NCBI GenBank assembly: GCA_963829355.1
Contig: CAWHHZ010000008.1
Coordinates: forward strand, 97,075 to 161,074
Length of the DNA stretch: 64,000 nt
Origin: an uncultured Acidobacteriota bacterium
GTDB lineage: Bacteria > Acidobacteriota > Thermoanaerobaculia > Gp7-AA8 > JAHWKK01
Reading direction: 5' to 3'
In this document: positions 1 to 64,000 of the stretch, piece by piece
Layout: each line of letters opens with the position of its first letter
How positions within the stretch are numbered: the stretch's first letter is position 1
The notes under the pieces: generated by a model
Databases searched by the model: none
Told to the model about the DNA's origin: nothing
What the model saw: the letters and a program-made list of their open reading frames with translations, nothing else
Made by a program: the position numbers and the translations under genes

Positions 1-131
1 AAAACATCGCAGCGTGGCGCAGAGTCGATCACTACCGGTCCACTCTGCTGGAGGGCTCGGATCCATGGACACGCCGTTTCGAAGGGCTCCAACCCCTGTC
101 GGAGGCGTATCACTGGGAAAAGTCGAACGGA

Positions 132-914
132 GTGCTGCGAGCGGTCGAGCGCACGGCGTTGATCGATGCGCGGCAGTTGAGTCTCTTCTTTGCCGACAGC
201 GGCGTGTCAGTATTTGTGACCGGCACCGACGATTGGAGAGAACTTTCGATCTATCCCGGCGAAAGCACTCGCGCAACCCCCGAGCAGAAGAGTCTCCTGG
301 CATCACGGACAGACCTCTGGACATCCGCTCTGGCGTCGTACTTCCGGGCTCTCGAGTCGGTGTACGCCTACATGAAAGAGCGTCCGGATCGAGAGGGAGC
401 TCTTTTCACTCACGTCTTTCAGGAGTTCGTATCGGACGATGAGCTCGAGGCCGCGGCGGATCTCTCGGAAACGGAGATGGCTCTCGTCGACGATCTCAGA
501 GCCGCGATGGAAGAGGCCTGGTCGGTGCTGGAGCTCCCCCCGGAGGAGGCGCACTCCCTCAACGAGATCAGCTATCTCGTCCATGATCCCTTTCCATCAG
601 ACGTCGAGATCATCCTCCCGATTGAGCCGTCGCAGGTGGAAGGTTTCGAGCAGGGCGACGGCCGCTACCTCATTCGCAGAACCGGGCTGAAGGAGGCGTT
701 CGGAACACTCGAATCGACCTGGGCCACGCCAGACGTGCTGACCATCTGGATCGATGCCGCCCTCGGGAGCACGAACGTCGAGATCGAATCGGTCATGTCC
801 TCTCCTCGATCAATCGACGTTCCATCGGCCGGCGAGATCGAGACCGCACTCGAAGAGATGCTGAAGCCGCTTCCCGTGTACCGCCTCCGATGGCGCGAGC
901 CGTCGACGCGCTGA
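132..914 (+). CDS. hypothetical protein (acidic, no recognisable domain; N-terminus may lie upstream of window)
   Basis: 260-aa ORF with no antisense competitor of similar length; I recognise no motifs. Not encapsulin-like when compared against the T. maritima shell sequence from memory. Confidence 0.3.
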   Translation: MLRAVERTALIDARQLSLFFADSGVSVFVTGTDDWRELSIYPGESTRATPEQKSLLASRTDLWTSALASYFRALESVYAYMKERPDREGALFTHVFQEFVSDDELEAAADLSETEMALVDDLRAAMEEAWSVLELPPEEAHSLNEISYLVHDPFPSDVEIILPIEPSQVEGFEQGDGRYLIRRTGLKEAFGTLESTWATPDVLTIWIDAALGSTNVEIESVMSSPRSIDVPSAGEIETALEEMLKPLPVYRLRWREPSTR

Positions 915-1017
915 ACCGGGCCGAGTACGACGCACGGAACGCTGACCCGTGACGGCAATCACGGTGCTCATCAATTCCCGGAGGGACCATTCAGACTGAA
1001 CACTGGAGGATCCTTCC

Positions 1018-1308
1018 ATGGCTGATGAACGTCACGAACCGGCACAGGAGTTATCCGAGAAGACCAGAGATCTGCACCGCGCGATCCGGTCGATCATCGA
1101 GGAGCTCGAGGCGGTAGACTGGTATAACCAGAGGATCGACGCTTCCTCGGATGATGAGCTGAAGGCGATTCTCGTCCACAACCGGGACGAGGAAAAAGAG
1201 CACGCTGCCATGCTTCTCGAGTGGCTCCGCCGGCGCGACGGCAAACTCGACGAGGAACTGCGCGACTATCTCTTCACCGAGGGATCGATCGTCGATCTGG
1301 AGGGCTAG
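1018..1308 (+). CDS. encapsulated-ferritin-like protein (EncFtn family), orphan
   Basis: The 96-aa protein 'HRAIRSIIEELEAVDWYNQRIDAS...ILVHNRDEEKEHAAMLLEWLRRRDGKLDEELRDYLFTEG' is near-identical in motif order to Rhodospirillum rubrum EncFtn ('HRAIVSVMEELEAVDWYDQRVDAS...ILAHNRDEEKEHAAMTLEWLRR...YLFTEG'). The ExxH ferroxidase residues are present. The protein ends right after 'TEGSIVDLEG', with no C-terminal targeting-peptide extension. Confidence 0.75.
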   Translation: MADERHEPAQELSEKTRDLHRAIRSIIEELEAVDWYNQRIDASSDDELKAILVHNRDEEKEHAAMLLEWLRRRDGKLDEELRDYLFTEGSIVDLEG

Positions 1309-2492
1309 CCCTCCCTGAGCCCGGTGTCCCATTCAGTTGGGGCGGTGATGAAAGAACGGTCGAGGTCGCGGACCGAGGCACATCCGAGGAGCTTCATGGT
1401 ACGCGTGATGTCGGTGCGCAGGATATCGATCGCCCGTGTCACGCCCGCCACTCCCGCCGCACCGAGTCCGTAGGCGTATGCGCGCCCGATCAGGACGGCT
1501 TGCGCACCGAGGCAGAGCGCCTTCACGACATCGCTGCCGCGCCGGATTCCGCCGTCGACGAGCACCTCGATCCTTCCATCCACGGCGGCAACGATCTCCG
1601 GCAGAATCCGCAGCGTTGGTGCAACCCCATCGAGTTGACGACCACCATGATTGGAGACGACGACGGCGGAGGCGCCGTGCTCGATCGCGCGCCGTGCGTC
1701 GTCAGCCGAGTGAGCTCCCTTCGCGATGATCGGACCCTGCCAGGCCTCTCGAATCCACTCGAAGTCATCCCATGAGACCATCGCCGATTCGAGCGCGGCG
1801 GAGACGTCCGCATACGGCATCGGACCATCCTCGAGCTCGATGTTGGGGAAGCTCATCAGACCGCCGTCCGCCAGAAACGAGGCGAGCCAGCGCGGACGTG
1901 CGAGGAACTGAGAAACGTGCGGGAGCATCGTGAACGGCGCTCCCGACACGAGCTCTCTCACTCCGTTGCGGATGTCGCGCTCACGCATCCCCGCGACGGG
2001 AGTATCGATCGTGACGACGAGCGCCGTGCAGCCGCACGCTTTCGCGCGCTCGATCGCGGCGCAGGCGACATCACGACCGCCAATGATGTAGAGCTGATAC
2101 CAGAGAGGTCCGCGAGTCGCCGCCTTCACGTCTCGCACAGCGCATCCGGAGAGCGTCGAGAGAGTGTAGATCGTGCCCGCCTCGCCTGCCACTCGTGCCG
2201 CGACCTCCTCACCTCGGGGATAGAACATCCTCGAACTGCCGACGGGCGCAAGGATGATGGGAATCTCGATATCGGTGCCGATCACGCTCGTACCGAGGTC
2301 GCAACTCTCCGTCGCGACGGCTGAGCGCGGGCGGAACATGACGTCATCGAAGACGCGGGAGTTCTCCCGCATCGTCCACTCTGCATCCGCGCCACCATCG
2401 ATGTAATCAAACACTGCGCGAGGAAGACGCTTCTTCGCAAGGCGTCTCAAATCCGCGATGTTGACTGCGTGGGTGCTGTCGATCCGGGCCAT
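1305..2492 (-). CDS. FMN-dependent alpha-hydroxy acid dehydrogenase (L-lactate dehydrogenase / glycolate oxidase family)
   Basis: 395 aa. Shows the family hallmarks 'RLPRAVFDYIDGGA', 'ILAPVG', 'LSTLS', 'NHGGRQLDG' and a C-terminal TIM-barrel FMN-binding region. Confidence 0.8.
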   Translation of the reverse strand: MARIDSTHAVNIADLRRLAKKRLPRAVFDYIDGGADAEWTMRENSRVFDDVMFRPRSAVATESCDLGTSVIGTDIEIPIILAPVGSSRMFYPRGEEVAARVAGEAGTIYTLSTLSGCAVRDVKAATRGPLWYQLYIIGGRDVACAAIERAKACGCTALVVTIDTPVAGMRERDIRNGVRELVSGAPFTMLPHVSQFLARPRWLASFLADGGLMSFPNIELEDGPMPYADVSAALESAMVSWDDFEWIREAWQGPIIAKGAHSADDARRAIEHGASAVVVSNHGGRQLDGVAPTLRILPEIVAAVDGRIEVLVDGGIRRGSDVVKALCLGAQAVLIGRAYAYGLGAAGVAGVTRAIDILRTDITRTMKLLGCASVRDLDRSFITAPTEWDTGLREG

Positions 2493-2668
2493 GTGCCGCG
2501 TGTTTTCCCTGAAGTGATTCTAACGGCATCGTGCCGATCTCGAGAATGTGACGTCGCAGCGGAGGCGACGGTACACCGAGCCCGGAGGTGAGCGTTCAAT
2601 TGACGGCGTCCGGAAGGTCGGACGATAATCGGCGATCCACAATATGTGCTCCAAACCAGGAGGTTTCG

Positions 2669-3586
2669 ATGAGATCCGTCCGTGTGTCGTGTCTGTCCCT
2701 GCTCATTGTTCTCATGGCTACCCTGGGCGTCGTGGGTGCTGACGCCGAAGAGTGTGGGTGGCTGCCGGTCGAACGGTTGAACGAAGCGTTCCCCGATCAG
2801 GCGCCATGGTCGACGATGGTCGGCGGCTCGATCGGCTCATGCAAGTTTCTCGGGAGCGGCTTGCCTCACCTCTTCTCCGCGACTCAGATCGTGAAGGCGA
2901 CGCCGAAAGAAGCTGAGGAGTACGTCAGCGCTCTGCGTGAGGGCATGAAGGAGAATTACGAGGTGACCGCAGCGCCGGAGCTCGGTGAGCTCGCCTTCCG
3001 CTACCGACCGCGCCCGGAGGTCGATGACAGCGGGCGTGCCGTCTTCTTCGTCGGACATCGAGACAGGGTCGTCGTGATGTCGTCGCTCAATTTCCAGAAG
3101 GCGATCACGGAGGAGCAGATGGTCGCGGCGCAGCCTCTCATTCACGCCGCACTCGCTCTGGCTGATGACGAGAAGGCGATCGAAGCCGCGACGAGTTGCC
3201 CCTGGTTCGACGAGACGGTTCTCGATGAGCTGTTCGGCGGTGCTTCCTACAGTGAGAATGTCTTCGGCGAAACGAGTTGTATGGCGAACGTCGACACGCG
3301 CGTGCTCATGGTCAAGATCCTCGAGACGGATAATCCCGCGGGGCTCATTGAATCGATGAGCAGCCTTGCAGGGGGTTCGTGCACGAGCGAGAGGTTGCCA
3401 GGCCTGGCCGGAGCGGCGGTGCTGGAGTATGCCTGCTCGAGCGGTAATCCACGAGCATCGGTGCGGCTGGCTGCCGGTGCCGCGATGATCGAATACACCT
3501 TCGCTCCCGGAGAGGAACCGACAGCTGAGGAGCGGGCTCTTCTGATCGAGCTGGCGCGGCATGCTCTGAAACGCGCCGGCGGCTGA
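2669..3586 (+). CDS. secreted hypothetical protein (Cys-containing)
   Basis: ORF 2588..3586. The likely start is the internal Met, which gives the signal peptide 'MRSVRVSCLSLLIVLMATLGVVGADA'. No recognisable domain. Confidence 0.4.
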   Translation: MRSVRVSCLSLLIVLMATLGVVGADAEECGWLPVERLNEAFPDQAPWSTMVGGSIGSCKFLGSGLPHLFSATQIVKATPKEAEEYVSALREGMKENYEVTAAPELGELAFRYRPRPEVDDSGRAVFFVGHRDRVVVMSSLNFQKAITEEQMVAAQPLIHAALALADDEKAIEAATSCPWFDETVLDELFGGASYSENVFGETSCMANVDTRVLMVKILETDNPAGLIESMSSLAGGSCTSERLPGLAGAAVLEYACSSGNPRASVRLAAGAAMIEYTFAPGEEPTAEERALLIELARHALKRAGG

Positions 3587-3742
3587 AGCTGCGGGAGCGG
3601 ATACCGCAGCTTGCCAGAGATCATGCGCCAGTCACTGCCCGGTCGCACGAAGATCCTCTCATCTCCGGTGACGGATGAGGCGCCCGCGCACTCCGGCGAG
3701 AAACGTGAGGTAGTAGCCGAGAACGATTCCACCGTGTTCAGC

Positions 3743-3811
3743 GACAATTAGACCTGCGGGCCAACGACAACTAGAACTGCGGGTCAACGACAATTAGATC
3801 TGCGGGGTCGG
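3743..3811. repeat. 3 tandem 23-bp repeats (GACAATTAGACCTGCGGGCCAAC-like); possible IS21-type multiple terminal repeats
   Basis: Direct reading gives gacaattagacctgcgggccaac / gacaactagaactgcgggtcaac / gacaattagatctgcggggtcgg, head to tail. They lie about 60 bp upstream of a truncated transposase-like HTH ORF. Confidence 0.8.
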
Positions 3812-3869
3812 ATCTCCACAGAACGACGCCGGGGTGATCGCGTAGAGTCCCCTCTCCGAAGGGAGGGCG

Positions 3870-4031
3870 ATGAAGTCACGCCGGCAAGTGGAGACACTGA
3901 TGAAAGAGTTGAGTGAGGGAGCGACGCTGGAGAGAGCGGCGCTGCGAGCGGACATGAGCGAGAACACGGCTCGCCGCTACCGTAATGGAGCCCCACCGCA
4001 GGGATCGCGGCCGGTGGAACGGGCGGGTTAG
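3870..4031 (+). pseudogene. IS21-family istA-like transposase fragment (N-terminal HTH only, 53 codons)
   Basis: ORF 'MKSRRQVETLMKELSEGATLERAALRADMSENTARRYRNGAPPQGSRPVERAG' fits the pattern of IS21 IstA N-terminal HTHs ('..G.si..IA...g.sE.TvrRYl...pPp'). It then terminates. It is preceded by the 3x23-bp tandem repeats, which would fit an IS21 left end. Confidence 0.4.
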
Positions 4032-4038
4032 GAGCCGG

Positions 4039-4272
4039 CTACTTAGTCGCGGATTTCTTTTCGGGAAGGGCCGAGATGACTGAGCGGAGGAACGTGTTTA
4101 CCGACTCGGCCGAATCGAAGACTTCCGCCACGTCGGGATCCAAGACCACTGCGACGGAGCCCTTCTCGAACTCCGCAGCGAAGCGGTTCGGTTTCGACTT
4201 CGAGTAGTCAAAGTCGTACTCATCGCGTATCTCGTCGGATCGTTCAGCGTTCCTCGTATCTTCGTCGCTCAT
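4039..4272 (-). CDS. brnA: BrnA antitoxin (RHH-type, BrnT/BrnA system)
   Basis: 77 aa with '...YDFDYSKSKPNRFA...GSVAVVLDPDVAEVFDSAESVNTFLRSV', typical of BrnA. ATGA start/stop overlap with upstream brnT. Confidence 0.7.
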   Translation of the reverse strand: MSDEDTRNAERSDEIRDEYDFDYSKSKPNRFAAEFEKGSVAVVLDPDVAEVFDSAESVNTFLRSVISALPEKKSATK

Positions 4273-4514
4273 GAGCAGTCACTTCTCTGGTTGAAAACAG
4301 CCGAATGCTGTTGGTTCTTTCCGTGAAGCATACCCGCAGGAGGCGTCCGCCTCGAATGACCGACGATGATCTCTCGCGACTCGCCCTCGGAATGATCGGG
4401 ATCATGATGAATGCGGGCGAGAGAATCGCCGAAAACAGTCAACGCCTCGGCGAAGGTTACTGAATGATCCCTGAGGTTCAGCGCCGCCTTTCCCGGATCC
4501 CACGTAAATTTCAC
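4269..4514 (-). pseudogene. brnT: BrnT toxin (DUF497), disrupted by a 1-nt frameshift
   Basis: The N-terminus 'MKFTWDPGKAALNLRDHSVTFAEALTVFGDSLARIHHDPDHSEGESREIIVG' matches BrnT. The conserved C-terminus ('GRLLRVCFTERTNSIRLFSTREVTAHERRRYEER') is readable only in the +1 frame from about codon 53. GTG start. Confidence 0.65.
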
Positions 4515-4558
4515 GCGGCGAGTCTACCTCGGAGAAACTGGAGCCCCTGACGGTAGAG

Positions 4559-4657
4559 CTGAGCCGCCAGCGCACGCCTCAGCAATGGTGCAAGATTGAG
4601 CAGTGGCAGCGCGTGCGCTGGCCGGCTCGAGCGACTTGTTATGCGGCCGTAGTTCAG
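4559..4657. repeat. 98-bp direct repeat copy 1 flanking hicAB; contains a 17-bp-stem hairpin (GAGCCGCCAGCGCACGC ... GCGTGCGCTGGCCGGCTC)
   Basis: About 93% identical to 5150..5248 over about 98 nt. The internal inverted repeat is read directly from the sequence. Confidence 0.85.
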
Positions 4658-4869
4658 ACCGCGATCCGCTCGACGGTAGACTGAGGCTCCGGAATTGGAT
4701 CTCCGTCCTCGCGAAGGCCTTCGAGGTGAAATTCGATCGCCTCGCGGATCAACTGGAGAGTTTCTTCGCGGGTCTCACCGACCGCAACGCAGCCGGGAAG
4801 ATCCGGTACGTAGGCGCCGAATCCTGTTTCGCTCGGCTCGACAATGACCACGTATTCCATTTCGATCAC
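4654..4869 (-). CDS. hicB: HicB-family antitoxin (UPF0150)
   Basis: 71 aa with 'YVVIVEPSETGFGAYVPDLPGCVAVGETREETLQLIREAIEFHLEGLREDGDPIPEP', the HicB N-terminal-domain signature. Confidence 0.7.
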   Translation of the reverse strand: MIEMEYVVIVEPSETGFGAYVPDLPGCVAVGETREETLQLIREAIEFHLEGLREDGDPIPEPQSTVERIAV

Positions 4870-5138
4870 CTCTTCTTCAGCCCCGCCTGCTTCAAAATGC
4901 TGTTCAGCGTCCCTGGCGGAACATCGAGACTTTCTTTCCCTGCCACTGTAACCGTTCCCGGCTTGGTGGAATGCCTGAACTGACGATGGCTTCCTCTGGT
5001 TCTAGCCCGTACACGAACCAGCGCCGAGGCGGCGGAGAGTCGTGCGGTTCCAGGCGCGCGAAGGCCTCCGTCATGATTTCTCGAACCTTCAACTCGAGGA
5101 AAGATACCAGCTTCGAGGCCAGCGTGCAGCAGGCGCAT
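4866..5138 (-). CDS. hicA: HicA-family mRNA interferase toxin (true start probably internal, giving about 60 aa)
   Basis: The C-terminal 50 aa 'RTRGSHRQFRHSTKPGTVTVAGKESLDVPPGTLNSILKQAGL' match HicA ('GSHHQFKHP.KPG.VTVPHPKKDLP.GT..SILKQAGL'). Classic hicA-then-hicB order with a 4-nt overlap. Confidence 0.65.
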   Translation of the reverse strand: MRLLHAGLEAGIFPRVEGSRNHDGGLRAPGTARLSAASALVRVRARTRGSHRQFRHSTKPGTVTVAGKESLDVPPGTLNSILKQAGLKKR

Positions 5139-5149
5139 AACGGTCGTGG

Positions 5150-5248
5150 CTGAGCCGCCAGCGCACGCCCCAGCAATGGTTCAAGATTGAGCAGTGGTAG
5201 CGCGTGCGCTGGTCGGCTCGAGCCACTTTGTTATGCGTCGTTGTTCAG
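5150..5248. repeat. 98-bp direct repeat copy 2 flanking hicAB
   Basis: See copy 1 (4559..4657). Confidence 0.85.
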
Positions 5249-5689
5249 CGCCGGCTGAAACTCGACGACAGCATCATCTCAGATTCGACGGGGATGTTCC
5301 CATTAGATGCAGGCTCGAACCGCCACCGTTTGAGCGCCTTCATAGCCTTGGCTCATTCGTCGTCTTCTCTGTCCGACAGATCGTGTCGGTACAGACGACG
5401 ACAAACCCGTCTCGCGGCCGCTGTGCTGTCGGCCGGACTGTGCACCGCAAGAGGGGCGGTTCAGGACGTGGCACACCATCGTAGTCTTCACGTCCTCGCG
5501 CGGGCCACTGGAACGGGATGACCTGTGAAAGAGCTCAAATATAGGTTTTCGGATGCCTTCGACCGCTAGGGAGAACTTCTGGTCCTTTCGCTGCAACGTC
5601 CTGGCCGTCTCCAGCATCTGGAAACGGCTGGGAGTGAAGATCGAAATCACTGCGACCTCGGGGACCAGGTCCTACGGTATCTATGCCTC

Positions 5690-7169
5690 TCAATGTCGCG
5701 CAGGACGCTGCCTGGCACCTCGCTCGTCCAGGACGAGTGTCGGCGTACCGATCGGGAGGATCTGCAGCGACTTCAGAAATTCGATCACGTCGTCCTGCTG
5801 GCTCGGGTCGAGATCGACGAAAGCATCTCTCGAGTCACGGGCATCTCCCCCGTGAAAGAGGATGGCATCAGTCAGCGTCGTCAGATCGCCTCGGTGTCCG
5901 TACGGGGCACTGCTGCCTGCGTCCCACAGCTTTCGGGTCAAAAACTCCTCGAGTGGGACCCCGCCCTGCATCACCTGTTCGTTGCAGAAGTGAGTCAGCT
6001 CATCGTCACACAGATTGTGTCGCTTCAGGTCCGTATACGCACGCACACGCGCCTTTCCGTCCGGCATCCTCTCGAGTCGCGGCAACTCACCCTCGCTCGT
6101 CAGGTCGAACGCGATCAACGCGTCCACGTCCTCGGGTCGCAGGTTTCCGGGAGGGTTGTACGGATTCGGTTCGCTGAACACTGGAGTGTCGAGCACCATC
6201 TCGGGGACGTGACAACTGCCGCACGAGATGCGCTCAAAGGTACTCTCGCCACGGATGATCGCCTCGGCTCGCAGCCGGTCATCCGGAATGAACTGCCCCG
6301 GTACGTTCATCGACGCCTGAAAGATCGTTGCGGCGGTGATGTCCCCCACCGTCAGCTCGTCGTAGACCCCATCCTGATCGAAGTCGTCCGTAGCGGTGCG
6401 CTGCGCCCCGAAGCGCTCCACCGCCTGCATACCGTGATGATGGTTGTACGCGTTATTGCTGAATTCTCGAATCGAAACGACCACACCCTTCTGGTGAAAT
6501 GGTCGGACGATCAGGTCCGTGTTCACACCTTCCACGGCGGTCGTGTCGACAGTTCCGTCAGGATATGCCGTGATCGATCCGAACGACACGCCCTTCGGCA
6601 TCAGTTCACTCGGTCACGGCTGTGCCGGTCTGTTTCGATTCCGCAAGCGCATTCTCACGGATCGCGATCATCTCGGTCGTCATCTCTCTCGCGAGCATCT
6701 CGATCGCGCCACTGCCCTGCATGCCGAGGGTGTTGCGCTCGTCGGAAAACTCCGGGCTCACCGACTCTGTGATGGGATCGAGGGTCTGCGCCAGAACGAA
6801 CACGTTCGCCACGATGTCGCCAGCTCCGCCGGCCACTGGATCGTTGTGGCATCCGGCGCAGGAGTTGGCTTCGGGTGCCGATGTCCGAATGAAGGCAGGT
6901 GCACTGCCAGGCAGACGCGCCAGTCCACCCCCCGTCGTTCCTGGCCGGCCCTGCCCATCGAACCGATTGAACTTGGCCACGAAGAGCGCCTTGCCAGCCT
7001 CCATCATCGAGCGGAGATTCAACGCTCCCGATTCGAGCTCACGCTGGTCCAGGTGCTCCTCAATCACTGGACCATCACCGATACTCGCCCCAAACAGCGA
7101 CAGCCCCGTTCCGATGAAGGCGATCAACACAAAACACACGACCAGCCTCTGCGTTCCCACAATACGCAC
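5690..7169 (-). pseudogene. di-heme cytochrome c / thiol oxidoreductase-like protein (DUF1111 family), split by a frameshift near 6602-6605
   Basis: N-terminal ORF 6606..7169 has a signal peptide and the first CxxCH ('CAGCH'). C-terminal ORF 5690..6601 has the second ('CGSCH') and is in a different frame 4 nt downstream. Together they make one roughly 490-aa DUF1111-type protein. Confidence 0.6.
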
Positions 7170-7533
7170 AATTCCCCCTCGATTGATGGATGATTTTCCG
7201 GACGACCGAGGCGGCAGTATAGCAGCAGCGATGACGGGCTCGACATGAGACCCAAACAGACGGACGCAGAATGAGAACCGAGGTGTCTCGTTGTCCTCTC
7301 AGATCAGCCAGAAGGAGACGGCGATCAATATCACTGCCGAGAGGCAGCCGATCGGAATGGGGATGCATCCGACACACCCGCGAACCTTCACTCGTTCCCC
7401 TTGATTCGGATTCATGCTTCGCTGCCATTGCAACGAGAGGGCCTCCGCCGGTGACTGTTCCATCTTCTCGAATCTCGTGATCTCATGAACGCAACGACTG
7501 CAGCATCCATGGTCGCCAACCGGGGAGAAGCGC

Positions 7534-9678
7534 GTGAGAGATTCGATCAAAGTGAGGCGCCGCTTATTGATTGTCGCCGGACTGCTCTCGATGACAGTCG
7601 CCATTGAGGCACAACCGCAGGCGGGGTCGGTCGATGCGGTCGTGAAGGCGAATCCCGATGCTGCTCCTTCAGTCGTCGTAACACTATCCCGAGACTGCCA
7701 CGAGCGCGCATCGTGCCGCCTGCTGTCGACCGCAAGCCACCATCCCGCTATTCTGCGACGCGCCTCAGACGTTCGTTACCGGGTTCAGGAATCGGAAGAT
7801 CCACAGACCACTATCGCCGTGCATGATCCGAGTGGCGAGCTGATCGCCAGTTGGAAAGGCGATCAGGATCCGGAATCGCTGCGCCGCATCTGGAACATGA
7901 TCGAGAACGCCCGCGAGTATCTCGTGGCGGCTGGTCGGAGTGCTCTGGAAGGCGACGTTGAGAAAGCGCTGCAACAGAGAGCTCTTGCATCATTCATGTT
8001 GGGAAATCTCGAGGCGGGCGAAGCTCGCTTGCAGCAGATGCTGCAAGGCTCACCCGAAAGCCGCCAGATCGCGTCGATATGGTCAATGCGTCTTGGGCTG
8101 CGGGAGGGCACCACACCAGATGAAGCCTTCCTGCTCGACCTAATCGAACGTGCCGAGACTGATTACGTCCGCTTCGAGTCGTGGATGCTCCTCGGCGAGC
8201 AGAGAGCTCGCGATGAACGGAACGAAGCCGCCATCGATGCGTTCCGTCAGGCCATGAAAACCGCCGGCACCGATGACGAGCGGAAGGTGGCGTGGCGTTC
8301 CCTCAGTGAGCTGACCGGCAGCAGCGGGTCCGTCGGCGGCCTGGGAGCATCGGGGAGTCTGATCGCGGGACAGCGCATCGTGCATTCCAGGTGGACCGGC
8401 AGCGACATCGAGTCAGTCACATATCGGCTGGATGGTCGCGACGTTGCGCGGGCCGAGACCGTACCGTATGTGGCTTCGATCGACTTTGGCCCTCTTCCGG
8501 AGCGACATGTCCTCGAAGTGTCAGCGCTCGATCCCAGAGGCAGCCAGGTCCGGAGCGAACAGCTCATCATCAATGGCTCGAGCCACGACCCTTCGATCCG
8601 CATGACCGTCTCCGCGGAGCAACCCGGCACCGATCTGTTCGAGGTCTCGCTCGTGGTCCGGATACCGGAGGACAGAACCGGCACTGTGCTTCTCGAGCTG
8701 GATGGACGCGTCATCCAGAAGTTCGACGCGCCTCCCTATATCACCAGGATCGGGGCTGACAGAAGCGGACCGGCCGTCCTGCGAGCCATTCTTCGACTGG
8801 AAGACGGCTCGGAGACCGAGGATGTGCGCCTCCTCAATGTCGAAACTCTCTCGATGCGCAGCGACGTACATCGCGTTGAAGTTCCCGTCTACTCGGATTC
8901 GCAGATCCGGGCCGATGAGCTGGTGGTGCTGGAGAACGGTCGCTCCAGACCGGTAAAGCGGCTGATCGCCGCGGGCGAATCACCTTTGATCGTCAGTCTT
9001 CTCATCGATGCTTCTTCCAGCGTGGCCGGAAACGTCCTCGATCTCGAGGAGGCCGCTCTGAGCTTCGTCGACTCACTCAATCCCGAGGATCAGGTGATGG
9101 TGGTTTCCTTCAACACGAATGCGCGAATCACGTTGTGGCCAACGAGCGATCGTATGAAGATCCGCCATGCAATCTGGAGCCTCCGAGCCGGAGGTCTGAC
9201 CGCTGTGAACGACGCGATCATTTCCTCACTGCTTCACATGCAGCCGACCGGGTCGAGGCGTGCCATCCTGGTGATTACGGATGGACACGACACCGCCAGT
9301 CTCTTCTCTTTTCACGAGATCGCAACCGTCGGCGAACGGTATGCCACACCCATCTATGCGGCAATCATGAATCCTCAGATTCCTGCGGGTCCACGAAAAC
9401 ATCGGATGCCTCGATCATCACCCGTGGTCGCCGCCCAGAATCAACTTTCTAGAATCGCAAGAAGATCCGGCGGTGCCGCACTGCAGCTCTGGTCCCCCTC
9501 TGACCTCTCGTCCCTCTCCCGAAAAATCAGCGATGATCTGGCAAAGCAGCATCTGCTCGTTTACGAGCCTGCTACAACGGGTCCATCCCTTCGATCGCTC
9601 GAGGTCTCCCTGAACACTGGCAAACGCCTTCGCGCACCCGAAGTTGTCACCTTCTCTCGGGAGGGGGCGGAAGAGTAA
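7534..9678 (+). CDS. secreted VWA-domain protein with N-terminal TPR-like region
   Basis: 714 aa with a signal peptide. The C-terminal VWA domain has the MIDAS motif 'LLIDASSSVAG...NDAIISSL...ILVITDGHD'. Confidence 0.6.
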   Translation: MRDSIKVRRRLLIVAGLLSMTVAIEAQPQAGSVDAVVKANPDAAPSVVVTLSRDCHERASCRLLSTASHHPAILRRASDVRYRVQESEDPQTTIAVHDPSGELIASWKGDQDPESLRRIWNMIENAREYLVAAGRSALEGDVEKALQQRALASFMLGNLEAGEARLQQMLQGSPESRQIASIWSMRLGLREGTTPDEAFLLDLIERAETDYVRFESWMLLGEQRARDERNEAAIDAFRQAMKTAGTDDERKVAWRSLSELTGSSGSVGGLGASGSLIAGQRIVHSRWTGSDIESVTYRLDGRDVARAETVPYVASIDFGPLPERHVLEVSALDPRGSQVRSEQLIINGSSHDPSIRMTVSAEQPGTDLFEVSLVVRIPEDRTGTVLLELDGRVIQKFDAPPYITRIGADRSGPAVLRAILRLEDGSETEDVRLLNVETLSMRSDVHRVEVPVYSDSQIRADELVVLENGRSRPVKRLIAAGESPLIVSLLIDASSSVAGNVLDLEEAALSFVDSLNPEDQVMVVSFNTNARITLWPTSDRMKIRHAIWSLRAGGLTAVNDAIISSLLHMQPTGSRRAILVITDGHDTASLFSFHEIATVGERYATPIYAAIMNPQIPAGPRKHRMPRSSPVVAAQNQLSRIARRSGGAALQLWSPSDLSSLSRKISDDLAKQHLLVYEPATTGPSLRSLEVSLNTGKRLRAPEVVTFSREGAEE

Positions 9679-11186
9679 TGATCGGCGCGGCGCTGGTACT
9701 CGCGCTTCTCCTTACTGACCGCGCCGGGCCGGCTGCGGACGAACGCTTCTCCGAATCGATCTCGGTGACTCGCTACGTCGTGGAAGTCGGAGTCACCGAT
9801 CATGCGGGGCGCGTTGCGGGAGAGCTCGGTCCTTCCGACTTCACCGTCGAAGTGAGCGGAATCCCCGCGAGCGTCGAAAGCGCCTTGTGGTTTGGCTCAG
9901 ACGGTGAGGCCGGGGCTCCGGAACAAGGACGTCACCTCCTGATTTTTCTCCAGTCGGACTTCGCCCGCAATCGAGCGCGCATGCTCGGACACATGACCTT
10001 CGTCAATTCGTTCGCACCTTCAATCGTGGCAATGCTGCGCCCGCACGATGAAGTCGCCGTCGTCTCGTTCGATTCGCATCTGCGCGTGCTGTCGGATTTC
10101 ACGAACGATGGGGACCGGATACTGGCTGCCGTCAAACGCTCTCTCAGCATCGGTGCAGGCGAGGCGGTGGTGGAAGCCGCGTCGGACGGAAGTCTCTCCA
10201 CTGCACTCGAAACGACGAAGAGATCAACCGACGTCGAAGGCGCTCTACTCGACATTGCTCATGCACTGCAGAAGGTGAACGGCGAGAAGGTCGTGATCCT
10301 CGCCGGGTGGGGGTTCGGGGAGACTCTCTGGCGCAAAGGAGGTGGTTCCGGCGTGACACTTCCGGACGCGTGGGGCCGTGCGGTGAAGATCTTCCAGGAC
10401 GAGCGAGTGAGGATCATCACCGTGAGTGCCGACACGGGTCAGCTTTCATACAGTCTGGCGATGTCCTCACGATCTACCGGTGGCGCGTTCGTTTCCTCTG
10501 CGGCGGGCTTCTCCACTCAGTCACTCGCCGTGATCGAAGGAGTCCTGACCGGCCGCTATGAACTGGTGCTGTCGCTTCCGGAAGCGCTCGAACCAGGAAC
10601 GCATGATCTGATGGTCACGGTCGAGGGAGGCCGGCACGTCGTCGCTCCCGCAACGATCGTGGTTCAGAGCTCCAAGGCGGCGTACAGCGAGTCGATTGCG
10701 CTACTGAACGCGGGTCTCGAAGCAGAAGCACTCGCCGCTCTGCAGCAATGGATCGAGAACGATACCCCTGACTCTGATTCTCTTCGTTCGCATCTGGATG
10801 AGCTGGCTCGGGGGGAACAGTGGCGAAGTGCTCTGGCTGTTGCTCTCGAGTTGGAGCGGCGTCACGAACTCGACGACACGACGACGAGAGAACTGATGCA
10901 GGCACGCGCGGGCGTAGAGCGCGCCGACCGTCTGGCGGCGCAGGAACGAATGACAGCCGCGAGACGTGACTTGTTGGAGGGTTCCAGAGAGCTCGCGAAA
11001 GAGCATCTCGACGAGGCGCTGAGGCTCTTCCCTGACTTCGCCGAGGCTCTCTACGAGCGGGGAATGCTTCTTCTTGCTGAAGGGGCCTTGGAGAGTGCAG
11101 CGATCGATCTCGAGAGGTGTCTGCGCCTGGAACCGGCCGGCATGCATTCAACGGATGTCCGCGCTCTGTTGAAACAGATCCGGTAG
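9678..11186 (+). CDS. acidobacterial-type VWA-domain protein (TIGR03436-like N-terminus) with C-terminal TPR repeats
   Basis: 502 aa. The N-terminal 'FSESISVTRYVVEVGVTDHAGRVAGELGPSDFTVEVSGIPASV' pattern is shared with the 1297-aa gene at 38517. TPR-like helices at the C-terminus. TAATG overlap with the upstream gene. Confidence 0.6.
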   Translation: MIGAALVLALLLTDRAGPAADERFSESISVTRYVVEVGVTDHAGRVAGELGPSDFTVEVSGIPASVESALWFGSDGEAGAPEQGRHLLIFLQSDFARNRARMLGHMTFVNSFAPSIVAMLRPHDEVAVVSFDSHLRVLSDFTNDGDRILAAVKRSLSIGAGEAVVEAASDGSLSTALETTKRSTDVEGALLDIAHALQKVNGEKVVILAGWGFGETLWRKGGGSGVTLPDAWGRAVKIFQDERVRIITVSADTGQLSYSLAMSSRSTGGAFVSSAAGFSTQSLAVIEGVLTGRYELVLSLPEALEPGTHDLMVTVEGGRHVVAPATIVVQSSKAAYSESIALLNAGLEAEALAALQQWIENDTPDSDSLRSHLDELARGEQWRSALAVALELERRHELDDTTTRELMQARAGVERADRLAAQERMTAARRDLLEGSRELAKEHLDEALRLFPDFAEALYERGMLLLAEGALESAAIDLERCLRLEPAGMHSTDVRALLKQIR

Positions 11187-11285
11187 GCGCTCCGCCTTTT
11201 CACCCTTCCGCTTCCGTGGCGTGACACTTTGCGTTCCAATGTTCTTCGATGGCTTGATCCTTTGGTGACGCGGCGGGACGCCGCA

Positions 11286-14200
11286 TCACATCGCGCGGGA
11301 CGCGCGACCCACACCACCTGCATCGAGATCGGGAGGCGATCCACGAGCGTTACGTTGCACCTTGACGGTGTTGTTGCGCCAGGCTGGATCGATCAGCAGG
11401 CGGCGCGGATCGATTCCGGCTGTGCCTGGCTCGAACGGGACGATGATGGTGACCTCGTGGCTGCCGGACGTGATCGGGTGCTGCCGGAGGTACAACAGCC
11501 TCGATCCGGACGCGTCATACACACCGATCTCGACGAGCTCGTTCATTGGCAGCACGGTCTCGGTCCCTTCCTCGTCCACCATCAGCTTCTCGGCGGTCAC
11601 GTCCATCGCAACTCGCCACGAGCCATCAGTGAGAGGTTCCGCGGTTGCCCGTCGCGTGGAAAGATTCCAGTATGTGTTGTGCTCGAACAGATCAGCGAGT
11701 AGGGGATGGATCGACGCGGGCGACACTGCGCGAAGCTCTCGATAGAGATCGAGCGAGGTGGGCAGCGCCCCCTCGGAGCCCGCGTATTGTTGAAGCATCC
11801 TGCGAAGCGCCAGATTCACACGCTCCTCACCGATCATCGTCCGCAGCGTGAACATCGCGAACGGTCCGCGTCGGTATGCGTCGAGCCAGTCACTCGCTGT
11901 CAATAGCGGCGCGTCGGCCATCGGTCGCGGTGCGAGATACGCTTCGCGCATCACGTACAGAAAGCGATCGAGATACTCCTTGCCGAACGTCGCCTCCACC
12001 ACGCCGAACGCGCTGTACCAGGCCAGGCTTTCGCTGAGCAGCGGCCCCCCTTCGACGTCCGCCGGGGTGAGCTGATTTCCCCACCATTGATGCGCGACCT
12101 CGTGTGCGACGACACCAAACAGAAAGTCCACGTCGCGCGGGTCCTTCTCCGGATTCATGAGACTGATCCCCTCGTAGTACCGGATGTTCATCGGATATGC
12201 GCGCAGTCCTGGCGACATCCCCGGCGCCGCGACGAGACGGATCTGGTCGTAGGGGTACGACCCGAACTGGCTCGTGTAGTACGCGAGTGACTCTTTCACG
12301 CTGCGCACCATCCGCTCCACGTTTCGGTCACTTCCCGGATCGTGCACAATCTCGATCTCGACGTCGTTCCATCGTGCCCGCTGCACCGCGTAGCCGGCAG
12401 AGAAGATGGCGTAGAGATTCCGAACCGGAGCGTCCGTCGCGTAGTGAAAGTAGCGGCGGCCATTCGCGCGCCATTCGCGCTGCAACGCACCGGGAGCGAT
12501 CGCAATCTGATCCTCGGCCGTTCCCACGATCACCTCGAGATCAATCATGTCGCGGTCCGCGGTTCGTCTCACGCGAGCATCGCGTTCCTCGAGCGGCGTG
12601 ACTTCCGGCCGCGGCGACAATTGATACGCTTCTCGATCGAACGCCTTCCGCAGACGCCGGTTCTCCTGATAGCCGATCGCAGGAATCCATTCGGTCGGCT
12701 CGAAGTAGGTCGCGCCGGGCAGCACTGCCTTCTGCGTCCCGCTGTTCGTAAATCCTCGCGGATCGTAGGTGATGTCGAAGCTGATATCGAGCTCGTCGCC
12801 CGGGAGCAAAGGGGGCTCAAGAGTGTAGATCGAGTGACCGAGATCGTCGTCCTGGAGCGTCGGGCGAGACGGCCGATCCAACTGCACGTCGCGAGTCTCG
12901 ACTTCCGAGGCAGTCGCCAGATGCAGTGTCTCGATCGGCTGCCCCGTATCGTTGACGAGGCGATACTTCCCATTGATCAGCGCCTTCTGCTCCCGCGGGT
13001 AAAGCTCGACCTCCAGCCGAACCGACTCGAGGCGTGGCTGCGCAACATGCTCGTATTGTCCGTACTTGATTTCGTAGCGCGCTCGCCGCTCTTTGCGCTC
13101 ATTGTCTCCGCGATAGTCGTTGAGGACGTTCGTGTTGTAGAAAATCGTGCCTCCTGCGATCCCCGTGAGCGCCAGGGCTACGGCGACGGTGACCGGAGAG
13201 ACCGATGAGAATCGTCGCCGGGCGCCGCGGAGGCGGACGGCCAGCCCTGGCTGGACCGAGCGCACCCACAGCAGGCGCGCCGCGAACATCAGCAGCAGCG
13301 CCCAGCCAAACCAGTACGCCTTGAAGAGAACGACCGGGCCGAGCGGCGAAAACCCGGTCATTGCGGAGTAGCTCCACCCGGGATCGGAACCGAAGATCAG
13401 GAGCTTGTGCTCGATACCGATCAGAGGCGCCGCGACCGTGAACGCGTAGGCCATGATCGCGATCAGGTACCCGAGGTACTTCTGATTCACGATCACCTGA
13501 ATGGCGATGGCGAGAGCGGCGAAGAGCAGGTAGTCGATCAGTTGATAACCGAAGAGGATCTTCAGGTAGGCCAGCGGGTCCAGACCGGCATGGCCCACTC
13601 TCAACTGGATCGCGATGCTGGTGAGCATCAGGAGTCCCTGAAACAGCGCGATCGCACATCCCAGGCCGAGCAGCTGTCCCCACAGGAATGCGGCATCCGG
13701 CACGGGCAAAGGGTCGACGATCAGGTTCATCCGCGCCTCCCGATCCCGCCAGACGAGCTCACCTGCATAGAGGATCGTGAGCAGGATGACGAGCGAGTCG
13801 TAGTGAAGCGTTGCTACTTTCGCGAGCAGGAGCGGCGTCTCGGGGACGAGAGGGACGCCGACATGCTCCATGAGCTCCGGGCCTGAAACGAAAAGCAGGA
13901 TGAGCGCGGCAACCGGAAGAAGCCAGATGCGGCCGCCGATGATCTGGCGGAACGACATGGCAGCAATCTCGAGCGCTTTGCGGAGTCGCGCGACCAGACC
14001 GAATGAGCGGTTCGCGACGGGGACGACGATCGCGGACTGCCGCGGCGCATCTTTCTCGATTGGCGCGCGCTTCCCCCGTAATCTCCGGGAGCTGCCCGCC
14101 TGCCGGCTGAAGCGAAACCATTGCGGGACGAGACCGAGAACCAGAGCCGTCCCACCGATCCAGAGCACCCGGTTCCAGAGAAGAGCGCCGCCGATCGGAA

Positions 14201-14897
14201 GCCCGAGCGTGCTCCGCTCCGCGGTGCTCCATGTTCGGATAAGGCTCGCGGTAGCCGCGAATCCGAGAGGATCGAGATAGGTAGCCAGAGTCCACTGACC
14301 GAGGACCCCTCCGACGATCGACCAGATCATGATGGAACCGAAGCCGAGCGCGACACTCAAAGTGAGGCCTGCCACCAGACGTTTCGAGAGAAGAGCCGCG
14401 GTGAACAGCAGGACGCCGGTGATGAACAGGTTCGGCAGAACGATGATCACGTACGGCGTCAGATATGACGAGAGCCGGAACGGCACCATGGCCGCGTCCC
14501 CGCGATCGCTGAGACTTACGGCAGTGAATGCTCCCAGAGGAATGAGGCTCAGAATGATCAGGCCGATGAGGAGAGCGCCGAAGAAGCGCCCGAAGACGTA
14601 CTGGCGCTCGCGGACGGAAGAACTGTAGAGCAGGGGCGCCGTGCCTGTCTGTGCATCCCGGCTTCCGGCATCGCCAAACAATGCGGCGAGCGCGACGAGT
14701 CCGAAGAGACTCGTGATCAGGACCGCGTTCAGGATGCTGACGGGAGCATTGATCGGAGTTCCACCCTCACGTGCCGTCGTCATGAAGTTCTGCATCAGGT
14801 AGAACGCGAGCACGTACATCGCCGCCATAAAGATCCACGTCATGCGCTGGCGGAACTGATAGAAGAGCTCGAATCTGATGACCTCGAGAAACTTCAT
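11286..14897 (-). CDS. ABC-2-type permease fused to M1-family zinc metallopeptidase (copy 1)
   Basis: 1203 aa. The N-terminal roughly 550 aa are polytopic ABC-2-permease-like. The C-terminal half is M1 gluzincin: 'VAHEVAHQWWGNQ...LSESLAWY' (HEXXH followed by the downstream Glu). No recognisable GAMEN exopeptidase motif. Homologous end to end with 20223..23795. Confidence 0.8.
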   Translation of the reverse strand: MKFLEVIRFELFYQFRQRMTWIFMAAMYVLAFYLMQNFMTTAREGGTPINAPVSILNAVLITSLFGLVALAALFGDAGSRDAQTGTAPLLYSSSVRERQYVFGRFFGALLIGLIILSLIPLGAFTAVSLSDRGDAAMVPFRLSSYLTPYVIIVLPNLFITGVLLFTAALLSKRLVAGLTLSVALGFGSIMIWSIVGGVLGQWTLATYLDPLGFAATASLIRTWSTAERSTLGLPIGGALLWNRVLWIGGTALVLGLVPQWFRFSRQAGSSRRLRGKRAPIEKDAPRQSAIVVPVANRSFGLVARLRKALEIAAMSFRQIIGGRIWLLPVAALILLFVSGPELMEHVGVPLVPETPLLLAKVATLHYDSLVILLTILYAGELVWRDREARMNLIVDPLPVPDAAFLWGQLLGLGCAIALFQGLLMLTSIAIQLRVGHAGLDPLAYLKILFGYQLIDYLLFAALAIAIQVIVNQKYLGYLIAIMAYAFTVAAPLIGIEHKLLIFGSDPGWSYSAMTGFSPLGPVVLFKAYWFGWALLLMFAARLLWVRSVQPGLAVRLRGARRRFSSVSPVTVAVALALTGIAGGTIFYNTNVLNDYRGDNERKERRARYEIKYGQYEHVAQPRLESVRLEVELYPREQKALINGKYRLVNDTGQPIETLHLATASEVETRDVQLDRPSRPTLQDDDLGHSIYTLEPPLLPGDELDISFDITYDPRGFTNSGTQKAVLPGATYFEPTEWIPAIGYQENRRLRKAFDREAYQLSPRPEVTPLEERDARVRRTADRDMIDLEVIVGTAEDQIAIAPGALQREWRANGRRYFHYATDAPVRNLYAIFSAGYAVQRARWNDVEIEIVHDPGSDRNVERMVRSVKESLAYYTSQFGSYPYDQIRLVAAPGMSPGLRAYPMNIRYYEGISLMNPEKDPRDVDFLFGVVAHEVAHQWWGNQLTPADVEGGPLLSESLAWYSAFGVVEATFGKEYLDRFLYVMREAYLAPRPMADAPLLTASDWLDAYRRGPFAMFTLRTMIGEERVNLALRRMLQQYAGSEGALPTSLDLYRELRAVSPASIHPLLADLFEHNTYWNLSTRRATAEPLTDGSWRVAMDVTAEKLMVDEEGTETVLPMNELVEIGVYDASGSRLLYLRQHPITSGSHEVTIIVPFEPGTAGIDPRRLLIDPAWRNNTVKVQRNARGSPPDLDAGGVGRASRAM

Positions 14898-14970
14898 GCC
14901 TCACCACCGGATTGTGGTTCGGGAGGGCGAGACGCCTGCCGGGCATGAGCATACGGGGGCGTCAAAATCT

Positions 14971-15934
14971 TCATTCTGTGCCGCCTTTGCGGAGGGCTGG
15001 AGCCCTCTGCGAGTCGTCCCTGGAGGGACGACCCCCAAGTCCGGACATCGTGCAGAAGTAGACGTCCTCGAGATCGGGCTCAACCTCTTCGAAGCCGGCA
15101 CCGGGGGGGCTGTTGCTGAAGACGTGCGCAACGGTACGTCCCGCGAGGAGCTTCGTCGAGATCACCTCGTGCTCGCGCTCGATCGCCTCGAGCTCTTCCT
15201 TGCTGATGATCGTGCGCCAGATGCGGCCGCGAAGCTCGTCCACGGCACCGAGCGGCTCCGCTTCCAGAAGAATTCGCCCCTTGTTGATGATTGCCATACG
15301 GGTACAGAGCTCGGAGACGTCCTCGACGATGTGGGTCGAAAGAATGACGACGCTGTTTTCACCGAGCTCACTGAGCAGATTGAGGAAGCGGACACGCTCC
15401 GCGGGATCGAGCCCCGCGGTCGGCTCGTCGACGATCAGGAGTTTCGGGTTGCCGAGCAAAGCCACGGCGACACCGAACCTCTGCCGCATACCGCCCGAAT
15501 AGCCGCCTAGTTTCTGCTTCCGGACGTCCCAAAGGTTCGTCTGCCGGAGCAGTGCCTCGACGACACCTTTTCGCTCGCCGCGGTTGATGATCCCTTTGAG
15601 AATCGCGAAGTGATCGAGCAGCTTCTCCGCGCTCACCTTCGAGTAGACCCCGAACTCCTGCGGAAGATAGCCGAGTGTCTTCCTCAGCTCGTCCTTCTGC
15701 CGCACGACGTCGATCTCTGCCGAGCCACGCTCCCCCGCTGTCGGGCTCCTGGAGCGTGGCAAGCGTCCGCATCAGCGTCGACTTGCCCGCGCCATTCGGA
15801 CCAAGTAGCCCGAACATGCCGCGCGGAATGGTCAATGAAACATCCTTCAGTGCCTCGACTCCGTTCGAGTAGGTCTTCGAAAGATTGTCGATGCGGAGCT
15901 CGAGAGGTCGTGGTGCGAGTGCCGGTTCAGCCAT
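14971..15934 (-). pseudogene. ABC transporter ATP-binding protein (copy 1), 1-nt frameshift in a C5/G5 homopolymer at 15732-15736
   Basis: The Walker A frame ('MAEPALAPRPLELRIDNLSKTY...GPNGAGKST...LQEPDSG') starts at the ATG at 15932-15934. The remainder ('EIDVVRQKDE...LSGGM...LLIVDEPTAGLD') is in ORF 14971..15762. Alignment with paralog 19130..20065 places an extra G in 'GACAGCGGGGGAGCG'. Confidence 0.75.
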
Positions 15935-16367
15935 GTTCGTCCTTTCATTTCCGAAATTCGCCTGCACTGGGGTACTACGTGGCGCCAACCATTCGGGTGT
16001 ACGAGGTGGGACGAAACCCCGATTTGACGTGACGGAGCCATGGCCGCACACGGTGAGGAGACAGCCGCAGTCGGGCCTGAACGAACGTGACTGGCATACT
16101 CGGGTGTCAATGAGGACGCGACGATCCTGGCACATTGTCTGGATGACGACGGCCCCGAGGAATTCGCGGAACAAACGCATCGTCGTCACCGGCCAGCGTC
16201 GTGCTGGCGGTTCGAGCTTCGAGACAAATTCATCCCGCCCGTCGCAGAGTTCGTCCCGCCAACGCGCCCTTACCGCAACTCCTGCCCTCGGGAGGAGCCC
16301 GAGTCTGGAATGCTGAGTTTCATGACGGAGACTCCACAGTCTGATGAGACTTGCCACCGACAGTCCC

Positions 16368-17573
16368 TCAAAGGCGGTCGATGACCAGCTGGGGGTCGAG
16401 CGCAGAGTCCGATGTATGAGTGGGCTTCCCCGCGCGGCCATGAACGTTCCCTCTCTCCTGTGGGATGAGAACCTCGCTCACCACGGCTCCGTCCTCGGAT
16501 CGCAGCTTCATCCACGCATCGTGTCCATAAAGGAGCTCGAGACGCCTTCGGGTGGACGAAAGCCCCACCCCCGTACCCGCGGGAGTTGTGATGCGTCGTG
16601 GAACAGGTCCGCGATCGATCACCTGCAACCGAAGCGATTCTCCATCGCCGAAGACCCGGACGACGATCTCTGCACGATCTCCGTCGGCCAGCGCGCCATG
16701 CTTGATGGCATTCTCCACCAGGGGCTGGAGCAGGAGAGGCGGAACGGGAATCTCCAGCAGATCATCGCCCGCCTCGAAGATGAACGTGAGGCGATCCCCG
16801 AACCGCATCTTCATCAGCTCGAGATAATCGTTCGCGATCCCGAGCTCCTCCGAGAGTGGAATCAGCGCAGCGGTGCGGATCTCCAGGCTCCGACGCAGGA
16901 GCTGGCTGAGCGTCATCAGCATTCTTTCTGCACTCTCCGGGTCGGCTTGAACGAGCGCGATGATCCCGTTGAGAGCATTGAACAGAAAGTGCGGCTGAAG
17001 GTCGGCCCTCAACTGTCGCAATTGAGCGCGATTGACCTCGGCTTCCAACTCCGTGGCAATCCGCTCGCGCTCGCGATTCTCACCCTGTACTCGCATCACG
17101 TTGGCGAGAGCGACGAGCCCCACCACAATCGCGATGTTCATGTCCAGCCGGAGCAGCCATGCCGCGACGACCTCTCTGGAATTCCAGAAAGTGCCCTGCA
17201 GAAGCTGTGAGATCACGGTGCCGATGACTTCCCTGCCGAGAGCGAGCAGAATGATGACTGGAATCAGAGTGAGTACCCTTCGCAGCCGATACGGCCTCTG
17301 AACCGGAAGTCGGTAGGCGATGAAGACGACGACCGGCGTGAGCACTGCCCACATCGCGCCTCGGATCAATCCGAGAAGAGCGGCGTCAGTCGGATGCACA
17401 TTGATCGTGCTGAAGGCGTCGAGCTTCCAGAACTCGATGCCGGTGACGAGCAGGCCACCGATCACCCAGAGCCCGAAGATCGTCAGGGCCTTGATCAAGA
17501 GATCGAAAAGTCTTGTGTGGAGCCGAGTCATCACATCTTCACGAGCTCGACAACAATGGGGGTCACCGGCCAT
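16368..17573 (-). CDS. LytS-type sensor histidine kinase (His_kinase/HATPase_c); probable start at Met15 (17531)
   Basis: Multi-TM N-terminus, then 'HFLFNALNGIIALV' (LytS/YehU-type H-box) and an ATPase domain 'LVENAIKHG...GTGVGL'. Confidence 0.8.
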   Translation of the reverse strand: MAGDPHCCRAREDVMTRLHTRLFDLLIKALTIFGLWVIGGLLVTGIEFWKLDAFSTINVHPTDAALLGLIRGAMWAVLTPVVVFIAYRLPVQRPYRLRRVLTLIPVIILLALGREVIGTVISQLLQGTFWNSREVVAAWLLRLDMNIAIVVGLVALANVMRVQGENRERERIATELEAEVNRAQLRQLRADLQPHFLFNALNGIIALVQADPESAERMLMTLSQLLRRSLEIRTAALIPLSEELGIANDYLELMKMRFGDRLTFIFEAGDDLLEIPVPPLLLQPLVENAIKHGALADGDRAEIVVRVFGDGESLRLQVIDRGPVPRRITTPAGTGVGLSSTRRRLELLYGHDAWMKLRSEDGAVVSEVLIPQERGNVHGRAGKPTHTSDSALDPQLVIDRL

Positions 17574-17690
17574 GTTTCACGAGGCCCTTCGTGTCATCCC
17601 GAGCACCCTTTATCCCAAAATGCCGGCCTCACGCATGCCAGACGGCTATCGGGGGAAATACTGGCGCGTGTCGGTCGGTAGTGGCCAGCG

Positions 17691-18422
17691 ATGCGTTTAT
17701 TGATCGTAGATGACGAACCGCTGGCTCGAATGCGAATTCGTGCACTCCTCTCCGAGGAAGTCGACGTAGAAGTCGTCGGCGAGGGGACCGATGGTCGCGA
17801 GGCAGTTTCACTCGTTCGCGAGTCGTCTCCGGACGTGCTCCTTCTCGACGTGCAGATGCCGCGAGGCAGCGGGTTCGACGTTCTTGATCGCCTGGGGGAA
17901 GCGCGTCCTCCCGTCATCATATTCACAACGGCTCACTCCGAGTTCGGTGCGCGGGCCTTCGATTTCAGCGCGACCGATTACCTCGTCAAACCGTTCGATC
18001 GTCAACGCGTACGACAAGCACTCGATCGCGCGCGCCGTCGCCTTGCTGGCGAGCCGGCGGAGCGTGGGGCAGTGTCCAGGGCGGCCTGGAAAGATCGGTT
18101 CGCGGTCCGAGTTCGTGGCCGGATCATCTTTGTCCGGACCTCAGAAATCGTCTGGATCGGGGCCGAAGGCAACTACGTTCGACTCCATACCGCGACTGGA
18201 TCGTATCTCGAACGCGATTCGATGAAGCACCTCGAGAGCTCGCTCGACCCGTCCTCATTTCTTCGTGTCCACAGATCGGCAATCGTCAGCGTCGAGCACA
18301 TCGTATCGATCGACTCGACATCCGACGGCTCGCTGCAGATCCAGATGTCCAGTGGTGAACGGGTGCCCCTGGGACCGAATTACCGAAAGAATCTTCAGGA
18401 CCTCGCCGGTACTCGGTTCTGA
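17691..18422 (+). CDS. LytTR-family response regulator
   Basis: Receiver domain 'MRLLIVDDEPLARMRIRALL...LLLDVQMP', then a LytTR DNA-binding domain ('FLRVHRSAIVSVEHI'). Divergent from the kinase gene. Confidence 0.85.
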   Translation: MRLLIVDDEPLARMRIRALLSEEVDVEVVGEGTDGREAVSLVRESSPDVLLLDVQMPRGSGFDVLDRLGEARPPVIIFTTAHSEFGARAFDFSATDYLVKPFDRQRVRQALDRARRRLAGEPAERGAVSRAAWKDRFAVRVRGRIIFVRTSEIVWIGAEGNYVRLHTATGSYLERDSMKHLESSLDPSSFLRVHRSAIVSVEHIVSIDSTSDGSLQIQMSSGERVPLGPNYRKNLQDLAGTRF

Positions 18423-18445
18423 GTCACGCCGCCCCAGGAGACAAC

Positions 18446-18763
18446 ATGATCGAGAACGAAACGACTGACCCTGTACCGATGATGATCACCTACCGGGCGA
18501 AAAAGGGCCACGAAGCTGCGCTTCTTCAGCTCGTGAGAAGCCACTGGCCCGTGATCAGAGATCTGGGGCTCGCCAGCACCACGCCGGCGCGCATATGGAA
18601 GACCACCGACCGCGACGGAAATGTCGCGTTCGTCGAGATGTTCGAGTGGCGCGACTCTTCGGCGCCGGACGTAGCTCACCAGACACCGGAGGTGATGGCG
18701 GTCTGGGAGCCGATGTCTGAGGTCATGGAGAGCATCGAGATCGCGCAGGCCGAGCTGCTCTGA
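18446..18763 (+). CDS. ABM-domain (antibiotic-biosynthesis-monooxygenase-like) small protein
   Basis: 105 aa. The ferredoxin-like ABM pattern ('MITYRAKKGHEAALLQLVRSHW...FVEMFEWRDSSAPDVAHQTPEVMAVW') lies 23 bp downstream of the LytTR gene. Confidence 0.45.
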   Translation: MIENETTDPVPMMITYRAKKGHEAALLQLVRSHWPVIRDLGLASTTPARIWKTTDRDGNVAFVEMFEWRDSSAPDVAHQTPEVMAVWEPMSEVMESIEIAQAELL

Positions 18764-19129
18764 GAACGAAATCGCCGCTTTCGTATGGCTGGTAAGCGCT
18801 CCACTCTCTGGCCCTGCGTGAAACAAGGGAGACGGGTGATCACGCCCCCACGTCTTTTGCCGGGAGGCGTACGCACGAAACGGCCAAAGCGACGGGCTGT
18901 CCTGCAGAGCTGACTTCAGCCTCCCGCCCGTCCCATGGACGACTCTCTCGGGATGAGTCGATCCCCACGCGGTGCGGACTCTCACCTCACTCGCACCATC
19001 TACAACGAGCGGATCGCGAGGTTCGAAGCTTTTTGTCACATCGACAAGGCACCTTCGTCACCAATTCTCGAACCCTATGCAACGGCGTCCGTATCCCTCG
19101 AGACAAAGTGACCATCTCAGGGGAGATCA

Positions 19130-20065
19130 ATGGACGACACTGACTGGACGAACGGCATGGAGCTTCGGATCGAGCATCTATCCAAAACCTACGGGAATGG
19201 TGTGAGAGCGCTCGATGACGTCACCCTGACGATCCCCCGCGGGATGTATGGATTACTGGGACCGAATGGCGCCGGGAAGTCGACGCTGATGCGCACGATC
19301 GCGACACTTCAGGAGCCGGATCAAGGTGAGATCCACCTCGGGACGATCGATGTCGTTCGCCAGAAAGACGAGGTTCGGAAAACACTCGGGTACCTGCCAC
19401 AGGAGTTCGGGGTGTACGCGAAGGTCAGCGCGATCTCCCTGCTCGACCACTTTGCAATCCTGAAGGGGATCACGAACCGTGGCGAAAGGAAGGACGTGGT
19501 CGAGGCGCTGTTGCGGCAGACGAACCTGTGGGGCGTCCGAAAGCAGAAACTCGGCGGCTACTCAGGCGGAATGAAGCAGCGCTTCGGCGTCGCCGTCGCT
19601 CTCATCGGGGACCCGAAGCTCCTCATCGTCGACGAGCCGACGGCCGGACTCGATCCTGCCGAGCGAGTGCGCTTTCTCAATCTCCTCAGCGAGCTCGGAG
19701 AGAACAGCGTCGTCATTCTCTCGACGCACATCGTCGAGGACGTCTCCGAGTTGTGCACACGCATGGCGATCATCAGCCGTGGGCGGATCCTGCTCGAGAC
19801 CGAGCCACTGCGTGCCGTCGCAGATCTGGAAGGGTCGATCTGGCGAGCGATCATCTCGCGCACCGATCTCAAGGCGATCGAGCGCGAGCAGGCGGTGATC
19901 TCCACAAAACTGCTCGCCGGCCGGACAGTTGTCCACGTGTTCAGCAACACCAGCCCCGGCGCCGGTTTTGAGCCGGTCACCCCGGACCTCGAGGACGTGT
20001 ACTTCAGCGCCATGACCGGACAGATCGGCCGGCTCGATGAGCCGTATACGGTAGTCATCTCATGA
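19130..20065 (+). CDS. ABC transporter ATP-binding protein (copy 2, intact)
   Basis: Walker A 'GPNGAGKST', signature 'YSGGMKQR' and Walker B 'LLIVDEPTAGLD'. About 85% identical to the frameshifted copy 1. Confidence 0.85.
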   Translation: MDDTDWTNGMELRIEHLSKTYGNGVRALDDVTLTIPRGMYGLLGPNGAGKSTLMRTIATLQEPDQGEIHLGTIDVVRQKDEVRKTLGYLPQEFGVYAKVSAISLLDHFAILKGITNRGERKDVVEALLRQTNLWGVRKQKLGGYSGGMKQRFGVAVALIGDPKLLIVDEPTAGLDPAERVRFLNLLSELGENSVVILSTHIVEDVSELCTRMAIISRGRILLETEPLRAVADLEGSIWRAIISRTDLKAIEREQAVISTKLLAGRTVVHVFSNTSPGAGFEPVTPDLEDVYFSAMTGQIGRLDEPYTVVIS

Positions 20066-20222
20066 TCAGCACGCGTCCGACAACTCATCTCGAGCCCAGC
20101 CCCAGCCGCGTCGGTGCGCTTCAGGGAAGCGTTCGCAAGCCAGCCATCGTACGAGCTCCCGCTACGCTGCACGATCCGGATGCAGCGGAATCTCGCGTGT
20201 CCGTCGCGGCGGAGGTGGTGCG

Positions 20223-23200
20223 ATGAGAAAGATGCTGGAGGTGTTCCGTTTCGAGCTTACCTACCAGTTGCGGCGTCTCTCGACGCTGGTCTATTTCGTC
20301 ATCGTTCTCGGCCTCTGCATCATGCTCATGCAGGTGATGGCCGAGGAGGAAACGTACTTCAATGCGCCCTACGTCGTCACGGTTGCGGTGGTGGTGGGGA
20401 GCCTGCTCGCGCTGCTGATCGTCGCCGCCTTCGCCGGGGACGCCGCGACACGGGACATCGAAGAGCGGATGCACCCGCTCTTCTACAGCTCACCCGTGGG
20501 GAAGGGCGCGTATCTGAGCGGGCGCTTCCTGGGAGCATTCGTCGTCAGCGCACTCGTCTTCTCCGCTCTTCCTTTCGGTGCACTCGTGGCGACGTGGATG
20601 CCGGGAGTCGAGCCGGAGACACTCGCCCCCTTCAGCGTCTCGGTGTATGTCGTGCCGTACCTTCTCTTTGCGCTGCCGAACGCATTCGTCGCGACAGCCT
20701 TGATGTTCGGTCTCGCGACGCTCACGCGCCGGTCGATCGCGAGCTATGCAGGTGCCGCGTTTCTCTTCTTCTTCTCCATGGTGTGCGGAAAACTCGTGGC
20801 GCCGCAGGTTGGCTGGAGCGTCGGAAAGCTACTCGATCCGATAGGCTACGCGACTGTCTGGGAGTTGTGGTTGTCGCTGAATCCGATCCAGAAGAACACG
20901 TTCGTTCTGACCCTGGATATGGCGCTGCTCAGAAATCGTCTGCTCTGGATCGGTTTGGGACTGGCGGTTCTCGGTGTGACGTATGCCCGGTTTCGATTCG
21001 CACACGGAGCCGCCTCCCGGCGACGAACATGGATTCGGCGGCAGCCGGCGGAGGTCGATGATCACGTCCGCCGGGAAGCCATCGCGGTACCGCCGACGAG
21101 ACGAGTCTTCGACGTCTCGACCCGCGCGCGGCAACTGCTCACGATCACGACACGCTCGTTCCGCGACCTTCATACGAGCCGGGTGTGGTGGATCGTTCCC
21201 CTGGTGGTCATCTTCTTTTTGTTGAATGCGCCGGAGCTGACGACGCTGGAGATGGGAACCCCCGGACCGATGACCACGGCACGCCTCCTGGGGTTCGTCA
21301 GTGGGGACGTGTCGGTGTTGCTGACGATCCTGATCGCCCTGCTCGCCGGAGAGCTCGTCTGGCGCGAGCGCGACTCGCGTCTTCATCCGCTTACCGACGT
21401 CACTCCGGTACCTGGATGGATTCCGGTGGCGGGCAAGTTCCTCGCTCTCGCCCTGATGCTCGCCGTAACCCTCGGCATCTTCCTCCTCGCAGGCGTCTAC
21501 CTGCAGACGGGCGTCGGTAGCGATCGAGTCGATCTGGCACTCTACGTTCAGGTCCTGTACGGACTCCAACTACCCGAATATCTGCTGATCGCCGCGCTTG
21601 CAATCGTGATTCACGTCGTGGTGAATCAGAAGTACGTCGCGAACGCCATCCTCGTGCTCCTTCCCGTCGTGAGAGAACACATCGGAGTCGACAGGCTTCT
21701 GCTCTACGGCAGTCTTCCGAAATGGGGGCACTCAGCGATCTCCGGTTTTGGTCCGGGCGTCGAAGCACGACTCTGGTTTACTCTCTACTTCGGCGGATGG
21801 GCGCTGCTCTTTGTGGTGGTGAGTCATCTCTTCTGGATCCGAGGCGAGGGAGGTGGCCTGAGGCGTAGAGGCGCGATCGCCCGGCGGCGCATGACGCGGG
21901 CGGCCGCCATGCTCGGCGCCGCCGGCCTTGCAACGATTGCCGGCGCCGGTGGCTTCATCCTCTACCAAACTTATATTCGGAACGAGTCTCCGTCGGCTGC
22001 CCGGATCGAGCAGCGGCGCGCGGAGTACGAGCGTCGCTACGGGCACTACGCGTCCCTCCCCCAGCCGGTTCCAACGGGGACGAAGCTACAGGTCGATTTC
22101 TACCCCCGTCGAGGCGAGGCCATGATTCGCGGGAGCTATCGTCTCGAGAATCGCAGCAACACGGCGATCGACGCGATCCATGTCGCCATCGCGGACGCGG
22201 CCAAAACGACCGTGGTGTCTTTCGATCGCGCCTCACGCGCGACGCTTACCGACGACGCGATGGAGTACAGGATCTACGCGCTCGATCAGGCGCTTGAAGC
22301 GGGCGAGTCGCTGCGTATGGATTTCGAGGTCGGTATCGAGACCAATGTGTTCAGCGATTACGTCCTCCCTCCAGCCGTGCGGAATGGTTCGGTGATCACA
22401 CACAAGCCGCGAGACGGTCAACATTGGCTGCCAATCATCGGATATCAGACGTTTCGGGAGCTCGACAGCGCCGTCCTGCGCAAGAAGTACGGACTTCCTG
22501 AACGCCCGCCTTACCCACATCTCGGTGACAACCCTGTCGGCAATGAGCAGAAGGGGTATGAACAGGTCCAGCTCGAGACGATCGTCGGCACCGACGCCGG
22601 TCAGATCGGCGTTGCCCCCGGGGAGTTGCGCCGAACGTGGACCGAGAATGGTCGCCGCTATACCCACTACGCCACCGACGCACCGATCAGCAACGCCTGG
22701 GCGATCACCTCTGCGGACTATGCGGTGCACCGCGCCGAGTGGACGTCACCGTCCGGCGAGACGGTCGACATCGAGATCTTTCACCACCCGACACACACGG
22801 CGAATCTCGAGCGAATGGAGCACAGCGCGAAGGCTTCGCTCGATTACAACACGAAGCAGTTCGGCCCGTACCCGTACCGACAGCTCCGGTTTGTGGAAAC
22901 ACCGAGCGCATCGTTCTGGCTGGGGATGAGTGCGTACAGCGGTCTGATCACGTTCCAGGAGGGCTTCTCACTCCTTAGGCCCGAAGATGACTCGCGAGCG
23001 ATCGATTTCCCGTTCGCCGTGGTAGCCCACGAAGTGGGACATCAGTGGTGGGGGCATCAGCTCACGCCGGCCCTCGTCGAAGGCGCGGCGTTTCTGGCGG
23101 AGAGTCTCTCCTGGTACAGCGGCATGCTCGTGGTGGAGGAGACCTTCGGCCGCGAGCATCTGCAGCGAATCCTCGACATGATGCGCGCGCAATACATGGG

Positions 23201-23795
23201 GCCGCACCAGCCGCGTGAGGTCCCGCTGCTTCGTGCCGTCGAGCAACTCGACGCCTATCGGGTGGGGCCGTTCGCGATGTACGCCCTGCGTGAAGCCGTC
23301 AGTGTCGACACTGTGAACGACGCACTGCGGAACCTGCTCGCGAAGTTCCCGCCGGGACGCGCACCGTACCCGACGACGCTCGACTTCTACGCGGAGCTGC
23401 GCACCGCGACTCCCCCCTCGATGCACTGGCTTCTGAAGGATCTATTCGAAGAGATCACGTTCTGGGATCTTCGTGCGAAGGGCATGGAGGTCGAGAGGGC
23501 GGAGACCGGTGGTCATCGCGTGAAATTCGAGGTGGAGGCTCAGAAGCTGAAGGGTGATGAAACAGGGACTGAGCGAGTCGTCCCCATGAACGATCCGGTC
23601 GAGGTGGTCTTCTACGACGGGGATGGCGATGCTGTCTACCGAAGGTCTCATCGCCTTCGCTCGGGAGCGCAGACGATCGAGGTCACCGTCGCTCGTCCTC
23701 CCGTGCGTGCGGCGCTCGATCCCGACCACGAGTTGCTGGATCGGAACACGGACGACAACGCGGTCGCGATCGGCAACGGGGCTCGCAATGAGTGA
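20223..23795 (+). CDS. ABC-2-type permease fused to M1-family zinc metallopeptidase (copy 2)
   Basis: 1190 aa. The N-terminus 'MLEVFRFELTYQLRR' parallels copy 1's 'MKFLEVIRFELFYQFRQ'. M1 motif 'VVAHEVGHQWWGHQ...LAESLSWY'. No GAMEN. Confidence 0.8.
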   Translation: MRKMLEVFRFELTYQLRRLSTLVYFVIVLGLCIMLMQVMAEEETYFNAPYVVTVAVVVGSLLALLIVAAFAGDAATRDIEERMHPLFYSSPVGKGAYLSGRFLGAFVVSALVFSALPFGALVATWMPGVEPETLAPFSVSVYVVPYLLFALPNAFVATALMFGLATLTRRSIASYAGAAFLFFFSMVCGKLVAPQVGWSVGKLLDPIGYATVWELWLSLNPIQKNTFVLTLDMALLRNRLLWIGLGLAVLGVTYARFRFAHGAASRRRTWIRRQPAEVDDHVRREAIAVPPTRRVFDVSTRARQLLTITTRSFRDLHTSRVWWIVPLVVIFFLLNAPELTTLEMGTPGPMTTARLLGFVSGDVSVLLTILIALLAGELVWRERDSRLHPLTDVTPVPGWIPVAGKFLALALMLAVTLGIFLLAGVYLQTGVGSDRVDLALYVQVLYGLQLPEYLLIAALAIVIHVVVNQKYVANAILVLLPVVREHIGVDRLLLYGSLPKWGHSAISGFGPGVEARLWFTLYFGGWALLFVVVSHLFWIRGEGGGLRRRGAIARRRMTRAAAMLGAAGLATIAGAGGFILYQTYIRNESPSAARIEQRRAEYERRYGHYASLPQPVPTGTKLQVDFYPRRGEAMIRGSYRLENRSNTAIDAIHVAIADAAKTTVVSFDRASRATLTDDAMEYRIYALDQALEAGESLRMDFEVGIETNVFSDYVLPPAVRNGSVITHKPRDGQHWLPIIGYQTFRELDSAVLRKKYGLPERPPYPHLGDNPVGNEQKGYEQVQLETIVGTDAGQIGVAPGELRRTWTENGRRYTHYATDAPISNAWAITSADYAVHRAEWTSPSGETVDIEIFHHPTHTANLERMEHSAKASLDYNTKQFGPYPYRQLRFVETPSASFWLGMSAYSGLITFQEGFSLLRPEDDSRAIDFPFAVVAHEVGHQWWGHQLTPALVEGAAFLAESLSWYSGMLVVEETFGREHLQRILDMMRAQYMGPHQPREVPLLRAVEQLDAYRVGPFAMYALREAVSVDTVNDALRNLLAKFPPGRAPYPTTLDFYAELRTATPPSMHWLLKDLFEEITFWDLRAKGMEVERAETGGHRVKFEVEAQKLKGDETGTERVVPMNDPVEVVFYDGDGDAVYRRSHRLRSGAQTIEVTVARPPVRAALDPDHELLDRNTDDNAVAIGNGARNE

Positions 23796-24031
23796 TCGAA
23801 AGGACGAAGCCGAAGGTGCTCATTGGGTGACGCACCTCCCCGGCCTGCCTCGAAACCGGAACCGGCCGGGACGTTCGCGACGCGTCCTCACTCGAGCGCA
23901 AGCTCGATCGCCTTTTCCAGATCCTCGTCGCTTCCCGCGGCGACGCCAGCAATCGTTCGTGTGACTTCGACGTGAGGGATCAGACCCACCCGCTGAATTG
24001 ACGTCCGTCGGCATGGCGGACATCCATAGCG

Positions 24032-24302
24032 GTGAACATGATCAGATTCTCACCGGGCAGCCTCGTGAAGCTGACGTTCCCGTTGGAGCCGGAGGTCGAT
24101 GACCTCGATCGAGCGGCGGCTGACGAAGCCGTTCTATCGGATTCATCGTTCCACGATCGTCAATGCAGACGCCGTTCACGAGGTCGAAACCGATCGTGCC
24201 GGCACGACCGCGGTGATTCTCAAAGACGGTACCCGACTCAGCTCGAGTACCTCCTACCGCGACAGCGTGGAGGCAATGCTGGAGGATTCAACTAGCTTCT
24301 GA
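24032..24302 (+). pseudogene. LytTR DNA-binding domain remnant (C-terminal fragment, receiver domain absent, internal frameshift)
   Basis: ORF 24099..24302 has 'TKPFYRIHRSTIVNADAVHEV...ILKDGTRLSSSTSYRDS' (a LytTR core). The upstream 'SLVKLTFPLEPEV' is in another frame. There is no room for a receiver domain before the stop of the preceding gene at 23795. Confidence 0.5.
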
Positions 24303-24312
24303 GTGGCCGTAG

Positions 24313-25238
24313 ATAGGGGTAGGGAGAGGCCCTTAGTTAGGCCTCCCCCTCCCTCCGAACCGGACGTGCGGATCTCCCGCATCCGGCTCTCCGGTTGGTG
24401 AGTTACCTGCGATAGGGCTGTCGGACGTTCGCGTGTTCTGCGCTGAGGATGAACAGACCGCGATCGGCAAAGAAGCGGTTGGGCCAGCGATAATGGTCGT
24501 GTCCTCGTCCACTGCGACGGCGGTGAGAGCGTCGGAACTTGCGTCTGCTCAGCACCGCCCGAAGGCGATACCGAACGTACTGATCAAGCTGCGTGAACGC
24601 ACCGCGTGAGCTGTGTTTGAAGAACGCGAACCATCCTCGCAGGACCGTTGCCTCCTTTGACCCCTCTTTCGAGGGCTTCCAGCATGCGTTCGGTCCAGAC
24701 TCGGGCTTCGACCCATGGCCATCGGCCTCGGATCTCTCCGCCGCGCTCTAGGTCTCCCACTGCTCGCGGTTGGTCTTGCTCTTGTCTGTCTGTCACGCAT
24801 TCACCTTCCTGCCCTCCTTTGCTCCACGCCCGTTACGACGCTTCCCAGCTCTTATGAGGGCTCTGACTTCCCGCCCACGGTCATCCGCCGCGGCGGGGGA
24901 TCCCCGGTTCACTACACTCGAACTTCCTACCGTTCTGTCTCCAACCACACCCATGACTCCCTCGGTCGCTTTCTCTTCACGCTCTTTCCCTCAGCGCCAG
25001 GGCTCTCCCTTAGGGCCGTTTCCCGTCTGCACCCACCGGGTCTTCGGGCTTCGGACAAACCCCGCAGCCTCGCCAGTCATAAATGCCGAATCGAGTTTCT
25101 CTCGTACGGACCGGTAGTTCACCTCCAGTTGCTCTCCACCCCGCCTTACGGCGACGCAGTTACTTTCGGTTGTCAGCCAGTGAGCGGCTGGCTGGAAGGG
25201 ACTCTCACCCTTCTGTTCAAGTGCGCTCCCGAGCGCAC
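24313..25238 (-). mobile_element. group II intron (about 926 nt) with internally deleted intron-encoded protein
   Basis: On the minus strand, the 5' end is GTGCG at 25238. Domain V is GAGCCGGATGCGGGAGATCCGCACGTCCGGTTC at 24389..24357. Domain VI is a helix GGGAGGGGGAGGCC/GGCCTCTCCCTACCCC with a bulged A at 24320, 7 nt from the 3' end '...CUAU' (24313). The IEP remnant at about 24440..24796 has 'RVWTERMLEALERGVKGG' (RT domain-0 N-terminus) joined directly to 'RGWFAFFKHSSRGAFTQLDQYVRYRLRAVLSRRKFRRSHRRRSGRGHDHYRWPNRFFADRGLFILSAEHA' (domain X / C-terminus), with the RT core missing. Confidence 0.75.
24357..24389 (-). ncRNA. group II intron catalytic domain V
   Basis: 33-nt hairpin with the AGC triad and two-nucleotide bulge. 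It matches the bacterial DV consensus GAGCCGUAUGCG...CGCACGUACGGUUC at 30 of 33 positions. Confidence 0.8.
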
Positions 25239-25359
25239 GGGGTCGGACGTCCTCGTCCGATGAGTCCCGGCGTCCTCGCCGAGGACCTCATGCTGCGCAG
25301 CGCCAACTTACGCGGAGCCGGGGACGGCTTCGCGCCATCGGACGGGGACGTCCGACCCC
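25239..25359. other. long hairpin (24-bp stem, 73-nt loop) immediately 5' of the intron insertion point and 17 nt downstream of the TPR gene stop
   Basis: GGGGTCGGACGTCCTCGTCCGATG (25239-25262) is the reverse complement of CATCGGACGGGGACGTCCGACCCC (25336-25359) with one mismatch. Confidence 0.7.
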
Positions 25360-25375
25360 CACTGCGGGCTGCACC

Positions 25376-27574
25376 TCACCACTGCGCCGCGAGATCGGGA
25401 CGGCCGAGACTTCGGTAGGCCTCGGCGATCATCGCTTTCGTCGAGGGTGATGGGTTGGAGGCCGAGAGGGCACGCATCGTTCGCTCGGCCTCGCCGGCAT
25501 TTCTCTGAAGAAGCTGAATCGCGGCGAGTCGGATGTACGCTTCCCTGTTCTGAGGGAACTCGTCCGCTTCCCGGCGGAACGCTCCCTTCGCCTCGTCGAG
25601 CCGGCCCTGGCGCGCAAGGATGTCTGCTCGGGTGAACGATTCACCAGCAACCCGATCTCCCGGCGTCGACTCCAGTTGTTCGAGGATTGCGAGCGCCTCG
25701 TCGAGACGACGCTGCGCCACCAGCGCCTGCGCGCGGACGACGAGTGCATCATCCCGCGTGGCGCTGTCGGCGAGTGCCGCACCGAGGGCCCCGTCCGCTT
25801 CGGCGGCTCGACCGATCCCGATCAGAGCACGTGCTCGCACCAGCGCGGCACTCGACGGATGCGCATCTTCGCGCGAGATCAGCGTGATCGAGTGCCTCCT
25901 GGAACTGACCCAGCTTCAGATACACCTCTGCAAGAGAGAGAGCTGTTCCCGGGGCGAGCAGCGGTGAAACGTCGATGGTTCTGCGGTACGCATTGACCGC
26001 GTCCTCATACCGGCCCGACAGATCGTACGCGCGGCCGAGAAGGGTCCATGCGTCCGCAAAGGCCGGATTTCGCGACAACGATCTTCTCGAGCGCGACGAC
26101 GGCGCTCGCACTATCGCCCTCCCGGATCGATCGGGTGGCCACCATGTAGGCTTCCAGATCACCGATACGCTCCTTTGGATCTGGCAGGGCGCCATTCGAG
26201 CTCGCACCTCCGCCACCGAGATACCCGAGCGCCGAGAGCTTCGAAGCTTCTTCAGACGAAATCGCGGTCGGAGCGGCGAGCGCGCGATCATACGTCAGCG
26301 AGCTCGTCCCGCATCGACGCGTACGTCCTTCGCTCGCCCGCGAGGATGTTGCGGGCCTCGCCCGGATCGCTCGACAGATCGTACAACTCCGGCGACGGTG
26401 CCTCGATGTAGTGGAACGTCGTGCCGACGAGCGACGCGAGATCGCTCCACCCGAGATGGATGCGCGGGTACATCGTCTCGCTGTAGATGCGACGTTCTTC
26501 AGCGTCGTCATCAGTGAGCAACGAATGCCCTGCGACCGCGGATGGATCGTAATCGAGACCGGCAAGCGTCGCGATCGTGGGAAAGATATCGATCAGTCCG
26601 ACGGGCCGTTCGACTCTGGTCGCCGCCTGCTCGGAACCGGCAAGTTTGACGAACAGCGGAACGTGGATCGCTTCGCGGTAGAGAAAGATTCCGTGCTCGC
26701 TCTCGCCGTGATCACCGAGACCCTCTCCATGATCGGACATGAAGATGATCGTCGCTCCGTCGTAGAGACCGCTCTGGCGGAGATGGTCGAGGAACCGCCC
26801 CACGTAGGCATCTGCCGTGGCAATTTCGCCGTCGTATGGACGGTCGGCGTACGCTTTTGCAAACGGCTCCCCCGGCTCGTATGGGGTGTGAGGCTCGAAC
26901 AGGTGGACGAACAGAAAGAATTGGTCGGAGCCAACTGAGTCGATCCACTCGAGTGCGGACGATACCGTGAGGTCACCGCTTCGCTGGATCTCTCCCACGA
27001 TCGCACCGGGCATACTCTCCATCTCGTCGTCGTAGTGGTCGAACGCGGCTCCGAGACCGGTCTCCTTCCGCAGTACGTATGCCGACACGGCTCCCCCGGT
27101 CATGTATCCCTTTTTCTTCAGCAACAGAGGCAGCGACGGCATCGTCGGATCGAAGCGGTATCCGAGGTTGTTGCGGACTCCAGTCGCCGCGGGGAGCCTG
27201 CCCGTGAGCATCGATACGTGCGAGGGGAGCGTGAGCGGGACCTGCGAGTACGCATTCTCGAACACGATCGAGTCGGCAGCGAGCGCATCGATCGCAGGCG
27301 TCTCGACACCCGTTGCTCCGTAGACCGGAAGATGATCGGCCCGCAGAGTATCGACAGAAATGATAATGACCGGACCGGAGGCGGCAGGCGAGGACACGTC
27401 CTCGCGGCCACAGGCGGACGTCAGGAGAAGCAAGAGGACGAAAGATGAAAGATGAAAGATGAAAGATGAAGGTCGTGGCACTGCGGGGATTTCATTGCTC
27501 ATCGTTATGCCTTCGCTCATAGCTCCGCCTCCATCGCTCCGCTCCGTCCTTTCATCGTTCATCTCATCGTTCAT
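25376..27574 (-). pseudogene. sulfatase-like hydrolase/transferase fused to TPR repeats (paralog of 27614..29701). The sulfatase domain ORF is intact and the TPR half is broken by about 3 frameshifts
   Basis: ORF 26288..27574 is the sulfatase domain ('IIISVDTLRADHLPVYG'). The linker and TPR regions align to the intact paralog but are spread over ORFs 26005..26565, 25749..26291 and 25376..25840 in three frames. Confidence 0.55.
27437..27471. repeat. (GATGAAA)x5 heptamer array, lying inside the signal-peptide codons of the minus-strand sulfatase gene
   Basis: The reverse complement encodes 'PSSFIFHLSSFV' of the ORF 26288..27574 N-terminus. Confidence 0.85.
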
Positions 27575-27628
27575 CTTTCATTCGTTCATCGTTCATCGTT
27601 CATCGTTCATCGTTCATCGTTCGTTCAT
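27550..27628. repeat. (CGTTCAT)n heptamer array (about 6 perfect units plus degenerate units)
   Basis: Direct reading. It overlaps the stop codon of 27614..29701 and the 5' region of 26288..27574. Confidence 0.85.
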
Positions 27629-29701
27629 CACCTGCCGTGCCTCGGCGGCGAGTGAGCGCATTTGCGGATCGTCGTTGGTCTCGATTGCCTGGTTGAGTAC
27701 AGCATCTGCCTCAGTGGCACGTCCCTGTGCGCCAGTGACAAGCGCCAGGTTCACCCATGCCATCCGATGATCGGGAAACGCGGTGACCTCCGCACGGAAC
27801 GCCTGCTCAGCTTCCGGTGTGCGCCGGAGCTGGAGAAGTGCCTGACCGCGACGGAACTCGAGCTCTCGAATCGGAGGCTTCGGACCGCTGGCAGTCTTCG
27901 CTCTCACCTGATTGAGAAGATCGAGCTCACGCGCGATTTCGCCCCGTTCATGCGCGATCAGAGACAGGAGCATGAGCGGTTCCGTACGCGAGGAATCCGC
28001 CGCCGCCGATGCATTCGCTGCTCGTTCGGCGGCCTCGGTATTGCCCCGGGCCATTTCGATTCGCGCGATCAGATCGTTCGCGATCGCAGGTGCGTAATCG
28101 AGCGCGAGCTCGGCATACGTCCTCGCCTCGTCATAACGTCTCATCTCGTACGTGACTGAAGAGAGCGCGAGCGCTGTTTGCGGATTCCCCGGCGACCGCT
28201 CCATCTGGGTCTCGAGGGCGCTGAGGGCCGTCGCGTAGTCTCCCTTCTTTCGGCTCGCCGACGAGATCAGACCCCACGCCTGCAGAAAGTCGGGATTCTC
28301 GGCGACGATCGAGCGTCCGATCTTCAGAGCCTGTTCGAGGTCGCCGCGCTGGAACGCTCCGGCCCCTTTCCCGAACTCAGTGAGGAGACCGATCTTGTCT
28401 TTTGGATCGGGTCGAGAGCCATCAGATGCGGCACTTCCACCACCGAGGTATCCGAGCGACTCGAGCTTCGCCAGATCCTCCGGATCCGCGACGGCTGGCT
28501 CCGAGAAGGGATGCGCAGCGACCGTCGAACGAAGCTGTTCGCGCATCGCCGCCACGAGCCGCCGCTGCTCCGCGGCAATGTTGTCCCGTTCCGCCGGATC
28601 GCGCTGGTAGTCGTAGAGCTCGACCACCGGTGCATCGATCAGGTGGTGACGATTGTCGATCTTCGAGAAGAGCTCGCTCCAGCCGTAGTGGAGCCGTGGA
28701 TAGAACGTCTCGCTGTAGATCGCGCGGTCCGCGGGGATCTCTCCGAGCAGATCGATCCCCTCCGGCTGGTCCGGCGGCTCGATTCCCGTCAGCGCGAGGA
28801 CTGTCGGGAAGATGTCCGTCAGAGACACCGGAGCAGCGACCGTCTCACCCGCGCGTCGATTACCGGGGAGCTTGACGAGAAGAGGAACCTGGATTGCCTC
28901 CCTGTAGAGAAACACGCCGTGCTCGAGCTCCCCGTGGTCCCCGAGTCCTTCTCCGTGATCGGACAGGATGACGATGAGCGACTCCTCGTAGAGGCTCTTT
29001 TCCCTGAGGAAGTCGAGAAACCGGCCCACGATCTCGTCCGACCGCGCGACCTCGCCATCGTAGGCATCGTCGACATCGGTGGCCCACGGTTCAGGCGGGG
29101 TGTATGGATAGTGAGGTTCGTAGATGTGGAGAAACCCGAAGATCTTCCGACCGGTGACTGAATCGATCCAGCCTTCCAGTTTCCCTGCCGACTCCTCGCC
29201 GTTTCTCTGCCACGAGCTGATCGTATCGACCGGCGCCTCGGTCATCTCGTCGTCGTAGAACGAAAAGCCGCGAGAGATGCCGGTATCGCTTCTCAGGACA
29301 TAGCTCGAGACCGCGGCTCCTGTCTGATAGCCACTTCGCTGAAGGATCTCCTGAATCATTGGGAGATCCTCACCGATCGTATAGCCGATGTTGTCGCGGA
29401 CACCGTGCCTGTACGGCTGGGCTCCGCTGAGGATCGTCGTGTGCGATGGCAGGGTCATCGGGACGCTGCTGAATGCACGCTCAAAGAGGATTCCATCGGA
29501 ACGGAATTGATCGATTGCCGGAGTCGCGACGGCGTCGTATCCGTAGACTGGAAGACGATCCGATCGAAGCGTATCGATCGAGATAATGAAGACCGGCGGC
29601 GGCTCGATCACCGTGGCAGGCGCTGGGTCTTCGCCGCCACAGTTGATCAGCAAGGCGAGGATGCTCAACGGCAGGAGCAGAGTGGACAGGCAATTTCTCA
29701 C
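27614..29701 (-). CDS. sulfatase-like hydrolase/transferase with C-terminal TPR repeats (intact copy)
   Basis: 695 aa, GTG start. Lipoprotein-like signal ('LLINCGG'). Alkaline-phosphatase-superfamily N-terminal domain. C-terminal roughly 280 aa are TPR-like. Confidence 0.75.
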   Translation of the reverse strand: MRNCLSTLLLPLSILALLINCGGEDPAPATVIEPPPVFIISIDTLRSDRLPVYGYDAVATPAIDQFRSDGILFERAFSSVPMTLPSHTTILSGAQPYRHGVRDNIGYTIGEDLPMIQEILQRSGYQTGAAVSSYVLRSDTGISRGFSFYDDEMTEAPVDTISSWQRNGEESAGKLEGWIDSVTGRKIFGFLHIYEPHYPYTPPEPWATDVDDAYDGEVARSDEIVGRFLDFLREKSLYEESLIVILSDHGEGLGDHGELEHGVFLYREAIQVPLLVKLPGNRRAGETVAAPVSLTDIFPTVLALTGIEPPDQPEGIDLLGEIPADRAIYSETFYPRLHYGWSELFSKIDNRHHLIDAPVVELYDYQRDPAERDNIAAEQRRLVAAMREQLRSTVAAHPFSEPAVADPEDLAKLESLGYLGGGSAASDGSRPDPKDKIGLLTEFGKGAGAFQRGDLEQALKIGRSIVAENPDFLQAWGLISSASRKKGDYATALSALETQMERSPGNPQTALALSSVTYEMRRYDEARTYAELALDYAPAIANDLIARIEMARGNTEAAERAANASAAADSSRTEPLMLLSLIAHERGEIARELDLLNQVRAKTASGPKPPIRELEFRRGQALLQLRRTPEAEQAFRAEVTAFPDHRMAWVNLALVTGAQGRATEADAVLNQAIETNDDPQMRSLAAEARQVMNER

Positions 29702-29778
29702 GCTGACACTAACGAGAGGATGGGGCTCTCTGCTTCCTGAGGAGACCCGCCCTCGCGGAGTCGAGCTCTACAGAAGGT

Positions 29779-29911
29779 GTCATCCTGAGCCGCCGGATCC
29801 CGCGAAGCGGGAGGAGGACGGTCGAAGGATCTCGTGGAGCCTACCGGCCCGAAGTTCGGCTCCAGTCAGGACGTACCCGATCCTTCCCCCGCGGAGCGGG
29901 GTCAGGATGAC
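29779..29911. repeat. nested inverted-repeat intergenic element, type A (GTCATCCTGAGC...CAGGATGAC)
   Basis: Terminal inverted repeats plus the internal 'CCCGCGAAGCGGGAGGAGG' motif shared with the copy at 42441. Confidence 0.7.
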
Positions 29912-30061
29912 AGTCCCTCTTGTTTCCAGTCATTTACGAAGAGGTTCATTAGAAGCGGCGTCATTCCCTCGTTCAAAATGACAGCCTGCTGACCCGGGTC
30001 ACGGTCAATCGGCGGGACGCCGACTGACATCGGGCGGGGACGCCCGACCCACACAGAGGCA

Positions 30062-30097
30062 CAAAAAAGGCCCCGGCGACTTCTCGTCGCCGGGGCC
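30062..30097 (-). terminator. rho-independent terminator of the TonB-dependent receptor gene
   Basis: GGCCCCGGCGAC-TTCT-CGTCGCCGGGGCC hairpin followed by T6 on the minus strand, about 30 nt past the stop at 30128. Confidence 0.7.
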
Positions 30098-30127
30098 GGT
30101 GTGGCTTACATCAGACTACTGGTCGAA

Positions 30128-33085
30128 TCAGAACCGCAGGCCGGCGGAGAACTGATACGTCCGCGGCTGCTGGTAGGAAAGCGAACTGGTGGCTTCACCG
30201 AAGCTCGCCCTCTTCTCCCAGTTGACGCCTTCAACTGGCGTCTCGGTGTAGGGGTTGAAGTCTTCGAGAACGCGGACACTCGTGCTTCCGGCGATCTGCG
30301 CCGACTCGTCGAACACGTTGATCACTTCACCCTGGATGAACAGGTCGAACTGACTGATGTTGAACACCCAGTTGAGGGCCAGGTCAGTCGCGCTCAGGTC
30401 ATCCCAGCGGTACTCGCCACGATCGCTGAAGAAGTAGGTCAGCGTGGACGGGCTCTGCTGGTACCCAGGGTTGTCGATGTAAGAACCGACATCGACGTTG
30501 GCGGACGCAGAGTACGGCGAGCCTGACTCGAAGCGCTCCATCACAGTGATGTTGAGGCTGCCGAGTGCGCCCAGCGGCTGGTCGTACGAAGCCCAGAGAC
30601 GGGCCTTGTGCGTCTGGTCCGTGAGGAGCAGACCGACCGGGTTGTGCTGCGCGAAGTTGCGGTACTCGACATACGTGTTCGTGTTGTCGGGACCCGGGCC
30701 GCTTCCACGTGTTTCACCTTCGGTATTTCCCTTGGTCTCGGACCAGGTGTAGTTGCCACCGAGGTTGAACTGCGGCATGACGCGATACATCGCCTGAAGC
30801 TGGACTGCCTGATACGTACGCGTCAGGTCGTTGGTGTTGCCGTATGTGACGATATCGAGGTCTCCGATGACCGGATCGCTGATGGAGTCACCAGGAGTCG
30901 TGTAGGTGGAGTAGAAGTCCGACCAGTCACGATCGATGAAATCGGCGCGGAAGAAGCCCTTCGTACCGATCTGCGTTCCGAAGCCGACAGTGAACTCGTC
31001 GGTGCTGGGCGAGAGGAGCTCACCGGTGAAACGCTGGTTGACTCCCGGGACGCCGGCAAAGAAGAGATGGCTGAGATTCTCGTAGCCGCAGTTGCCTGCA
31101 CCGTCACAGTCGTTGAGGAACCATGTGTAGACCTGCTCGAGAACATCGAACGGTCCAAGACCGCTGTTCTCTCCACCGACTTCAGGTCCTGCATACTCGA
31201 ACAGGAAGTAGGCCGGGTTTCCACCACCACCAGCGCCACCGACGGTCTCCTGAATGCGGGAGACGTACTTGCTGTAGCTGGCGTTGACGCGATAGCGACC
31301 GTCGCCGCCGATGTCGTAGATCAGTCCGAGACGCGGACTGACGTTCGAGTCCTTCGAGATCTGGTTTCCAGCGCTGTCGACACCGTCGTTCTTGTCATAG
31401 CGAAGGCCGAGGTTGAAGCTCCACTGGTTGCTGAGGTCCCACTTGTCGTTGATGAACAGTGAATCCGTTACGAAGTCAGATCCCTCGGAGAGCGTGAGGA
31501 TCGGGCTCCAGAAGATCGTGTCGCCAGGCGCCACCACCGGACGAAGCTCGCCGTTGGCGGTTCTGGTCGGTTCAATACCGCTGTAGGTGTAGACCTGGAT
31601 GTTCGCTCCCGACTGATAGTTGTTCGAGAGACGCGACTCGGCGAAGTTCTCGTAGCCGGCCACGATGTTGTGCGAGCCGAGGCCCGACGTTGCCAGGTAG
31701 TACGTACCCTTGAGGTTGTAGTACTCGTTTTCGCGAGACTCGTCATCACAGACGCCGCAGAAAATCGGCGCGCCCCAGGCTCCACCATAGGTGTAATCGT
31801 AGGCCCAGCTTCCGAGGGCGAGATCATGCGGATCGTTGAGATCCTGCGTGACGTAGTCGCCGCCGCTGCCGGAGAACACGAGGTCACGAGTGGAGTAACC
31901 GGCCTCGACGAGGAAGTTGCTCGAGAGAACACCGCTGTAGTTCGCGGTGATCATCTCGCGCGGGAGCTGACGGCCGTTGAGATCCATCGTCTCGAGGTTC
32001 CAGCAGCCGAACGCGCAATGAGGAGTCTGATCGACCGTGTAGTCGAGATACGATCCGACGAGGCTGTGGTTCTGGGTGAGCTGCCCCGTCAACTTGATCT
32101 CGTAACGCTCGTCAGTTTCGACGGTCGTCGGACGAGGAATCGTGGAGTTCGTGAAGAAGCCGGTGATGTCCTGCTCGAAGTAACGGCCTGCGGTGAAGAA
32201 CCACAGACGATCACGGACGACGTAACCACCGAGGGTGGCTTCGTAGACCTCGTTGAGGGAGCTGTCCTGCTGCGGCTCTCCAAACGGGGTCGTTTCGTCC
32301 CAAGAAGGGTCGGTGAAACTGTCGCGGAAGCTTCCCGAGAACTCGTTTCCACCCGACTTGGTGATCGCCGAGACGACGCCACCCGTGAAGCGGCCGAACT
32401 CTGCCGAGATCGCTCCACTCATGACCGAGGTCTCTTCGATCGCGTCCTCGATGAACAGGTTGTCGGTCTGCCCACGAACGTTCTCGTTGGTCACGGCACC
32501 GTTGACGAGGAACAGAGAGTCGAACGACATCGCACCGGAGATCGTGATGTTACCGCCCGGTCCGGTGGTCGTGACGCCAGGGGCCATGTTGGTGATGGCC
32601 TGAACGGTACGACCGATCGGAAGCTCTTCGACGATCTGTTCGGTGTAGTTGGACTGGATCTCGGTGGTCTCGATCACTGCCGGCGCTGCTGCAGTGACCG
32701 TGATGGACGAGGTCACCGCGGTGAGCTGCATATCCGCGTTGACGCGCTCCGACGCATTGAGTGCGACACGAGTCGTCCTGACTACCGGGGCCATTCCTTC
32801 CATCTCGAAGGTGACGGTGTAATTTCCAGGCGGAATCGACGGGAAGATGTAACTACCGTTGACGTCCGTGGACGTTACTCGTACACCCTGAAGACTGGGT
32901 GAGCTGATCGTGACCGTCACGCCCGGCAGATTCTCTCCGCCGTGCTCGACGCGTCCGCCCAGCGAGCTTGTGGTTCCCTGCGCGAACACCGTACCGGTGA
33001 CGAGCAGAAGCGCCACAATCACTACTGAAAAACGCTTCAAACTACTCATTAAAACCTCCTGTGAACGTTTAAAATCATCAGACAC
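30128..33085 (-). CDS. TonB-dependent receptor-like outer-membrane protein with N-terminal carboxypeptidase-regulatory-like domain
   Basis: 985 aa. The probable start is Met13 (33048), preceded by AGGAGG. Signal peptide, 'CarbopepD_reg'-like 'GGRVEHGGENLPGVTVTISSP...TDVNGSYIFPSIPPGNYTVTF', a long beta-barrel region and a C-terminal '...AGLRF'. Confidence 0.7.
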   Translation of the reverse strand: MSDDFKRSQEVLMSSLKRFSVVIVALLLVTGTVFAQGTTSSLGGRVEHGGENLPGVTVTISSPSLQGVRVTSTDVNGSYIFPSIPPGNYTVTFEMEGMAPVVRTTRVALNASERVNADMQLTAVTSSITVTAAAPAVIETTEIQSNYTEQIVEELPIGRTVQAITNMAPGVTTTGPGGNITISGAMSFDSLFLVNGAVTNENVRGQTDNLFIEDAIEETSVMSGAISAEFGRFTGGVVSAITKSGGNEFSGSFRDSFTDPSWDETTPFGEPQQDSSLNEVYEATLGGYVVRDRLWFFTAGRYFEQDITGFFTNSTIPRPTTVETDERYEIKLTGQLTQNHSLVGSYLDYTVDQTPHCAFGCWNLETMDLNGRQLPREMITANYSGVLSSNFLVEAGYSTRDLVFSGSGGDYVTQDLNDPHDLALGSWAYDYTYGGAWGAPIFCGVCDDESRENEYYNLKGTYYLATSGLGSHNIVAGYENFAESRLSNNYQSGANIQVYTYSGIEPTRTANGELRPVVAPGDTIFWSPILTLSEGSDFVTDSLFINDKWDLSNQWSFNLGLRYDKNDGVDSAGNQISKDSNVSPRLGLIYDIGGDGRYRVNASYSKYVSRIQETVGGAGGGGNPAYFLFEYAGPEVGGENSGLGPFDVLEQVYTWFLNDCDGAGNCGYENLSHLFFAGVPGVNQRFTGELLSPSTDEFTVGFGTQIGTKGFFRADFIDRDWSDFYSTYTTPGDSISDPVIGDLDIVTYGNTNDLTRTYQAVQLQAMYRVMPQFNLGGNYTWSETKGNTEGETRGSGPGPDNTNTYVEYRNFAQHNPVGLLLTDQTHKARLWASYDQPLGALGSLNITVMERFESGSPYSASANVDVGSYIDNPGYQQSPSTLTYFFSDRGEYRWDDLSATDLALNWVFNISQFDLFIQGEVINVFDESAQIAGSTSVRVLEDFNPYTETPVEGVNWEKRASFGEATSSLSYQQPRTYQFSAGLRF

Positions 33086-33202
33086 TGTTCTGCAACACCG
33101 CTATGCACATCAGCACGCATCCTGCCGGAGTGCCAGCAGCGCACAACTCTTTGTACTGCTTACGTTTAGACCGTTTTGTTACCGTTATTGGACCAGTCGC
33201 CG

Positions 33203-33218
33203 ATTCAAGATCTTGAAT
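33203..33218. promoter_or_regulatory. perfect 16-bp palindrome ATTCAAGATCTTGAAT in the long leader upstream of the TonB-dependent receptor gene
   Basis: Read directly. It lies in a roughly 600-bp comparatively AT-rich non-coding region (33090-33660). Confidence 0.4.
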
Positions 33219-33664
33219 GTGACACCGGAATCGGCACGGGAAAAACCCCGGATCGGGTCGAGGAACGGAATCTCGCGGCCTGTCTCAACCCGATTATGTC
33301 ACAGAATCGTGAACGGAAAACAAGGGCATCGATCAGACGGCGTCGAAATTCGGGGAGTTGTCCGGAAGTCAAGGGCGCGAGAAAGGCTAAGCAGCGCAAT
33401 CGTGTTACGGAACGGTAAACGCTCTCCTCCTTACCGGTTTTCGGAAGGGAAATTCAAACTGCCGAATTCGGGACCGCGAAATCGAGCAGAAAACGAGCCT
33501 CTGGTGACACTTCCGTCAAAGAGCTTCTACAAACAAAGGTCCATGGTGCGCGCGCGGCAGTCCGTGTGGACACCATCCTGCCGACTCCATCGGTTCGAAC
33601 GCCGCCAACAACAGGACCAGCCGAAGCTCGCCGTACAAGGAACAGGGCGCGCCGTCCGTCAATC

Positions 33665-33964
33665 CTAGTTGCCGCCCGGCAATGAAGGCGTTTCCTGAAC
33701 CGCACGTGATGCAGGAGGGATCTCACCGTATGAAGCCGCTGCCGCGCCGTGCTGGATATCGGCAGGAGCTGCGTCCTGGGCGACGTCCATGACCTCGGGC
33801 TCACCAATCGGTATGTCATCGGCAATGGAGTTATCTTCCTCCAGCTCCGTGCCGACGATCGGAGCCTCGTTGGCTGCGGCCTCTCTGATGGCAGGACCCT
33901 CTTCCTCGCAAGCCACGACGGCGACGGCCAACATCACTACCAGAAAGACTGATGATCTCTGCAT
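33665..33964 (-). CDS. small acidic lipoprotein (hypothetical)
   Basis: The internal start gives 'MQRSSVFLVVMLAVAVVAC' (lipobox-like), then an acidic, low-complexity sequence. Confidence 0.3.
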   Translation of the reverse strand: MQRSSVFLVVMLAVAVVACEEEGPAIREAAANEAPIVGTELEEDNSIADDIPIGEPEVMDVAQDAAPADIQHGAAAASYGEIPPASRAVQETPSLPGGN

Positions 33965-34259
33965 TCGCTGCCTCCTGCGGCTGGGAGTGCAAGCTCCACG
34001 CAAGGGCTGGTTCTCTTGATGCGGAGGAACACGGGGTCGCGTCGCAAATCACCCGACCGGCTCCTCTCTTCCACGGAAACAGAGACGGCCTTCGCGGCGC
34101 GGTCGCCACATTGCGGATCTGCGGCGTGGCAGCTGCCGATGCTGCCTCGACATGAGTTCGAAGAAACTGTCATTCCGAAGGAGCAGCTTCATCGCGACTG
34201 AGGAATCTGGCGGGGGGCCAGCCGCTTCCCCCGGAGGCCCGCTGCTCTGCCCCGGTGCA

Positions 34260-34358
34260 GTCATCCTGAGCGCCAGCGAAGGATCGCGTACGGCTGACTC
34301 TACGGAAAGTACGTGGCAGTCGGGACGCACCCGATCCTTCACAGCCTCTCAGGATGAC
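34260..34358. repeat. nested inverted-repeat element, type A (short version)
   Basis: GTCATCCTGAGCGCC ... CTCAGGATGAC with the internal CGAAGGATCGCGTACG core. Confidence 0.7.
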
Positions 34359-34703
34359 TGCACTTTCGTGGTCGCTGTCGAGGAACCCACTCCCTCCATT
34401 ACACTTCACCCGTGAGCTCTCGTGTGGAAGTGGCTGCCCGTCTGATCTGCGCTGCCCGGCGTCTGGTGGTCGTGACCGGTGCGGAGATCAGCGTCGCGAG
34501 TGGACTGCCGATGTTCGTCGGGACGTCGTATTCGGTCGGGATCACAGCCCTGGCGCTCGACGCTGCCCGAATGCTCTCGATTCCCGTCACTTCAATCGAT
34601 CCCGCGGGCAACGCGCCACCCGGGGCGATCAGCATCGAGCTGAACGCCGAGGACGCACTACCGCGAATCGTCCAAGAATGTCATTGAACCGAAAGCGGTT
34701 CAG

Positions 34704-35291
34704 ATGATGAGACAAAGAAAGGCGGTTCTCATGAAACTTCGAAATGTCATCGTTCCCTTATTCATCCTGCTTCTTCTCTCAACGCCGGCTTTTGCCGGAG
34801 AGCTGGCCGGTATCAAGATGCCGGAGCAGATCTCCGTGGGCGGGAAGGCACTCGAGCTCTCCGGGATGGGCCTTCGTAAGAAGCTCTTCTTCAAGGTGTA
34901 CGTTGCGGGACTCTACCTCCAGAACCCAACGAGTGACGCGGGAACCGTCGTCAGCTCCGACCAGATCAAGCAGGTCAACATGGTCATGATGCGCGACCTC
35001 GGGCGCAGCAAGATCACCGAAGCGGTCGAGGCCGGTTTCGAGAAGAACAACGCCGCGCAGATGCCGAAACTCCGGCAGCGTCTCGACAAGTTCAACGCAG
35101 GAATCCTCGACCTCGAGGAAGGTGATCACCTCACGATCACTTATCTCCCCGGTACCGGAACCGTTCTCGAAGGAAAAGGGAACGAGCGCCTCGTCATCGA
35201 AGGAAAAGACTTCGGCGACGCTCTCTTCTCGGTCTGGTTCGGCCAGCACCCGGTCGACGAGAACCTGAAAAGCGAGATGCTGGGGAGCTAG
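34704..35291 (+). CDS. chalcone-isomerase-like periplasmic protein
   Basis: Signal peptide, then 'KKLFFKVYVAGLYL', the characteristic CHI-like fold signature. Confidence 0.5.
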   Translation: MMRQRKAVLMKLRNVIVPLFILLLLSTPAFAGELAGIKMPEQISVGGKALELSGMGLRKKLFFKVYVAGLYLQNPTSDAGTVVSSDQIKQVNMVMMRDLGRSKITEAVEAGFEKNNAAQMPKLRQRLDKFNAGILDLEEGDHLTITYLPGTGTVLEGKGNERLVIEGKDFGDALFSVWFGQHPVDENLKSEMLGS

Positions 35292-35296
35292 AGCGG

Positions 35297-35333
35297 GGTT
35301 CAGAGGTTCAGGGTTCAGGGGTTCAGGGGTTCA
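35297..35333. repeat. (GGTTCAG)x5 heptamer array
   Basis: Direct reading, immediately after the stop codon at 35291. Confidence 0.85.
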
Positions 35334-35343
35334 ACTGAAAACG

Positions 35344-35485
35344 GTGGACGGGGAGGACGGGCGTGGACCCGGGTGGACGGAGTGGACAGAGACGTGGACG
35401 AAAGACTGGAAATGTCGCAGTGCCCATGGTCCACGTTTTTGTCCACGTCTCTGTCCACCCACGTCCACGCGTCCACGCCAGTCCA
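35344..35485. repeat. inverted arrays of GTGGAC (left) and GTCCAC (right) hexamer repeats, forming a roughly 55-bp imperfect long hairpin between convergent genes
   Basis: For example, GTGGACAGAGACGTGGACG (left) is the exact reverse complement of CGTCCACGTCTCTGTCCAC (right). Likely a bidirectional terminator built from repeats. Confidence 0.75.
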
Positions 35486-35506
35486 CGAGTTTGAGCTCTT
35501 GAACCC

Positions 35507-36682
35507 TCAGCGTGCGTCGTACTCGAGTGCGAGGAGCGCGAGATCGTCCTCGAGCTCGAGCGTTCCACGGTGGGCGTCGAGAGCGTCAACGACGCTGGGA
35601 CACGCGAGATCAAACTTTTCTTCTCGGGTCGACTCTGCCGCCTTGACGAGCCCCTCGATGCCGAACGGCTCTCCCGAGGAGTCAGCCTGCTCGATCAGAC
35701 CATCGGTGTAGAGGAAGAGGCGGTCGCCGCGGTCGAGGGTGATCCTCATCTCCTCGCTCTCCGGGCGTCTTCCGACCCCGACCGGCGGCCCTCCAGCCTC
35801 GAGCAGCTCGAACGTATCCTTCCGCAACAACACGGGAGGTGGGTGTCCGGCGTTCGCGTACACCACCTCACCACTCGCCGGATCGATCATCAGGAGCACG
35901 ATCGTGAAATACCTGTTGAACCGGCTCATCGGAAACTGGTCTTCGAGAGAACGAACGACCGCCTCGGGGGACGGCGCGTGAGAGCGGTCCAGAATGAATG
36001 CCGAGTGGAGCTCCTGAAGGATCGCCTGCGCGACTGAGATGGTCACGAGCGCGGGAGGGACTCCGTGACCTGCGACGTCGACCAGATACATCGCCCACCA
36101 CCCGTTCCCGACCGGGGCAACATTGAAGATGTCGCCCCCTATGTGCGTCGAGGGCGTGAACTCCCATCTGATCGCGAAACCCGGGATCGACAGCCCTGGC
36201 TGAGGAAGAAACGTCTGCTGCACCATGCCCGCGGAGCGCAGATCCTCTTCGAGCATCTCCTGCTTTTCGGTCAGATCCCGGTTCGCATCGGTGAGCGACT
36301 GTGTCAGTTGCCGGATACGAAGCTGCGTCTTCACCCGCGCGAGCACTTCCTCGCGTTTGAACGGCTTCGTGACGTAGTCGGCAGCTCCGAGATCGAGGCC
36401 GCGTACCTTCGACGGAGTGTCGTCGAGTGCCGTGATGAAGATGACCGGCAGGTCCTCGTAGTCATCCTGCGCCTTGATCCAGCGACAAAGACCGAAACCG
36501 TCGAGCGCCCCCGGGAGCATCACGTCGAGCAGCACCAGATCCACTTTCGTTGATCGAATCCACTTGAGCGCCTCGGAGGCGTCTGCGGCCTCGACGATCG
36601 AATAGCCCGCCGCGGTCACAATCTCGACGAGCGCCTTCCGATTTGCGGCAACATCCTCGACGATCAGGATCTGCTGACTCAT
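35507..36682 (-). CDS. response-regulator receiver fused to PP2C/SpoIIE-type serine phosphatase (RsbU-like)
   Basis: Receiver 'ILIVEDVAANRKALVEIV...VDLVLLDVMLPG', then a PP2C core 'GGDIFNV...YLVDVAGHG...LFLYTDGLIE'. Confidence 0.8.
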   Translation of the reverse strand: MSQQILIVEDVAANRKALVEIVTAAGYSIVEAADASEALKWIRSTKVDLVLLDVMLPGALDGFGLCRWIKAQDDYEDLPVIFITALDDTPSKVRGLDLGAADYVTKPFKREEVLARVKTQLRIRQLTQSLTDANRDLTEKQEMLEEDLRSAGMVQQTFLPQPGLSIPGFAIRWEFTPSTHIGGDIFNVAPVGNGWWAMYLVDVAGHGVPPALVTISVAQAILQELHSAFILDRSHAPSPEAVVRSLEDQFPMSRFNRYFTIVLLMIDPASGEVVYANAGHPPPVLLRKDTFELLEAGGPPVGVGRRPESEEMRITLDRGDRLFLYTDGLIEQADSSGEPFGIEGLVKAAESTREEKFDLACPSVVDALDAHRGTLELEDDLALLALEYDAR

Positions 36683-38196
36683 CCGCGCGAGTCCTCCGCG
36701 AGATGTGCGTCGCGAAGAAGATCGAACACCGTCTTGACGGGAGCAAACGTGAAGGCGGGCAGCTCGACAAAAATCGAGTTCCAGCCTGCCATCGCACCGT
36801 TCCAGAGTCCCGGATGCTCGAGGGCACGCAGCTCTCTGCCCTCGTGCGTCTTCTGCGCGACGAAGGCGGCATCATGATCGACGAACTTCGCCAGATCGTA
36901 CGGCTCCCCCTTCGGGTCCCGCACTGCACATGCGATGGCGACCGGATTGAAGTGGGTGGATGAGCCGAAGATCTTCCTCTGCTTCGAATCATCCATGTCG
37001 ATCTGCGACGACTCGACGATCTGGAGCGATTCCGATCCATCACGACCACGTACCCAGAACGGAGCCCCGCCCGGCTCTCCTTCGTTTCTCACGACGGCGC
37101 AAACACGCAGCGGATGCTGGAGAGCGTCACGGACGTGTCGTTTCATTGCTTCGACGTCATCGCGATCCCCTCGCCACGGGCGCCCGAATGTCTCGCTCAC
37201 AAACGCCAGTGCGCGCGTCACCGCCGTATCGCCATCCTCGTCGATCGAGCGGAGCGCATTGCGAACGCGATCCTCGACACGACCCAGGTAGCCGATCAGT
37301 ACCTGATACCAGCGAGCGACGGCTTCATGAGCGTGCTGCGGTCTCACGTTATCGATGTTCTTGATGAAGACGACATCGCCGTCGAGGCGACTGAGATTTC
37401 GCAACAGAGCGCCGTGCCCTCCCGGACGGAACAGAAGCCGCCTCTCATCAGTGCGAAACGGGTCCCCGGCCGGCGTGATGGCGAGAGTATCGGTGGAAGG
37501 ATGCTGAACGGAGAAGGAGACGCGCGGTGTCAGACCGCTCTCCTGCTCCACTTCGACCGCGACACGCTTTTCCTCGATCGAAAAGCGACCGAGATCACTC
37601 TGCGGAACGGTGAAATGGAGAGACATTTCACGGCCGTCTCCGAGAAACGTGACCCCTTCGCGAATCTGTTCTTCAAACGCGGTTCGCGCCTCGTCGCCGT
37701 ACCGGTGAAAGAGAATCAGCCCCTTCGCGAGGTCCGCATATCCGAGACCATCAGAAGTGAGGAGAAGCCGGATGATCGTCCGCTTCTCCTCATCGGAAAG
37801 GCCGGATTCGAAGGAGATGCCCTCCTGTAGCGTCCGCTCCTCGAGGTACCCAGCGAATGGAAACTCATCCAGATTGTCGATGAAGCGCTGCGGCGCGCCT
37901 GCGAGTGATTGGGATGGCTCGAGCGCCGGCATCAGCTCCGAGAACATTCTCGTTGCGGCTCCGGAAGCGGGAACGAACTTCTGCAACCGGCCTTTCCTGG
38001 CCATTTCCCCGGCTTTCTCGACGAGACTGTCCATCTCGGACTCCTCGATGATGACGATGCCGTCTCCCGCCGTCGCCGGACGGACGAGCTCCACACTGCT
38101 CGACGGTCGCCGCAGAAGATCGAGCTGACGTTCTGCTTCCTCCACCGTGATCTCCCGTCGTTCGAGCTCTTCCCTGTCGTGTTCGTTCCAGTCCAT
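36679..38196 (-). CDS. DUF4301-like protein with UDPGP-type nucleotidyltransferase motifs
   Basis: 505 aa. 'FVPASGAATRMF' (cf. LNGGLGTxMG), 'PGGHGALL' (cf. PxGHGD) and 'KNIDNV'. ATGA overlap with the RR-PP2C gene. Confidence 0.4.
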   Translation of the reverse strand: MDWNEHDREELERREITVEEAERQLDLLRRPSSSVELVRPATAGDGIVIIEESEMDSLVEKAGEMARKGRLQKFVPASGAATRMFSELMPALEPSQSLAGAPQRFIDNLDEFPFAGYLEERTLQEGISFESGLSDEEKRTIIRLLLTSDGLGYADLAKGLILFHRYGDEARTAFEEQIREGVTFLGDGREMSLHFTVPQSDLGRFSIEEKRVAVEVEQESGLTPRVSFSVQHPSTDTLAITPAGDPFRTDERRLLFRPGGHGALLRNLSRLDGDVVFIKNIDNVRPQHAHEAVARWYQVLIGYLGRVEDRVRNALRSIDEDGDTAVTRALAFVSETFGRPWRGDRDDVEAMKRHVRDALQHPLRVCAVVRNEGEPGGAPFWVRGRDGSESLQIVESSQIDMDDSKQRKIFGSSTHFNPVAIACAVRDPKGEPYDLAKFVDHDAAFVAQKTHEGRELRALEHPGLWNGAMAGWNSIFVELPAFTFAPVKTVFDLLRDAHLAEDSRG

Positions 38197-38336
38197 CTAC
38201 CATCTCCGTTCGATCCGCGCTGTTCGCCAGCGGTCATCCGCGATTCACAATTTACAGAGAGCATCGTGGATTCACAAAATGATCCCGGCCGTCAGACTCC
38301 CCACTTCAACTACAAGTTACTGAAAGATGATGACCT

Positions 38337-38450
38337 GTCATCCTGAGCCGCCGGAGCGCAGCGGAGGACGGTCGAAGGATCGCGTACGGCCCGACTCTCA
38401 GCCCGGAAAGTACGCGACAGTCAGGCCTTACGCGATTCGCTCAGGATGAC
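38337..38450. repeat. nested inverted-repeat element, type A
   Basis: GTCATCCTGAGCCGCC ... GCTCAGGATGAC. The inner perfect inverted repeat is CGAAGGATCGCGTACG / CGTAAGGCCTGACTG-like. Confidence 0.7.
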
Positions 38451-38516
38451 TGTCGCTTCTGCAATCGCTCCTGTCTCCGCGCGGCTCGTGAATTCTTCGT
38501 TACGGAGGACGCTCCG

Positions 38517-41500
38517 GTGCACTCTCATGACCGAGACTCTGACACTTGCGGAATTGAGGAATCGTGCTGCCGCTTCCGGAGAGATGAGATGAGGCAAATG
38601 GAGAGAATCATGTGCGTCCTTCCGGCCGTCCTTCTATGGGCGGTCTCGCTGCCGGCTCAGGAGCAACCCTCCTTCCGCGACAGTGTCGAGGTGCGCGTGA
38701 TCAATCTCGACGTCGTCGTGGAGGACGCGGCCGGGAAACCCGTCACGGGACTCTCCCCCTCCGATTTCGAGATCCTCGAGAACGGAAAGGTCCAGCCGAT
38801 CACGAATTTCGCGGAGTATCAATCGGGCACGTTCGTCGAGCCTCCCGAGGATGCTCCGGCAGCAACGCAGTACGTTCGTCCGGCGGAAACGCGCCAGCCG
38901 CGAACCATCGTGTTTCTGATCGATGCATTCAATCAGACGCCCAACGTGCGGGAGGAGCTGTTCACCCGCATCCGTGAGTTCACGCGTGACGGGCTGGAGC
39001 CGGGAGACCGGGCCGCCCTCTTCAATTGGCGCAAAAGCATCATGACCGTGGTGCCTCTCACTACCGATCTTCGTCTGATCGACCGGGCTCTATCTCAGAT
39101 GGGGGGGATGCAGCTCCCTGCCGAGGATCAGGCGATGGACGGAATCGTTCAGTTTCTCGAGGAGGCTGACGCGTTCGAGCAAGGGTTGGGCGACGCGGGA
39201 GCCTCATCTCTCGCGGCCCAGATGGAAACGACGATCCGCCATTGCGCCGAGGAGTACCTCTCGGAGATGGAAGGCAAGAGTATCGCCCTGCGCAGCATGA
39301 TTGATTCGCTGGCGGGAATCGAGGGCCGGAAAATACTCGTCTACGTCGCCGGACGCTTCCCCGCCGACACCGCCACGTACTGCCAGTCGATCCTCCGGAC
39401 CCCGGCGCTGGGTCCGGCGAACTTCACATTCCGTGCGGGGACTTTCAGCACCGATCGCCTCGTGGACAAAGTGACGGACGCCGCGAATGCTGCCGGCGTC
39501 ACGTTCTACCCCATCCGGCCGAGAACGAGTGCGCGCCGCACGACAGCGGTCGAGTACACGACCGAGTCGAGCACCGGAGCCAGCGAAGAGCTGGGCGACA
39601 CGCTCGTGATGATGAACGATGCCGACGCGCTCGCCACACTCGCCGAGAAAACCGGAGGCCGTCTCGCGGTGGGAGATCACCTCATCGACGAGCTCCTCCC
39701 TTCCATCCTCTCCGATCTCGACAATTACTATTCACTCGGCTATCGCGCGACCTCGGATGGAGGTGATCGGCAGCGAGACCTCACCGTCCGGATGAAGAAC
39801 CGTTCTCTCCGGGCCAGGGCCCGCGACGCCTTCGTCGAAAAGTCGCGACTCTCAGAAATCAAAGACCAGTTGATCGCCAATCTGTTCGGGGAGCCCCGAA
39901 AGGGTGACATCGAGCTCGATGTCATCGTCGGAGAGCCGGTCCCAGGCCGTCGTGGCCGCTCGACGCTTCCGGTGGAAGTGCGCATTCCGCTCGACCAGCT
40001 CATCTACGAGGGGCAGACTCCCGTCAGTGAGGTCCGCCTCCTCTCCGCCGCCGGAACGACTCCGGGATCCACGACCGAGATCTCCGAGACCGTGAAGCGC
40101 ATCGAGAAACCACCGGCCGACCTGGACGCTCCTTTCATTACCTGGAAAGTCGACCTCGTGCTGCCGGAGGGAGGAACGAAGGTCGCGTTCGGCGTCCTCG
40201 ACGAGGTCTCCGGCCTTGTTGGATTCGTGACAGTCGATCGGACGACCGAATCGATCGAGCGCGCTGAGGCCGCGGCCCTGGCAGGTCTGAGCGAGTGGGA
40301 ACGGGTCCTCGAAAAAGGCCACCGCAAGGGTAAGCCGCTCCTCGTCTACTTCCGGCCGGAGCCATGCTATCGCCGTGAAGGGTTCAACAAGATTCCGATC
40401 TGTGACCAGTTCGAGAGTGACGTTCTCAGCCATCCGGAAATTGCGCAGCGTCTCCAGAGCTTCGAGCTCATTCGCTGGACACCGGGGGTGGGACTCGCCG
40501 ACTGGCCGAAAGACCGGGCCGGTCTCGCCTTGATGAGAATCGACGGACAGCCGATCGTGCAGTGGACTGATCTTCTCGACGGCGCCAATCTCGCGAGGGT
40601 TCTCGACACGCTGATCCCGCACGCGCGGGAGTTCGTACGCATCAACGAACTGACCCGGCTGCACCGGATCGATGAGGCCGATCTGGCCACGGCGATGCTC
40701 AAGATCAGGTTCGGACTGCGGCGTGAAGCAATCGAGACACTCGAACGTCTGAAGAGAGAGAATCCGGAATTTCGCGAGATCTCGTCAGTGCGGCTCGCGT
40801 ATCTGGATGCCGCCGAAAACAGAGGCCGCGGCCTTCGGGAGCTTCACACCTTGATCCCGAAGCTTTCGGATCCTACTGCAGTCGGTGAAGGGTGGCTTGC
40901 GGTCGCTGCGCTCACCTCAGGGGAGGAGAAGCTTCAGGCTCTGCGCTCGGCTCTGGAAATCTCGCCTGACGGCAGCTCGCAGAAGATCATCGCGCAGAGC
41001 GAGCTCGATGCGCTGGTTGCTCCTGAGCCAGACCAGTCCGTCATTCAGGTCGCACCGGTACCGATCGCATCGGGTCGCACCGAGATCCGCACCGTCGTGC
41101 GATCGTCGAAGGTCGACTCGGTCGAGTTCGTACTCGACGGCCGCTCCATCGCGAAAGATGAAGCCGCTCCGTTTCGCGCGAGCGTCGATCTCGAGCGTCT
41201 GCCGGCGAGGCATGATCTGAAGGTCATCGCTCGGGACCCCCGCGGTTCCGTGATCGGAGAAGACGTCCTCGTGCTCAATGGCAACAGCGACTCGCTCTGG
41301 GTGAGATTCATCGCGCCCGAGCTCGATCAGGCCTCAGGCGAAACGCCGGTGGAGCTCGTGCTGCAGGTTCCGCAGAACCAGATGCTCAGATCGGTGAAAA
41401 TTGATCACGACGGCGATGTCATCGCGCTCGAGGGACCGCCCTACCGCACGAACGTCACGATTGACCCCGCTGCGGGAATCTCCGTGCTTCAGGCGACGGT

Positions 41501-42410
41501 CACACTGGAAAATGGTGAGACCGCGGGAGACACGAAGATTCTCAACGGCGCCGGGCTTGCCGAGACGACCGGTGTCCATCTGGTCGAGATTCCTCTCGTG
41601 CCAATGGGAAACCAGACCCCGAGGCTCGATCAGATCCGTCTGTTCGAGTCGGGCCAGGCGCGCGAGATCGAGGCTCTGATTGGTTCCGACGAGGCTCCGC
41701 TCACGCTCGGGCTCGTCATCGACACCTCCACCAGCATGAACGACCGTATCCTGGACGTGCAGTCGGCCGCCGTTACCTTCGTCGAACAGGTGCTCCGTCC
41801 CCAGGACCGCGGCTTCCTCATCTCCTTCGATTCCGAGCCTCATCTCGACGTGCAGCCGACCGCGGATCAGCCGCGCCTCGTCCGGGGGATCCGTGCGCTC
41901 TCCCCGGGCGGCAAGACGGCTCTGTTCGACGCAATGATGCTCGGCCTTCTGCAGTACGAGACTCTCGGCGGGCGCCGCGCGATGGTCGTGTTCAGCGATG
42001 GCGAGGACAGCATCAGCCGGTACAAACTCGAGGATATCTCCGAGGTTGCCAGAAGGACAGGAATCCCGATCTATCTGGTGCGTGCATGGTCCGAAGAGGA
42101 GCGGGAGCGTCTCGCACCGCAGAACGTTCCGACGTTTCGGAGCTCGTCGACCAACACGGTCCTGCAGCGGCAACAGCAACAGCGCCTGGAGCATCTGTCG
42201 CGTGAGACCGGCGGAACGTTTTTCGACCTGAGCTCGCTCTCGGCGATCGATGAAGTGTTCGCCGAGATCGGCCGCCTCGTCCGCCGCCAGGTGCTCCTGA
42301 CTTACCTCACCGAGACCAGCCCGAACCAGGAGTGGCGCCCGATCGAAGTGAGAGTCGAAGGTCGCGCCGAAGTCAAAGCACCTCAGGGCTACTACGCGAG
42401 ACCGAACTAG
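38517..42410 (+). CDS. giant secreted acidobacterial-type VWA protein (multiple domains); probable start at Met25 (38589)
   Basis: 1297 aa. Signal peptide 'MCVLPAVLLWAVSLPAQEQ'. TIGR03436-like N-terminus 'VRVINLDVVVEDAAGKPVTGLSPSDFEILENG'. The C-terminal VWA domain has a complete MIDAS motif ('LVIDTSTSM...GGKTALFDA...VFSDGED'). Confidence 0.65.
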   Translation: MHSHDRDSDTCGIEESCCRFRRDEMRQMERIMCVLPAVLLWAVSLPAQEQPSFRDSVEVRVINLDVVVEDAAGKPVTGLSPSDFEILENGKVQPITNFAEYQSGTFVEPPEDAPAATQYVRPAETRQPRTIVFLIDAFNQTPNVREELFTRIREFTRDGLEPGDRAALFNWRKSIMTVVPLTTDLRLIDRALSQMGGMQLPAEDQAMDGIVQFLEEADAFEQGLGDAGASSLAAQMETTIRHCAEEYLSEMEGKSIALRSMIDSLAGIEGRKILVYVAGRFPADTATYCQSILRTPALGPANFTFRAGTFSTDRLVDKVTDAANAAGVTFYPIRPRTSARRTTAVEYTTESSTGASEELGDTLVMMNDADALATLAEKTGGRLAVGDHLIDELLPSILSDLDNYYSLGYRATSDGGDRQRDLTVRMKNRSLRARARDAFVEKSRLSEIKDQLIANLFGEPRKGDIELDVIVGEPVPGRRGRSTLPVEVRIPLDQLIYEGQTPVSEVRLLSAAGTTPGSTTEISETVKRIEKPPADLDAPFITWKVDLVLPEGGTKVAFGVLDEVSGLVGFVTVDRTTESIERAEAAALAGLSEWERVLEKGHRKGKPLLVYFRPEPCYRREGFNKIPICDQFESDVLSHPEIAQRLQSFELIRWTPGVGLADWPKDRAGLALMRIDGQPIVQWTDLLDGANLARVLDTLIPHAREFVRINELTRLHRIDEADLATAMLKIRFGLRREAIETLERLKRENPEFREISSVRLAYLDAAENRGRGLRELHTLIPKLSDPTAVGEGWLAVAALTSGEEKLQALRSALEISPDGSSQKIIAQSELDALVAPEPDQSVIQVAPVPIASGRTEIRTVVRSSKVDSVEFVLDGRSIAKDEAAPFRASVDLERLPARHDLKVIARDPRGSVIGEDVLVLNGNSDSLWVRFIAPELDQASGETPVELVLQVPQNQMLRSVKIDHDGDVIALEGPPYRTNVTIDPAAGISVLQATVTLENGETAGDTKILNGAGLAETTGVHLVEIPLVPMGNQTPRLDQIRLFESGQAREIEALIGSDEAPLTLGLVIDTSTSMNDRILDVQSAAVTFVEQVLRPQDRGFLISFDSEPHLDVQPTADQPRLVRGIRALSPGGKTALFDAMMLGLLQYETLGGRRAMVVFSDGEDSISRYKLEDISEVARRTGIPIYLVRAWSEEERERLAPQNVPTFRSSSTNTVLQRQQQQRLEHLSRETGGTFFDLSSLSAIDEVFAEIGRLVRRQVLLTYLTETSPNQEWRPIEVRVEGRAEVKAPQGYYARPN

Positions 42411-42440
42411 GCCGCCGATCTTTAGGAAGATCCCACGCAT

Positions 42441-42594
42441 GTCATCCTGAGCCGCCGGATCCCGCGAAGCGGGAGGAGGCCTGCCCTGAGCGAAGCCGAA
42501 GGGACGGTCGAAGGATCGCGTACGATCCGACTGTCAGCACGGAAAGAACGCGACAGTCAGGACGTACGCGATCCTTCGCTTCGCTCAGGATGAC
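42441..42594. repeat. nested inverted-repeat element, type A (longest copy)
   Basis: GTCATCCTGAGCCGCCGGATCCCGCGAAGCGGGAGGAGG ... CGAAGGATCGCGTACG ... CGTACGCGATCCTTCG ... GCTCAGGATGAC. Confidence 0.75.
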
Positions 42595-42656
42595 ATGTGC
42601 CAAATGGTCCATTAGAAGGCGCCGCGAGAGCTGGGGACACCGCTGACAGCTCGGGT

Positions 42657-43220
42657 TCAGCAGCCGGGTACGCGCCGGTAGTGCATGGCGACCGCGCCGT
42701 TGCGGAGCGGCGTCGCTGAAACCAGCTCGAGCCGTCGCCTGCCGGGCAGCCCACTCTGGTACAGGGTCGGCCCGTGACCGGCGATTCTGGGGTGGACGAG
42801 AAATTTGTATTCGTCGATCAGATCCAGCCGGTCCAGTTCGGTCGCAAGCCTGCCGCTTCCGAGGAGCACGCCGGCAGGGGTCGTGTCCTTGAGTTTCTGC
42901 ACGCTCGCACGCAGGTCGCCGGTGATGTGGTGGCTGTTGGACCACGGGAAGTCAGTTCGGGTCGACGACACCACGTACTTCGGCTTGGCCTCCAGCTTGA
43001 CCGCCCACTCGCGCATCGCCGGCGGCGCCTCTTCGTCACCGCGGGCGACCGCCGGCCAGTAGGCCTCCATCATCTCGTAGGTGACGCGACCCCAGAGCAT
43101 CGCCCCGCCCTCGTCCATGAGGCGTGTGAAGAATGCGTGTGTTTCGTCGTCGGCGATCCCCTCCCGGTGGTCGACGCAGCCGTCCAGGGTGAGGTTGAGG
43201 CTGAAGGTCAGAAGTCCCAT
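42657..43220 (-). CDS. dihydrofolate-reductase-family protein (RibD C-terminal-domain type)
   Basis: 'MGLLTFSLNLTLDGCVDH...MLWGRVTYEMM...VLLGSGRLATEL...LIDEYKFLVHPRIAGHGPTLY', the YwjB/RibD_C pattern. Confidence 0.7.
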   Translation of the reverse strand: MGLLTFSLNLTLDGCVDHREGIADDETHAFFTRLMDEGGAMLWGRVTYEMMEAYWPAVARGDEEAPPAMREWAVKLEAKPKYVVSSTRTDFPWSNSHHITGDLRASVQKLKDTTPAGVLLGSGRLATELDRLDLIDEYKFLVHPRIAGHGPTLYQSGLPGRRRLELVSATPLRNGAVAMHYRRVPGC

Positions 43221-43737
43221 GCGTATTGACTCCGGCGTGTGCCCGGATCAGGTGCACCAACGCGATCGACATCTGTCATCGGGCCTACCGCTTCTTCCCC
43301 CCGACGCCAGGCACTGCCGTGACTTGGGTAATTCCTGTCTACCTTGCGGGCGGGCATGCTGGTCTCCTGTGCCTCGGAAGTGTGTCGGCCAACGATCCCC
43401 CGTTCACCGGCGCGGATACGCACCGGAGACGGTGAATTCATGCGTAATGGTACAGCGTGCCCGCGTCCGGTGGAACGGGTCGGTTGGCGGCAGGAGCGCT
43501 CAGGAGACGAGACCCACCACGACCATGAGCGCCCCGGCCACCGTGACAACCGCGCGAGTGTGCGACCGAGCGGAGCAAACTTTTTCTAAGGGCCTGCGCA
43601 TTCTTGACTGGATCTCGCACGAAAGGTGTGCAGATCTTTCCTCTCCGCCCGCCCATTTCTGGCAACCCGATTGCACATGTTATTAGGCATAACGGAGGCA
43701 GCAAGCCTCCCCTCATCAGAACGAAAGGAGAACAGAA

Positions 43738-43929
43738 ATGAAGGACCAAAACAGCAGAGAACGATCCATCCCGAGACATGGCGAGGAGAGCAGAACGGAG
43801 CGCGAAGGGTTCCGAGGTTCCTCACGGCCGGGACGCGAAGAGAGCCAAACCAGCCGCGAGAGAAGCGATCGAAGTGATCGGAACCGTTCGGACTCGCGTA
43901 CGAGTCCCGACAGTCGCGATCTCGAGTAG
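43738..43929 (+). CDS. small highly charged R/E/S-rich protein (possible stress hydrophilin)
   Basis: 63 aa. Strong SD 'AAAGGAGAACAGAAATG'. Followed by a perfect terminator hairpin. Low-complexity sequence. Confidence 0.35.
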   Translation: MKDQNSRERSIPRHGEESRTEREGFRGSSRPGREESQTSRERSDRSDRNRSDSRTSPDSRDLE

Positions 43930-43954
43930 CACATTGATCACTCCTGAACGCTGA

Positions 43955-43988
43955 AAGGCCGTGACATCGTCACGGCCTTTCTGTTCTG
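43955..43988 (+). terminator. rho-independent terminator
   Basis: AAAGGCCGTGAC-ATCG-TCACGGCCTTT followed by a T-rich tail. Confidence 0.6.
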
Positions 43989-44049
43989 CGGCGAGCGTTT
44001 CTTCCAGGGCTCACAGCAGATTGCCAACGCCGTTCGCCGCTTTCTCCTT

Positions 44050-44275
44050 CAGACGCTCCCACCACGACCGCTTTTTGATAGAGAAACAGGACGGTGACTC
44101 CAGCCTCCGCGCGTTCGCACAGGATCTCCCGCACCTCGTCGGCCAGATCTCCCTCGCGGTACCAGAACACGAACCATGTGATCAGCTTCTCCGCCCGGCG
44201 CAGTTCCTCGAACAGGCGCGGGTACGTCCCGTTCCCGATGATGAGCAGAACAACCATCAGAGTGATCGGGTTCAA
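44050..44275 (-). pseudogene. phospholipase-D / cardiolipin-synthase-like N-terminal fragment (no HKD motifs)
   Basis: 'TYPRLFEELRRAEKLITWFVFWYREGDLADEVREILCERAEAGVTVLFLYQ' resembles the pre-HKD region of Cls/PLD enzymes. The ORF then runs into non-coding sequence. Confidence 0.3.
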
Positions 44276-44377
44276 ATGGCGAACCAGTCATCAATGATGG
44301 TTCCTGTCCTGGTTGAACAAACCTCAGTGCTGAATGCTGAATGCTGATGGAGTGATTGGCCGGCGCGGCAGCCGGGC

Positions 44378-45346
44378 CTACTGTGAACCGGCAGCAACGG
44401 GAGTGGCCATCGCCTCCACGACGACGCTGAGGTTAGTCGCGGCAAAGGGCGCGCTGTCTGGTGACGCTCGAAGCCAGACGACGATCGTGTAGATACCGCG
44501 CCCTTTAGTCGGAGCCAGATCGAAAGAGATCGTGTCGCCATCGACGTCGAGTATGTGCCGCGGGTAATGGTGAAGCGCGGCATCCAGAGGTGATGCGACC
44601 CGCTCCCTCTCGAGTCTCAGCCACTCTCCGGGGAGGGAGTAGCTGTCGATCATGTTTGCACGCTCCCGCGTCAGCCGGTACGGCATCGGTTCGTAGTGCA
44701 CCGTCACTGCGTCGACATCGAGTCCCGGATCGAGAATGCGGGCGCGATATCGAAACGACTCGTCCCCGCGCAGTTTCTGCCGGACGACTTCCCATTCGAC
44801 ATATCGCCTCAGCAGTGCCTCGATTACGCGAACTTCCCGCCCACCCCACGACACGCCGATCCCGACATGAGTCGCATACGGATCGAGGATGGCCTTCCGG
44901 TGTCCGTCGCGGGGCGGGATCTCGGCGATCATCTCGCTGTGGGACCTCTGCGCGAGATCGGTGATGAGCTCCTCCGGAACGGGATCACGAGCGGACCACG
45001 AGGCGGCGTTCTCGAGCACCATGTCGTGGACCCCGTCAAATGAATAGCGCATGTAGGGAGAGAGGCCATCAGTCGTAAAGTGGCCGCGGGTCCCGGTCTC
45101 GACCTGCACTCCACAGTAGGTGTCGGCGACCGAGGACGCCTCCTCATCGAGAACCACCAGAGGAAGATGATGACGTGATCGGTCGCGGTTGATCCGGTCG
45201 AGCAGTTCGGTCCTCACCTCTTCACGAATCGGTTCCGCCCGGAGCGATTGCGTGAAGACCAGAACCGCGATGCACGCTACCCCGAGGGTGAGAAGTGATC
45301 CCGCCCGGCGCACGCCGTGTTCAACAGTTTCCGCAACCCAGCTCAT
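44378..45346 (-). CDS. CAP (CRISP/PR-1/SCP) domain secreted protein
   Basis: TM/signal, then 'LLDRINRDRSRHHLPLVVLDEEASSVADTYCGVQ...HFTTDG', the CAP-domain signature. Confidence 0.55.
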   Translation of the reverse strand: MSWVAETVEHGVRRAGSLLTLGVACIAVLVFTQSLRAEPIREEVRTELLDRINRDRSRHHLPLVVLDEEASSVADTYCGVQVETGTRGHFTTDGLSPYMRYSFDGVHDMVLENAASWSARDPVPEELITDLAQRSHSEMIAEIPPRDGHRKAILDPYATHVGIGVSWGGREVRVIEALLRRYVEWEVVRQKLRGDESFRYRARILDPGLDVDAVTVHYEPMPYRLTRERANMIDSYSLPGEWLRLERERVASPLDAALHHYPRHILDVDGDTISFDLAPTKGRGIYTIVVWLRASPDSAPFAATNLSVVVEAMATPVAAGSQ

Positions 45347-45350
45347 CGTC

Positions 45351-48300
45351 TCAACCCCGACCCGTCACATCCCCGCCACTGACCGGGAGCTCGATCGACA
45401 CCCTGAATCCCGGATTCAGATTTTCGGCGCGAATGGTACCACCGTGGAGCTCGATCGCCTTGCGGGAAATGGCGAGACCGAGTCCCGTTCCCGTCGATTT
45501 TGTCGAGAAGTACGGGTCGAAGATCCGCGCGAGGTTCTCGGGAGGAACCCCCTGCCCCTCGTCGGTGACCGTGATGATGAGCATGCCGTCCCGGCCTCGC
45601 GACGCGATCATGATTGCACCCTGATCGGCTGACTGCCGCGCATTCTCGATCAGATTGGCCATGACGCCCCGCAGCATCCGCTCGTCCGCCTCGATCCGCT
45701 CCGGTGTCGACGGGTCCATTTCGAGCCGCAGCGTCTCATCAGTTCCGTTGCCAGCCATGTAGTCATGCCTGAGCTCGGTCAGAAGCTCACCGACTGCCAT
45801 CGCTCTCAGTTTCGGCTTCCTCTCTGATGCGTAATCGCCGAAATCGCGCGCCGTCTCCCGCAGTGTCTCGACCTGTCGCAGGATACTCGTCGATACGGAC
45901 TCCACCATCTCCGGAAGCCTCTCGTCCCGTCTCTCGGCGAGCGTCCTGAGATGTTCGGTTGCGAGCTGAATCGGCGTCAGAGGGTTCTTGATCTCGTGCG
46001 CCACCTGTCTTGCCATCTCCGTCCATGCCTGCAGGCGGTTCGATCTGAGGATGTCCGTCACGTCCTCGACGATCAGCATCCGCTCTTCCGTTTCAGGAAG
46101 AGCCAGAAGAGCGATGCGGAATGCGCGGTCGGCTCCCTCGATCTCGAGCTCGATCTCCGAGCCCTCGAAGGAGTTCTGCCGGACGATTGCCACGATTCTG
46201 TCAGGCAGTTGATCCATCGTCAGGAGAGGATCACCGAAAAGAGCTCGAGCCGCGGCATTGGTGGCGACGACCTCACTACTTTCGTTGAAGACCACCACAG
46301 CCGAATCGATGTTCTCGAGCAGAGTTCGAAGTTTGTCGCGCTCGTAGCGGATCTCGTCCTGCTGTCTCCGGATCGACTGCGCCATCTCCCGGAAGGTGTT
46401 GACCAGAAGGCCGAACTCCGGATCCTTCGGGGCTTCTGGAATCTGATCGAACTCGCCCCGGCCGACTGATCGGGCGCTCATGACCAGGGCCTGTACAGGC
46501 CGCGATACCGAACGCGCGATCCATGTGGCGGTCAGGAGCGCGATCACGAGAATCAGGATGAGCACCAGGTAGATCGTCGTGGCCATGTCGTCCACTTCGT
46601 CACGGATCCTCTGCCCCTGAACGATCAGTGGCAACGCCAGTGTGTAGTTTTCACCGGCCGCGAGAAAGATCGGACTGTAGATCTCGAAGAAGCGCACGTC
46701 TCCCACCTGCCGGCGGTCGAGAACGAGTTGGGCTCCCTCGAAGACGACTTCCGAATAGACGGAGCCGGAAAGACGCGGCTCGTCCACCTGCGCACCGAAA
46801 AGATCGCGCCGGCTCGAGGCGATCACGTGATCGTCCTGGTAGAGATGAAGATCGTGTCCGACCACGCGGGCGAGCCACGTCAGAATCTCGTCATCGAGTG
46901 CCTCCGCCGGTGTCAGGTCCGGCTTGGAGGCCAGATAGTCCTCGATCACTCTCTGTGCAGCGCTCAGCGCCTCCTGTCCCCGTGCGAGAAAGGCCGTTTC
47001 GAGCCGGTCGGCGGTGTAGGCACGCGCAAGCACGACGAAAATGAGAACAGGGCCCATCGCCATGAGACTCATCATCAGAGCAGACCGCGCCTGGAACCGC
47101 ATCCGGCCGGGGAAGCCCTTGAGGGAAGCCGCCAACCCACGCAACGAAGGTCTCGCCGCGATCAACACCAGAAGCACCAGCGCCCAGACCGCGGTACTTC
47201 CCCACCGCCGGAGGTGCTGGCCCCATGTCGGCAGTTCGAGCGGGAACGCGAACAGCACGTTCTCCACTCGCTGCAGGTAGACGAGCATCGACTCCGGACT
47301 CGCCGGGCGGACCCAGAATCCGGTCGTCGTCCCGAGCCGATCGAGGTACCGCAACGGGCTCCTCTCGAGTCTGAACGTCGGGCTCCCGTACACCGAGCCG
47401 TCGATCTCGAACACGACCGGCGCCTCCGTCTGCTCGAGGGGTCCGAGCTCCACTCCCCGGCCATGCCGGTACAGCTCGCGATAGACGTCTGAAATCGTCG
47501 TCGATCCCGGGTCAAGTGGGTTCGCCAGGTAGACAACCCCTTCCCCCACTGTCTGCTCGCCATACTGCAGGCTGAACTCGTGACGGAGGAGCTCCCGGCT
47601 GAGCGCACCAAGCCGCAACTCGTCCCCTTCTTCCGGAGATGACGCAAACTGGGGAAGCCCGACACCGAAGCGGCTGATCATCTCGCCCGTGCTGTTCCGC
47701 AGCACGACGGCCGACGGTATCTGCCAGGATGGGAGATCGGAGCGGGACCAGAGAACGAACGCGAGATCGGTCGGATCCATCCGGCCCAACTCCTCGGGAA
47801 GCACCCGAGAGAGATCGACGGCGGTGAAATCCGTCTCGAGCGTGTTCCGGATCATCGTCAGAAGCTGACCACCCTCGCCCGCCACGAGTGGAGCGTACGT
47901 ATCGGAAACGAACTTCCGGACCGCGGCCTGCTCGAAGATCGCGACGGGTGGCTGTACGACGAGCGCGAGAAGGCACGCCGTGAGTGGAACGCGCACGAGA
48001 CGGTAATTGATCGTATACCGCACGACAAAAAGCGCCGCAATGGTCAGCACGACGACGAGCCACGCCCTCCAGACGTTCTCTGTCGGCGCTGCGAGAGCAA
48101 TCGCAGCGGCTCCCGCAATCACCGCCGACAACGCGGCTCCGAGGACTGATCTCCAGCGGGAAAGCTCACCAACGAGCTCGAACAGCGTCAGCGCCAGCAG
48201 GATCATCCCGGCGAGAAGGGTTGCCTGAACAAGACTCTCAGCCACCACGTGCTCAGCCACCGGCGACAAGCGCGCATTCTCGATCAGGTTTCTGACGAAG

Positions 48301-49274
48301 AGGACATAACCAGCCGAGCCCAGACCCGCGATCACTCCACTCGCAATCGAGTGGCCGCGAAGTGCTCGCGACAATGTCGAGATGATCAGAAAGAGTGCAG
48401 CAGCCGTCAGCAGCAGATCGAATGGGGAGCGGGCGAACGGGCCGAGCCAGCGCGAAGCGTAAGCCGCGAACCCGAACAGCTCCCATGGATCGTCCGGGAC
48501 GCGGACACCGAGGAGGGCGACGCGGGACGATGCAATGAGAACAGCCGCGACCACAGCCGATGATCGTGTGCCTCGTTGCCGGAGCTGCATGGCGAGGACG
48601 AGCAGCATCACGGCCAGAACAATCGAGATGGAGGTCCACGCTGCCGAGTCGATCCGAGCAGTGATCGAATCGAGACTTGCGGGCATGAGGTCGACCCATA
48701 CTGCCGCATTTTGCGTCTGGTCGAGACGTTCGCGCCGGACCCCTTCATCCCTGTAAAGAGCTCCGCCATGAATGTGAACCGCCTCGACCCATCGATCTTC
48801 CAGCAGCCATTCCGGACGAAGCGGCATTCGTTTGAACGCCGTCCCCCGCAGCTTCAGATCTCCGGCAGCCCACTCCCTCTCAGCGACGACATACAGGCTC
48901 GTCGTGTCATAGCAGTACGATTCACATCGATCGAATGGGAAATACTCTCCCCACCACGCAAGGAGATCGCCTCGGGCGTTCGAGAGCCGCATGCCGCTCG
49001 CAGCACCGGAATCGCTCCTCGACAGGATGCGGAACAGCTCCGCCCGGGTCCGCGGGTTTGCAGAGCGCTGCTCGAGCTCCTCGAGCTCATTATCGAGACC
49101 GTCTCTTGCCTCTGCCAGTCTCGACTCGAGGAGTGTGACCCGCTCGCTCAGCTCGTGCTCGATCCGTTCGCCCCATCCGCGCCGGATGTTCCAGATCGCT
49201 GCTCTCGAGACGAGGAAGATCGCCCCGGCAATGAGCAGCGCCGCAACGACGACGCGAACGGGGCGCTGGATCAC
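45351..49274 (-). CDS. large multi-domain sensor histidine kinase (NtrY-like HisKA)
   Basis: 1307 aa. Large membrane/periplasmic N-terminus, HAMP/PAS region, H-box '[22 protein letters not shown]' and HATPase '[14 protein letters not shown]...[18 protein letters not shown]'. Confidence 0.75.
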
Positions 49275-49699
49275 TTCTTACCGGACGAACGGATCGATGC
49301 GATCGACCATCTGTCCTCACGACTCTGCAGGGTCACGTACAGCTCGCGAACCTCTGACCCATCCCCTGTTCGAATCGTCCAGTTTGCGGTGACGTGGTAC
49401 TGCCCCTGTGCACTCACCTTGCGGGCACTGCTCACCTCGAATCCGGAAGGGCTGACTTTCTGGAACAGCTGTTCGAGCAGGTATGACGCCTGGTCGCGCC
49501 CGAAGAATCCATCTTCGCTCATCAGACCAGGAAACTGGAGCATCACCTGATCGCCAACACCCGCAACGATCGGCGCGCTCTCACCGCGCTCGAATCCCCG
49601 CGCGAGCGAGGACATCGCCGTATCGAGATCCCGGTAGCTTTCCGCAAACGCCAGGGGCGCAAGCAGGACCAAAATCACACTCATCGCAATCTTCTTCAT
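49271..49699 (-). CDS. periplasmic hypothetical protein co-transcribed with the kinase
   Basis: Internal start '[19 protein letters not shown]'. 4-nt overlap with the kinase gene start. Confidence 0.4.
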
Positions 49700-49837
49700 A
49701 TCGTGATCCGATTCCAGATCCGCGCCACTTCCATCAGTCATTGACGAGAGCGCAGAACTGCTTGATTCCATTGATTTTAACCGAATCCGACATCGAAACG
49801 CGAGTCACACGTGTCACTCTCCTGTCACCATACGAGC

Positions 49838-50506
49838 TCACTCTGTCCCGATTCCCGACCATCCGAGGCCGAGGCTCTGCGCCTCTTCGGTGAAGTCTTG
49901 CGGCACTGGAGCCTGGATCGACAGGCGCTCTCCGGTCTCCGGATGATTCATCGACAAGGTCCACGCGTGAAGCATCGGTCTCTTCTCTTCCTGTTCCGTT
50001 CCGTACAACCAGTCGGCGACCAGGGGATGACCGATCGACGACAGATGGACCCGGATCTGATGTGTGCGTCCGGTCATGAGCTCGATACTCAGGAGCGTGG
50101 CCCTGCTGCTGTGCGCAAGTGGCGTCAGACGCGTCAGTGCCCGCTTTCCACCCGCGCCAACCGCGAATGAGATCGGTCCGACACGCTCGAGCGGCGCGTC
50201 GATGAGCTGCGGCACCGCAAGCTCCCCCTCGACGAGTGCGAGATAGGTCTTGTGCACGTCCTTCCGCTCGAACGCACGCGTCACGCGCGGATTCATCTCA
50301 CTCTTTTTCGTGAAGAACATCACGCCGCTCGTCCCGCGGTCGAGCCGCTGCATGAGAAACACTTCCTCGCCGCGCTCCCGTGCCCGCTCGTCCATGATCG
50401 CGTGGAGGTTCGGCTCCTCAGCATCGTACGCCTGCTGGACCAGCAGCCCCGCGGGCTTGGCGATGAAAACGATGTAGTCGTCTTCGTAGAGGATCGGGGG
50501 GAGCAT
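49838..50506 (-). CDS. RluA-family pseudouridine synthase
   Basis: 'MQRLDRGTSGVMFF' (catalytic Asp motif), '...HQIRVHL'. Confidence 0.85.
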   Translation of the reverse strand: MLPPILYEDDYIVFIAKPAGLLVQQAYDAEEPNLHAIMDERARERGEEVFLMQRLDRGTSGVMFFTKKSEMNPRVTRAFERKDVHKTYLALVEGELAVPQLIDAPLERVGPISFAVGAGGKRALTRLTPLAHSSRATLLSIELMTGRTHQIRVHLSSIGHPLVADWLYGTEQEEKRPMLHAWTLSMNHPETGERLSIQAPVPQDFTEEAQSLGLGWSGIGTE

Positions 50507-50510
50507 ATCT

Positions 50511-50580
50511 GAACGATGAACGATGAACGATGAACGATGAACGATGAACGATGAACGATGAACGATGAACGATGAACGAT
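50511..50580. repeat. (GAACGAT)x10 perfect heptamer array abutting the rluA-family start codon
   Basis: Begins 5 nt upstream of the ATG at 50504-50506 (minus strand). It occupies the position where an RBS or promoter would be. Confidence 0.9.
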
Positions 50581-50661
50581 GAAACCGAACGCTTAATGGT
50601 GAGCTACGTTAGCCTATGAATCACCATCAGGCAAAGCAGCTCCAGACGCCGTTTTTCCTCT

Positions 50662-50691
50662 CATCGTTCAGCGTTCAGCGTTCATCGTTCC
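50662..50691. repeat. (CGTTCAG/CGTTCAT) heptamer array just 3' of the NamZ-like gene stop
   Basis: catcgttcagcgttcagcgttcatcgttcc. Confidence 0.8.
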
Positions 50692-50693
50692 AA

Positions 50694-51872
50694 TCACTCC
50701 TCGTACAACAGAAACTCCTCGCGCGCTTTCGCGAACGACCTGAGGGAGTCCTCCCATTCGTGGATCCAGGCGTCCAGATCCTCTCCGTTTTCAACGAGGT
50801 GACGGAAGCGGGCGGTTCCGGCGAGGAGATCGATCGCCAGACGATCGGCGACGAACTCGTATGGCTCGCGGCGCCAGTCGAACTTCTCCGGATCGAGATC
50901 ATGGGCGATCTTGATGCACCAGAGACCGGTGCGATATGGCTCGAAGGTGTTCCGGTCGGTGACGTGCAACTCGACACCGCCGCAGACTTTCCCCGCGTGT
51001 TTCTGAAACGTCGGCAGAAAGTAATGGGGCCTGAAGCGGACCCCTGGGAGCTCGAGATGATTCAGTGCCTCCGCGAGCCGGAAGGGGTCGAGCCACGGCG
51101 CGCCGAAGAACTCGAACGGATGAGTCGTACCACGTCCCTCGCTCAGATTGGTTCCCTCGACCAGACACATGCCGGGGTAAACGGTCGCCGTAAACACCGT
51201 CGGCATGTTCGGTGACGGAATGACCCAGGGCAGATCGGTGTCACCCCACCACATCGACCGTCGCCACCCGCGCATCGGCACCACGGTGAGTTTCGAATCG
51301 AGCTCAAAGGTTTTATTGAAATACCGGGCGAGCTCACCCGCGGTCATTCCATGCCGGGTAGGCAGAGGGAAAAGACCGACGAAGCTTTCGTATCCTTCCT
51401 CTCGCAGGTTTCCTTCGAGATGGATGCCGTCGATCGGGTTGGGGCGGTCGAGCACGATGACCTCGATGCCGAGCGGGGCCGCCACTTTCATGCAGAGCGC
51501 CATCGTATAGATGAATGTGTAGTACCGCGATCCGATGTCCTGAAGATCGATGACCAGCGCGTCGAGATTCGCAAGAAGTTCCGGTGGCGGCTCGAGTGCC
51601 TCCCGGCTCTTGCCGTAGAGCGAGTGAACGGGAAGACCCGTCAGCGGATCGCGCGAGCTCTCGACATGCGCCATATCCTGCTCCTCGCCCCAGATCCCGT
51701 GCTCGGGTCCGAAAAGCTGGACCAGCTTCCAACCCCTTCCCGCCTGGAGAAGCGACATCGAGTGCCGCAGGTCACGAGTTACGGCGCTCTGGTGGGTGAC
51801 GAGCCCGATCCTCTTGCCCATGATCGGCTTCGGGTTCTCGATGAGGACTTCCAGTCCGGGTACCACGCTCAT
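50694..51872 (-). CDS. DUF1343 / NamZ-family exo-beta-N-acetylmuramidase-like protein
   Basis: 392 aa. 'RIGLVTHQSAV...LFGPEHG' N-terminal Rossmann-like pattern and overall DUF1343 architecture. Confidence 0.7.
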   Translation of the reverse strand: MSVVPGLEVLIENPKPIMGKRIGLVTHQSAVTRDLRHSMSLLQAGRGWKLVQLFGPEHGIWGEEQDMAHVESSRDPLTGLPVHSLYGKSREALEPPPELLANLDALVIDLQDIGSRYYTFIYTMALCMKVAAPLGIEVIVLDRPNPIDGIHLEGNLREEGYESFVGLFPLPTRHGMTAGELARYFNKTFELDSKLTVVPMRGWRRSMWWGDTDLPWVIPSPNMPTVFTATVYPGMCLVEGTNLSEGRGTTHPFEFFGAPWLDPFRLAEALNHLELPGVRFRPHYFLPTFQKHAGKVCGGVELHVTDRNTFEPYRTGLWCIKIAHDLDPEKFDWRREPYEFVADRLAIDLLAGTARFRHLVENGEDLDAWIHEWEDSLRSFAKAREEFLLYEE

Positions 51873-51885
51873 GCATCTCTCCTTG

Positions 51886-52369
51886 TCAATGTCGGGTCTC
51901 GCCGCCCAGCAACTTCAATGCGTGCGGAATCAGGTCGATGATCGCCTCGAGATTCTCCACTGCACCATCACGACTGCCGGGCAGGTTGATCACCAGAGCA
52001 TCGCCGCGGACCGCCGCCTGTGCCCGCGACAGGGGAGCAAAGCGAGTCTTCTCGAGTGATCGAGTCCTCATCAGCTCTCCAAATCCGGGGAGGCGTTTCG
52101 TCGTCACCGCGTCGGTCGCTTCCGGTGTCACGTCTCTCTCTGCGATTCCCGTTCCGCCCGTGGTAATCACGAGCCGGCACCCGAAGCTCGTCGACAGCCT
52201 CGCGGATACGTGCCGAGATCTGATCGAGCTCGTCCGGCACGATGATGCGCTCGATTGGCTCGTACCCACGGTCCCGCAGCAGAGACTCGACTGCAGGACC
52301 GGACTCGTCCTCGAGCTCGCCTCTGGACGCGCGGTCACTGCATGTGATGACGATCGCTTTGATTTTCAT
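51886..52369 (-). pseudogene. molybdopterin adenylyltransferase MogA/MoaB-like, split by a 1-nt frameshift near 52185
   Basis: N-terminal frame 'MKIKAIVITCSDRASRGELEDESGPAVESLLRDRGYEPIERIIVPDELDQISARIREAVDEL'. C-terminal frame 'RLVITTGGTGIAERDVTPEATDAV...GDALVINLPGSRDGAVENLEAI'. Confidence 0.6.
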
Positions 52370-52445
52370 GCCTTCCGAATCCTGAATGCTGAAAGAAAGG
52401 CAACGAGCATTCAACATTCAACGTCCCAGCCCCCCTTCTCCAAAC

Positions 52446-52510
52446 CGACAACCGACAACCGCCAGAACTGCCGAGAACTGAGAACCGAGAACTGAGAATT
52501 GAGAACCGAC
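52446..52510. repeat. heptamer arrays (CCGACAA)x2 and (GAGAACT-like)x5 in the divergent mogA/queA intergenic region
   Basis: Direct reading. Confidence 0.8.
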
Positions 52511-52593
52511 TCTTCAGTATGACCCCTCAGCATTCCCCGTTCCACATCTCCGGCATATTCTTTCGGTTCTCTGCATTCAAGACACGCGTTCGC

Positions 52594-53652
52594 ATGAAAA
52601 AGAGTGACTTCAATTACGAGCTCCCCCAGGAGCGGATCGCGCAGGAACCACGCCAGCGCGGGAAATCGAGGATGATGCTGGTCGATTCCGGAGACGGCTC
52701 GATCGCGCACCAGCACATCGCAGATCTCCCCCGCCATCTCGTCCCGGGCGACGTTCTCGTTCTCAACGATACGCGGGTCATCCCCGCACGACTCTTCGCC
52801 GCTCCCAGGCCGGGAATGACCCGGCCGATCGAGATTCTGCTCGCGAAGCGTCTCGCGCCCCACCGATGGGAATGTCTTGCAAAACCGGCGAAGAGACTGC
52901 GTCCGGGCGACCATCTCCAGATATCTGAGCAATTGCAGGCCACGATTATCGAGAAGAGCGAGGGAGGAATCGTCGTCGTCGCGTTCAGTACGGAGAGCGC
53001 GAGTGAAGACGCCTTCTGGCAGGCACTCGAGGCCGCCGGACGAATGCCCCTCCCTCCCTACATTCACCGTCAGTCCGCATCGGATGCGATCGAAGACCGG
53101 GTCGCGTATCAGACCGTGTATGCCGACCGGCCCGGTGCGGTCGCGGCACCGACGGCAGGACTCCACTTCACCAGGGAAATCCTCGACGAGATCGAACAAC
53201 GCGGTGTCGAGATCGTGCGCGTCACCCTGCACGTCGGAATCGGCACCTTTCGCCCCGTGCAGGTCGACGATGTCAGAGATCACGTGATGGACGAAGAGTG
53301 GTACGAGGTCTCTCCCCCTGCTGCCGGGACGATCAACCGTGCCCTCGACGACAACCGTCGAGTCGTCGCGGTGGGAACGACCGCGGTGCGGACTCTCGAG
53401 AGCGCCACCGGCCACGATGGACGGCTTCAGCCCGGGGAAGGACGGACTCGGCTTTTCATCACGCCCGGCTACCGGTTCAGGGCTGTCGGCGCTCTGCTGA
53501 CGAACTTTCATCTCCCGGAGAGCACGCTTCTGATGCTCGTCTCGGCATTCGCCGGCCGCGATCTGGTGTTGCGCGCGTACGCCGAAGCGATCGCTGAGTC
53601 GTACGCGTTCTACAGCTACGGCGACTGCATGTTCCTGCCACGAAGAGCGTGA
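52594..53652 (+). CDS. queA: S-adenosylmethionine:tRNA ribosyltransferase-isomerase
   Basis: 'MKKSDFNYELPQERIAQEP...RMMLVD...VLVLNDTRVIPARL...LPPYIHR', full-length QueA. Confidence 0.9.
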   Translation: MKKSDFNYELPQERIAQEPRQRGKSRMMLVDSGDGSIAHQHIADLPRHLVPGDVLVLNDTRVIPARLFAAPRPGMTRPIEILLAKRLAPHRWECLAKPAKRLRPGDHLQISEQLQATIIEKSEGGIVVVAFSTESASEDAFWQALEAAGRMPLPPYIHRQSASDAIEDRVAYQTVYADRPGAVAAPTAGLHFTREILDEIEQRGVEIVRVTLHVGIGTFRPVQVDDVRDHVMDEEWYEVSPPAAGTINRALDDNRRVVAVGTTAVRTLESATGHDGRLQPGEGRTRLFITPGYRFRAVGALLTNFHLPESTLLMLVSAFAGRDLVLRAYAEAIAESYAFYSYGDCMFLPRRA

Positions 53653-53799
53653 CCCGCCCCCTGGGCCCGCGCAGGCGGGCCGTGACAAACGGAGCGCTGT
53701 GTCGCCCGCCTGCGCCTCGCTCCAGGCAGCGCTGCGCCACTGTCATCCTGAGCGATGGGACATCGCGTGACGACGCGCCTGAGAGACAGAAACAGGTCT

Positions 53800-53907
53800 G
53801 TCATTCCGAACGATCCCGCAAAGCGGGAGAGGAGGAATCTGGGGTGCAATGCAGGTCTGCCGCCCAGATTCCTCAGTCGCGATGAGGCCGCTCCTTCGGA
53901 ATGACAG
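53800..53907. repeat. nested inverted-repeat element, type B (GTCATTCCGAA...TTCGGAATGACAG); preceded by a type-A terminal fragment at 53742-53754
   Basis: Shares 'GAGGAGGAATCTG...AGATTCCTCAGTCGCGATGA..CCGCTCCTTCGGAATGACAG' with the copy at 57469. Confidence 0.7.
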
Positions 53908-54020
53908 GGAACGCCGAACCCGCATAGTTGCAGTACGCCATCCTTCGCTGACTCTCAGGACGACAAATTTTCGAACGGCTCCGGTTCAACCCGTGTTAGA
54001 ACCTTCCGAGGACTGACCGC

Positions 54021-54986
54021 TTGAATCGAAACCCCTTCTCCTGGATCGCCTTCGGACTGGTGTGCTTCGTATGGGGCACGACCTATCTCGCCATTGCCGT
54101 GGCGATCCGCACGCTGCCGGACTTCCTGTTCCCTGCGCTCCGATTCATTCTCGGGGGGTTCATTCTTCTCGCAATCTGTATCGCTGCCGGGCAGAAGCTG
54201 CCGCGGAGACCAAAGGACTGGCTCAATCTGACGATCATCGGCTTTCTCATGGTCGTCGTAGGAAACGTCGCCGTGGTGTTCGCCGAGCGCGATGTGCCCA
54301 GCGGTATCGCAGCGCTCATGGTTGCCACGGCCCCGTTCTGGATGGCCCTTCTCGAATCGTTCCGGAAGAACGGCGAAAGAATGAATCCGAGGAAGATCGC
54401 CGGCATGCTCGTCGGGTTCGGAGGCGTGGCGATTCTCGTGGCCCCCGCCTTCCGAGGGATCCTGTCGGCCGGATTTCTGGTCGGCGCCTTCGTCATTCAG
54501 ATCGGCAACTTCTCCTGGAACCTCGGAGCCTTCCGTTCAAAATACGCGATCCCGCGGGACATCCCTCCACTGGTCGCCGCGTCGATCCAGATGATCGCGG
54601 GCGGCATGATCGCCGGAGTCATCGGACTCGGACTCGGCGAGTGGCGCCAGTTTTCTTTTACGACGGATACATTTCTGGCGTTTCTCTACCTGGTCATCTT
54701 CGGCTCAGTCGTCGCGTACGGCGCCTACGTCTATGCACTCGCCCATCTTCCGACCTCGGTCGTGGCAACGCACACCTACATCAACCCCGTGATCGCGGTG
54801 ATCGCCGGCCGCGTTCTGCTCGACGAGCCACTCGGCTGGCGCGCCGTGCTCTCGATGGCGGTCATCTTTGCCGGCGTCGCGATCGTGAAAACCGATCGTT
54901 CCCATGTCCCGCAGACTTCCACCGGCATTCTCCCGCCGGTCGAACCGGCCGCTGATTCGCAGCGAGGAATGAAAATCAGGGACTGA
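54021..54986 (+). CDS. EamA/DMT-superfamily transporter
   Basis: 10-TM pattern with duplicated EamA halves ('WGTTYLAIAVAI', 'LAFLYLVIFGSVVAYGAYVYAL'). Confidence 0.8.
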   Translation: MNRNPFSWIAFGLVCFVWGTTYLAIAVAIRTLPDFLFPALRFILGGFILLAICIAAGQKLPRRPKDWLNLTIIGFLMVVVGNVAVVFAERDVPSGIAALMVATAPFWMALLESFRKNGERMNPRKIAGMLVGFGGVAILVAPAFRGILSAGFLVGAFVIQIGNFSWNLGAFRSKYAIPRDIPPLVAASIQMIAGGMIAGVIGLGLGEWRQFSFTTDTFLAFLYLVIFGSVVAYGAYVYALAHLPTSVVATHTYINPVIAVIAGRVLLDEPLGWRAVLSMAVIFAGVAIVKTDRSHVPQTSTGILPPVEPAADSQRGMKIRD

Positions 54987-55056
54987 CGAGGTCGCTGTTT
55001 CCGGCTAGGCATGCCTTCTGCTTTATTTCAAATAACATCAACAGAAAGGACATGTC

Positions 55057-56040
55057 ATGAACAGAAAGCTCATTCAGCTGGCGATCACGATGGTCGCGGT
55101 CATCCTGCTGGCAGGGTGCGGGTCTTCGGGACTCGGAGACATTCTCGGTGGCGGAGACAGCGGCACCGTAACCAACGAACAGAACATGGTCAGAGGAACG
55201 GTGGATCGGGTCGATACGCGGAACCAGACGATCGTTCTGAGAAACGCCGACACCTATCGTTCGAATCTTCAGAACGGCGGCGGCAGCGATACGATCTACC
55301 TCGACTACGACAGCAACACGACCGTAGCGTACGGCGGACAGGATTACAGTCCAGCCGCTCTCGAGCCGGGCGATCAGATCGAAGCGAGTGCTGCGATGGT
55401 GGGTAACAGGCTCGTGGCGGATCGTATCAGCGTCACTCACGACGTTTCGGGCAACGGCACCACGACCAGTCCTTCCACCGTGACTGATCTGCGCGGGCGC
55501 GTCACCGACGTCGACACGAGAAGCCGGACGCTCTCGGTCCAGCAGGATTCGTGGAACCGCACCGGGCAGACCTATCGCGTCAGCTATGAAAGCAATACTC
55601 CGGTCTACTGGCAGGGGCGAGTCTACAGTCCCGAAAACCTCGAGCGCGGAGACCTGATCCAGATCGACTTCCGCCAATCCGGAAACGTTCTGATCGCACA
55701 GGAGATCGAGGTGATCGAAAGTTCCTCGACCACCCAGGGCACAACGAACAGTTTCCAGCCGGATCTTCGCGGAACGGTTCTGAGCGTGGATACCCGCAAC
55801 AACACGATCACTGTTCAGCAGCCTACCTGGATGCAGAGATTCAGCACTGGCACGAACACGAGCAACAGCGTCACACTCCGGTATACATCTTCGACGACGG
55901 TCGAGTACAACGGCCAGCTCTATGCTCCCGAGAACCTCGAGCGTGGAGACACGGTGGAAATCGACGTCAGTGAGTATGGGAACACCCTGACGGCCGAAGC
56001 AATCGTGGTCACCAGTAACGCCCGCCAGTCGAACTTCTGA
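55057..56040 (+). CDS. lipoprotein with four roughly 70-aa internal repeats
   Basis: Lipobox 'LLAGCGSS'. Repeated 'RGTV..VDTRN.TI.V......R..Y.SNT.V.Y.GQ.YSP..LE.GD.I' units. Confidence 0.5.
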   Translation: MNRKLIQLAITMVAVILLAGCGSSGLGDILGGGDSGTVTNEQNMVRGTVDRVDTRNQTIVLRNADTYRSNLQNGGGSDTIYLDYDSNTTVAYGGQDYSPAALEPGDQIEASAAMVGNRLVADRISVTHDVSGNGTTTSPSTVTDLRGRVTDVDTRSRTLSVQQDSWNRTGQTYRVSYESNTPVYWQGRVYSPENLERGDLIQIDFRQSGNVLIAQEIEVIESSSTTQGTTNSFQPDLRGTVLSVDTRNNTITVQQPTWMQRFSTGTNTSNSVTLRYTSSTTVEYNGQLYAPENLERGDTVEIDVSEYGNTLTAEAIVVTSNARQSNF

Positions 56041-56061
56041 CGCGGCGGCAATCGAACGACA

Positions 56062-56090
56062 GGGCGGCTCTCCGGAGCCGCCCTTTTTTT
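56062..56090 (+). terminator. rho-independent terminator
   Basis: GGGCGGCTC-TCCG-GAGCCGCCC followed by T7. Confidence 0.75.
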
Positions 56091-56132
56091 GCCAGAACCA
56101 TGCATCGCCGCGGCGCCTGGCAAAAACCAGGT

Positions 56133-56244
56133 GTCATCCTGAGCCGCCGCAGGACGGCCGAAGGATCGCGTTCGGCCCGACTCTCAGGACGGAAAGTACG
56201 CGACAGTCAGGACGCACCCGATCCTTCGCTGCGCTCAGGATGAC
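56133..56244. repeat. nested inverted-repeat element, type A
   Basis: GTCATCCTGAGCCGCC...GGACGGCCGAAGGATCGCG...GCTCAGGATGAC. Confidence 0.75.
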
Positions 56245-56322
56245 ATATTCGTATTGACAAATCTGATCTGTGGCCTTATCTTCTATACATATTCGCTTGA
56301 ACGAATTCTCAAGAGGAGTCAG

Positions 56323-56799
56323 ATGAGTCAGACGGAAACCGCAGTAACCTTTCTCAAGCCCCACATCTCGATCAACGTCCGTAACCTGGAGGCGAGCCTC
56401 GATTTCTATCGACGCATGCTCGGTCTCGAGCCAGCAAAAGTGAGGACCGGGTACGCGAAGTTCGATGTCCAGAATCCACCACTGAACCTCGCCCTCAACG
56501 AGGTCCCTTCGCTCGAGGGGCCGGGAGCGCTCTCTCATCTCGGCTTCCAGGTCTCCACCACCGAAGACGTGCTCGCGATGCGTGCGCGCTGGTCGGAGGC
56601 GGGCCTGATTTCGCGGGACGAGATGCAGACGGACTGCTGCTATGCCACCCAGGACAAGACGTGGGTGAAGGACCCGGACGGAAACGAGTGGGAGGCGTTC
56701 GTGGTTCTCCAGGACAATCTTCCGGAGAACCAGGAGTATGCCGGGAGCTGCTGCTCCACCGTCACCAGCACATGCAGCACCACGGGAGGTGCGGCGTGA
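56323..56799 (+). CDS. ArsI/CadI-family VOC (glyoxalase-fold) metalloenzyme with vicinal Cys pair
   Basis: Collinear with Bacillus ArsI: 'HISINVRNLEASLDFYRRMLG...AKFDVQNPPLNLALNE...HLGFQVSTTEDV...TDCCYATQDKTWVKDPDGNEWEAF', including the As(III)-binding 'CC'. Cys-rich C-terminal tail. Confidence 0.65.
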   Translation: MSQTETAVTFLKPHISINVRNLEASLDFYRRMLGLEPAKVRTGYAKFDVQNPPLNLALNEVPSLEGPGALSHLGFQVSTTEDVLAMRARWSEAGLISRDEMQTDCCYATQDKTWVKDPDGNEWEAFVVLQDNLPENQEYAGSCCSTVTSTCSTTGGAA

Positions 56800-56810
56800 T
56801 CGAGATGTTC

Positions 56811-57416
56811 CTCAGCGGGATGATCGCCGGATACGGAATCGCGATACCGGTCGGCGCCATCGCGGTACTGATCATCGACACGAGCATGCGTCACGGTTTC
56901 CGCCACGGCTTTGCAGCCGGGGCGGGAGCCGCCAGCGCCGATCTGCTCTATGCTTCCCTGGCGGCGGGAGCAGGCGGCCTGCTCGCGCCGCTCATCGCGC
57001 CCGCAGCGTCGGTCATCGGCACGGTAAGCGGTCTCGTCCTCTTCCTCATGGCTCTGTCCGGGCTCCGCGCGCTCAGACGGGACGCTGCAAGCTCGGGAAC
57101 GCCCTCCGCGTCGGGGCGCTCGAGCCGATCGACCTTTCTCCGGTTCACTGCCCTGACGATCGTCAATCCCCTCACCGTCGTCTACTTCTCCGCGCTCCTG
57201 CTCGGAACGGGAGTCGGCCAGCTGACGACGCGCTCCCTGCTGGTGTTCATCGCCGGGGCATTCATCGCATCTCTGTCGTGGCAGACGATGCTCGCCGCGC
57301 TGGGAGCATGGGCTCACGTGGCAGCGGGAACCTCCTTCAGGCGTGTGAGTGGGCTTGTCGGCAATCTCGTCATCCTCGGCTTTGCCGTGACGACGCTGTT
57401 TCGCGCATGGGCGTGA
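56811..57416 (+). CDS. LysE/RhtB-family amino-acid exporter
   Basis: 'MFLSGMIAGYGIAIPVGAIAVLIIDTSMRHG' N-terminal LysE pattern, about 6 TM. Confidence 0.65.
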   Translation, partial: LSGMIAGYGIAIPVGAIAVLIIDTSMRHGFRHGFAAGAGAASADLLYASLAAGAGGLLAPLIAPAASVIGTVSGLVLFLMALSGLRALRRDAASSGTPSASGRSSRSTFLRFTALTIVNPLTVVYFSALLLGTGVGQLTTRSLLVFIAGAFIASLSWQTMLAALGAWAHVAAGTSFRRVSGLVGNLVILGFAVTTLFRAWA

Positions 57417-57468
57417 GCAATGGACATCTGAGCGCATTGAGAGCCTGGCCCTGGCCTGGCAGATTGCT

Positions 57469-57592
57469 GTCATTCCGCCTGCCCTGAGGAGCGAAGCGAC
57501 GTAGGGAACGAGCGAAGCGAGGAGGAATCTGTTGGGTGGACTCCACGCCGAGATTCCTCAGTCGCGATGAAACCGCTCCTTCGGAATGACAG
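57469..57592. repeat. nested inverted-repeat element, type B
   Basis: See the copy at 53800. Confidence 0.7.
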
Positions 57593-57736
57593 AATGAGCA
57601 GGCACTCGAAAGGGTGTGGGCACGAGGTAAAGGAGCTGAACGCACCCGCCCACCACTGAGGAGCCATCAAAAAAATGCGCAGGCCTCGAGGCCTGCGCAT
57701 CCGCCGGCTGATTGCCGGCACTTCCTTTTCTTCGAT

Positions 57737-58393
57737 TCAGCGCTTGCCGTAGTTCATCTCCGTGCCCTTCCTCTGGGCGATGATGTAGGCCTCGAGCGCG
57801 CGCATGTTCGGATCATCCGGATCGAGCTTCGGGCCTTTCACAGCCTGCTCGATGCACCAGTTGATCATGTCGCGAAGGTGAGCGACACGCCCCATCTGCA
57901 CCTGGAATTTCGGATATGTCTCGGGATGGGTATTCGACCCGTCGGGGTGGCACATGTCGCAGGAAACAGAGATCTCGCTCCCGAGCTCTCCGGCGCTATG
58001 AAACACCTCTGATCCGCGTACGACGAGCTTCAGCGTCTCATGCTCCCAGATCTTCGTGTCGAGCTCCGTGACTTTCCCGTAGGTATGTCCCGCCTGGTTG
58101 CCAATGACATCCGCGTTGTCGGCGGGCCTGACGATCTTGTGCTTCGACATTTCCTCTTCCATCCACCCGTCCTCGACGGGACGCTGCCACTGCGCATTCA
58201 GGTCCTGACTGACGGCGACGTCCTCGTCTCCGCCCGCCGCAGGTGCGGCCTCATTCGCCGGGACGTCCGTTGTGACACTCGCCGCGACGGGCGCCACGAC
58301 TCCCGTGCTGGTACGGGCGCATCCCCATACGATGACGGCCGCCGCGAGCAGCAGGAGCATCATCGAGCCAATTCTCATCTTCATCGTTTTCAT
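57737..58393 (-). CDS. c-type cytochrome lipoprotein
   Basis: Lipobox 'VIVWGCA'. Single CxxCH ('CDMCH'). Confidence 0.5.
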   Translation of the reverse strand: MKTMKMRIGSMMLLLLAAAVIVWGCARTSTGVVAPVAASVTTDVPANEAAPAAGGDEDVAVSQDLNAQWQRPVEDGWMEEEMSKHKIVRPADNADVIGNQAGHTYGKVTELDTKIWEHETLKLVVRGSEVFHSAGELGSEISVSCDMCHPDGSNTHPETYPKFQVQMGRVAHLRDMINWCIEQAVKGPKLDPDDPNMRALEAYIIAQRKGTEMNYGKR

Positions 58394-58404
58394 CGATCGT
58401 CTCC

Positions 58405-59529
58405 TCAGTAGCTCGCCAGGTTCGGTTTGGGAGGTGTCGCTTTCGCGCCGCGGCTCTTCACGTAGCTTCCGCTGACCTGGATCGGGTTGCGATTCCAGAG
58501 GTTGTAGACCTTGTCGACGAGGCCATCGGCGTGAACAGTCATCTGACCGTCCCCGAGGCCATCGTTGGTGTCGAACGGGTTCGCCCGATTCATCTGGATC
58601 GTCAGCTCCGGAAGCCCCTCGGGAGCATACGGCCAGGGCCAGGCCGTGGAGAGCATTCCGTGGAACTGAATGTTGCCGATCTGGTTGGTCAGCAACTGGT
58701 GTGTGTGCCCATGAATGACCGTGACACTGTCGAACGGTCTGAGGATTGCCTGAACCTCATCCGCATCATCCGTCCAGAAGTTCCACGGCTTGTAGTACTT
58801 GTAGAGAGGAGAGTGAGAGAACACCACCACGGGCTTGTTCTTCGGCACGGCCGCGAGGTCATTCGCCAGCCACTTCCTCTGCGGCTCACCCACCTTGAAC
58901 CGTCCCTGAGTACCATTGTCGAGTCCCGCGACGGTGAGCATCCGCTCCATCGGCGTCATCCCCCTGGCCGTCCAGAAGTCGTCCTCGTAAATGCTGTTGA
59001 GCGTGACGAAATGAACACCCTTGTGGTCGAACGAATAGTTCGGTGCACCGAACAGCTCGCGCCACTTCTCGCCCATGTCGAAGAACCAGTCGTGCTCACC
59101 GACCATCATTCGGACCGGGACCTTTACATTCCTGAGGATCTCTGCCCCCAGCTCCAGCTCTTCCGGTTTTCCGAGTTGCGCCAGATCTCCGCCATAGAGC
59201 ACGAAATCGGGTGCAGGCACCAGAGAATTGATGTCGTCCACGGCGCGAAGGAGCTGACGTACGAAGCGCTCGTTGACCACCTTCTCGTACAGGTGAGAGT
59301 CTGAGATGTACGCGATACGGAATGCCTCCCCACCCCCGGGCTCCTGAAAGAGAAGAGGCATGAAAGAGTGAGGATTGAAGAAGACGCCGTTGGTCGCAGC
59401 GGCCCCCATGGCGGCCATCGAAAGCTTCACGAAGTTACGACGGTCGAGATTCTTCAGGTCGCGGAAGACCTCGTCACGGGCTTCATAGTATTTGGTCTCG
59501 ACGCTCCTGATCTTCGGTCTCCGTGTCAT
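58405..59529 (-). CDS. Tat-exported calcineurin-like metallophosphoesterase
   Basis: Twin-arginine signal 'RRNFVKLSMAAMGAAA'. 'GDLAQLG', 'GEHD' and 'VIHGHTHQ' metallophosphatase motifs. Confidence 0.75.
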   Translation of the reverse strand: MTRRPKIRSVETKYYEARDEVFRDLKNLDRRNFVKLSMAAMGAAATNGVFFNPHSFMPLLFQEPGGGEAFRIAYISDSHLYEKVVNERFVRQLLRAVDDINSLVPAPDFVLYGGDLAQLGKPEELELGAEILRNVKVPVRMMVGEHDWFFDMGEKWRELFGAPNYSFDHKGVHFVTLNSIYEDDFWTARGMTPMERMLTVAGLDNGTQGRFKVGEPQRKWLANDLAAVPKNKPVVVFSHSPLYKYYKPWNFWTDDADEVQAILRPFDSVTVIHGHTHQLLTNQIGNIQFHGMLSTAWPWPYAPEGLPELTIQMNRANPFDTNDGLGDGQMTVHADGLVDKVYNLWNRNPIQVSGSYVKSRGAKATPPKPNLASY

Positions 59530-60929
59530 TGTCTGGCTCCTTCCTTGTGGTCCATGACGCGCTGCTCGAACGGCAGAACGCGTCCGGAAGCCATTGCCTC
59601 GTCCCGGAACGGTCGCTCTCTGCTCGCGATCTCGCGCTGCATCTCGAACTCCGCCTGGCTCTGCTCGGAAAAGCGTTCGTCGGTCATCGCAAACATCAGC
59701 GCAACGAGATCGTCAATCTCATCCTCGGTCAGACCCAGCGGCTCGATGCCGCCGTCGAGGAACGGGTTCGGCTCGCCCCCTTTGTTGTAGTGGTCGATCA
59801 CGTCCCACAGCGTGCGCATCGAGCCGTCGTGCATGTAGGGAGCGGTGAGAGCGACGTTGCGGACTGCCTGGGTCCTGAATGCGCCGATATCGGCCCGGTC
59901 CTTCGTCACGAGGAATCGACCGAGCTCCGACATATCCGTCTCGAGAGCGAGTCTGTCGATCGCCTCGACGCTGTCGGACTCCGAAAGAGTCGTAAGAGCT
60001 CGGCGGGCGAGATCCTCGAAGTTCTGCTTGCGGGCGGAGACACCGACATTGTGATACCGGTTGTCAGTGCCGACCGGACTGGTGGGATTGAGCATGTGGC
60101 AGCTCATGCAGCGGCCCTTGCCGTTGTAGAGCACCCAGCCTCGTTTTGCAGAGTCGGAAATCGCATTCTCGTTCCCGGCGAGATACTCATCGAACGGCGA
60201 TTGCAGAAAGACGAGCGTTCGCTCGAACGCGGCGATCGCACGGATCATATCGTCGTAGTTCGGTTCGCTCCCATACGCCTCGCGGAACATCCTGATGTAC
60301 TGCGGATCGTTTGCAATCGCAGCGAGCACGTGTGCCTTTTCGCCGAATCCTCCCTCGACCGGATTGATCGGAGGAAGAGCGGCCTGTTCTTCGAGACTCG
60401 GCACGCGTCCGTCGAGAAAGAGCTCCTGATAGAACATCGCGTTCATGGACGCGGGAGCGTTGCGCTTGCCGAGCTGGTTGTCGAATCCTTCAGAGGTCGT
60501 TCGCTGGTCCGTGAAGCCGCGGCTGACGTCGTGGCAGGTGGCACACGACACCGTCGCGTCCTTGCCGAGCCTGGTATCGAAGTAGAGCGTGCGTCCCAGT
60601 TCGACACGTTCCGGCGTCATCTGATTGTCGGAGGGCACCAGCAACTTCCAGATGTACGCGTCTACGCCGGAAGGGACGGCAGTCGCATCAACCTTCGGCA
60701 GGAGCTCATGCAGAAGAGTGATCTGTTCGTCCATGGCCAGTGAGCCGTGCGGCGCAAGTTTGTTCGGATCGATCTCGTCTTCGGTGTACGGACCGAATCG
60801 TCCCTGAGCGCCCAGGGATGATGTGATCAGCAGCACGAACGCCCATGTGAGGACGCCCCTGAACCAGGTGCTTTGACTGGGGGAGAGTTCCCTGCTCGTC
60901 ATCGAGAATCCTTTCTCGAGGCGGAGCAT
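59526..60929 (-). CDS. di-heme cytochrome c peroxidase (CCP/MauG family)
   Basis: Two CxxCH motifs ('CATCHDV', 'CMSCHML') with CCP spacing. Signal peptide. Confidence 0.85.
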   Translation of the reverse strand: MLRLEKGFSMTSRELSPSQSTWFRGVLTWAFVLLITSSLGAQGRFGPYTEDEIDPNKLAPHGSLAMDEQITLLHELLPKVDATAVPSGVDAYIWKLLVPSDNQMTPERVELGRTLYFDTRLGKDATVSCATCHDVSRGFTDQRTTSEGFDNQLGKRNAPASMNAMFYQELFLDGRVPSLEEQAALPPINPVEGGFGEKAHVLAAIANDPQYIRMFREAYGSEPNYDDMIRAIAAFERTLVFLQSPFDEYLAGNENAISDSAKRGWVLYNGKGRCMSCHMLNPTSPVGTDNRYHNVGVSARKQNFEDLARRALTTLSESDSVEAIDRLALETDMSELGRFLVTKDRADIGAFRTQAVRNVALTAPYMHDGSMRTLWDVIDHYNKGGEPNPFLDGGIEPLGLTEDEIDDLVALMFAMTDERFSEQSQAEFEMQREIASRERPFRDEAMASGRVLPFEQRVMDHKEGARQ

Positions 60930-61202
60930 CCGCAGACGGGAAGCATCGATGAATCGCAGAGACGCGATACAGGATGAATGACCACCACGTTCTTCCTCCG
61001 CTCTCGTTCAAGCGACCTGAGAGGTCGCAGTCCTATCGAACAGCATCGCCGAGAGCGCCACGGTGATCAGCTGCGAGAAAAACAGTATCCCAGAACCGAA
61101 CCATGCCGCAAGGCAAATGGTCACCAGGAAAGCTGCAGCCGAAATATCGGGCTTCCAATCTGCTTTCTGGTTCTTTCGGTCCAGCCGGACGAAAAACTCG
61201 TT

Positions 61203-62189
61203 ATGCGCGAAGCGACTCTTCCACCAACCGCCGTCTCCGAGGCGTCCGTTACCCTGCGGTTCGATCGCGAAACCGATGAGGGTCAGCTCTCCGATCGGAC
61301 TTTCCTGACGATCGGGACGGCGGGCTCACAGTTACCGCGGGCGGCGGGAGTGGTGCTGCCGGTCCCTTCGATCGGCCCGGGAAACGTGCTGGAGGTCTGG
61401 GAGTCGAGCCGCCCGGTATCGCGGATCCGGCACAACGGCATCAACGCAGCGTGTGCCGGAGGTTATCTTTTCGGAGCCGTAGCGGGACATCCCGAGGAGA
61501 AACTCTCGACCGCGACCGCAGAGATCTACAGCCGGATGCTCGAGCTCACACGGTCAGCCGGAATGCCTCACCTCGTACGGGTCTGGAACTACTTCCCGCG
61601 CATCAACGAGATTGAGTCGATCGAGCGTTACCAGGACTTCTGCAAGACGCGCTTCGAGATTTTCGAGTCCGCCCAGTACGACATGTCCCGGGACCTGCCG
61701 GCAGCTAGCGCCGTGGGCTCGGCGAGCGGCGCGCTCACCGTCGTCTTCCTCGCTTCGGAAGACAAACCCACATACATCGAGAATCCACGACAGATCAGCG
61801 CATTCCGCTACCCTGAAAAATATGGCCCACGCAGCCCCTCATTCTCGCGGGGCGCTCTTCTCCCGGATTCCCGTACTCTGTTCGTCTCCGGCACTGCCAG
61901 TATCGTGGGGCACGAAACCGTTCACGCGGGCGATCTACCGGCTCAGGTCGAGGAAACACTTCGCAACATCGACATCGTCATCGAGCGCGCGTTCGGGAAG
62001 GGAGCCTCGCTGCTGTCTCCACACTTCGAGAGCCATCTCAAAGTCTATGTACGCCACGCTGAGGACAAACTGGCCATCGCCGAGCGGCTCGAACGACTCA
62101 TCCCTGCCGACCAGGTGATCTACCTGCGCGCCGACATCTGTCGCAGCGATCTGCTGGTCGAGATCGAAGCCCTCGTCCGCAGAAGCTGA
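61203..62189 (+). CDS. chorismatase-like (FkbO/Hyg5 family) protein with C-terminal RidA/YjgF-like domain
   Basis: Roughly 328 aa from the internal Met. The C-terminal 'TLFVSGTASIVGHETVHAGDLPAQVEETLRNIDIVIERA' is RidA-like. Overall size and architecture fit TIGR04444. Confidence 0.4.
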   Translation: MREATLPPTAVSEASVTLRFDRETDEGQLSDRTFLTIGTAGSQLPRAAGVVLPVPSIGPGNVLEVWESSRPVSRIRHNGINAACAGGYLFGAVAGHPEEKLSTATAEIYSRMLELTRSAGMPHLVRVWNYFPRINEIESIERYQDFCKTRFEIFESAQYDMSRDLPAASAVGSASGALTVVFLASEDKPTYIENPRQISAFRYPEKYGPRSPSFSRGALLPDSRTLFVSGTASIVGHETVHAGDLPAQVEETLRNIDIVIERAFGKGASLLSPHFESHLKVYVRHAEDKLAIAERLERLIPADQVIYLRADICRSDLLVEIEALVRRS

Positions 62190-62198
62190 GAGTGCTGC

Positions 62199-62645
62199 AT
62201 GACGACCTGCGGGATGTGCGGAAACCCCTTTGACGCCGGGTCCGAGTGTCCCTACTGCGGAACGTTCCAGCATACGATGTCCTCGGGTACCTCGAAGCGC
62301 CGGCGCAGCATCGTGACGTTGAATCTCGAGACGGGAAAGCCGGGTGTCGAGGACGCACTGGGAAAACTCGATCGCGAGATCGCGGCGGCGAAGATGAAAC
62401 AGATCCGGCTGATCCGGGTCATCCACGGATGGGGCTCCTCGGGCTCAGGCGGCGCGATCAAGATGGCGGTGGCCGCCCATCTCCAGGGACTCCTGCGACA
62501 GCGGACGATCCGATCCTTCACTCCCGGCGACGGATATTCCGACTACACGAACGCCGGCCGGGACCTCCTGTCCGCGTACCCGTCGTTGCGCGCATCACTC
62601 AGGACCGACCGCGAAAATCCCGGCATCACGTTCGTCGAGGTGTGA
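62199..62645 (+). CDS. Smr-domain protein with N-terminal zinc ribbon
   Basis: 'CGMCGNPF...CPYCG' ribbon. Smr core 'LNLETGKPGVEDALGKLDREI...RLIRVIHGWGSSGSGGAIKMAV'. Confidence 0.65.
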   Translation: MTTCGMCGNPFDAGSECPYCGTFQHTMSSGTSKRRRSIVTLNLETGKPGVEDALGKLDREIAAAKMKQIRLIRVIHGWGSSGSGGAIKMAVAAHLQGLLRQRTIRSFTPGDGYSDYTNAGRDLLSAYPSLRASLRTDRENPGITFVEV

Positions 62646-62646
62646 C

Positions 62647-63921
62647 TCACCTCAGCAGGTAGATCACGTAGACCACGGCTGTCCCACCGAGGAGAGCCAG
62701 ACCAGCGTACGAGAGCGCGATGAGCGCGCGGCCGGGGCGGTGCTCGACCGGCACCTCGGGACCGGTCACTGCGCGAAGATTGAGATAGCCGAGAGCGGGC
62801 GCGACGAGGAACGACACGATCGTCGCGAAGTCGATCATCGTTGCGAGAGTTCCGGCGAAGAGACCGAGAACTGCGACCGTTCCGAGTGCGAGCGTCAGGA
62901 GCCCGCTCCAGTAGACGCCGCCCATCCCCTCGTCCGTGCTCCCTCCGAAGCGGCCCGAGGTCAGCACGCGCACAGAACGATCGATCGCACGAGGATAGCC
63001 GTCGATCACTGTGACGGCTGTGGAGAGCATTGTCGTGAGGACGGCGGTGGCGACGATTGGCATGGTCCAGCTACCGAGCACCCTGCCGTAGAGCTCGATC
63101 AGTTCCGCTGAGAAGCGGGTACCCTGCGGACTGAACATCTGTCCGGATCGGTGCATGACGGCCGCCCCCAGAATCAGAAACGCGAACGCCATGACCACTG
63201 TGCCGATGTAGCCGATCCGGAAATCGAGGAGAACATGCCTCACGCTGGCTCTCGATCCGCCAGACTGATCTTTCGCCAGCGTCCAGAGTGAGCTCCACAC
63301 CGCGATGTCGATCGCTGATGGCATCCACCCGACGAGTGCGAGCACGAAGGGGAACGGGATTCCGTCAGGACCGCCGATCGCGGGAATCAGTCGGAGCGTC
63401 GAGAAATCCGCTCGTGGCAGACTGACCACCGCTGCCGCGATCGTGGAAACCGCGAGGAGGACCAGAATGAACTTGATCAGCAGATCGAGCATTCGATACC
63501 TGCCGGCATACAGGAGCAGACCGCTGGCCAGACAAACGAGAGCACCCATCGCGGCAAGCGGCAACTCCAGACCGAATGCATACCCGAAAAGAAAGCTCGT
63601 CATCAGCACGATTGCCGATTGCACGATCAGTCCGGTCAGGATCGTGATCGCGATATAGAGCCACAGCGCCCACCTGCCAATTCTCCGGTAGCCCTCGACG
63701 AGGCTCTGGCCAGTCGCTGCCGCATAACGCGGACCGAACTCGAAGAAAGGGTACTTCAGTATGTTCGCGAGCAGGACGACTCCGGCGAGCCCGAACCCTG
63801 CCATCGCACCAGCTCTGGTCGACTGGACGAGATGCGATATGCCGATCGCCGCCGCGGCCCACAGCAAACCGGGTCCGAACGCGGACCAGAAGCTGTGCCT
63901 GCCGGAACTGACGTTTTCCAT
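62647..63921 (-). CDS. Nramp-related (NRMT-like) cation transporter
   Basis: About 11 TM. 'GPGLLWAAAAIG' and 'VGWMPSAI' align with Nramp TM1/TM6 but lack the canonical DPGN/MPH metal-site residues. Confidence 0.5.
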   Translation of the reverse strand: MENVSSGRHSFWSAFGPGLLWAAAAIGISHLVQSTRAGAMAGFGLAGVVLLANILKYPFFEFGPRYAAATGQSLVEGYRRIGRWALWLYIAITILTGLIVQSAIVLMTSFLFGYAFGLELPLAAMGALVCLASGLLLYAGRYRMLDLLIKFILVLLAVSTIAAAVVSLPRADFSTLRLIPAIGGPDGIPFPFVLALVGWMPSAIDIAVWSSLWTLAKDQSGGSRASVRHVLLDFRIGYIGTVVMAFAFLILGAAVMHRSGQMFSPQGTRFSAELIELYGRVLGSWTMPIVATAVLTTMLSTAVTVIDGYPRAIDRSVRVLTSGRFGGSTDEGMGGVYWSGLLTLALGTVAVLGLFAGTLATMIDFATIVSFLVAPALGYLNLRAVTGPEVPVEHRPGRALIALSYAGLALLGGTAVVYVIYLLR

Positions 63922-64000
63922 TCTCGTGCTTCCCTACGCCGTTGGAGAGAAGCTGAGCTTCGGATTTGCCCGAGACAGTTCCAGAAAATCACGAACTTCA

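Follow-up and report, generated by a model that had tools for sequence, protein, structure and literature searches.

This locus raises the question of whether an intron that has kept its catalytic RNA domains after the loss of its protein is a decaying fragment, or an element that can still be served by a protein supplied in trans. It lies in a 64-kb stretch of DNA from an uncultured Acidobacteriota bacterium, hereafter the window, in which a first inspection of the letters without database searches (the sequence-only reading) had proposed a complete group II ribozyme on the minus strand. The Rfam score, the covariation in domains I to III (DI-DIII), the EBS1-IBS1 pairing and the DV-DVI structure all agree with this proposal, and the segment from 25238 to 24313 (minus strand) is confirmed as a structurally complete group II ribozyme, for which splicing activity is predicted. 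In the Rfam search for domains V and VI, RF00029 (Intron_gpII) matched 24313-24391 (minus strand) with 58.2 bits (gathering score 40, E 7.5e-9), and this was the sole Rfam match across the 64 kb. None of the Rfam D1-D4 models reached its gathering score on the window copy, where RF02003 alone appeared, at 18 bits. Global alignment to a full-length relative delimited an intron of 926 nt (24313-25238, minus strand; 5' GUGCG ... CCCCUAU 3'). The termini, GUGCG at 25238 and ...UAU at 24313, fit the GUGYG and AY ends of group II introns, and the first 18 nt and the last 13 nt are identical to those of the relatives L001-L004, whose boundaries were set by flank divergence and an empty-site paralogue (the latter found for L001 only). 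The 5' end that had been placed at 25238 is backed by EBS1-IBS1 covariation across loci and, in the closest relative, by this naturally empty site.

The RNAalifold consensus of 20 introns placed DI at 24904-25232, DII, which is a short hairpin, at 24865-24902, and DIII at 24811-24861 (all minus strand). It contains 85 pairs, 63 of them with compensatory changes. The window copy forms 75 of the 85 pairs, compared with 72 in an intact copy, and among the differences between the window copy and L001 in DI-DIII, none breaks a pair and three are full compensatory swaps. DV was found where it had first been read, at 24357-24389 (minus strand), as a canonical domain of 33 nt with an AGC triad and a 2-nt bulge. 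DVI occupies 24313-24356 (minus strand); its bulged branch-point A had been seen correctly, but it is the 8th nucleotide from the 3' end (24320) and not the 7th, a distance usual for group II introns (7-8 nt). The fold of DV-DVI has a z of -6.0. EBS1 (GGGGU; 25059-25063, minus strand) is in the loop that caps a hairpin of DI (stem 25069-25067 / 25055-25053), and pairs at 5/5 positions with IBS1 (ACCCC; 25239-25243, minus strand), the final 5 nt of the 5' exon. At the EBS1 column of the alignment (column 207), 17 of the 20 introns showed full complementarity to the end of their own exon, while the next-best column reached 3 of 20. For EBS2, pairing with exon positions -6 to -15 occurred in at most 4 of 18 introns at any alignment column, and the search for EBS3-IBS3 covariation gave no convincing column, so that EBS3 was not located. 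DI also carries an AGGAA motif (24928-24924), presumably in its epsilon-prime region, where GGAAG falls in an unpaired stretch and is conserved throughout the lineage. The predicted ligated exons would read ...GACGTCCGACCCC joined to CTACGGCCACTC on the minus strand (25239 joined to 24312).

The closest full-length relative, L001:4560-6432, belongs to an Acidobacteriota MAG. It is 1873 nt long and encodes an intact intron-encoded protein (IEP) of 448 aa, with RVT_1 and GIIM and without an En domain. Global alignment of the window intron with L001 showed a single clean gap of 953 nt. The N-terminal remnant of the IEP (24648-24796, minus strand; tblastn), which is the 5' part of domain IV, begins with a GTG start at 24796 and is 88% identical to residues 1-50 of the L001 IEP (tblastn). 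The N-terminus therefore remains, as the sequence-only reading had stated, although with 50 residues instead of about 35. The C-terminal remnant (24403-24647, minus strand), which is the 3' part of domain IV, corresponds to residues 368-444 of the L001 IEP and ends with a stop at 24405-24403. Its 77-80 residues (24647-24406) comprise the end of domain X/GIIM and the tail, with 74% identity to the L001 IEP, and the Pfam GIIM match of 27.9 bits (cutoff 23) upholds the earlier recognition of a domain X / C-terminus. At the deletion junction (24647/24648, minus strand), GGAGGCAA is joined to CGGUCCUG (also given as GGAGGCAA joined to CGGTCCTG) with a shift of frame. As had been proposed, the remnants lie in different frames and the internal deletion has left the IEP non-functional (tblastn, Pfam). 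The RT core is indeed missing, but the missing piece measures 953 nt against the closest full-length relative, not about 1.2 kb; it took IEP residues ~51-367, that is, RT0-RT7 and most of domain X. A gain of the 953 nt by insertion in the ORF-containing relatives is very unlikely, because this segment encodes RT0-RT7 in frame. In the C-terminal remnant, dN/dS was 0.29 in the IEP frame versus 1.1-1.2 in the other frames, and there were 0 indels and 0 stops over 80 codons. From this value and the lack of frameshifts and stops, the deletion is recent, or young relative to the divergence. The 5' part of the window intron is 92% identical to L001 and the 3' part 80%. This contrast does not call for a mosaic or recombinant history, because neither part has a relative closer than L001 and RNA structure constrains the 5' part.

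The 5' exon carries a palindromic element (25239-25359, minus strand; inverted repeat and fold) with arms at 25336-25359 and 25239-25262. The hairpin with a 24-bp stem, which had been described as abutting the 5' splice site, proved to be real: the arms are 24 nt long and 96% complementary, with a 73-nt loop, and the whole element of 121 nt has a folding energy of -91.2 kcal/mol (z = -6.6). The 5' arm starts 16 nt past the stop codon of the ORF at 25376-25840, and the 3' arm holds a local 7-bp hairpin, UCGGACG-AGGA-CGUCCGA (25260-25243). Across the lineage formed by the window copy and its relatives, a GC-rich stem-loop of 7-11 bp lies 1-4 nt upstream of almost every copy; the tally covers the loci where the 5' splice site could be placed, nearly all of which were positive. 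The likeness to terminator-targeting introns that had been suspected is thus a trait of the whole lineage and not a coincidence of the window site. The label 'terminator' itself is not supported, because no hairpin examined has a T-tract. A canonical terminator was ruled out on this ground, and a repeated element was also ruled out, as the hairpin is not repeated in the window. The long 24-bp stem is probably incidental to targeting, since each arm alone is a hairpin of the short type targeted by the lineage. The target hairpins often overlap IBS1.

Both neighbouring genes are degenerate. Convergent to the intron is an N-terminally truncated LytTR-domain ORF (24099-24302, plus strand; Pfam LytTR), whose stop codon is 10 nt from the 3' splice site. 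It covers only positions 32-97 of the 98 of the Pfam LytTR profile, and had rightly been called a gene remnant. The upstream 'TPR ORF' (25376-25840) is the last piece of a frameshifted paralogue of the sulfatase-TPR gene 27614-29701, which extends over 25376-27574 (minus strand; tblastn pieces in frames -1, -2, -3 and -1). The frameshifts make a pseudogene of this upstream gene, which leaves doubt about transcription through the intron. Insertion into a region already undergoing rearrangement had also been suggested; this is not needed, as the site is accounted for by the hairpin together with IBS1.

From the sequence comparisons, we regard the lineage as IIC-like, hairpin-targeting and equipped with an IEP that lacks the endonuclease domain. 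The closest PDB matches of the IEP are those of IIC (7uim 4e-65, 6ar1 8e-62), compared with 2e-44 for IIB and 4e-44 for IIA. In common with group IIC introns (B.h.I1, O.i.I1, GsI-IIC and E.r. IIC), the lineage shows intergenic insertion right after a stem-loop, no EBS2/IBS2, a small ribozyme with short DII and DIII, an AGGAA motif in the presumed epsilon-prime region, and an IEP with RT and X domains but no endonuclease (PMC1702495, PMC4424553). It differs from group IIC in several respects. The DV triad is AGC in 127 of 127 lineage copies, in contrast to the CGC of textbook IIC. The window DV of 33 nt has a distal stem of 4-5 bp, which is not 2 bp shorter as in IIC, and the covarying EBS1-IBS1 pairing spans 5 bp, against 3-4 in IIC. 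The target hairpins have no T-tract and often extend into IBS1, and the IEP has an N-terminal extension of ~48 aa, whose codons form domain IV helices; matches to solved IIC IEPs start at query residue ~53. The window copy has, in addition, lost its ORF. RF02001, the Rfam family of PDB 4FAW (PMC3965019; gathering score 32), was reached by L016 (53.9) and L006 (46.5), while the window copy gave no match; most relatives also fall below RF02001, and some match RF02003 weakly. The triad, the DV length, the 5-bp EBS1, the N-terminal extension and the RF02001 result could together mean that these introns stand outside class C/IIC, as a separate and possibly undescribed hairpin-targeting lineage that resembles IIC in behaviour only. 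We consider this rather unlikely, as all of the best PDB matches are IIC IEPs, two members do pass RF02001, and the lack of EBS2, the small ribozyme, the AGGAA motif and a stem-loop where IBS2 would lie also speak against it.

In the IIC-like lineage, conserved covarying RNA helices overlap the N-terminal IEP codons. The N-terminal remnant of the window copy includes the WTERMLEAL codons (24697-24677) and a hairpin, CCCUC-GAAAGA-GGGG (24675-24661; both minus strand). An ORF-closing helix is formed by CAAAGGAG (24659-24652, minus strand) as the 5' strand and CUUCUUUG (24475-24468, minus strand) as the 3' strand. In the domain IV model, 82.8% of the cells were paired versus 42-60% when slid, and its covariation score was reached by 0 of 500 shuffles. 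The ORF-less copies of the lineage, hereafter minis, retain domain IV helices built from the first ~50 and the last ~30 codons. The covarying ORF-closing helix is kept in all of them, and every one of the ~12 distinct mini junctions falls within its loop. The retained helices probably form an IEP-binding scaffold.

Minis make up roughly 12% of the metagenome copies in the lineage (about one copy in eight); the lineage is present in several phyla, and the ORF was lost about a dozen times. One junction is common to L104, L106 and L107, and another to L051, L133 and L159, with different exons in each case. L106 and L107 are 99.7% identical across 862 nt, and their flanks are unrelated. The shared junctions, the near-identity and the unrelated sites directly support mobilisation of these sister minis in trans. 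For the window junction, no second copy was found, and a metagenome scan for the 5' end of its sub-lineage gave 0 matches. The window copy itself encodes no maturase or RT, and therefore needs an IEP in trans for efficient splicing and for any movement; the sequence-only reading had anticipated this requirement, and the deletion of the RT core bears it out.

Taken together, the sequence comparisons make it highly probable that the window contains a non-autonomous copy of a hairpin-targeting IIC-like group II intron, one that has lost its ORF and needs a trans-acting IEP. Downstream of the sulfatase-TPR (pseudo)gene, a full-length parent or the mini itself would have reverse-spliced into single-stranded DNA beside the stem-loop, and would then have been copied by a reverse transcriptase. 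The deletion would have removed the 'ORF loop' of domain IV while sparing the helices common to all minis, and the window copy may be served in trans by an IEP that the same cell makes from a related full-length intron. Such an arrangement has a precedent in Thermosynechococcus elongatus, in which ORF-less introns receive the IEP in trans from a related full-length intron (Mohr et al. 2010, PMC2882425). The introns TeI3a-t of this organism likewise have a domain IV deletion that took most of the ORF, N- and C-terminal ORF remnants, an intact ribozyme and good EBS/IBS pairing, and share mobilisation in trans, which is seen here in the sister minis. However, the T. elongatus introns are IIB/CL introns with En-containing IEPs, and trace to one deletion event in one genome (PMC2882425), whereas the present lineage is IIC-like, with about 12 independent deletions in several phyla, and the helper of the window copy is putative. 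The ORF-less introns of Trichodesmium dnaN, for which the RIR intron supplies the maturase, also rely on a related IEP in trans, as do further ORF-less introns of bacteria, but those of Trichodesmium lie within housekeeping genes where splicing is essential, while the window copy is intergenic and follows a hairpin (PMC4424553, PMC12584367).

A less favourable reading is that the element is a fossil, neither mobile nor spliced, that decays in the intergenic space between two pseudogenes of a cell without a helper IEP. The degeneration of both neighbouring genes, the lack of any IEP-encoding intron within the 64-kb window and the failure to find a second copy of the window junction are compatible with this. 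The ribozyme, however, is undecayed (75/85 pairs, perfect DV/DVI and 5/5 EBS1-IBS1), the ORF remnant is free of frameshifts and stops over 80 codons, as after a recent deletion, and the sister minis are mobile; a fossil is hence a possibility that we keep in view but do not favour. It is very improbable that the genome carries the full-length intron and that mis-assembly, or the collapse of a repeat, created the 953-nt gap. Assembly of multi-copy introns is difficult in MAGs, and one neighbouring gene has frameshifts, but minis of this kind, joined at other points, are found in numerous independent assemblies and among called proteins (P0002 and P0006), the large neighbouring ORFs of 1190 aa and 695 aa are intact, and no repeat that could drive a collapse is present at the window junction. 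That the host has domesticated the ribozyme or hairpin, for instance to process or stabilise a 3' end, is hardly credible in spite of the location at a gene 3' end beside a very stable structure, as the upstream gene is a pseudogene, the target preference of the lineage fully accounts for the placement, and synteny is not conserved.

By itself, the non-autonomous copy in the window is an ordinary though well-preserved example of a kind already known. It may, however, with somewhat less than an even chance, be an active member of widespread and so far undescribed SINE-like 'mini-IIC' retroelements, characterised by codon-built domain IV helices, recurrent ORF deletion and mobilisation in trans. 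The codons of the ~48-aa N-terminal extension and of the C-terminal tail would then double as domain IV helices, with the V-K-G-G codons pairing with the N-x-F-F codons and closing the ORF loop. Deletions across this helix, plausibly from template jumps of the reverse transcriptase in cDNA synthesis, would have repeatedly produced ORF-less introns of 780-930 nt that keep the IEP-binding scaffold and are moved in trans. Bacterial ORF-less group II introns have been reviewed as rare and short-lived (PMC4424553), and the best-studied exception, that of T. elongatus, belongs to the IIB lineage and arose from one deletion event (PMC2882425). If the mini-IIC proposal is true, ORF-less introns would be common, not rare, in soil and sediment bacteria. 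If the pattern in the lineage holds, its natural 'delta-ORF' designs would reveal the portions of domain IV that are indispensable to a hairpin-targeting intron, and would give a second, independent case of LINE/SINE-like drivers and passengers, as invoked in models of intron proliferation.

The left breakpoints of the minis are bounded by the ORF-closing helix, with the mode at the helix base. A nucleotide-precise deletion hotspot was rejected: in the genome set the left breakpoints lay right after the GVKGG codons, and in the metagenome set they lay at residues 50, 58/59, 74, 80 and 82. Ascertainment accounts for part of the retention of codons 34-41, because the genome and metagenome searches both demanded the WTERMLE region. 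Microhomology was ruled out, as none was consistent among the junctions. Selection for an in-frame mini-protein was also rejected, because the junctions are a mixture of in-frame and out-of-frame fusions.

The element on the minus strand at 24313-25238 is 926 nt long, begins with GUGCG and ends with CCCCUAU, and is almost certainly an ORF-deleted, hairpin-targeting group II intron. Intron_gpII (RF00029) was the sole Rfam match in the 64-kb window at gathering thresholds, covering 24313-24391 on the minus strand with 58.2 bits (gathering score 40; E = 7.5e-9), and the covariance search that the sequence-only reading had proposed for domains V and VI (DV and DVI) thus gave a positive answer. The DV-DVI fold was canonical (−52.6 kcal/mol, z = −6.0), with a 2-nt bulge in DV. 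The bulged A of DVI is present at 24320, where it is the eighth nucleotide counting from the 3' end. A strong purine excess of the minus strand over DI-DIII at 24700-25150, seen in a composition scan as plus-strand skews to −0.33 (GC) and −0.40 (AT), is typical of a structured ribozyme.

The conserved N-terminal peptide of the intron-encoded protein (IEP) served as query for relatives in a set with one genome per species, and 47 loci were matched in Acidobacteriota, Verrucomicrobiota (Opitutales), Desulfobacterota, Planctomycetota, Chloroflexota and others. The closest are four copies in one Acidobacteriota MAG, L001 to L004. The L001 intron is 1873 nt long; its IEP of 448 aa is intact and has RVT_1 and GIIM but no endonuclease domain. 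In a global alignment, the window intron is an L001-type intron minus one clean 953-nt gap (L001 intron nt 591-1543; window junction 24648|24647), with 90-93% identity on the 5' side of the gap and 80% on the 3' side, and no significant microhomology was found at the junction. The deleted stretch corresponds to IEP residues ~51-367, i.e., RT0-RT7 and most of domain X. The C-terminal piece left in the window passes Pfam GIIM (27.9 bits; cutoff 23) and the N-terminal piece matches residues 1-50 of the intact IEP elsewhere at 88% identity, so that both IEP fragments noticed in the sequence-only reading are real; the N-terminal one is longer than the roughly 35 residues claimed, and the missing RT core is shorter than its roughly 1.2 kb. 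The frames of the two remnants do differ, because 953 cannot be divided by three. The C-terminal remnant, 80 codons with no indel and no stop, showed a dN/dS of 0.29 against L001 in the IEP frame and 1.1-1.2 in the other two frames, which means that most of the divergence arose while it was protein-coding and that the deletion is recent compared with the separation from L001. No IEP gene was found within the 64-kb window, and a metagenome scan with the 5' end of the sub-lineage as query found no second copy of the window junction.

The exon-binding site EBS1 was located by aligning 20 diverse relatives and comparing the 5-mer at each column with the last five exon nucleotides of the same intron. 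At column 207 it was fully complementary in 17 of the 20 introns (runner-up column, 3/20). EBS1 of the window intron, GGGGU (25063-25059), pairs with ACCCC (25243-25239), and that of L001, UGGGC, with GCCCA. The L001-L004 sequences part company exactly at GTGCG and directly after CCCCTAT, and share with the window intron its first 18 and last 13 nt. A tandem repeat of ~275 bp has L001 at its end; the first repeat copy is intron-free (...CACCCGGCCCA|CTCGGCAGG..., empty site 4283|4284) and the second is occupied (...CACCCGGCCCA|intron|CTCGGCAAG...). These three independent lines, EBS1 covariation, flank divergence and the natural empty site, fix the 5' splice site and bear out the GUGCG end called at 25238. 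The repeat (L001:4007-4559; tandem or dispersed, with L002 and L004 likewise at its end) starts with a DV-like CCGGTTCGGA string and ends in the target hairpin. Among the 85 pairs of the DI-DIII consensus, 63 of them with compensatory double changes, the window intron forms 75 and the intact L001 72. None of the differences between the two disrupts a pair formed in L001, three are full compensatory swaps, and the window ribozyme RNA shows no sign of decay. EBS3 was sought in the lineage alignment and not located. In L022, L030, L036, L042, L050, L072, L133 and others, the first nucleotide of the 3' exon is A instead of C; in all such copies the 5' exon ends in TCC and EBS1 begins with GGA (GGAU or GGAC), except in L162, whose 5' exon is not reliably placed, and these copies form a target-specificity subfamily.

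The inverted repeat described at the 5' splice site is real; its arms (25239-25262 and 25336-25359) are 24 nt long, 96% complementary and 73 nt apart, and the folding energy of the 121-nt hairpin element is −91.2 kcal/mol (z = −6.6). Both arms of the 24-bp stem are also 7-bp hairpins in their own right, TCGGACG-NNNN-CGTCCGA, and the 3' arm with CCCC has the exact look of the usual target of the lineage. Since the arms are individually target-like, the long stem probably consists of two inverted copies of a target-type hairpin. A mirror site on the plus strand at 25336-25360, a 7-bp hairpin with CCCC ending at 25359, is a potential target of this intron but contains no insertion. No further copy of the hairpin element was found in the window. 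It lies between convergent genes 16 nt downstream of a stop codon (17 nt had been claimed), and this placement is terminator-like, but no T-tract was found at the hairpin, so that it may be called a terminator from its position only. The upstream TPR ORF forms the final piece of a paralogue of the intact sulfatase-TPR gene next to it (695 aa; 27614-29701, minus). The paralogue (25418-27412, minus) is split into four segments in frames −1, −2, −3 and −1, its sulfatase part is 51% identical to that gene, and it is either a pseudogene or has local indel errors in it; transcription through it into the intron is uncertain. The LytTR ORF on the other side (24099-24302, plus) covers only profile positions 32-97 of 98, without a receiver domain, and no recognisable domain was found in the ~300 nt upstream (23796-24098), in agreement with the gene remnant suspected there. 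Both neighbours appear degenerate, as judged from their reading frames and domains, but an already rearranging region need not be invoked, because the hairpin and IBS1 explain the site sufficiently.

In essentially every locus where it could be placed, the 5' splice site lies 1-4 nt past a GC-rich stem-loop, with a 7-11-bp stem and a loop of usually 3-4 nt, and no EBS2-like column was found in the lineage alignment. Compared with the traits defining IIC introns listed by Toor et al. 2006 (PMC1702495), the lineage is similar in the absence of EBS2, the stem-loop at the IBS2 position, the small size and the presence of an AGGAA motif (window 24928-24924, in the presumed epsilon-prime region), but differs in the DV triad, AGC in 127/127 copies examined, the DV length of 33 nt and the EBS1 of 5 bp instead of 3-4. 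Among solved proteins, the nearest matches of the L001 IEP are without exception IIC IEPs (7uim, 4e-65; GsI-IIC 6ar1, 8e-62; 5hhl and 5hhj), and the matches to the IIB TeI4h protein (2e-44) and the IIA LtrA protein (4e-44) are far weaker. PDB entry 4FAW is a structure of an Oceanobacillus iheyensis IIC intron. This entry is assigned to RF02001, group-II-D1D4-3 (PMC3965019), whose gathering score was exceeded by two relatives without a DI insertion, L016 and L006; the window copy reached no gathering score with the Rfam D1-D4 models. The lineage works as an IIC intron does, and we call it IIC-like; with its IEP compared by best matches to solved proteins, it may be a member of class C.

The first protein search had yielded two short proteins, P0002 and P0006, that fuse the N- and C-terminal ends of the IEP. 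When the L001 IEP was mapped onto all loci, L013, L014, L015, L016 and L017 were ORF-deleted, L012 was partly deleted and several further loci were frameshifted. The IEP ORF of L005 is IS-interrupted (L005:1385-2917); the ~1.6-kb insertion, between IEP residues ~294/293, encodes a 439-aa transposase-like protein. In an independent scan of metagenomes, for which the conserved WTERMLEAL-codon segment was the query, at least 120 loci were found, and among the matches listed 79 were full length and 11 were true minis, i.e., ORF-less copies (~12% of evaluable loci). There are ~12 distinct deletion junctions, the window included, with left breakpoints at IEP residues 50 (seven events, the window among them), 58/59, 74, 80 and 82, and right breakpoints at 368 (window) and 406-421.

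The natural minis fold into one common domain IV architecture. To count covariation, 21 full-length introns were turned into virtual minis, and the count supported this architecture; 82.8% of cells were paired (42-60% with partners slid), and the covariation score of 0.225, against ~0.1, was reached by 0/500 shuffles. In it, the M-L-E codons pair over a long range with a UCCAGU segment close to the stop codon, and the A-L-E-R-G codons form a hairpin. Third, the V-K-G-G codons (GUSAAAGGAGG) pair with the N-x-F-F codons (CCUUCUUU) in a helix that closes the ORF loop and has G-C to C-G swaps; the fourth element is a 3' hairpin. The ORF-closing helix of the window is formed on the minus strand by CAAAGGAG (24659-24652) and CUUCUUUG (24475-24468). 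All mini junctions fall within the loop of this third helix. Ascertainment contributes to the retention of the N-terminus, because both mini searches required the WTERMLE region; it does not account for the clustering of right breakpoints or for the helix retention. Speculatively, the deletions may have arisen by template jumps of the reverse transcriptase across the ORF-closing helix, which would fit the variable take-off points and the preferred landing point; selection to retain an IEP-binding scaffold would account for the junction bounds equally well. Ahead of RT0, the lineage IEPs are extended N-terminally by ~48 aa (…RWxWVE..VWTERMLEALERGVKGG; L001:5001-5150 and all relatives; window 24796-24648), and the codons of this extension overlap conserved, covarying domain IV helices in a dual coding. 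The start codon, GUG or AUG, has a fixed position 6-8 nt past AGGAAGGUG, a Shine-Dalgarno-like motif at the DIII end.

Minis of the lineage have moved. L104, L106 and L107 share one junction behind three different hairpins, L106 and L107 being 99.7% identical over 862 nt with unrelated flanks, and L051, L133 and L159 show the same pattern of one junction at different sites; the minis of the lineage are therefore mobilised in trans. Insertion would proceed by reverse splicing into single-stranded DNA next to the stem-loop and then reverse transcription, as is established for IIC introns (PMC4424553, PMC12584367), and the window copy would need the IEP of a helper, as the T. elongatus introns do (PMC2882425). 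The chance that this copy can still be spliced or mobilised in its host seems slightly better than even. [quoted passage not shown] At L014:4965-5240, an L016-type mini with the identical junction has no DI-DIII and a damaged DVI end, and looks like a 5'-truncated insertion, as expected of incomplete reverse transcription. At L007:4918-5689, the N-terminal/domain IV 5' region is present twice, in inverted orientation with the copies facing one another, which suggests a rearranged or head-to-head intron fragment.

Follow-up and report, generated by a model that had tools for sequence, protein, structure and literature searches.

Paired inverted heptanucleotide arrays at a sulfatase-like lipoprotein gene of an uncultured Thermoanaerobaculia bacterium: probable members of a lineage-wide repeat class

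Two heptanucleotide repeat arrays, termed A and B, lie at the 5′ end of a sulfatase-like gene in a 64,000 nt stretch of DNA (the window) from an uncultured Acidobacteriota bacterium of the Thermoanaerobaculia. They probably constitute one inverted heptamer pair of an element class that is common in this lineage, and not a dedicated phase-variation switch; given that array A is carried by what appears to be a gene in decay, with three +1 frameshifts, the most fitting reading of the arrays is that they are tolerated by-products. A caution attaches to such loci. A non-triplet repeat at the 5′ end of an envelope-protein gene mimics a contingency locus, and heptamer-rich lineages produce this pattern without a link to phase variation.

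Table 1. Position, strand and basis of the features in the window
Feature	Position	Strand	Basis
Array A	27440..27470	−	TRF: period 7, 4.4 copies, 100% matches, unit GAAAGAT
Spacer (hairpin loop), 80 nt	27471..27550	−	Sequence
Array B	27551..27628 (TRF 27551-27622)	−	TRF: period 7, 10.4 copies, 88% matches, 8% indels, unit TTCATCG
Sulfatase-like (alkaline-phosphatase superfamily) catalytic-domain ORF, 428 aa from first ATG	26288..27574	−	Pfam PF00884, E=1.4e-42
TPR half of downstream gene, frameshifted	25376..26297	−	tblastn, three-frame view, TPR Pfam matches on fragments
Upstream paralog, intact, 695-aa sulfatase+TPR lipoprotein	27614..29701	−	Translation, Pfam
Second array pair	50510..50690	+	TRF: (TGAACGA)×10.6, 77-nt spacer, (TCAKCGT)×4.3, inverted complement

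Array A comprises 31 nt and reads on the coding strand as 4.4 perfect units of TTCATCT, equivalent to ATCTTTC. It had previously been described as (GATGAAA)×5 at 27437-27471; TRF does find an array there, but the count is slightly too high, as each outer unit contains a mismatch. The array translates as SSFIFHLSSF, within the hydrophobic part of a putative lipoprotein signal peptide, and the surrounding translation in the ORF 26288..27574 is AVPRPSSFIFHLSSFVLLLLLTSAC. The lipobox cysteine codon is at 27410-27412, with array A 28-60 nt upstream of it, and this cysteine aligns with the lipobox cysteine of the paralog and of orthologs. The array is intragenic, in signal-peptide codons, as the earlier note had proposed. 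A signal peptide can be obtained from one reading frame only, and the array is within that frame. A start codon 3′ of the array was considered and rejected: the interval between array and cysteine codon has only a TTG, giving MLLLTSAC, which is too short as a signal peptide, and after this TTG the next ATG falls within the catalytic domain. The proposal that gain or loss of a 7 nt unit breaks the frame was borne out in simulations. Changes of ±1-2 units truncated the ORF to 24-202 aa, and with a change of 0 or ±3 units it stayed at 397-435 aa.

Array B displays about ten units of GATGAAC on the minus strand. Five of these, at 27582-27622, are perfect, and the side that faces array A has degenerate units such as GATGAAA and GATGAGA. 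Both TRF and the sequence confirm the earlier placement of a second array at 27550-27628, over the leader of the gene and the stop codon of the paralog: array B takes in the end of the upstream paralog, with its final four codons (MNER) and its TGA stop (27614-27616), and also the ATG at 27574, which is the first one in frame for the downstream ORF. The array is outside the likely ORF of the downstream gene. In the spacer, a GGAGG Shine-Dalgarno-like motif (27528-27532) is found 7 nt ahead of an ATG at 27520, and a further in-frame ATG is at 27502; judged from these signals, the true start is most likely one of these two ATG codons. Logan contig L001, which is independent, terminates within array B and is identical in sequence. 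Perfect repeats in the window were also assessed as period-7 self-matching runs of at least 14 positions, with 100 Markov shuffles of the window and with periods 2-13 compared. There are three period-7 runs (27440-27470, 27582-27622 and 50510-50583), and none appeared in the 100 shuffles. Among the other periods from 2 to 13, the same test gave a single period-8 run and nothing else.

The two sulfatase genes are paralogs, and the product of ORF 26288..27574 is 51% identical to that of the upstream gene by BLASTP. The features of the family, a PF00884 catalytic domain, a C-terminal TPR region and a lipoprotein signal peptide, are present, with the downstream copy displaying a frameshifted TPR half and an atypical leader. 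The intact upstream paralog has the signal peptide MRNCLSTLLLPLSILALLINC, its 3′ end enters array B, and its exact protein is carried by Logan contig L001. In the downstream gene, only the catalytic-domain ORF is intact. It ends directly past the first frameshift, and the source annotation is of this 428-aa form (P0001). The TPR half runs on in four frame segments, as detected by tblastn with the paralog and an intact ortholog. The claim of frameshifts in this half of the gene is therefore correct: tblastn reveals three +1 shifts, near 26295, 26078 and 25865, all within 430 nt, of which one is in a homopolymer and none is in a heptamer repeat. From its sequence, the downstream gene would be a decaying copy, a pseudogene status that depends on correct assembly at three single-base positions. 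The sulfatase-like gene, which has a TonB-dependent receptor gene in its operon, is predicted to specify a lipoprotein of the surface or periplasm.

Arrays A and B form an inverted pair in which the units are complementary at 6/7 positions. The A × B duplex has a predicted energy of −36.9 kcal/mol, compared with −14.8 ± 4.0 for shuffled A, and none of 500 shuffles was as low. In the predicted minimum free energy RNA structure, the stem is formed by array A and the proximal part of B, and the loop by positions 27471..27550, in which the Shine-Dalgarno motif and ATG reside. For the sulfatase locus as a whole (216 nt), the fold is no better than that of dinucleotide shuffles (z=−1.26). Rfam searches, with the gathering threshold over the whole window and with an E-value threshold over 24200-27700, gave no match at the arrays. 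A promoter and terminator scan of 27300-27800 yielded nothing at the arrays or between the two sulfatase genes, so that co-transcription of these genes is plausible. Two properties of the pair sit poorly with the preferred assignment to the common class, namely that the arms are just 6/7 complementary and that the 80-nt spacer is atypically long for this class.

Orthologs of the sulfatase-TPR protein consist of 690-720 aa and have leaders of the type MRR..LLL..C. The closest (L161, 70% identity) is without arrays, and its gene junction is an overlapping CGATGAG, with CGATGA forming stop and start. Another 14 orthologs display ordinary lipoprotein leaders. In one relative (L003, 68% identity), the positions of both A and B are occupied by arrays. 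The signal-peptide array of L003 is degenerate (83% matches) and in frame, and over a predicted 260-nt loop 28 of 31 nt of this array (A′) pair with the upstream one (B′). Chance codon periodicity was dropped as an explanation for it, since four consecutive units differ by at most one base and the 28/31 nt pair with the upstream array in the minimum free energy structure; it is kept as a probable decayed array. The L003 arrays may reflect either common ancestry with loss in L161 or an independent origin. In cross-pairing, B of the window with A of L003 is poor (−7.9) and B of L003 with A of the window is good (−38.6), because purine-rich and pyrimidine-rich arms pair promiscuously. These predicted energies lend partial support to whole-unit covariation between the arms of the two genomes. 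Protein-based scans of genomes, metagenomes and a set of 5.8 billion proteins detected no relative above 70% amino acid identity. Searches for exact proteins, in which the sulfatase ORF was given three alternative starts (other than that at 27502), gave no match, nor did an exact 24-mer of the spacer in metagenome contigs. The collections searched contained no second sequence of this species.

A scheme for the origin of the pair can be proposed. The ancestral state would have been two tandem sulfatase-TPR lipoprotein genes with overlapping stop and start in CGATGA, as in the closest relative. Replication slippage may then have amplified the 7-nt junction CGATGAA to form array B, a step suggested by this one relative. 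Its near-complement, array A, is located in the signal-peptide codons of the downstream gene, so that an atypical leader would stand in place of the usual MRR...LLL type. The two arms may be kept complementary by intrastrand template switching (quasipalindrome correction), by selection for the hairpin, or by both. The arrays would stem from a lineage-specific repeat-generating process, with a structural role in RNA or DNA being possible.

Heptamer arrays are strongly over-represented in Thermoanaerobaculia. Related loci amounting to 1.2 Mb contained 73 arrays of period 7, together with 25 of period 8, 17 of period 10 and 10 of period 5. The density of heptamer arrays is 5.8 per 100 kb in Thermoanaerobaculia loci vs 0.73 in distant loci, an 8-fold difference. 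Among 24 neighbouring array pairs, 17 are inverted complements, where 2.7% would be expected, and one is direct; hairpins of the paired arrays fold at −35 to −90 kcal/mol. One unit can be found at several loci of a genome, such as CGGGATT at four loci of L024 and GAAGGAT at two of L018. The genes flanked or entered by arrays include tsaD, an RluA-type gene, rnc, and genes for an SDR, an aldehyde dehydrogenase-like protein, an M28 peptidase, a deacetylase, a glycosyltransferase and a heptosyltransferase-like protein. No preferential association with surface or host-interaction genes was found across the related loci. By a gene map consisting of the longest ORF plus GC3, which is crude and makes genic and intergenic fractions approximate, 33 arrays of the loci set are intergenic and most of the "genic" ones are within about 200 nt of the 5′ end of a longest ORF. 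Many pairs are located directly 5′ of start codons, some of these without a visible Shine-Dalgarno motif (L025 and the window pair at 50510), and array pairs are also found between convergent genes and inside ORFs. Unrelated genes have arrays that are read in frame, in their signal-peptide, linker and N-terminal parts. As a lead, the genomes of this mostly uncultured soil lineage have about 6 paired heptamer arrays per 100 kb; the unit families are genome-specific, and some arrays have been absorbed into signal peptides, linkers and N-terminal extensions. The set is tractable for study of how repeats spread, whether the hairpins function at the RNA or the DNA level, and how coding sequence arises from simple repeats.

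The window itself has a second locus of this kind, 23 kb from the sulfatase genes, with a unit complementarity of 6/7. The gap that it fills is bounded on one side by the stop of a gene at 50694..51872 on the minus strand and on the other by the start, at 50506, of the gene for an RluA-type pseudouridine synthase (Pfam PF00849), with 3 nt left on each side. The predicted RNA fold of 50510..50690 has an energy of −82.8 kcal/mol (z=−5.5). The GATGAAC unit is common to 27551-27622 and 50510-50583. That the two loci are copies of one mobile element was considered; the arrays and architecture match, and homology of the spacers was not accepted. Spacer similarity is weak, with a global score of P=0.0075 against mononucleotide shuffles and an optimal alignment that is offset from that of MAFFT. 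Arrays of the window at 27551, 35295, 44328, 50510, 50661 and 52473 are 0-52 nt from ORF ends.

The Thermoanaerobaculia heptamer pairs resemble known heptameric repeats of Xanthomonas and cyanobacteria, and the arrays share with the Xanthomonas, Nostoc and STRR type their over-representation, their location at ORF ends, units that recur at multiple loci, and inverted pairs. The STRR heptanucleotides of Calothrix and Anabaena comprise a few families, are arranged in tandem at many non-coding sites and are shared across heterocystous cyanobacteria. As in the genomes described here, a few heptamer families are amplified in tandem within one genome. Inverted pairing, however, is not known to be a defining property of STRR. 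In Nostoc, only a few pairs were seen (PMC4692102). The GGGAATC heptamers of Xanthomonas are 89-93% intergenic, form 70-75 inverted pairs, have conserved positions and show no tie to pathogenicity genes (PMC4692102). Xanthomonas (GGGAATC)n and Nostoc (GGGGA(C/T)T)n have several properties in common with the present arrays: the 7-nt class is over-represented, mostly intergenic and near ORF ends, one unit occurs at many loci, inverted pairs are frequent, positions are conserved, and there is no virulence or surface tie (Rehm et al., 2015; PMC4692102). Differences are that the lineage here is Acidobacteriota, that several unrelated unit families are found per genome instead of one G-rich family, and hence no general G-quadruplex potential, and that several arrays run in frame into signal peptides, linkers and N-termini. 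The TAACTGA direct repeats of marine Beggiatoaceae are also positioned a few nt upstream of starts, often without a canonical ribosome binding site, as at 50510-50583 and in L025, but these represent a single heptamer genome-wide with 2-6 copies and are essentially unpaired, only 1 of 170 sets being indirect (PMC4679880). Among the long SSRs of prokaryotes, heptamers make up the most frequent class, according to the summary of Mrazek (2007) given in PMC4679880.

The strongest competitor of the by-product interpretation, though itself unlikely, is that the B/A stem-loop is a functional RNA hairpin in a polycistronic mRNA. It would enclose the downstream ribosome binding site and start codon and serve in translation control, in processing by RNase III or another RNase specific for double strands, or as a stabilizer of the upstream cistron, with repeat number tuning expression and not frame. 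The significant B × A complementarity, the predicted location of the Shine-Dalgarno motif and ATG in the loop, the pairing of 28/31 nt in L003 and the plausible co-transcription are consistent with this, as is the location of many pairs of relatives directly 5′ of starts, including a perfect (GATGAAC)4 hairpin upstream of rnc itself in another genome (L085). There is also a precedent in the hmw1A/hmw2A genes of Haemophilus influenzae, where a phase-variable (ATCTTTC)n tract in the 5′-UTR forms an RNase III-processed hairpin; the tract has at least 11 units and is experimentally polymorphic (PMC12721329). Its heptamer is identical to that of array A on the mRNA strand, and in both cases the paired arms make up a long hairpin close to where an exported-protein gene begins, here a predicted one. 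Unlike array A, however, the hmw tract is in the 5′-UTR and not in the ORF, and its partner arm is non-repetitive and G-rich. Moreover, hairpin energy and G-U content showed no consistent strand trend in 21 pairs, where selection at the RNA level predicts an asymmetry. Pairs between convergent genes and inside ORFs, the closest ortholog without any such element, a fold z-score at the sulfatase locus that is not significant and the lack of an Rfam family match also argue against an RNA function. A broader version appears improbable: that the array hairpins of Thermoanaerobaculia might be functional, genome-specific cis elements for RNase III or translation control, with arms tuned by slippage, which have spread to gene boundaries and been recruited as signal-peptide codons. 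If so, a free-living soil bacterium would have a working switch of expression in the sulfatase array.

The earlier note had viewed the locus as the classic architecture of phase-variable surface genes. In such a contingency locus, slipped-strand 7-nt changes in array A would shift the frame of the sulfatase lipoprotein gene and toggle it at high frequency in the population, and B may modulate expression as well. Consistent with this are the intragenic location of A, a unit that is not a multiple of three and the truncation of the ORF by ±1-2 units, as well as the product, a predicted envelope lipoprotein whose gene shares an operon with that of a TonB-dependent receptor. Phase variation driven by heptamer SSRs is known, and the hmw repeat is the unit of array A (PMC12721329). 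Array A has only 4.4 units, however, and hmw tracts never have fewer than 11 (PMC12721329). Classical contingency loci, such as LOS and adhesin genes of Haemophilus, Neisseria and Campylobacter, also carry a repeat of non-triplet units early in the coding sequence of an envelope gene, but their tracts are tetranucleotides or homopolymers that are long relative to chance, polymorphic, without an inverted partner and in host-interaction genes of host-adapted bacteria (PMC11868660). In the lineage studied here, arrays are widespread, form inverted pairs and are found at genes of all types, housekeeping genes included, and in all intergenic contexts. Arrays in ORFs are stable in length: between L031 and L035, orthologs of 87% amino acid identity with 4-unit arrays comparable to A, there are 0 gaps, the hairpin included. 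The L003 array in the same position is degenerate and in frame. In addition, the gene carries three frameshifts unrelated to the repeat and is not an otherwise intact gene. The phase-variation reading is not supported by these findings and is doubtful.

It is very improbable that the arrays or their copy numbers, together with the three frameshifts, are errors of metagenome assembly. Short-read Logan contigs (L001 and L080, sample ERR11718636) do break exactly within long arrays, and copy numbers of 70-nt arrays are therefore hard to assemble; the clustering of three frameshifts within 430 nt also points in this direction. But the array edges are identical base for base in independent Logan contigs, and arrays of the same kind with unique flanks are present in dozens of MAGs from different assemblers, and independent samples have them at orthologous positions. 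The window also contains four uninterrupted ORFs of 1190-1307 aa, which indicates a low indel error rate, and a homopolymer is found at only one of the three shifts. Heptamer repeats interrupt short-read assemblies at predictable sites.

Two tandem sulfatase-TPR genes, the downstream one of which is decaying, meet at a junction straddled by a pair of 7 nt repeat arrays, termed here array A and array B. These are heptameric simple-sequence repeats with inverted pairing, a known class now found in Acidobacteriota. The window has a G + C content of 61%, and perfect period-7 self-identity over at least 14 consecutive positions occurs in it at 27440-27470, 27582-27622 and 50510-50583. No such run appeared in 100 Markov shuffles of the window, nor at the other periods from 2 to 13 in the window except for one period-8 run; the arrays are therefore genuine and go far beyond what chance would produce. 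An earlier note had described them with coordinates and unit counts that are correct to within one imperfect unit per end.

Repeat arrays and genes of the sulfatase locus, and other repeat sites in the window
Feature	Position	Strand	Description
Array A	27440-27470		Period 7, 4.4 copies, 100% matches, unit GAAAGAT (Tandem Repeats Finder)
Array B	27551-27622		Period 7, 10.4 copies, 88% matches, unit TTCATCG (Tandem Repeats Finder)
Paralog	27614..29701	-	Intact, 695 aa; PF00884 sulfatase domain, C-terminal TPR repeats, lipoprotein-type leader MRNCLSTLLLPLSILALLINC
Downstream ORF	26288..27574	-	51% identical to the paralog's catalytic domain
8-mer and inverted GTGGACG arrays	35295-35487		Between convergent genes; region folds at ~-95 kcal/mol
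(TGAACGA)10.6	50510-50583		Inverted partner 50657-50690; fold -82.8 kcal/mol, z = -5.5
Four short heptamer arrays (CATTCAA, AACCGAC, GAGAACT, others)	52408-52506		One divergent intergenic region

All relevant genes of the locus are on the minus strand, where array A reads (TTCATCT)4.4 and array B (GATGAAC)n. Array A codes for SSFIFHLSSF. The conceptual N-terminus of the downstream open reading frame is MNDEMNDERTERSDGGGAMSEGITMSNEIPAVPRPSSFIFHLSSFVLLLLLTSAC followed by GRED, and the leader Cys lines up with the lipobox Cys found in the paralog and in every ortholog. A GGAGG motif is found 7 nt before an ATG at 27520, and a second ATG is present at 27502; judged from sequence, these are the likeliest starts of the gene. 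As array A and the Cys are separated by no start-type codon other than a TTG, which would leave MLLLTSAC, array A lies inside the coding region and is not intergenic, as the earlier note had maintained. That array B covers the stop codon of the paralog was also seen correctly, as it holds the final four codons (MNER) and the TGA at 27614-27616. At 27574-27628 (minus strand), any three successive GATGAAC units read ATG-AAC-GAT-GAA-CGA-TGA, a mini-ORF encoding MNDER. The stop of this mini-ORF overlaps the next ATG as ATGA, and array B thus forms a chain of overlapping stop/start signals from the paralog's own stop onward.

Read as its reverse complement, GATGAAA, unit A agrees with unit B (GATGAAC) at 6/7 positions, and the degenerate array B units beside the spacer match the unit A complement perfectly. 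The B x A duplex is predicted at -36.9 kcal/mol, compared with -14.8 ± 4.0 for shuffled A (0/500 shuffles as good). In the minimum free energy (MFE) fold of 27640 to 27425, array A pairs with the proximal part of array B and the Shine-Dalgarno sequence and start codons are in the loop; the z-score of the whole-region fold at this locus is only -1.26. No Rfam match was found at these arrays, nor a promoter or terminator consensus at the locus.

Period-7 arrays are abundant in related loci. In the window and 78 fetched loci, 1.2 Mb in all, Tandem Repeats Finder detected, at three or more copies, 73 arrays of period 7, and 10, 25 and 17 of periods 5, 8 and 10, respectively. The fetched loci and the ten closest metagenome loci contain 5.8 period-7 arrays per 100 kb, and 70 loci that are more distant contain 0.73. 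Where two period-7 arrays lie within 400 nt, the units are inverted complements (at least 6/7 after rotation) in 17 of 24 pairs, compared with 2.7% of random unit pairs; one pair of the 24 is direct. Near-perfect hairpins are predicted for the pairs, with energies of -35 to -90 kcal/mol, and no strand asymmetry was found in them. These hairpins may have a functional role at the RNA or DNA level. Some units recur within a genome: the window has two GATGAAC sites, locus L024 four CGGGATT sites and locus L018 two GAAGGAT sites.

Genes of every kind adjoin the arrays. Most pairs are in 5′ leaders or intergenic regions, but some are in frame within open reading frames. In orthologous genes for an M28-type peptidase (L031 and L035), the purine-rich arm encodes the Arg-rich n-region and the pyrimidine-rich arm the hydrophobic region of a signal peptide. 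In L024, (CGGGATT)4.3 codes for the n-region of the leader of a sulfatase paralog. In two other loci (L037 and L057) the array pair codes for a linker behind a membrane anchor, and the (GAAGGAT) pair of L018 provides the ATG and a 21-aa N-terminal extension. Worth following are the heptamer pattern across the lineage and the way in which arrays have been recruited into signal peptides.

In another contig (L085), a perfect (GATGAAC)4 - 16 nt - (GTTCATC)4 hairpin (10249-10325) lies between the stop of a sulfatase-TPR gene and the ATG of the RNase III gene (rnc), 6 nt upstream of this ATG; as a double-stranded element in the leader of rnc itself, it would suit RNase III ideally as a substrate. 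The MAG contig L024 carries CGGGATT/TCGGGAT at four loci within 21 kb (2557-2801, 9934-9963, 15233-15300 and 18670-18730); one CGGGATT array has 22 copies in 157 nt, and that at 9934 starts 5 nt past an ATG overlapping the start codon of a divergent HrpB-like helicase gene.

The closest matches to these arrays are the heptameric repeats of Xanthomonas (GGGAATC) and Nostoc. These are 89-93% intergenic, lie near ORF ends at conserved positions, comprise 70-75 convergent pairs in each genome and show no link to pathogenicity genes (PMC4692102). Further relatives are the STRRs of cyanobacteria and the TAACTGA repeats of Beggiatoaceae (PMC4679880). The earlier note had instead proposed a phase-variable surface gene. 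The mechanics of this reading hold, as gain or loss of a 7 nt unit does shift the frame: in silico, array A edits of 0 or ±3 units leave an ORF of 397-435 aa, and edits of ±1 or ±2 units stop it after 24-202 aa. The architecture could therefore toggle the frame, but a phase-variation function is not supported. Over 465 aa, L031 and L035 share 87% identity without a gap, hairpin included; on this time scale, arrays of four units within ORFs are therefore not hypervariable. Likeness to classical intragenic contingency loci is limited to a non-triplet repeat in the 5′ coding region. The best-studied functional analogue is the 5′-UTR of Haemophilus influenzae hmw1A, where (ATCTTTC)n and a downstream arm form an RNase III-processed hairpin on which expression and changes in repeat number both depend (PMC12721329). 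On the mRNA strand, array A has this same heptamer, ATCTTTC; however, the hmw1A tract always has at least 11 units and is outside the ORF, whereas array A has 4.4 units and is inside.

The earlier note had placed several frameshifts in the downstream half of this gene. With the paralog and the intact 720-aa ortholog of L003 as queries, tblastn located three +1 shifts in the TPR half, near 26295, 26078 and 25865, so that homology runs to the protein end in four frame segments. All three lie outside heptamer repeats, and only one falls in a short homopolymer. All are insertions relative to intact orthologs, with homology of 48-52% throughout the segments, and the last segment is thus back in the original frame. 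The shifts are taken as real because elsewhere in the window four ORFs, of 1190-1307 aa, run without interruption; they represent either very recent decay or else sequence errors. Directly downstream is a group II intron remnant (24313-25300, minus strand), in which Rfam matches domain V/VI at 24313-24391, with 58 bits against a gathering score of 40, and D1-D4 weakly at 25100-25214. No full-length reverse transcriptase ORF is present; a 70-aa ORF (24584-24796) contains VWTERMLEALERGVKGG, a sequence typical of the N-terminus of intron-encoded reverse transcriptases.

Comparison with orthologs suggests how the junction evolved. In the closest (L161, 70%) there are no arrays at all, and the paralog stop overlaps the ortholog start (GCG-CGA-TGA / ATG-AGA); the leaders of 14 other orthologs are ordinary. 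Synteny is conserved in L003 (68% identity), where a TonB-dependent receptor gene is followed by the paralog and the intact ortholog, and arrays occupy the same two positions: (GATGGCA/GAGAGGC)n directly after the paralog's stop and a degenerate (CCTTCTG)4.4 within the otherwise canonical leader MVGRRLNALRGSFCLLLSALCLLLPGC. The L003 arms are 6/7 complementary and paired in the MFE structure. Array B thus appears to have arisen through amplification of a CGATGAA junction, and array A to have displaced the normal n-region of the leader. The arrays of the window and L003 reflect either shared ancestry or two origins. The 260-nt spacer between the two L003 arrays has two copies (9718-9772 and 9870-9925) and a partial third of a ~55-nt hairpin-rich element, with the pattern ..GAAGGGGTGCA.GGAAT...GCCGGTGGTGAGCGCGA.GCGCCACCA.CGGAT; the start codon of the sulfatase ortholog falls within reach of the second copy, which overlaps it. 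This element may belong to the small dispersed repeats of the L003 genome.

It is proposed that replication slippage would create and resize heptamer arrays, and that intrastrand template switching in quasi-palindromes, a step based on the established process of quasipalindrome correction, would copy changes from arm to arm and keep the arms complementary. Selection would eliminate arrays that damage ORFs, and those that survive would therefore occupy the intergenic space as far as the ORF ends, or be located in tolerant coding segments. A polymerase-contact length of 7 nt has been proposed to favour slippage, according to secondary accounts (Mrazek 2007, as cited in PMC4679880 and PMC4692102).

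The 428-aa downstream protein occurs only on its source contig (P0001, 497 kb), the next relative being 70% identical. Exact protein look-ups with alternative start codons gave no match, nor did an exact scan of metagenome contigs for the inter-array spacer. Protein-guided scans reached at best 68% identity in genomes and 61% in metagenomes, and the best relatives are all Thermoanaerobaculia/Acidobacteriota metagenome-assembled genomes. Two Logan contigs of sample ERR11718636 carry the neighbouring genes, are identical to the window as far as they extend and stop inside the long arrays.

The array pair at 50510, next to an RluA-type pseudouridine synthase gene, has the same layout as the sulfatase locus, i.e., ~10 units, a 77-80-nt spacer and ~4.4 complementary units; spacer comparison did not establish homology between the two spacers. 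At 35295-35487, (GGGGTTCA)x5 begins 3 nt past a stop codon and is followed by several GTGGACG-type units, with inverted complements (CGTCCAC) ~40 nt beyond. The arrays at 52408-52506, for which no obvious inverted partner is present, stop 12 nt short of the start of gene 52519..53652. A 23-bp tandem repeat (3742-3806; 2.8 copies, 88% matches) is found within ~1 kb (3586-4600) of little coding signal.

Follow-up and report, generated by a model that had tools for sequence, protein, structure and literature searches.

Elements and their genomic setting

The window, meaning the whole 64-kb stretch of DNA that was analysed, contains seven head-to-head dimers (tags outward) of a short hairpin unit, along with one solo unit (Table 1). 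All seven dimers had been reported in an earlier note on this DNA, and each was found where that note placed it, between long ORFs as described. Its statement that the copies are mostly at gene 3′ ends holds in part: two copies are between convergent genes, three between co-directional genes, and one (A3) between divergent genes, and one further context is unclear; at A1 and A5 a canonical intrinsic terminator separates the upstream gene from the element. A1 precedes the start of a sulfatase-TPR gene (27614–29701, −) by 78 bp and lies beyond the canonical intrinsic terminator (30069–30097) of a TonB-receptor gene. The divergent genes flanking A3 encode a DUF4301 protein (36679–38196, −) and a VWA protein (38517–42410, +), and A4 is located between the convergent stops of the VWA gene (42410) and RibD_C (42657). 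B1 occurs between QueA (52519–53652, +) and EamA (54021–54986, +), and A5 between the intrinsic terminator of its upstream gene (56061–56084) and a promoter-like site at 56254. B2 begins 53 nt past the LysE stop (57416), and the convergent gene near it has its own canonical terminator (57675–57700).

Table 1. Repeat elements of the window, with the positions of their parts.
Element	Position	Strand	Parts
A1, type A head-to-head dimer	29779–29911		left unit 29779–29831 (+), right unit 29879–29911 (−)
Solo unit, type B stem	34169–34207	+	cTGTC-ATTCC-GAAGGAGCAGCTTCATCGCGACTGA-GGAAT-C
A2, type A dimer	34260–34358		units 34260–34285 (+), 34333–34358 (−)
A3, type A dimer	38337–38450		left unit 38337–38381 (+), right arm 38425–38450
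A4, type A dimer	42441–42594		left unit 42441–42517, right unit 42570–42594 (−)
Degenerate outer type A dimer around B1	53742–53962		left end CTGTCATCCTGAGC, right arm AGTACGCCATCCTTCGCTGACTCTCAGGACGAC
B1, type B head-to-head dimer	53800–53907		units 53800–53839 (+), 53867–53905 (−); stems ATTCC/GGAAT
A5, type A dimer	56133–56244		units 56133–56167 (+), 56220–56244 (−)
B2, type B dimer	57469–57592		units 57469–57529 (+, long insert), 57552–57590 (−)

The best-preserved type A copy is A4 (154 nt; RNA fold −94.5 kcal/mol, z −9.3), whose left unit carries two additional hairpin modules and whose right unit is canonical (GTCATCCTGAGCGAAGCGAAGGATC). The first 40 nt of A1 are identical to those of A4, and the left unit of A1 has a 32-nt insert with the hairpin CCCGCGAAGCGGG, placed between GAGC and CGAAGGATC. 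A2 is the shortest type A copy (99 nt; RNA fold z −6.8) and has the tag AGTC, not TGTC. The right arm of A3 is degenerate, with box 2 deleted. The solo unit, which the earlier note had missed, shares its unit type with the right arms of both B1 and B2. B1 is nested within a degenerate type A dimer, which was found by aligning the sequence to the five type A copies with 53798–53909 removed; a hit at 53932–53947 is further evidence for it. What had been taken as a type A end fragment at 53742 is indeed a type A end, but it forms the left end of this enclosing dimer.

Repetition and folding

The shared sequence exceeds chance: GTCATCCTGAGC, with at most one mismatch, has 13 matches in the window against 0.8 expected, a number reached in 0 of 100 shuffles. 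The 11-mer GTCATTCCGAA alone is not beyond chance (4 matches, 1.7 expected), and type B is supported by its full-length structure and by right halves that are 94% identical. Two internal features fared differently. The inner palindrome of type A (CGAAGGATCGCGTACG/CGTACGCGATCCTTCG) is perfect in A4, but has one to two mismatches or a one-arm deletion elsewhere. The motif said to be common to both types, GGGAGGAGG, is exact in two type A copies only, which is at chance level; type B carries GAGGAGGAAT instead, in which GGAAT provides the 3′ half of the unit's stem.

Every element folds far better than its shuffles (z −4.2 to −9.3 as RNA, −5 to −6.7 as DNA). No special stability is predicted for an isolated canonical unit hairpin by nearest-neighbour DNA folding (−3.8 kcal/mol, z −0.8). 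Spacer ends are complementary in the window dimers, and type A copies are 71–92% identical over the whole element. The entity copied within this genome is thus the whole dimer, spacer included.

The repeat unit

The unit is ~25 nt in length and consists of a 5′ tag, a 5-bp stem opening with A-T and T-A pairs, two conserved G/A and A/G positions, a GC/GC mini-stem, a GNA loop, and a 3′ C. The type A layout is (C)TGTC-ATCCT-GA-GC-GNA-GC-GA-AGGAT-C. Type B shares this unit but has the stem ATTCC/GGAAT in place of ATCCT/AGGAT, and in all window units the stem opens with A-T/T-A. Five Watson-Crick pairs, the G/A and A/G positions, and two G-C pairs make nine stacked positions, two of them non-canonical. 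The canonical loop is GNA (3 nt), or CGNAG with the last pair open, and the segment from GAGC to CGA in window units ranges from 4–5 nt up to 57 nt. The tag is TGTC in 12 of 14 window units and AGTC in the other two. At position −1, before GTC, T occurs in 87% and C in 10% of 148 metagenome units, and T in 78% of 131 genome elements. The stem is followed by C and then mostly by T or G, with no CCA tail.

The 148 metagenome units were matched with the stem triplets left free. These triplets were Watson-Crick in 95% of the units, in eight distinct pair sets. In the 141 distinct units 99.2% of cells were paired, against at most 56% in slid controls, and two-sided changes occurred in 138 cells as compared to 39.6 ± 14.8 in shuffles (0/500). 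No G-U pair occurred among 423 variable cells. The genome loci have the same within-unit covariation. The unit thus folds on itself, and this covariation at the level of base pairs is evidence that the conserved entity is the 25-nt unit and not the end of a long palindrome. The metagenome scan demanded a single unit only; the arrangements found were 29 head-to-head (HH), 3–4 tail-to-tail (TT), 14 HT, and 61 single.

Distribution and turnover

The earlier note had proposed that the family is specific to this lineage. Instead, the same 12-nt ends were found, on elements of 95–155 nt, at no fewer than 120 genome loci spread over 13 or more phyla, against ~0.1 estimated by chance. A second box (CGAAGGAYC/GRTCCTTCG), which was not required by the search, is present in 106 of 131 elements. 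The unit is therefore conserved across phyla, with an 11-nt core (GAGCGNAGCGA) and GTCAT being near-invariant; Proteobacteria, Acidobacteriota, Bacteroidota, Chloroflexota, and Bacillota are among those spanned by the almost invariant tag and core. Interiors are unrelated between phyla despite the identical ends. The elements at these loci are intergenic too: long open frames hold 16 of the 131, as compared to 95 of 131 random positions.

A syntenic relative (L121; QueA identity 72%) permitted comparison of individual sites. The orthologous B1 spacer in the relative is 128 bp long and empty, and the orthologous B2 site is likewise empty. Overall, two sites are filled in the window only and one cluster occurs in the relative only. 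The site at A5 is filled in both by different variants, each adjoining the conserved sequence ACATATTCGTATTGACAAAT. Sites have thus been gained and lost between related genomes; this turnover is seen at ~72% protein identity, a distance at which no insertion or excision event is caught at base resolution.

Search for a mobilizing enzyme

A cognate RAYT had been suggested as a check. No RAYT or TIRYT homologue was detected by tblastn with eight RAYT/TIRYT sequences in the window and 121 loci, and no Y1 transposase gene is adjacent to the elements in the window or the genome loci. The conserved acidobacterial Y1 genes have another palindrome, GGGTGCCCCACATCTCGC...GAGATGTGGG, at their flanks, as do verrucomicrobial ones.

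Relationship to known repeats

The elements most resemble the CGTC-tagged REP superfamily, families CGTC-1 to -4 (Di Nocera, De Gregorio & Rocco 2013, BMC Genomics 14:522, PMC3733652). In the published account, these REPs have an unpaired 5′ tag CGTC (TGTC in many repeats, with CCTC variants allowed), a stem of 8–9 bp with A-T and T-A as first pairs, a loop of 4–5 nt, and a 3′ CCA tail. Head-to-head dimers predominate, with spacers of 20–100 bp that have complementary ends or small stem-loops; the repeats are intergenic, chiefly between co-directional or convergent genes, and are described from five phyla with no dedicated transposase. The window elements agree in having tags of this kind (TGTC in 12 of 14 units), AT-start stems, head-to-head dimers, complementary spacer ends, intergenic positions, and no flanking transposase gene. 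They differ from that description in that the tag is mostly TGTC, C then T or G stands in place of CCA, the stem has two conserved non-Watson-Crick positions (GA/GA) with a GNA loop, and many units carry 14–57-nt inserts in the loop. Nor do the five phyla reported include Acidobacteriota or most of the others found here. The match is by described features, as distinct from placement within the CGTC-1 to -4 consensus sequences.

A dimer on Novosphingobium aromaticivorans pNL2, a species listed for CGTC-2 (PMC3733652), has the same skeleton as the window elements (GTCAT-NNN-GAG...CGA-NNN-ATC), with the unit CGTC-ATTGC-GAGCGTCGCGA-AGCAAT-CCAG. Novosphingobium and Methylosinus units do carry CCAG. 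The account also assigns Neisseria dRS3/NIME and Rickettsia RPE-4/RPE-6 to CGTC-1 and CGTC-4 (PMC3733652). These share the unit shape GTC-ATTCC...GGAAT-C, with the peptides VIPAKAGI and IPAFAGMT probably back-translating to GTCATTCCCGCGAAGGCGGGAATC, and occur in clusters and dimers, whereas their units have fully Watson-Crick stems of 8–9 bp and other loops. Position is another difference: RPEs are often in frame within genes, and every window copy is intergenic.

As in REPINs, two inverted REP units and a spacer make up one long hairpin, and the doublet is copied whole. As in the REPIN-RAYT systems of Pseudomonas and Enterobacteria, which are GTAG-tagged REP doublets, there are intergenic populations in one genome, and a conserved 5′ tetranucleotide accompanies an imperfect hairpin; a 5′ motif together with a bulge is required by E. 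coli TnpAREP (PMC8266576). Unlike REPIN-RAYT, the window elements have no GT[AG]G tag and no cognate RAYT in the sequences searched, and while RAYT-REP pairs co-evolve and are lineage-specific, the unit core here is nearly unchanged across phyla. The REP-like repeats of class 3 Y1 transposases (Solibacter, Planctomycetes, Legionella; Quentin et al. 2018) are also high-copy hairpins in Acidobacteria, and the long type A left arms contain CTGAGCCGCC, which is similar to the foot of those repeats (CnGA(G), then CCGC). However, their consensus (CCGAGCCGCGACCGTAAGGGAGCGG) is a different unit, and its one partial match in the window (GCCGCGACCGT, at 13429) lies outside the elements.

In integron attC sites, conserved cores in inverted orientation enclose a centre that varies; the sites are 57–141 bp in length and are recognized as folded single-stranded DNA. 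The conserved inverted ends and variable centre of the present elements are similar, but attC cores are RYYYAAC/GTTRRRY and the sites lie in cassette arrays beside an integrase, a setting that has no counterpart here.

Discussion

We conclude, with a probability of roughly 0.7, that the elements are head-to-head dimers of a REP-type unit belonging to the CGTC/TGTC-tagged REP superfamily. Supporting this are the non-chance, strongly folding repeats, the covariation, the turnover, the nesting, the cross-phylum loci, and the match to the literature. The REP-type half of the earlier MITE/REP suggestion is thus supported, in that the elements pair a short hairpin unit with its inverted copy, each bearing a tag, as REP dimers and REPINs do, and fit the published class.

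The MITE half would make the elements deletion derivatives of a DDE-type IS, with TG...CA terminal repeats bound in trans by the transposase of a full-length copy. This would suit their ends (TGTCAT...ATGACA), their size of 99–154 bp, and their several dispersed intergenic copies. However, among 134 elements, each examined with four placements of the boundary, no consistent flanking direct repeat indicative of target-site duplication was found, and the supposed terminal repeat is a self-complementary unit that covaries inside one arm and occurs singly and in tandem too. Identical ends with unrelated interiors in so many phyla are unlike known MITE families. In addition, no recurrent neighbouring gene, including any transposase gene, was found near copies in the genome loci, and no parent IS with TGTCATCCTGAGC ends was seen in the window or those loci, making a MITE origin very improbable. 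Somewhat less remote, though still quite unlikely, is a cis-acting structured RNA (a 3′ UTR stabilizer, terminator, or attenuator) with its fold under selection and its spread secondary. The very stable predicted RNA folds are consistent with such a role, as are copies just past stop codons (e.g., A4 between convergent genes and B2 after LysE), and E. coli REPs are context-dependent terminators and stabilizers (bioRxiv 10.64898/2026.03.23.713779). Against it, Rfam gave no match to the elements at the gathering threshold, and an E-value threshold gave only spurious matches of microRNA precursors to long hairpins. The conserved bases are paired and symmetric on both strands, G-U pairs are absent from the variable cells, and occupancy varies between syntenic relatives. 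A scan for T-run terminators matched no whole element, its one hit within an element being a weak stem of five pairs on the left margin of A5; no T-run follows the hairpins. A1 and A5 lie past terminators and A3 between divergent starts.

The near-invariant core and GTCAT would also suit duplex DNA sites bound by a conserved protein of the host (a nucleoid-associated protein, gyrase, or a recombinase), in which case the palindrome would mirror binding by a dimer. Neisseria dRS3, assigned to the same superfamily, is a known target for phage integration. We consider such sites highly unlikely: the covarying stems and conserved loop suggest a folded single strand and not a duplex site, copy number and positions differ between relatives, and no candidate protein is known.

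As REP-type dimers, the elements, like REPINs, may spread non-autonomously through a single-stranded DNA hairpin intermediate. An enzyme acting in trans would read the tag, the stem shape, the conserved mismatches, and the loop; the published CGTC class is likewise described without a dedicated enzyme (PMC3733652). A settled copy would be mostly neutral and, where transcribed, could serve as a 3′ stem-loop affecting read-through or mRNA decay. The almost invariant tag and 11-nt core, together with a freely covarying stem, could reflect a widely distributed enzyme. We raise, as a speculation, an ‘orphan’ REP system run by a very widespread enzyme and not by lineage-specific RAYTs. Equally tentative candidates for that enzyme are a new single-strand DNA transposase or nuclease and a conserved factor of the host's replication or repair.

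With these results the CGTC/TGTC-tagged REP class, reported before from five phyla, gains Acidobacteriota (Thermoanaerobaculia-like) and about eight further phyla. They also sharpen the question to what mobilizes a RAYT-less REP class that keeps one core across phyla. In metagenomes from soil and gut, CGTC/TGTC repeats give rise to spurious ORFs and break assemblies, and a clear definition of the unit therefore aids annotation.

The repeat family in the window

All seven inverted-repeat elements described in an earlier note were found at the positions claimed for them (Table), and the repeat family is real. Allowing at most one mismatch, GTCATCCTGAGC occurs 13 times in the window, compared with 0.8 expected, a count reached in 0 of 100 shuffles. 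Whole dimers have been copied within the genome, with type A copies being 71–92% identical across their full length, including the spacer, and the left ends of the 29779 and 42441 copies being identical over 40 nt. The type B 11-mer is not significant by itself (4 occurrences in the window versus 1.7 expected); the right halves of both type B copies share 94% identity over 47 nt. When folded as RNA, all elements fold far better than their own shuffles (z -4.2 to -9.3), and two copies folded as DNA gave z values of -5.1 and -6.7 relative to shuffles.

Several details required revision. The inner 16-nt palindrome ascribed to type A is perfect in the 42441 copy but in no other, and GGGAGGAGG, proposed as a common motif, occurs only twice, which is the level of chance. 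The supposed fragment at 53742 is a type A left end, but it is part of a degenerate type A dimer that encloses a type B dimer. A solo unit had been overlooked. The suspicion that the elements are of REP type was correct, as their arms are inverted tagged hairpin units having the skeleton of a CGTC REP dimer. They are not classical MITEs, as no target-site duplication was found at the elements.

Coordinates of repeats and other features in the window and in loci retrieved for comparison
Feature	Sequence	Coordinates	Strand	Evidence
Type A dimers	window	29779–29911, 34260–34358, 38337–38450, 42441–42594, 56133–56244		
Type A dimer, degenerate	window	53742–53962		
Type B dimers	window	53800–53907, 57469–57592		
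Solo unit, type B stem	window	34169–34207		
Minimal hairpin	window	29960–29984		
CGGCGGGACGCCG-type hairpins	window	11264–11299, 30003–30038		
Heptamer arrays	window	27440–27470, 27551–27622, 50510–50583, 50661–50690, 52473–52506, 35295–35333		
Heptamer arrays	L121 (syntenic relative)	7724–8112, 9778–10001		
Long GTGGAC/GTCCAC hairpin	window	35359–35479		
Group II intron domains V–VI	window	24313–24391	-	Rfam RF00029, 58.2 bits, E 7.5e-9
Direct repeat	window	4558–4657, 5149–5248		
Tandem dimer array	L118 (Taibaiella chishuiensis)	2750–4090		
GGGTGCCCCACATCTCGC(N)GAGATGTGGG copies	L242	1740–1995		
GGGTGCCCCACATCTCGC(N)GAGATGTGGG copies	L245	1949–1969, 2512–2620		

Anatomy of the unit and the dimer

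Each arm is a small palindrome, (C)TGTC-ATCCT-GA-GC-GNA-GC-GA-AGGAT-C, the canonical form being that of the right arm in copies 42441 and 56133. Because each arm is itself a palindromic unit, an element consists of two inverted units, tags outward, joined by a spacer with complementary ends. The stem is ATCCT/AGGAT in type A and ATTCC/GGAAT in type B. Every type B arm, like the left arms of four type A copies, has 14–57 nt in place of the GNAG segment, and a CCCGC-GAA/AAA-GCGGG hairpin is frequent within these inserts. The idea that the long inserts always form self-folding apical hairpins held only in part (median z -0.74, with z < -1.5 in 35%), and many of them pair with the opposite arm instead. 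In total, the window contains 14 recognizable units, one degenerate arm, and a nested remnant, spanning 29.7–57.6 kb.

The long-insert arm is at the left of the plus strand in all four asymmetric type A dimers (29779, 38337, 42441, and 56133), regardless of the direction of flanking genes; a replication-strand bias may be responsible, although four cases are too few for a test. A minimal hairpin, GTCATTccctcgttcaaAATGACAG, which has the family tag and ends and no core, is located between the 29779 element and another repeat.

Distribution and covariation of the unit

When the two 12-nt ends, spaced 71–131 nt apart, were sought in 185,579 representative genomes, at least 120 loci matched, as compared with ~0.1 matches expected by chance according to our estimate. 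The elements are thus not, as had been proposed, specific to one lineage. Record titles among the matches listed name 13 phyla (Acidobacteriota, Verrucomicrobiota, Chloroflexota, Bacteroidota, Planctomycetota, Gemmatimonadota, Armatimonadota, Patescibacteria, Actinomycetota, Bacillota, Pseudomonadota, Spirochaetota, and Bdellovibrionota), and cultured isolates among these matches include Hymenobacter spp., Granulicella rosea, Bifidobacterium pluvialisilvae, Flavobacterium soyae, Sphingobacterium humi, and Taibaiella chishuiensis. The interiors of the 131 elements among the matches listed are unrelated from phylum to phylum. A second box, CGAAGGAYC/GRTCCTTCG, which was not demanded by the search pattern, is found in 106 of these 131 elements, and boxes 1 and 2 are 3–5 nt apart in roughly half the arms, 8–52 nt apart in the others.

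The unit was also sought in metagenomes with the pattern GTCAT-NNN-GAGCGNAGCGA-NNN-ATC, which leaves the stem triplets free, and at least 148 units were recovered. The triplets are perfectly complementary in 141 of the 148 units among the matches listed (95%, 8 pair sets; 1.6% by chance). In the 141 distinct units among these matches, 99.2% of cells are paired and all three free pairs vary on both sides, in 138 cells versus 39.6 ± 14.8 in shuffles (0 of 500). As a control, sliding the partner reduced pairing to at most 56%. No G-U pairs occur in this count. Covariation therefore links the two halves of a single arm, something that pairing between arms would not require. The unit, a self-folding tagged hairpin, is the conserved entity; among the metagenome matches listed, it occurs singly (61), head-to-head (29), in tandem (14), and tail-to-tail (3–4). 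The case for the isolated unit hairpin comes from this covariation; DNA nearest-neighbor folding does not single the hairpin out.

The Taibaiella chishuiensis locus has five near-identical 133-nt dimers in a tandem array with a period of 230–381 bp. Short, unannotated plasmid matches to the 31-nt canonical unit were found by blastn in Hymenobacter, Granulicella, cyanobacteria, and Phocaeicola, and the 42441 element had no blastn match in plasmids. Rfam contained no family for the elements at gathering and E-value thresholds, and a full-text literature search for the end sequences returned unrelated primers only.

Genomic context and turnover

The neighbors of the elements are ordinary chromosomal genes (sulfatase-TPR, TonB-dependent receptor, DUF4301, VWA protein, RibD_C, histidine kinase, NamZ, QueA, EamA, and LysE). 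QueA is 72% identical to that of the nearest relative and ~60% identical to those of named Thermoanaerobaculia MAGs, indicating that the source acidobacterium has no close sequenced relatives. The elements are restricted to intergenic sites, and among the genome loci listed 16 of 131 lie in long open frames, versus 95 of 131 random positions. These 16, in L014, L019, L044, L050, L113, and 11 other loci, lie within frames that are free of stops over 250 codons or more; some could be in-frame intragenic insertions like the Rickettsia RPEs, or they may simply reflect spurious frames of GC-rich DNA. Within the window, two elements lie between convergent genes, three between co-directional genes, and one between divergent genes, with one being ambiguous. 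A canonical terminator separates the upstream gene from the element at 29779 and 56133, and none of the window elements is followed by a T-run.

Occupancy differs in the syntenic relative L121. Its QueA–EamA spacer is empty and 128 bp in length, versus 369 bp in the window, and its LysE 3' site has no element. Conversely, ATTCC-type dimers form a tandem cluster in the 3' region of its CAP gene, where the window has none. Both genomes have an element after the DUF5666-like gene, in differing variants that abut the same conserved sequence, ACATATTCGTATTGACAAAT. Apart from this right flank, which the two genomes share at 56133, the spacers are too diverged for base-exact insertion points. These differences, along with the nesting of type B in type A, demonstrate gain and loss as seen between relatives, not base by base for single events.

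Search for a mobilizing partner

When 3354 ORFs from 120 loci were clustered all against all, no protein family was present in more than five loci. An ORF adjoining the elements in Hymenobacter and Faecousia loci is RsmG/GidB, a coincidence, and the flanks of the Taibaiella array are FabH and a response regulator rather than a transposase. No match to E. coli RAYT or to any of seven RAYT/TIRYT proteins (Di Nocera et al. supplement) was detected by tblastn, either in the window or across 121 loci. A highly conserved acidobacterial Y1 transposase family was also considered. It is not bracketed by TGTC units, and its cognate palindrome is a different one, GGGTGCCCCACATCTCGC...GAGATGTGGG (three genomes); the A. 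capsulatum Y1 gene has one CGTC-type unit ~320 bp downstream. Copies of GGGTGCCCCACATCTCGC(N)GAGATGTGGG flank acidobacterial and verrucomicrobial Y1 genes in L242 and L245 and form a REP-like family of their own. The window has no such palindrome, only two lone half-site matches (22514 and 56360).

Other repeats in the window

Tandem heptamer arrays occur intergenically as inverted pairs, for example (TGAACGA)10.6 followed by (TCGTTCA)n. L121 has arrays at orthologous spacers composed of other heptamers (GTGATGA/CACTTTT and TGAATGC/ATTCAGC); the position of the arrays is conserved and their sequence is not. Upstream of a response-regulator/SpoIIE gene is a long hairpin with arms of repeated GTGGAC(N)/GTCCAC(N), to which Rfam microRNA-precursor matches were spurious. 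The CGGCGGGACGCCG-type hairpins constitute a second short repeat family (81% identity between copies), which may be another REP type, since one copy is ~90 bp from the 29779 element. The RF00029 match implies a group II intron in the window. A 100-nt direct repeat (86% identity) has its copies 591 bp apart.

Relation to known REP classes

The text of Di Nocera, De Gregorio and Rocco (2013; PMC3733652) divides REPs into GTAG-tagged and CGTC-tagged superfamilies. As described there, the CGTC class has a loop of 4–5 nt and a CCA tail, occurs mostly as head-to-head dimers with tags outside, and has spacers of 20–100 bp, in which the ends may be complementary or small stem-loops may be present. It is located between co-directional and convergent genes in five phyla, has no dedicated transposase, and includes Neisseria dRS3 and Rickettsia RPE-4 and RPE-6. 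We found an alphaproteobacterial CGTC-type unit in plasmids of Methylosinus, Methylocystis, and Novosphingobium aromaticivorans, the last being named for CGTC-2 in that text. These plasmid units form head-to-head dimers, such as CGTC-ATTGC-GAGCGTCGCGA-AGCAAT-CCAG located 3' of a dioxygenase gene, and have the same skeleton, GTCAT-NNN-GAG...CGA-NNN-ATC, as the window family. Compared with the CGTC class as presented in that text, the window family has mostly T in the tag, lacks the CCA tail, has GA/GA positions and a GNA loop, and includes units with long inserts. On that description, it is assigned at the level of the CGTC superfamily rather than to a particular one of its four families.

The closest functional analogue is the GTAG REPIN-RAYT system, although the window family has no GTAG tag and no RAYT was found for it in the window or the loci searched. 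The Solibacter class 3 'CnGA-foot' repeats are a different unit, and the likeness of CTGAGCCGCC... to them was judged superficial. The family is not described in a 2025 REP survey.

In single-stranded DNA, TnpAREP requires an imperfect hairpin together with a 5' motif (PMC8266576). By analogy, a putative enzyme would recognize the unit in its folded, single-stranded form: the tag and the conserved GA/GA-GNA core would be read for their sequence, and the stem for its shape. We infer from the absence of G-U pairs and from strand symmetry that DNA fits better than RNA. E. coli REP325 has been shown to act as a 3' stem-loop, and transcribed copies in the window may likewise still be 3' stem-loops, although such action cannot be their general role. 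The remaining interest of the family is that of an orphan REP unit that is invariant across phyla.
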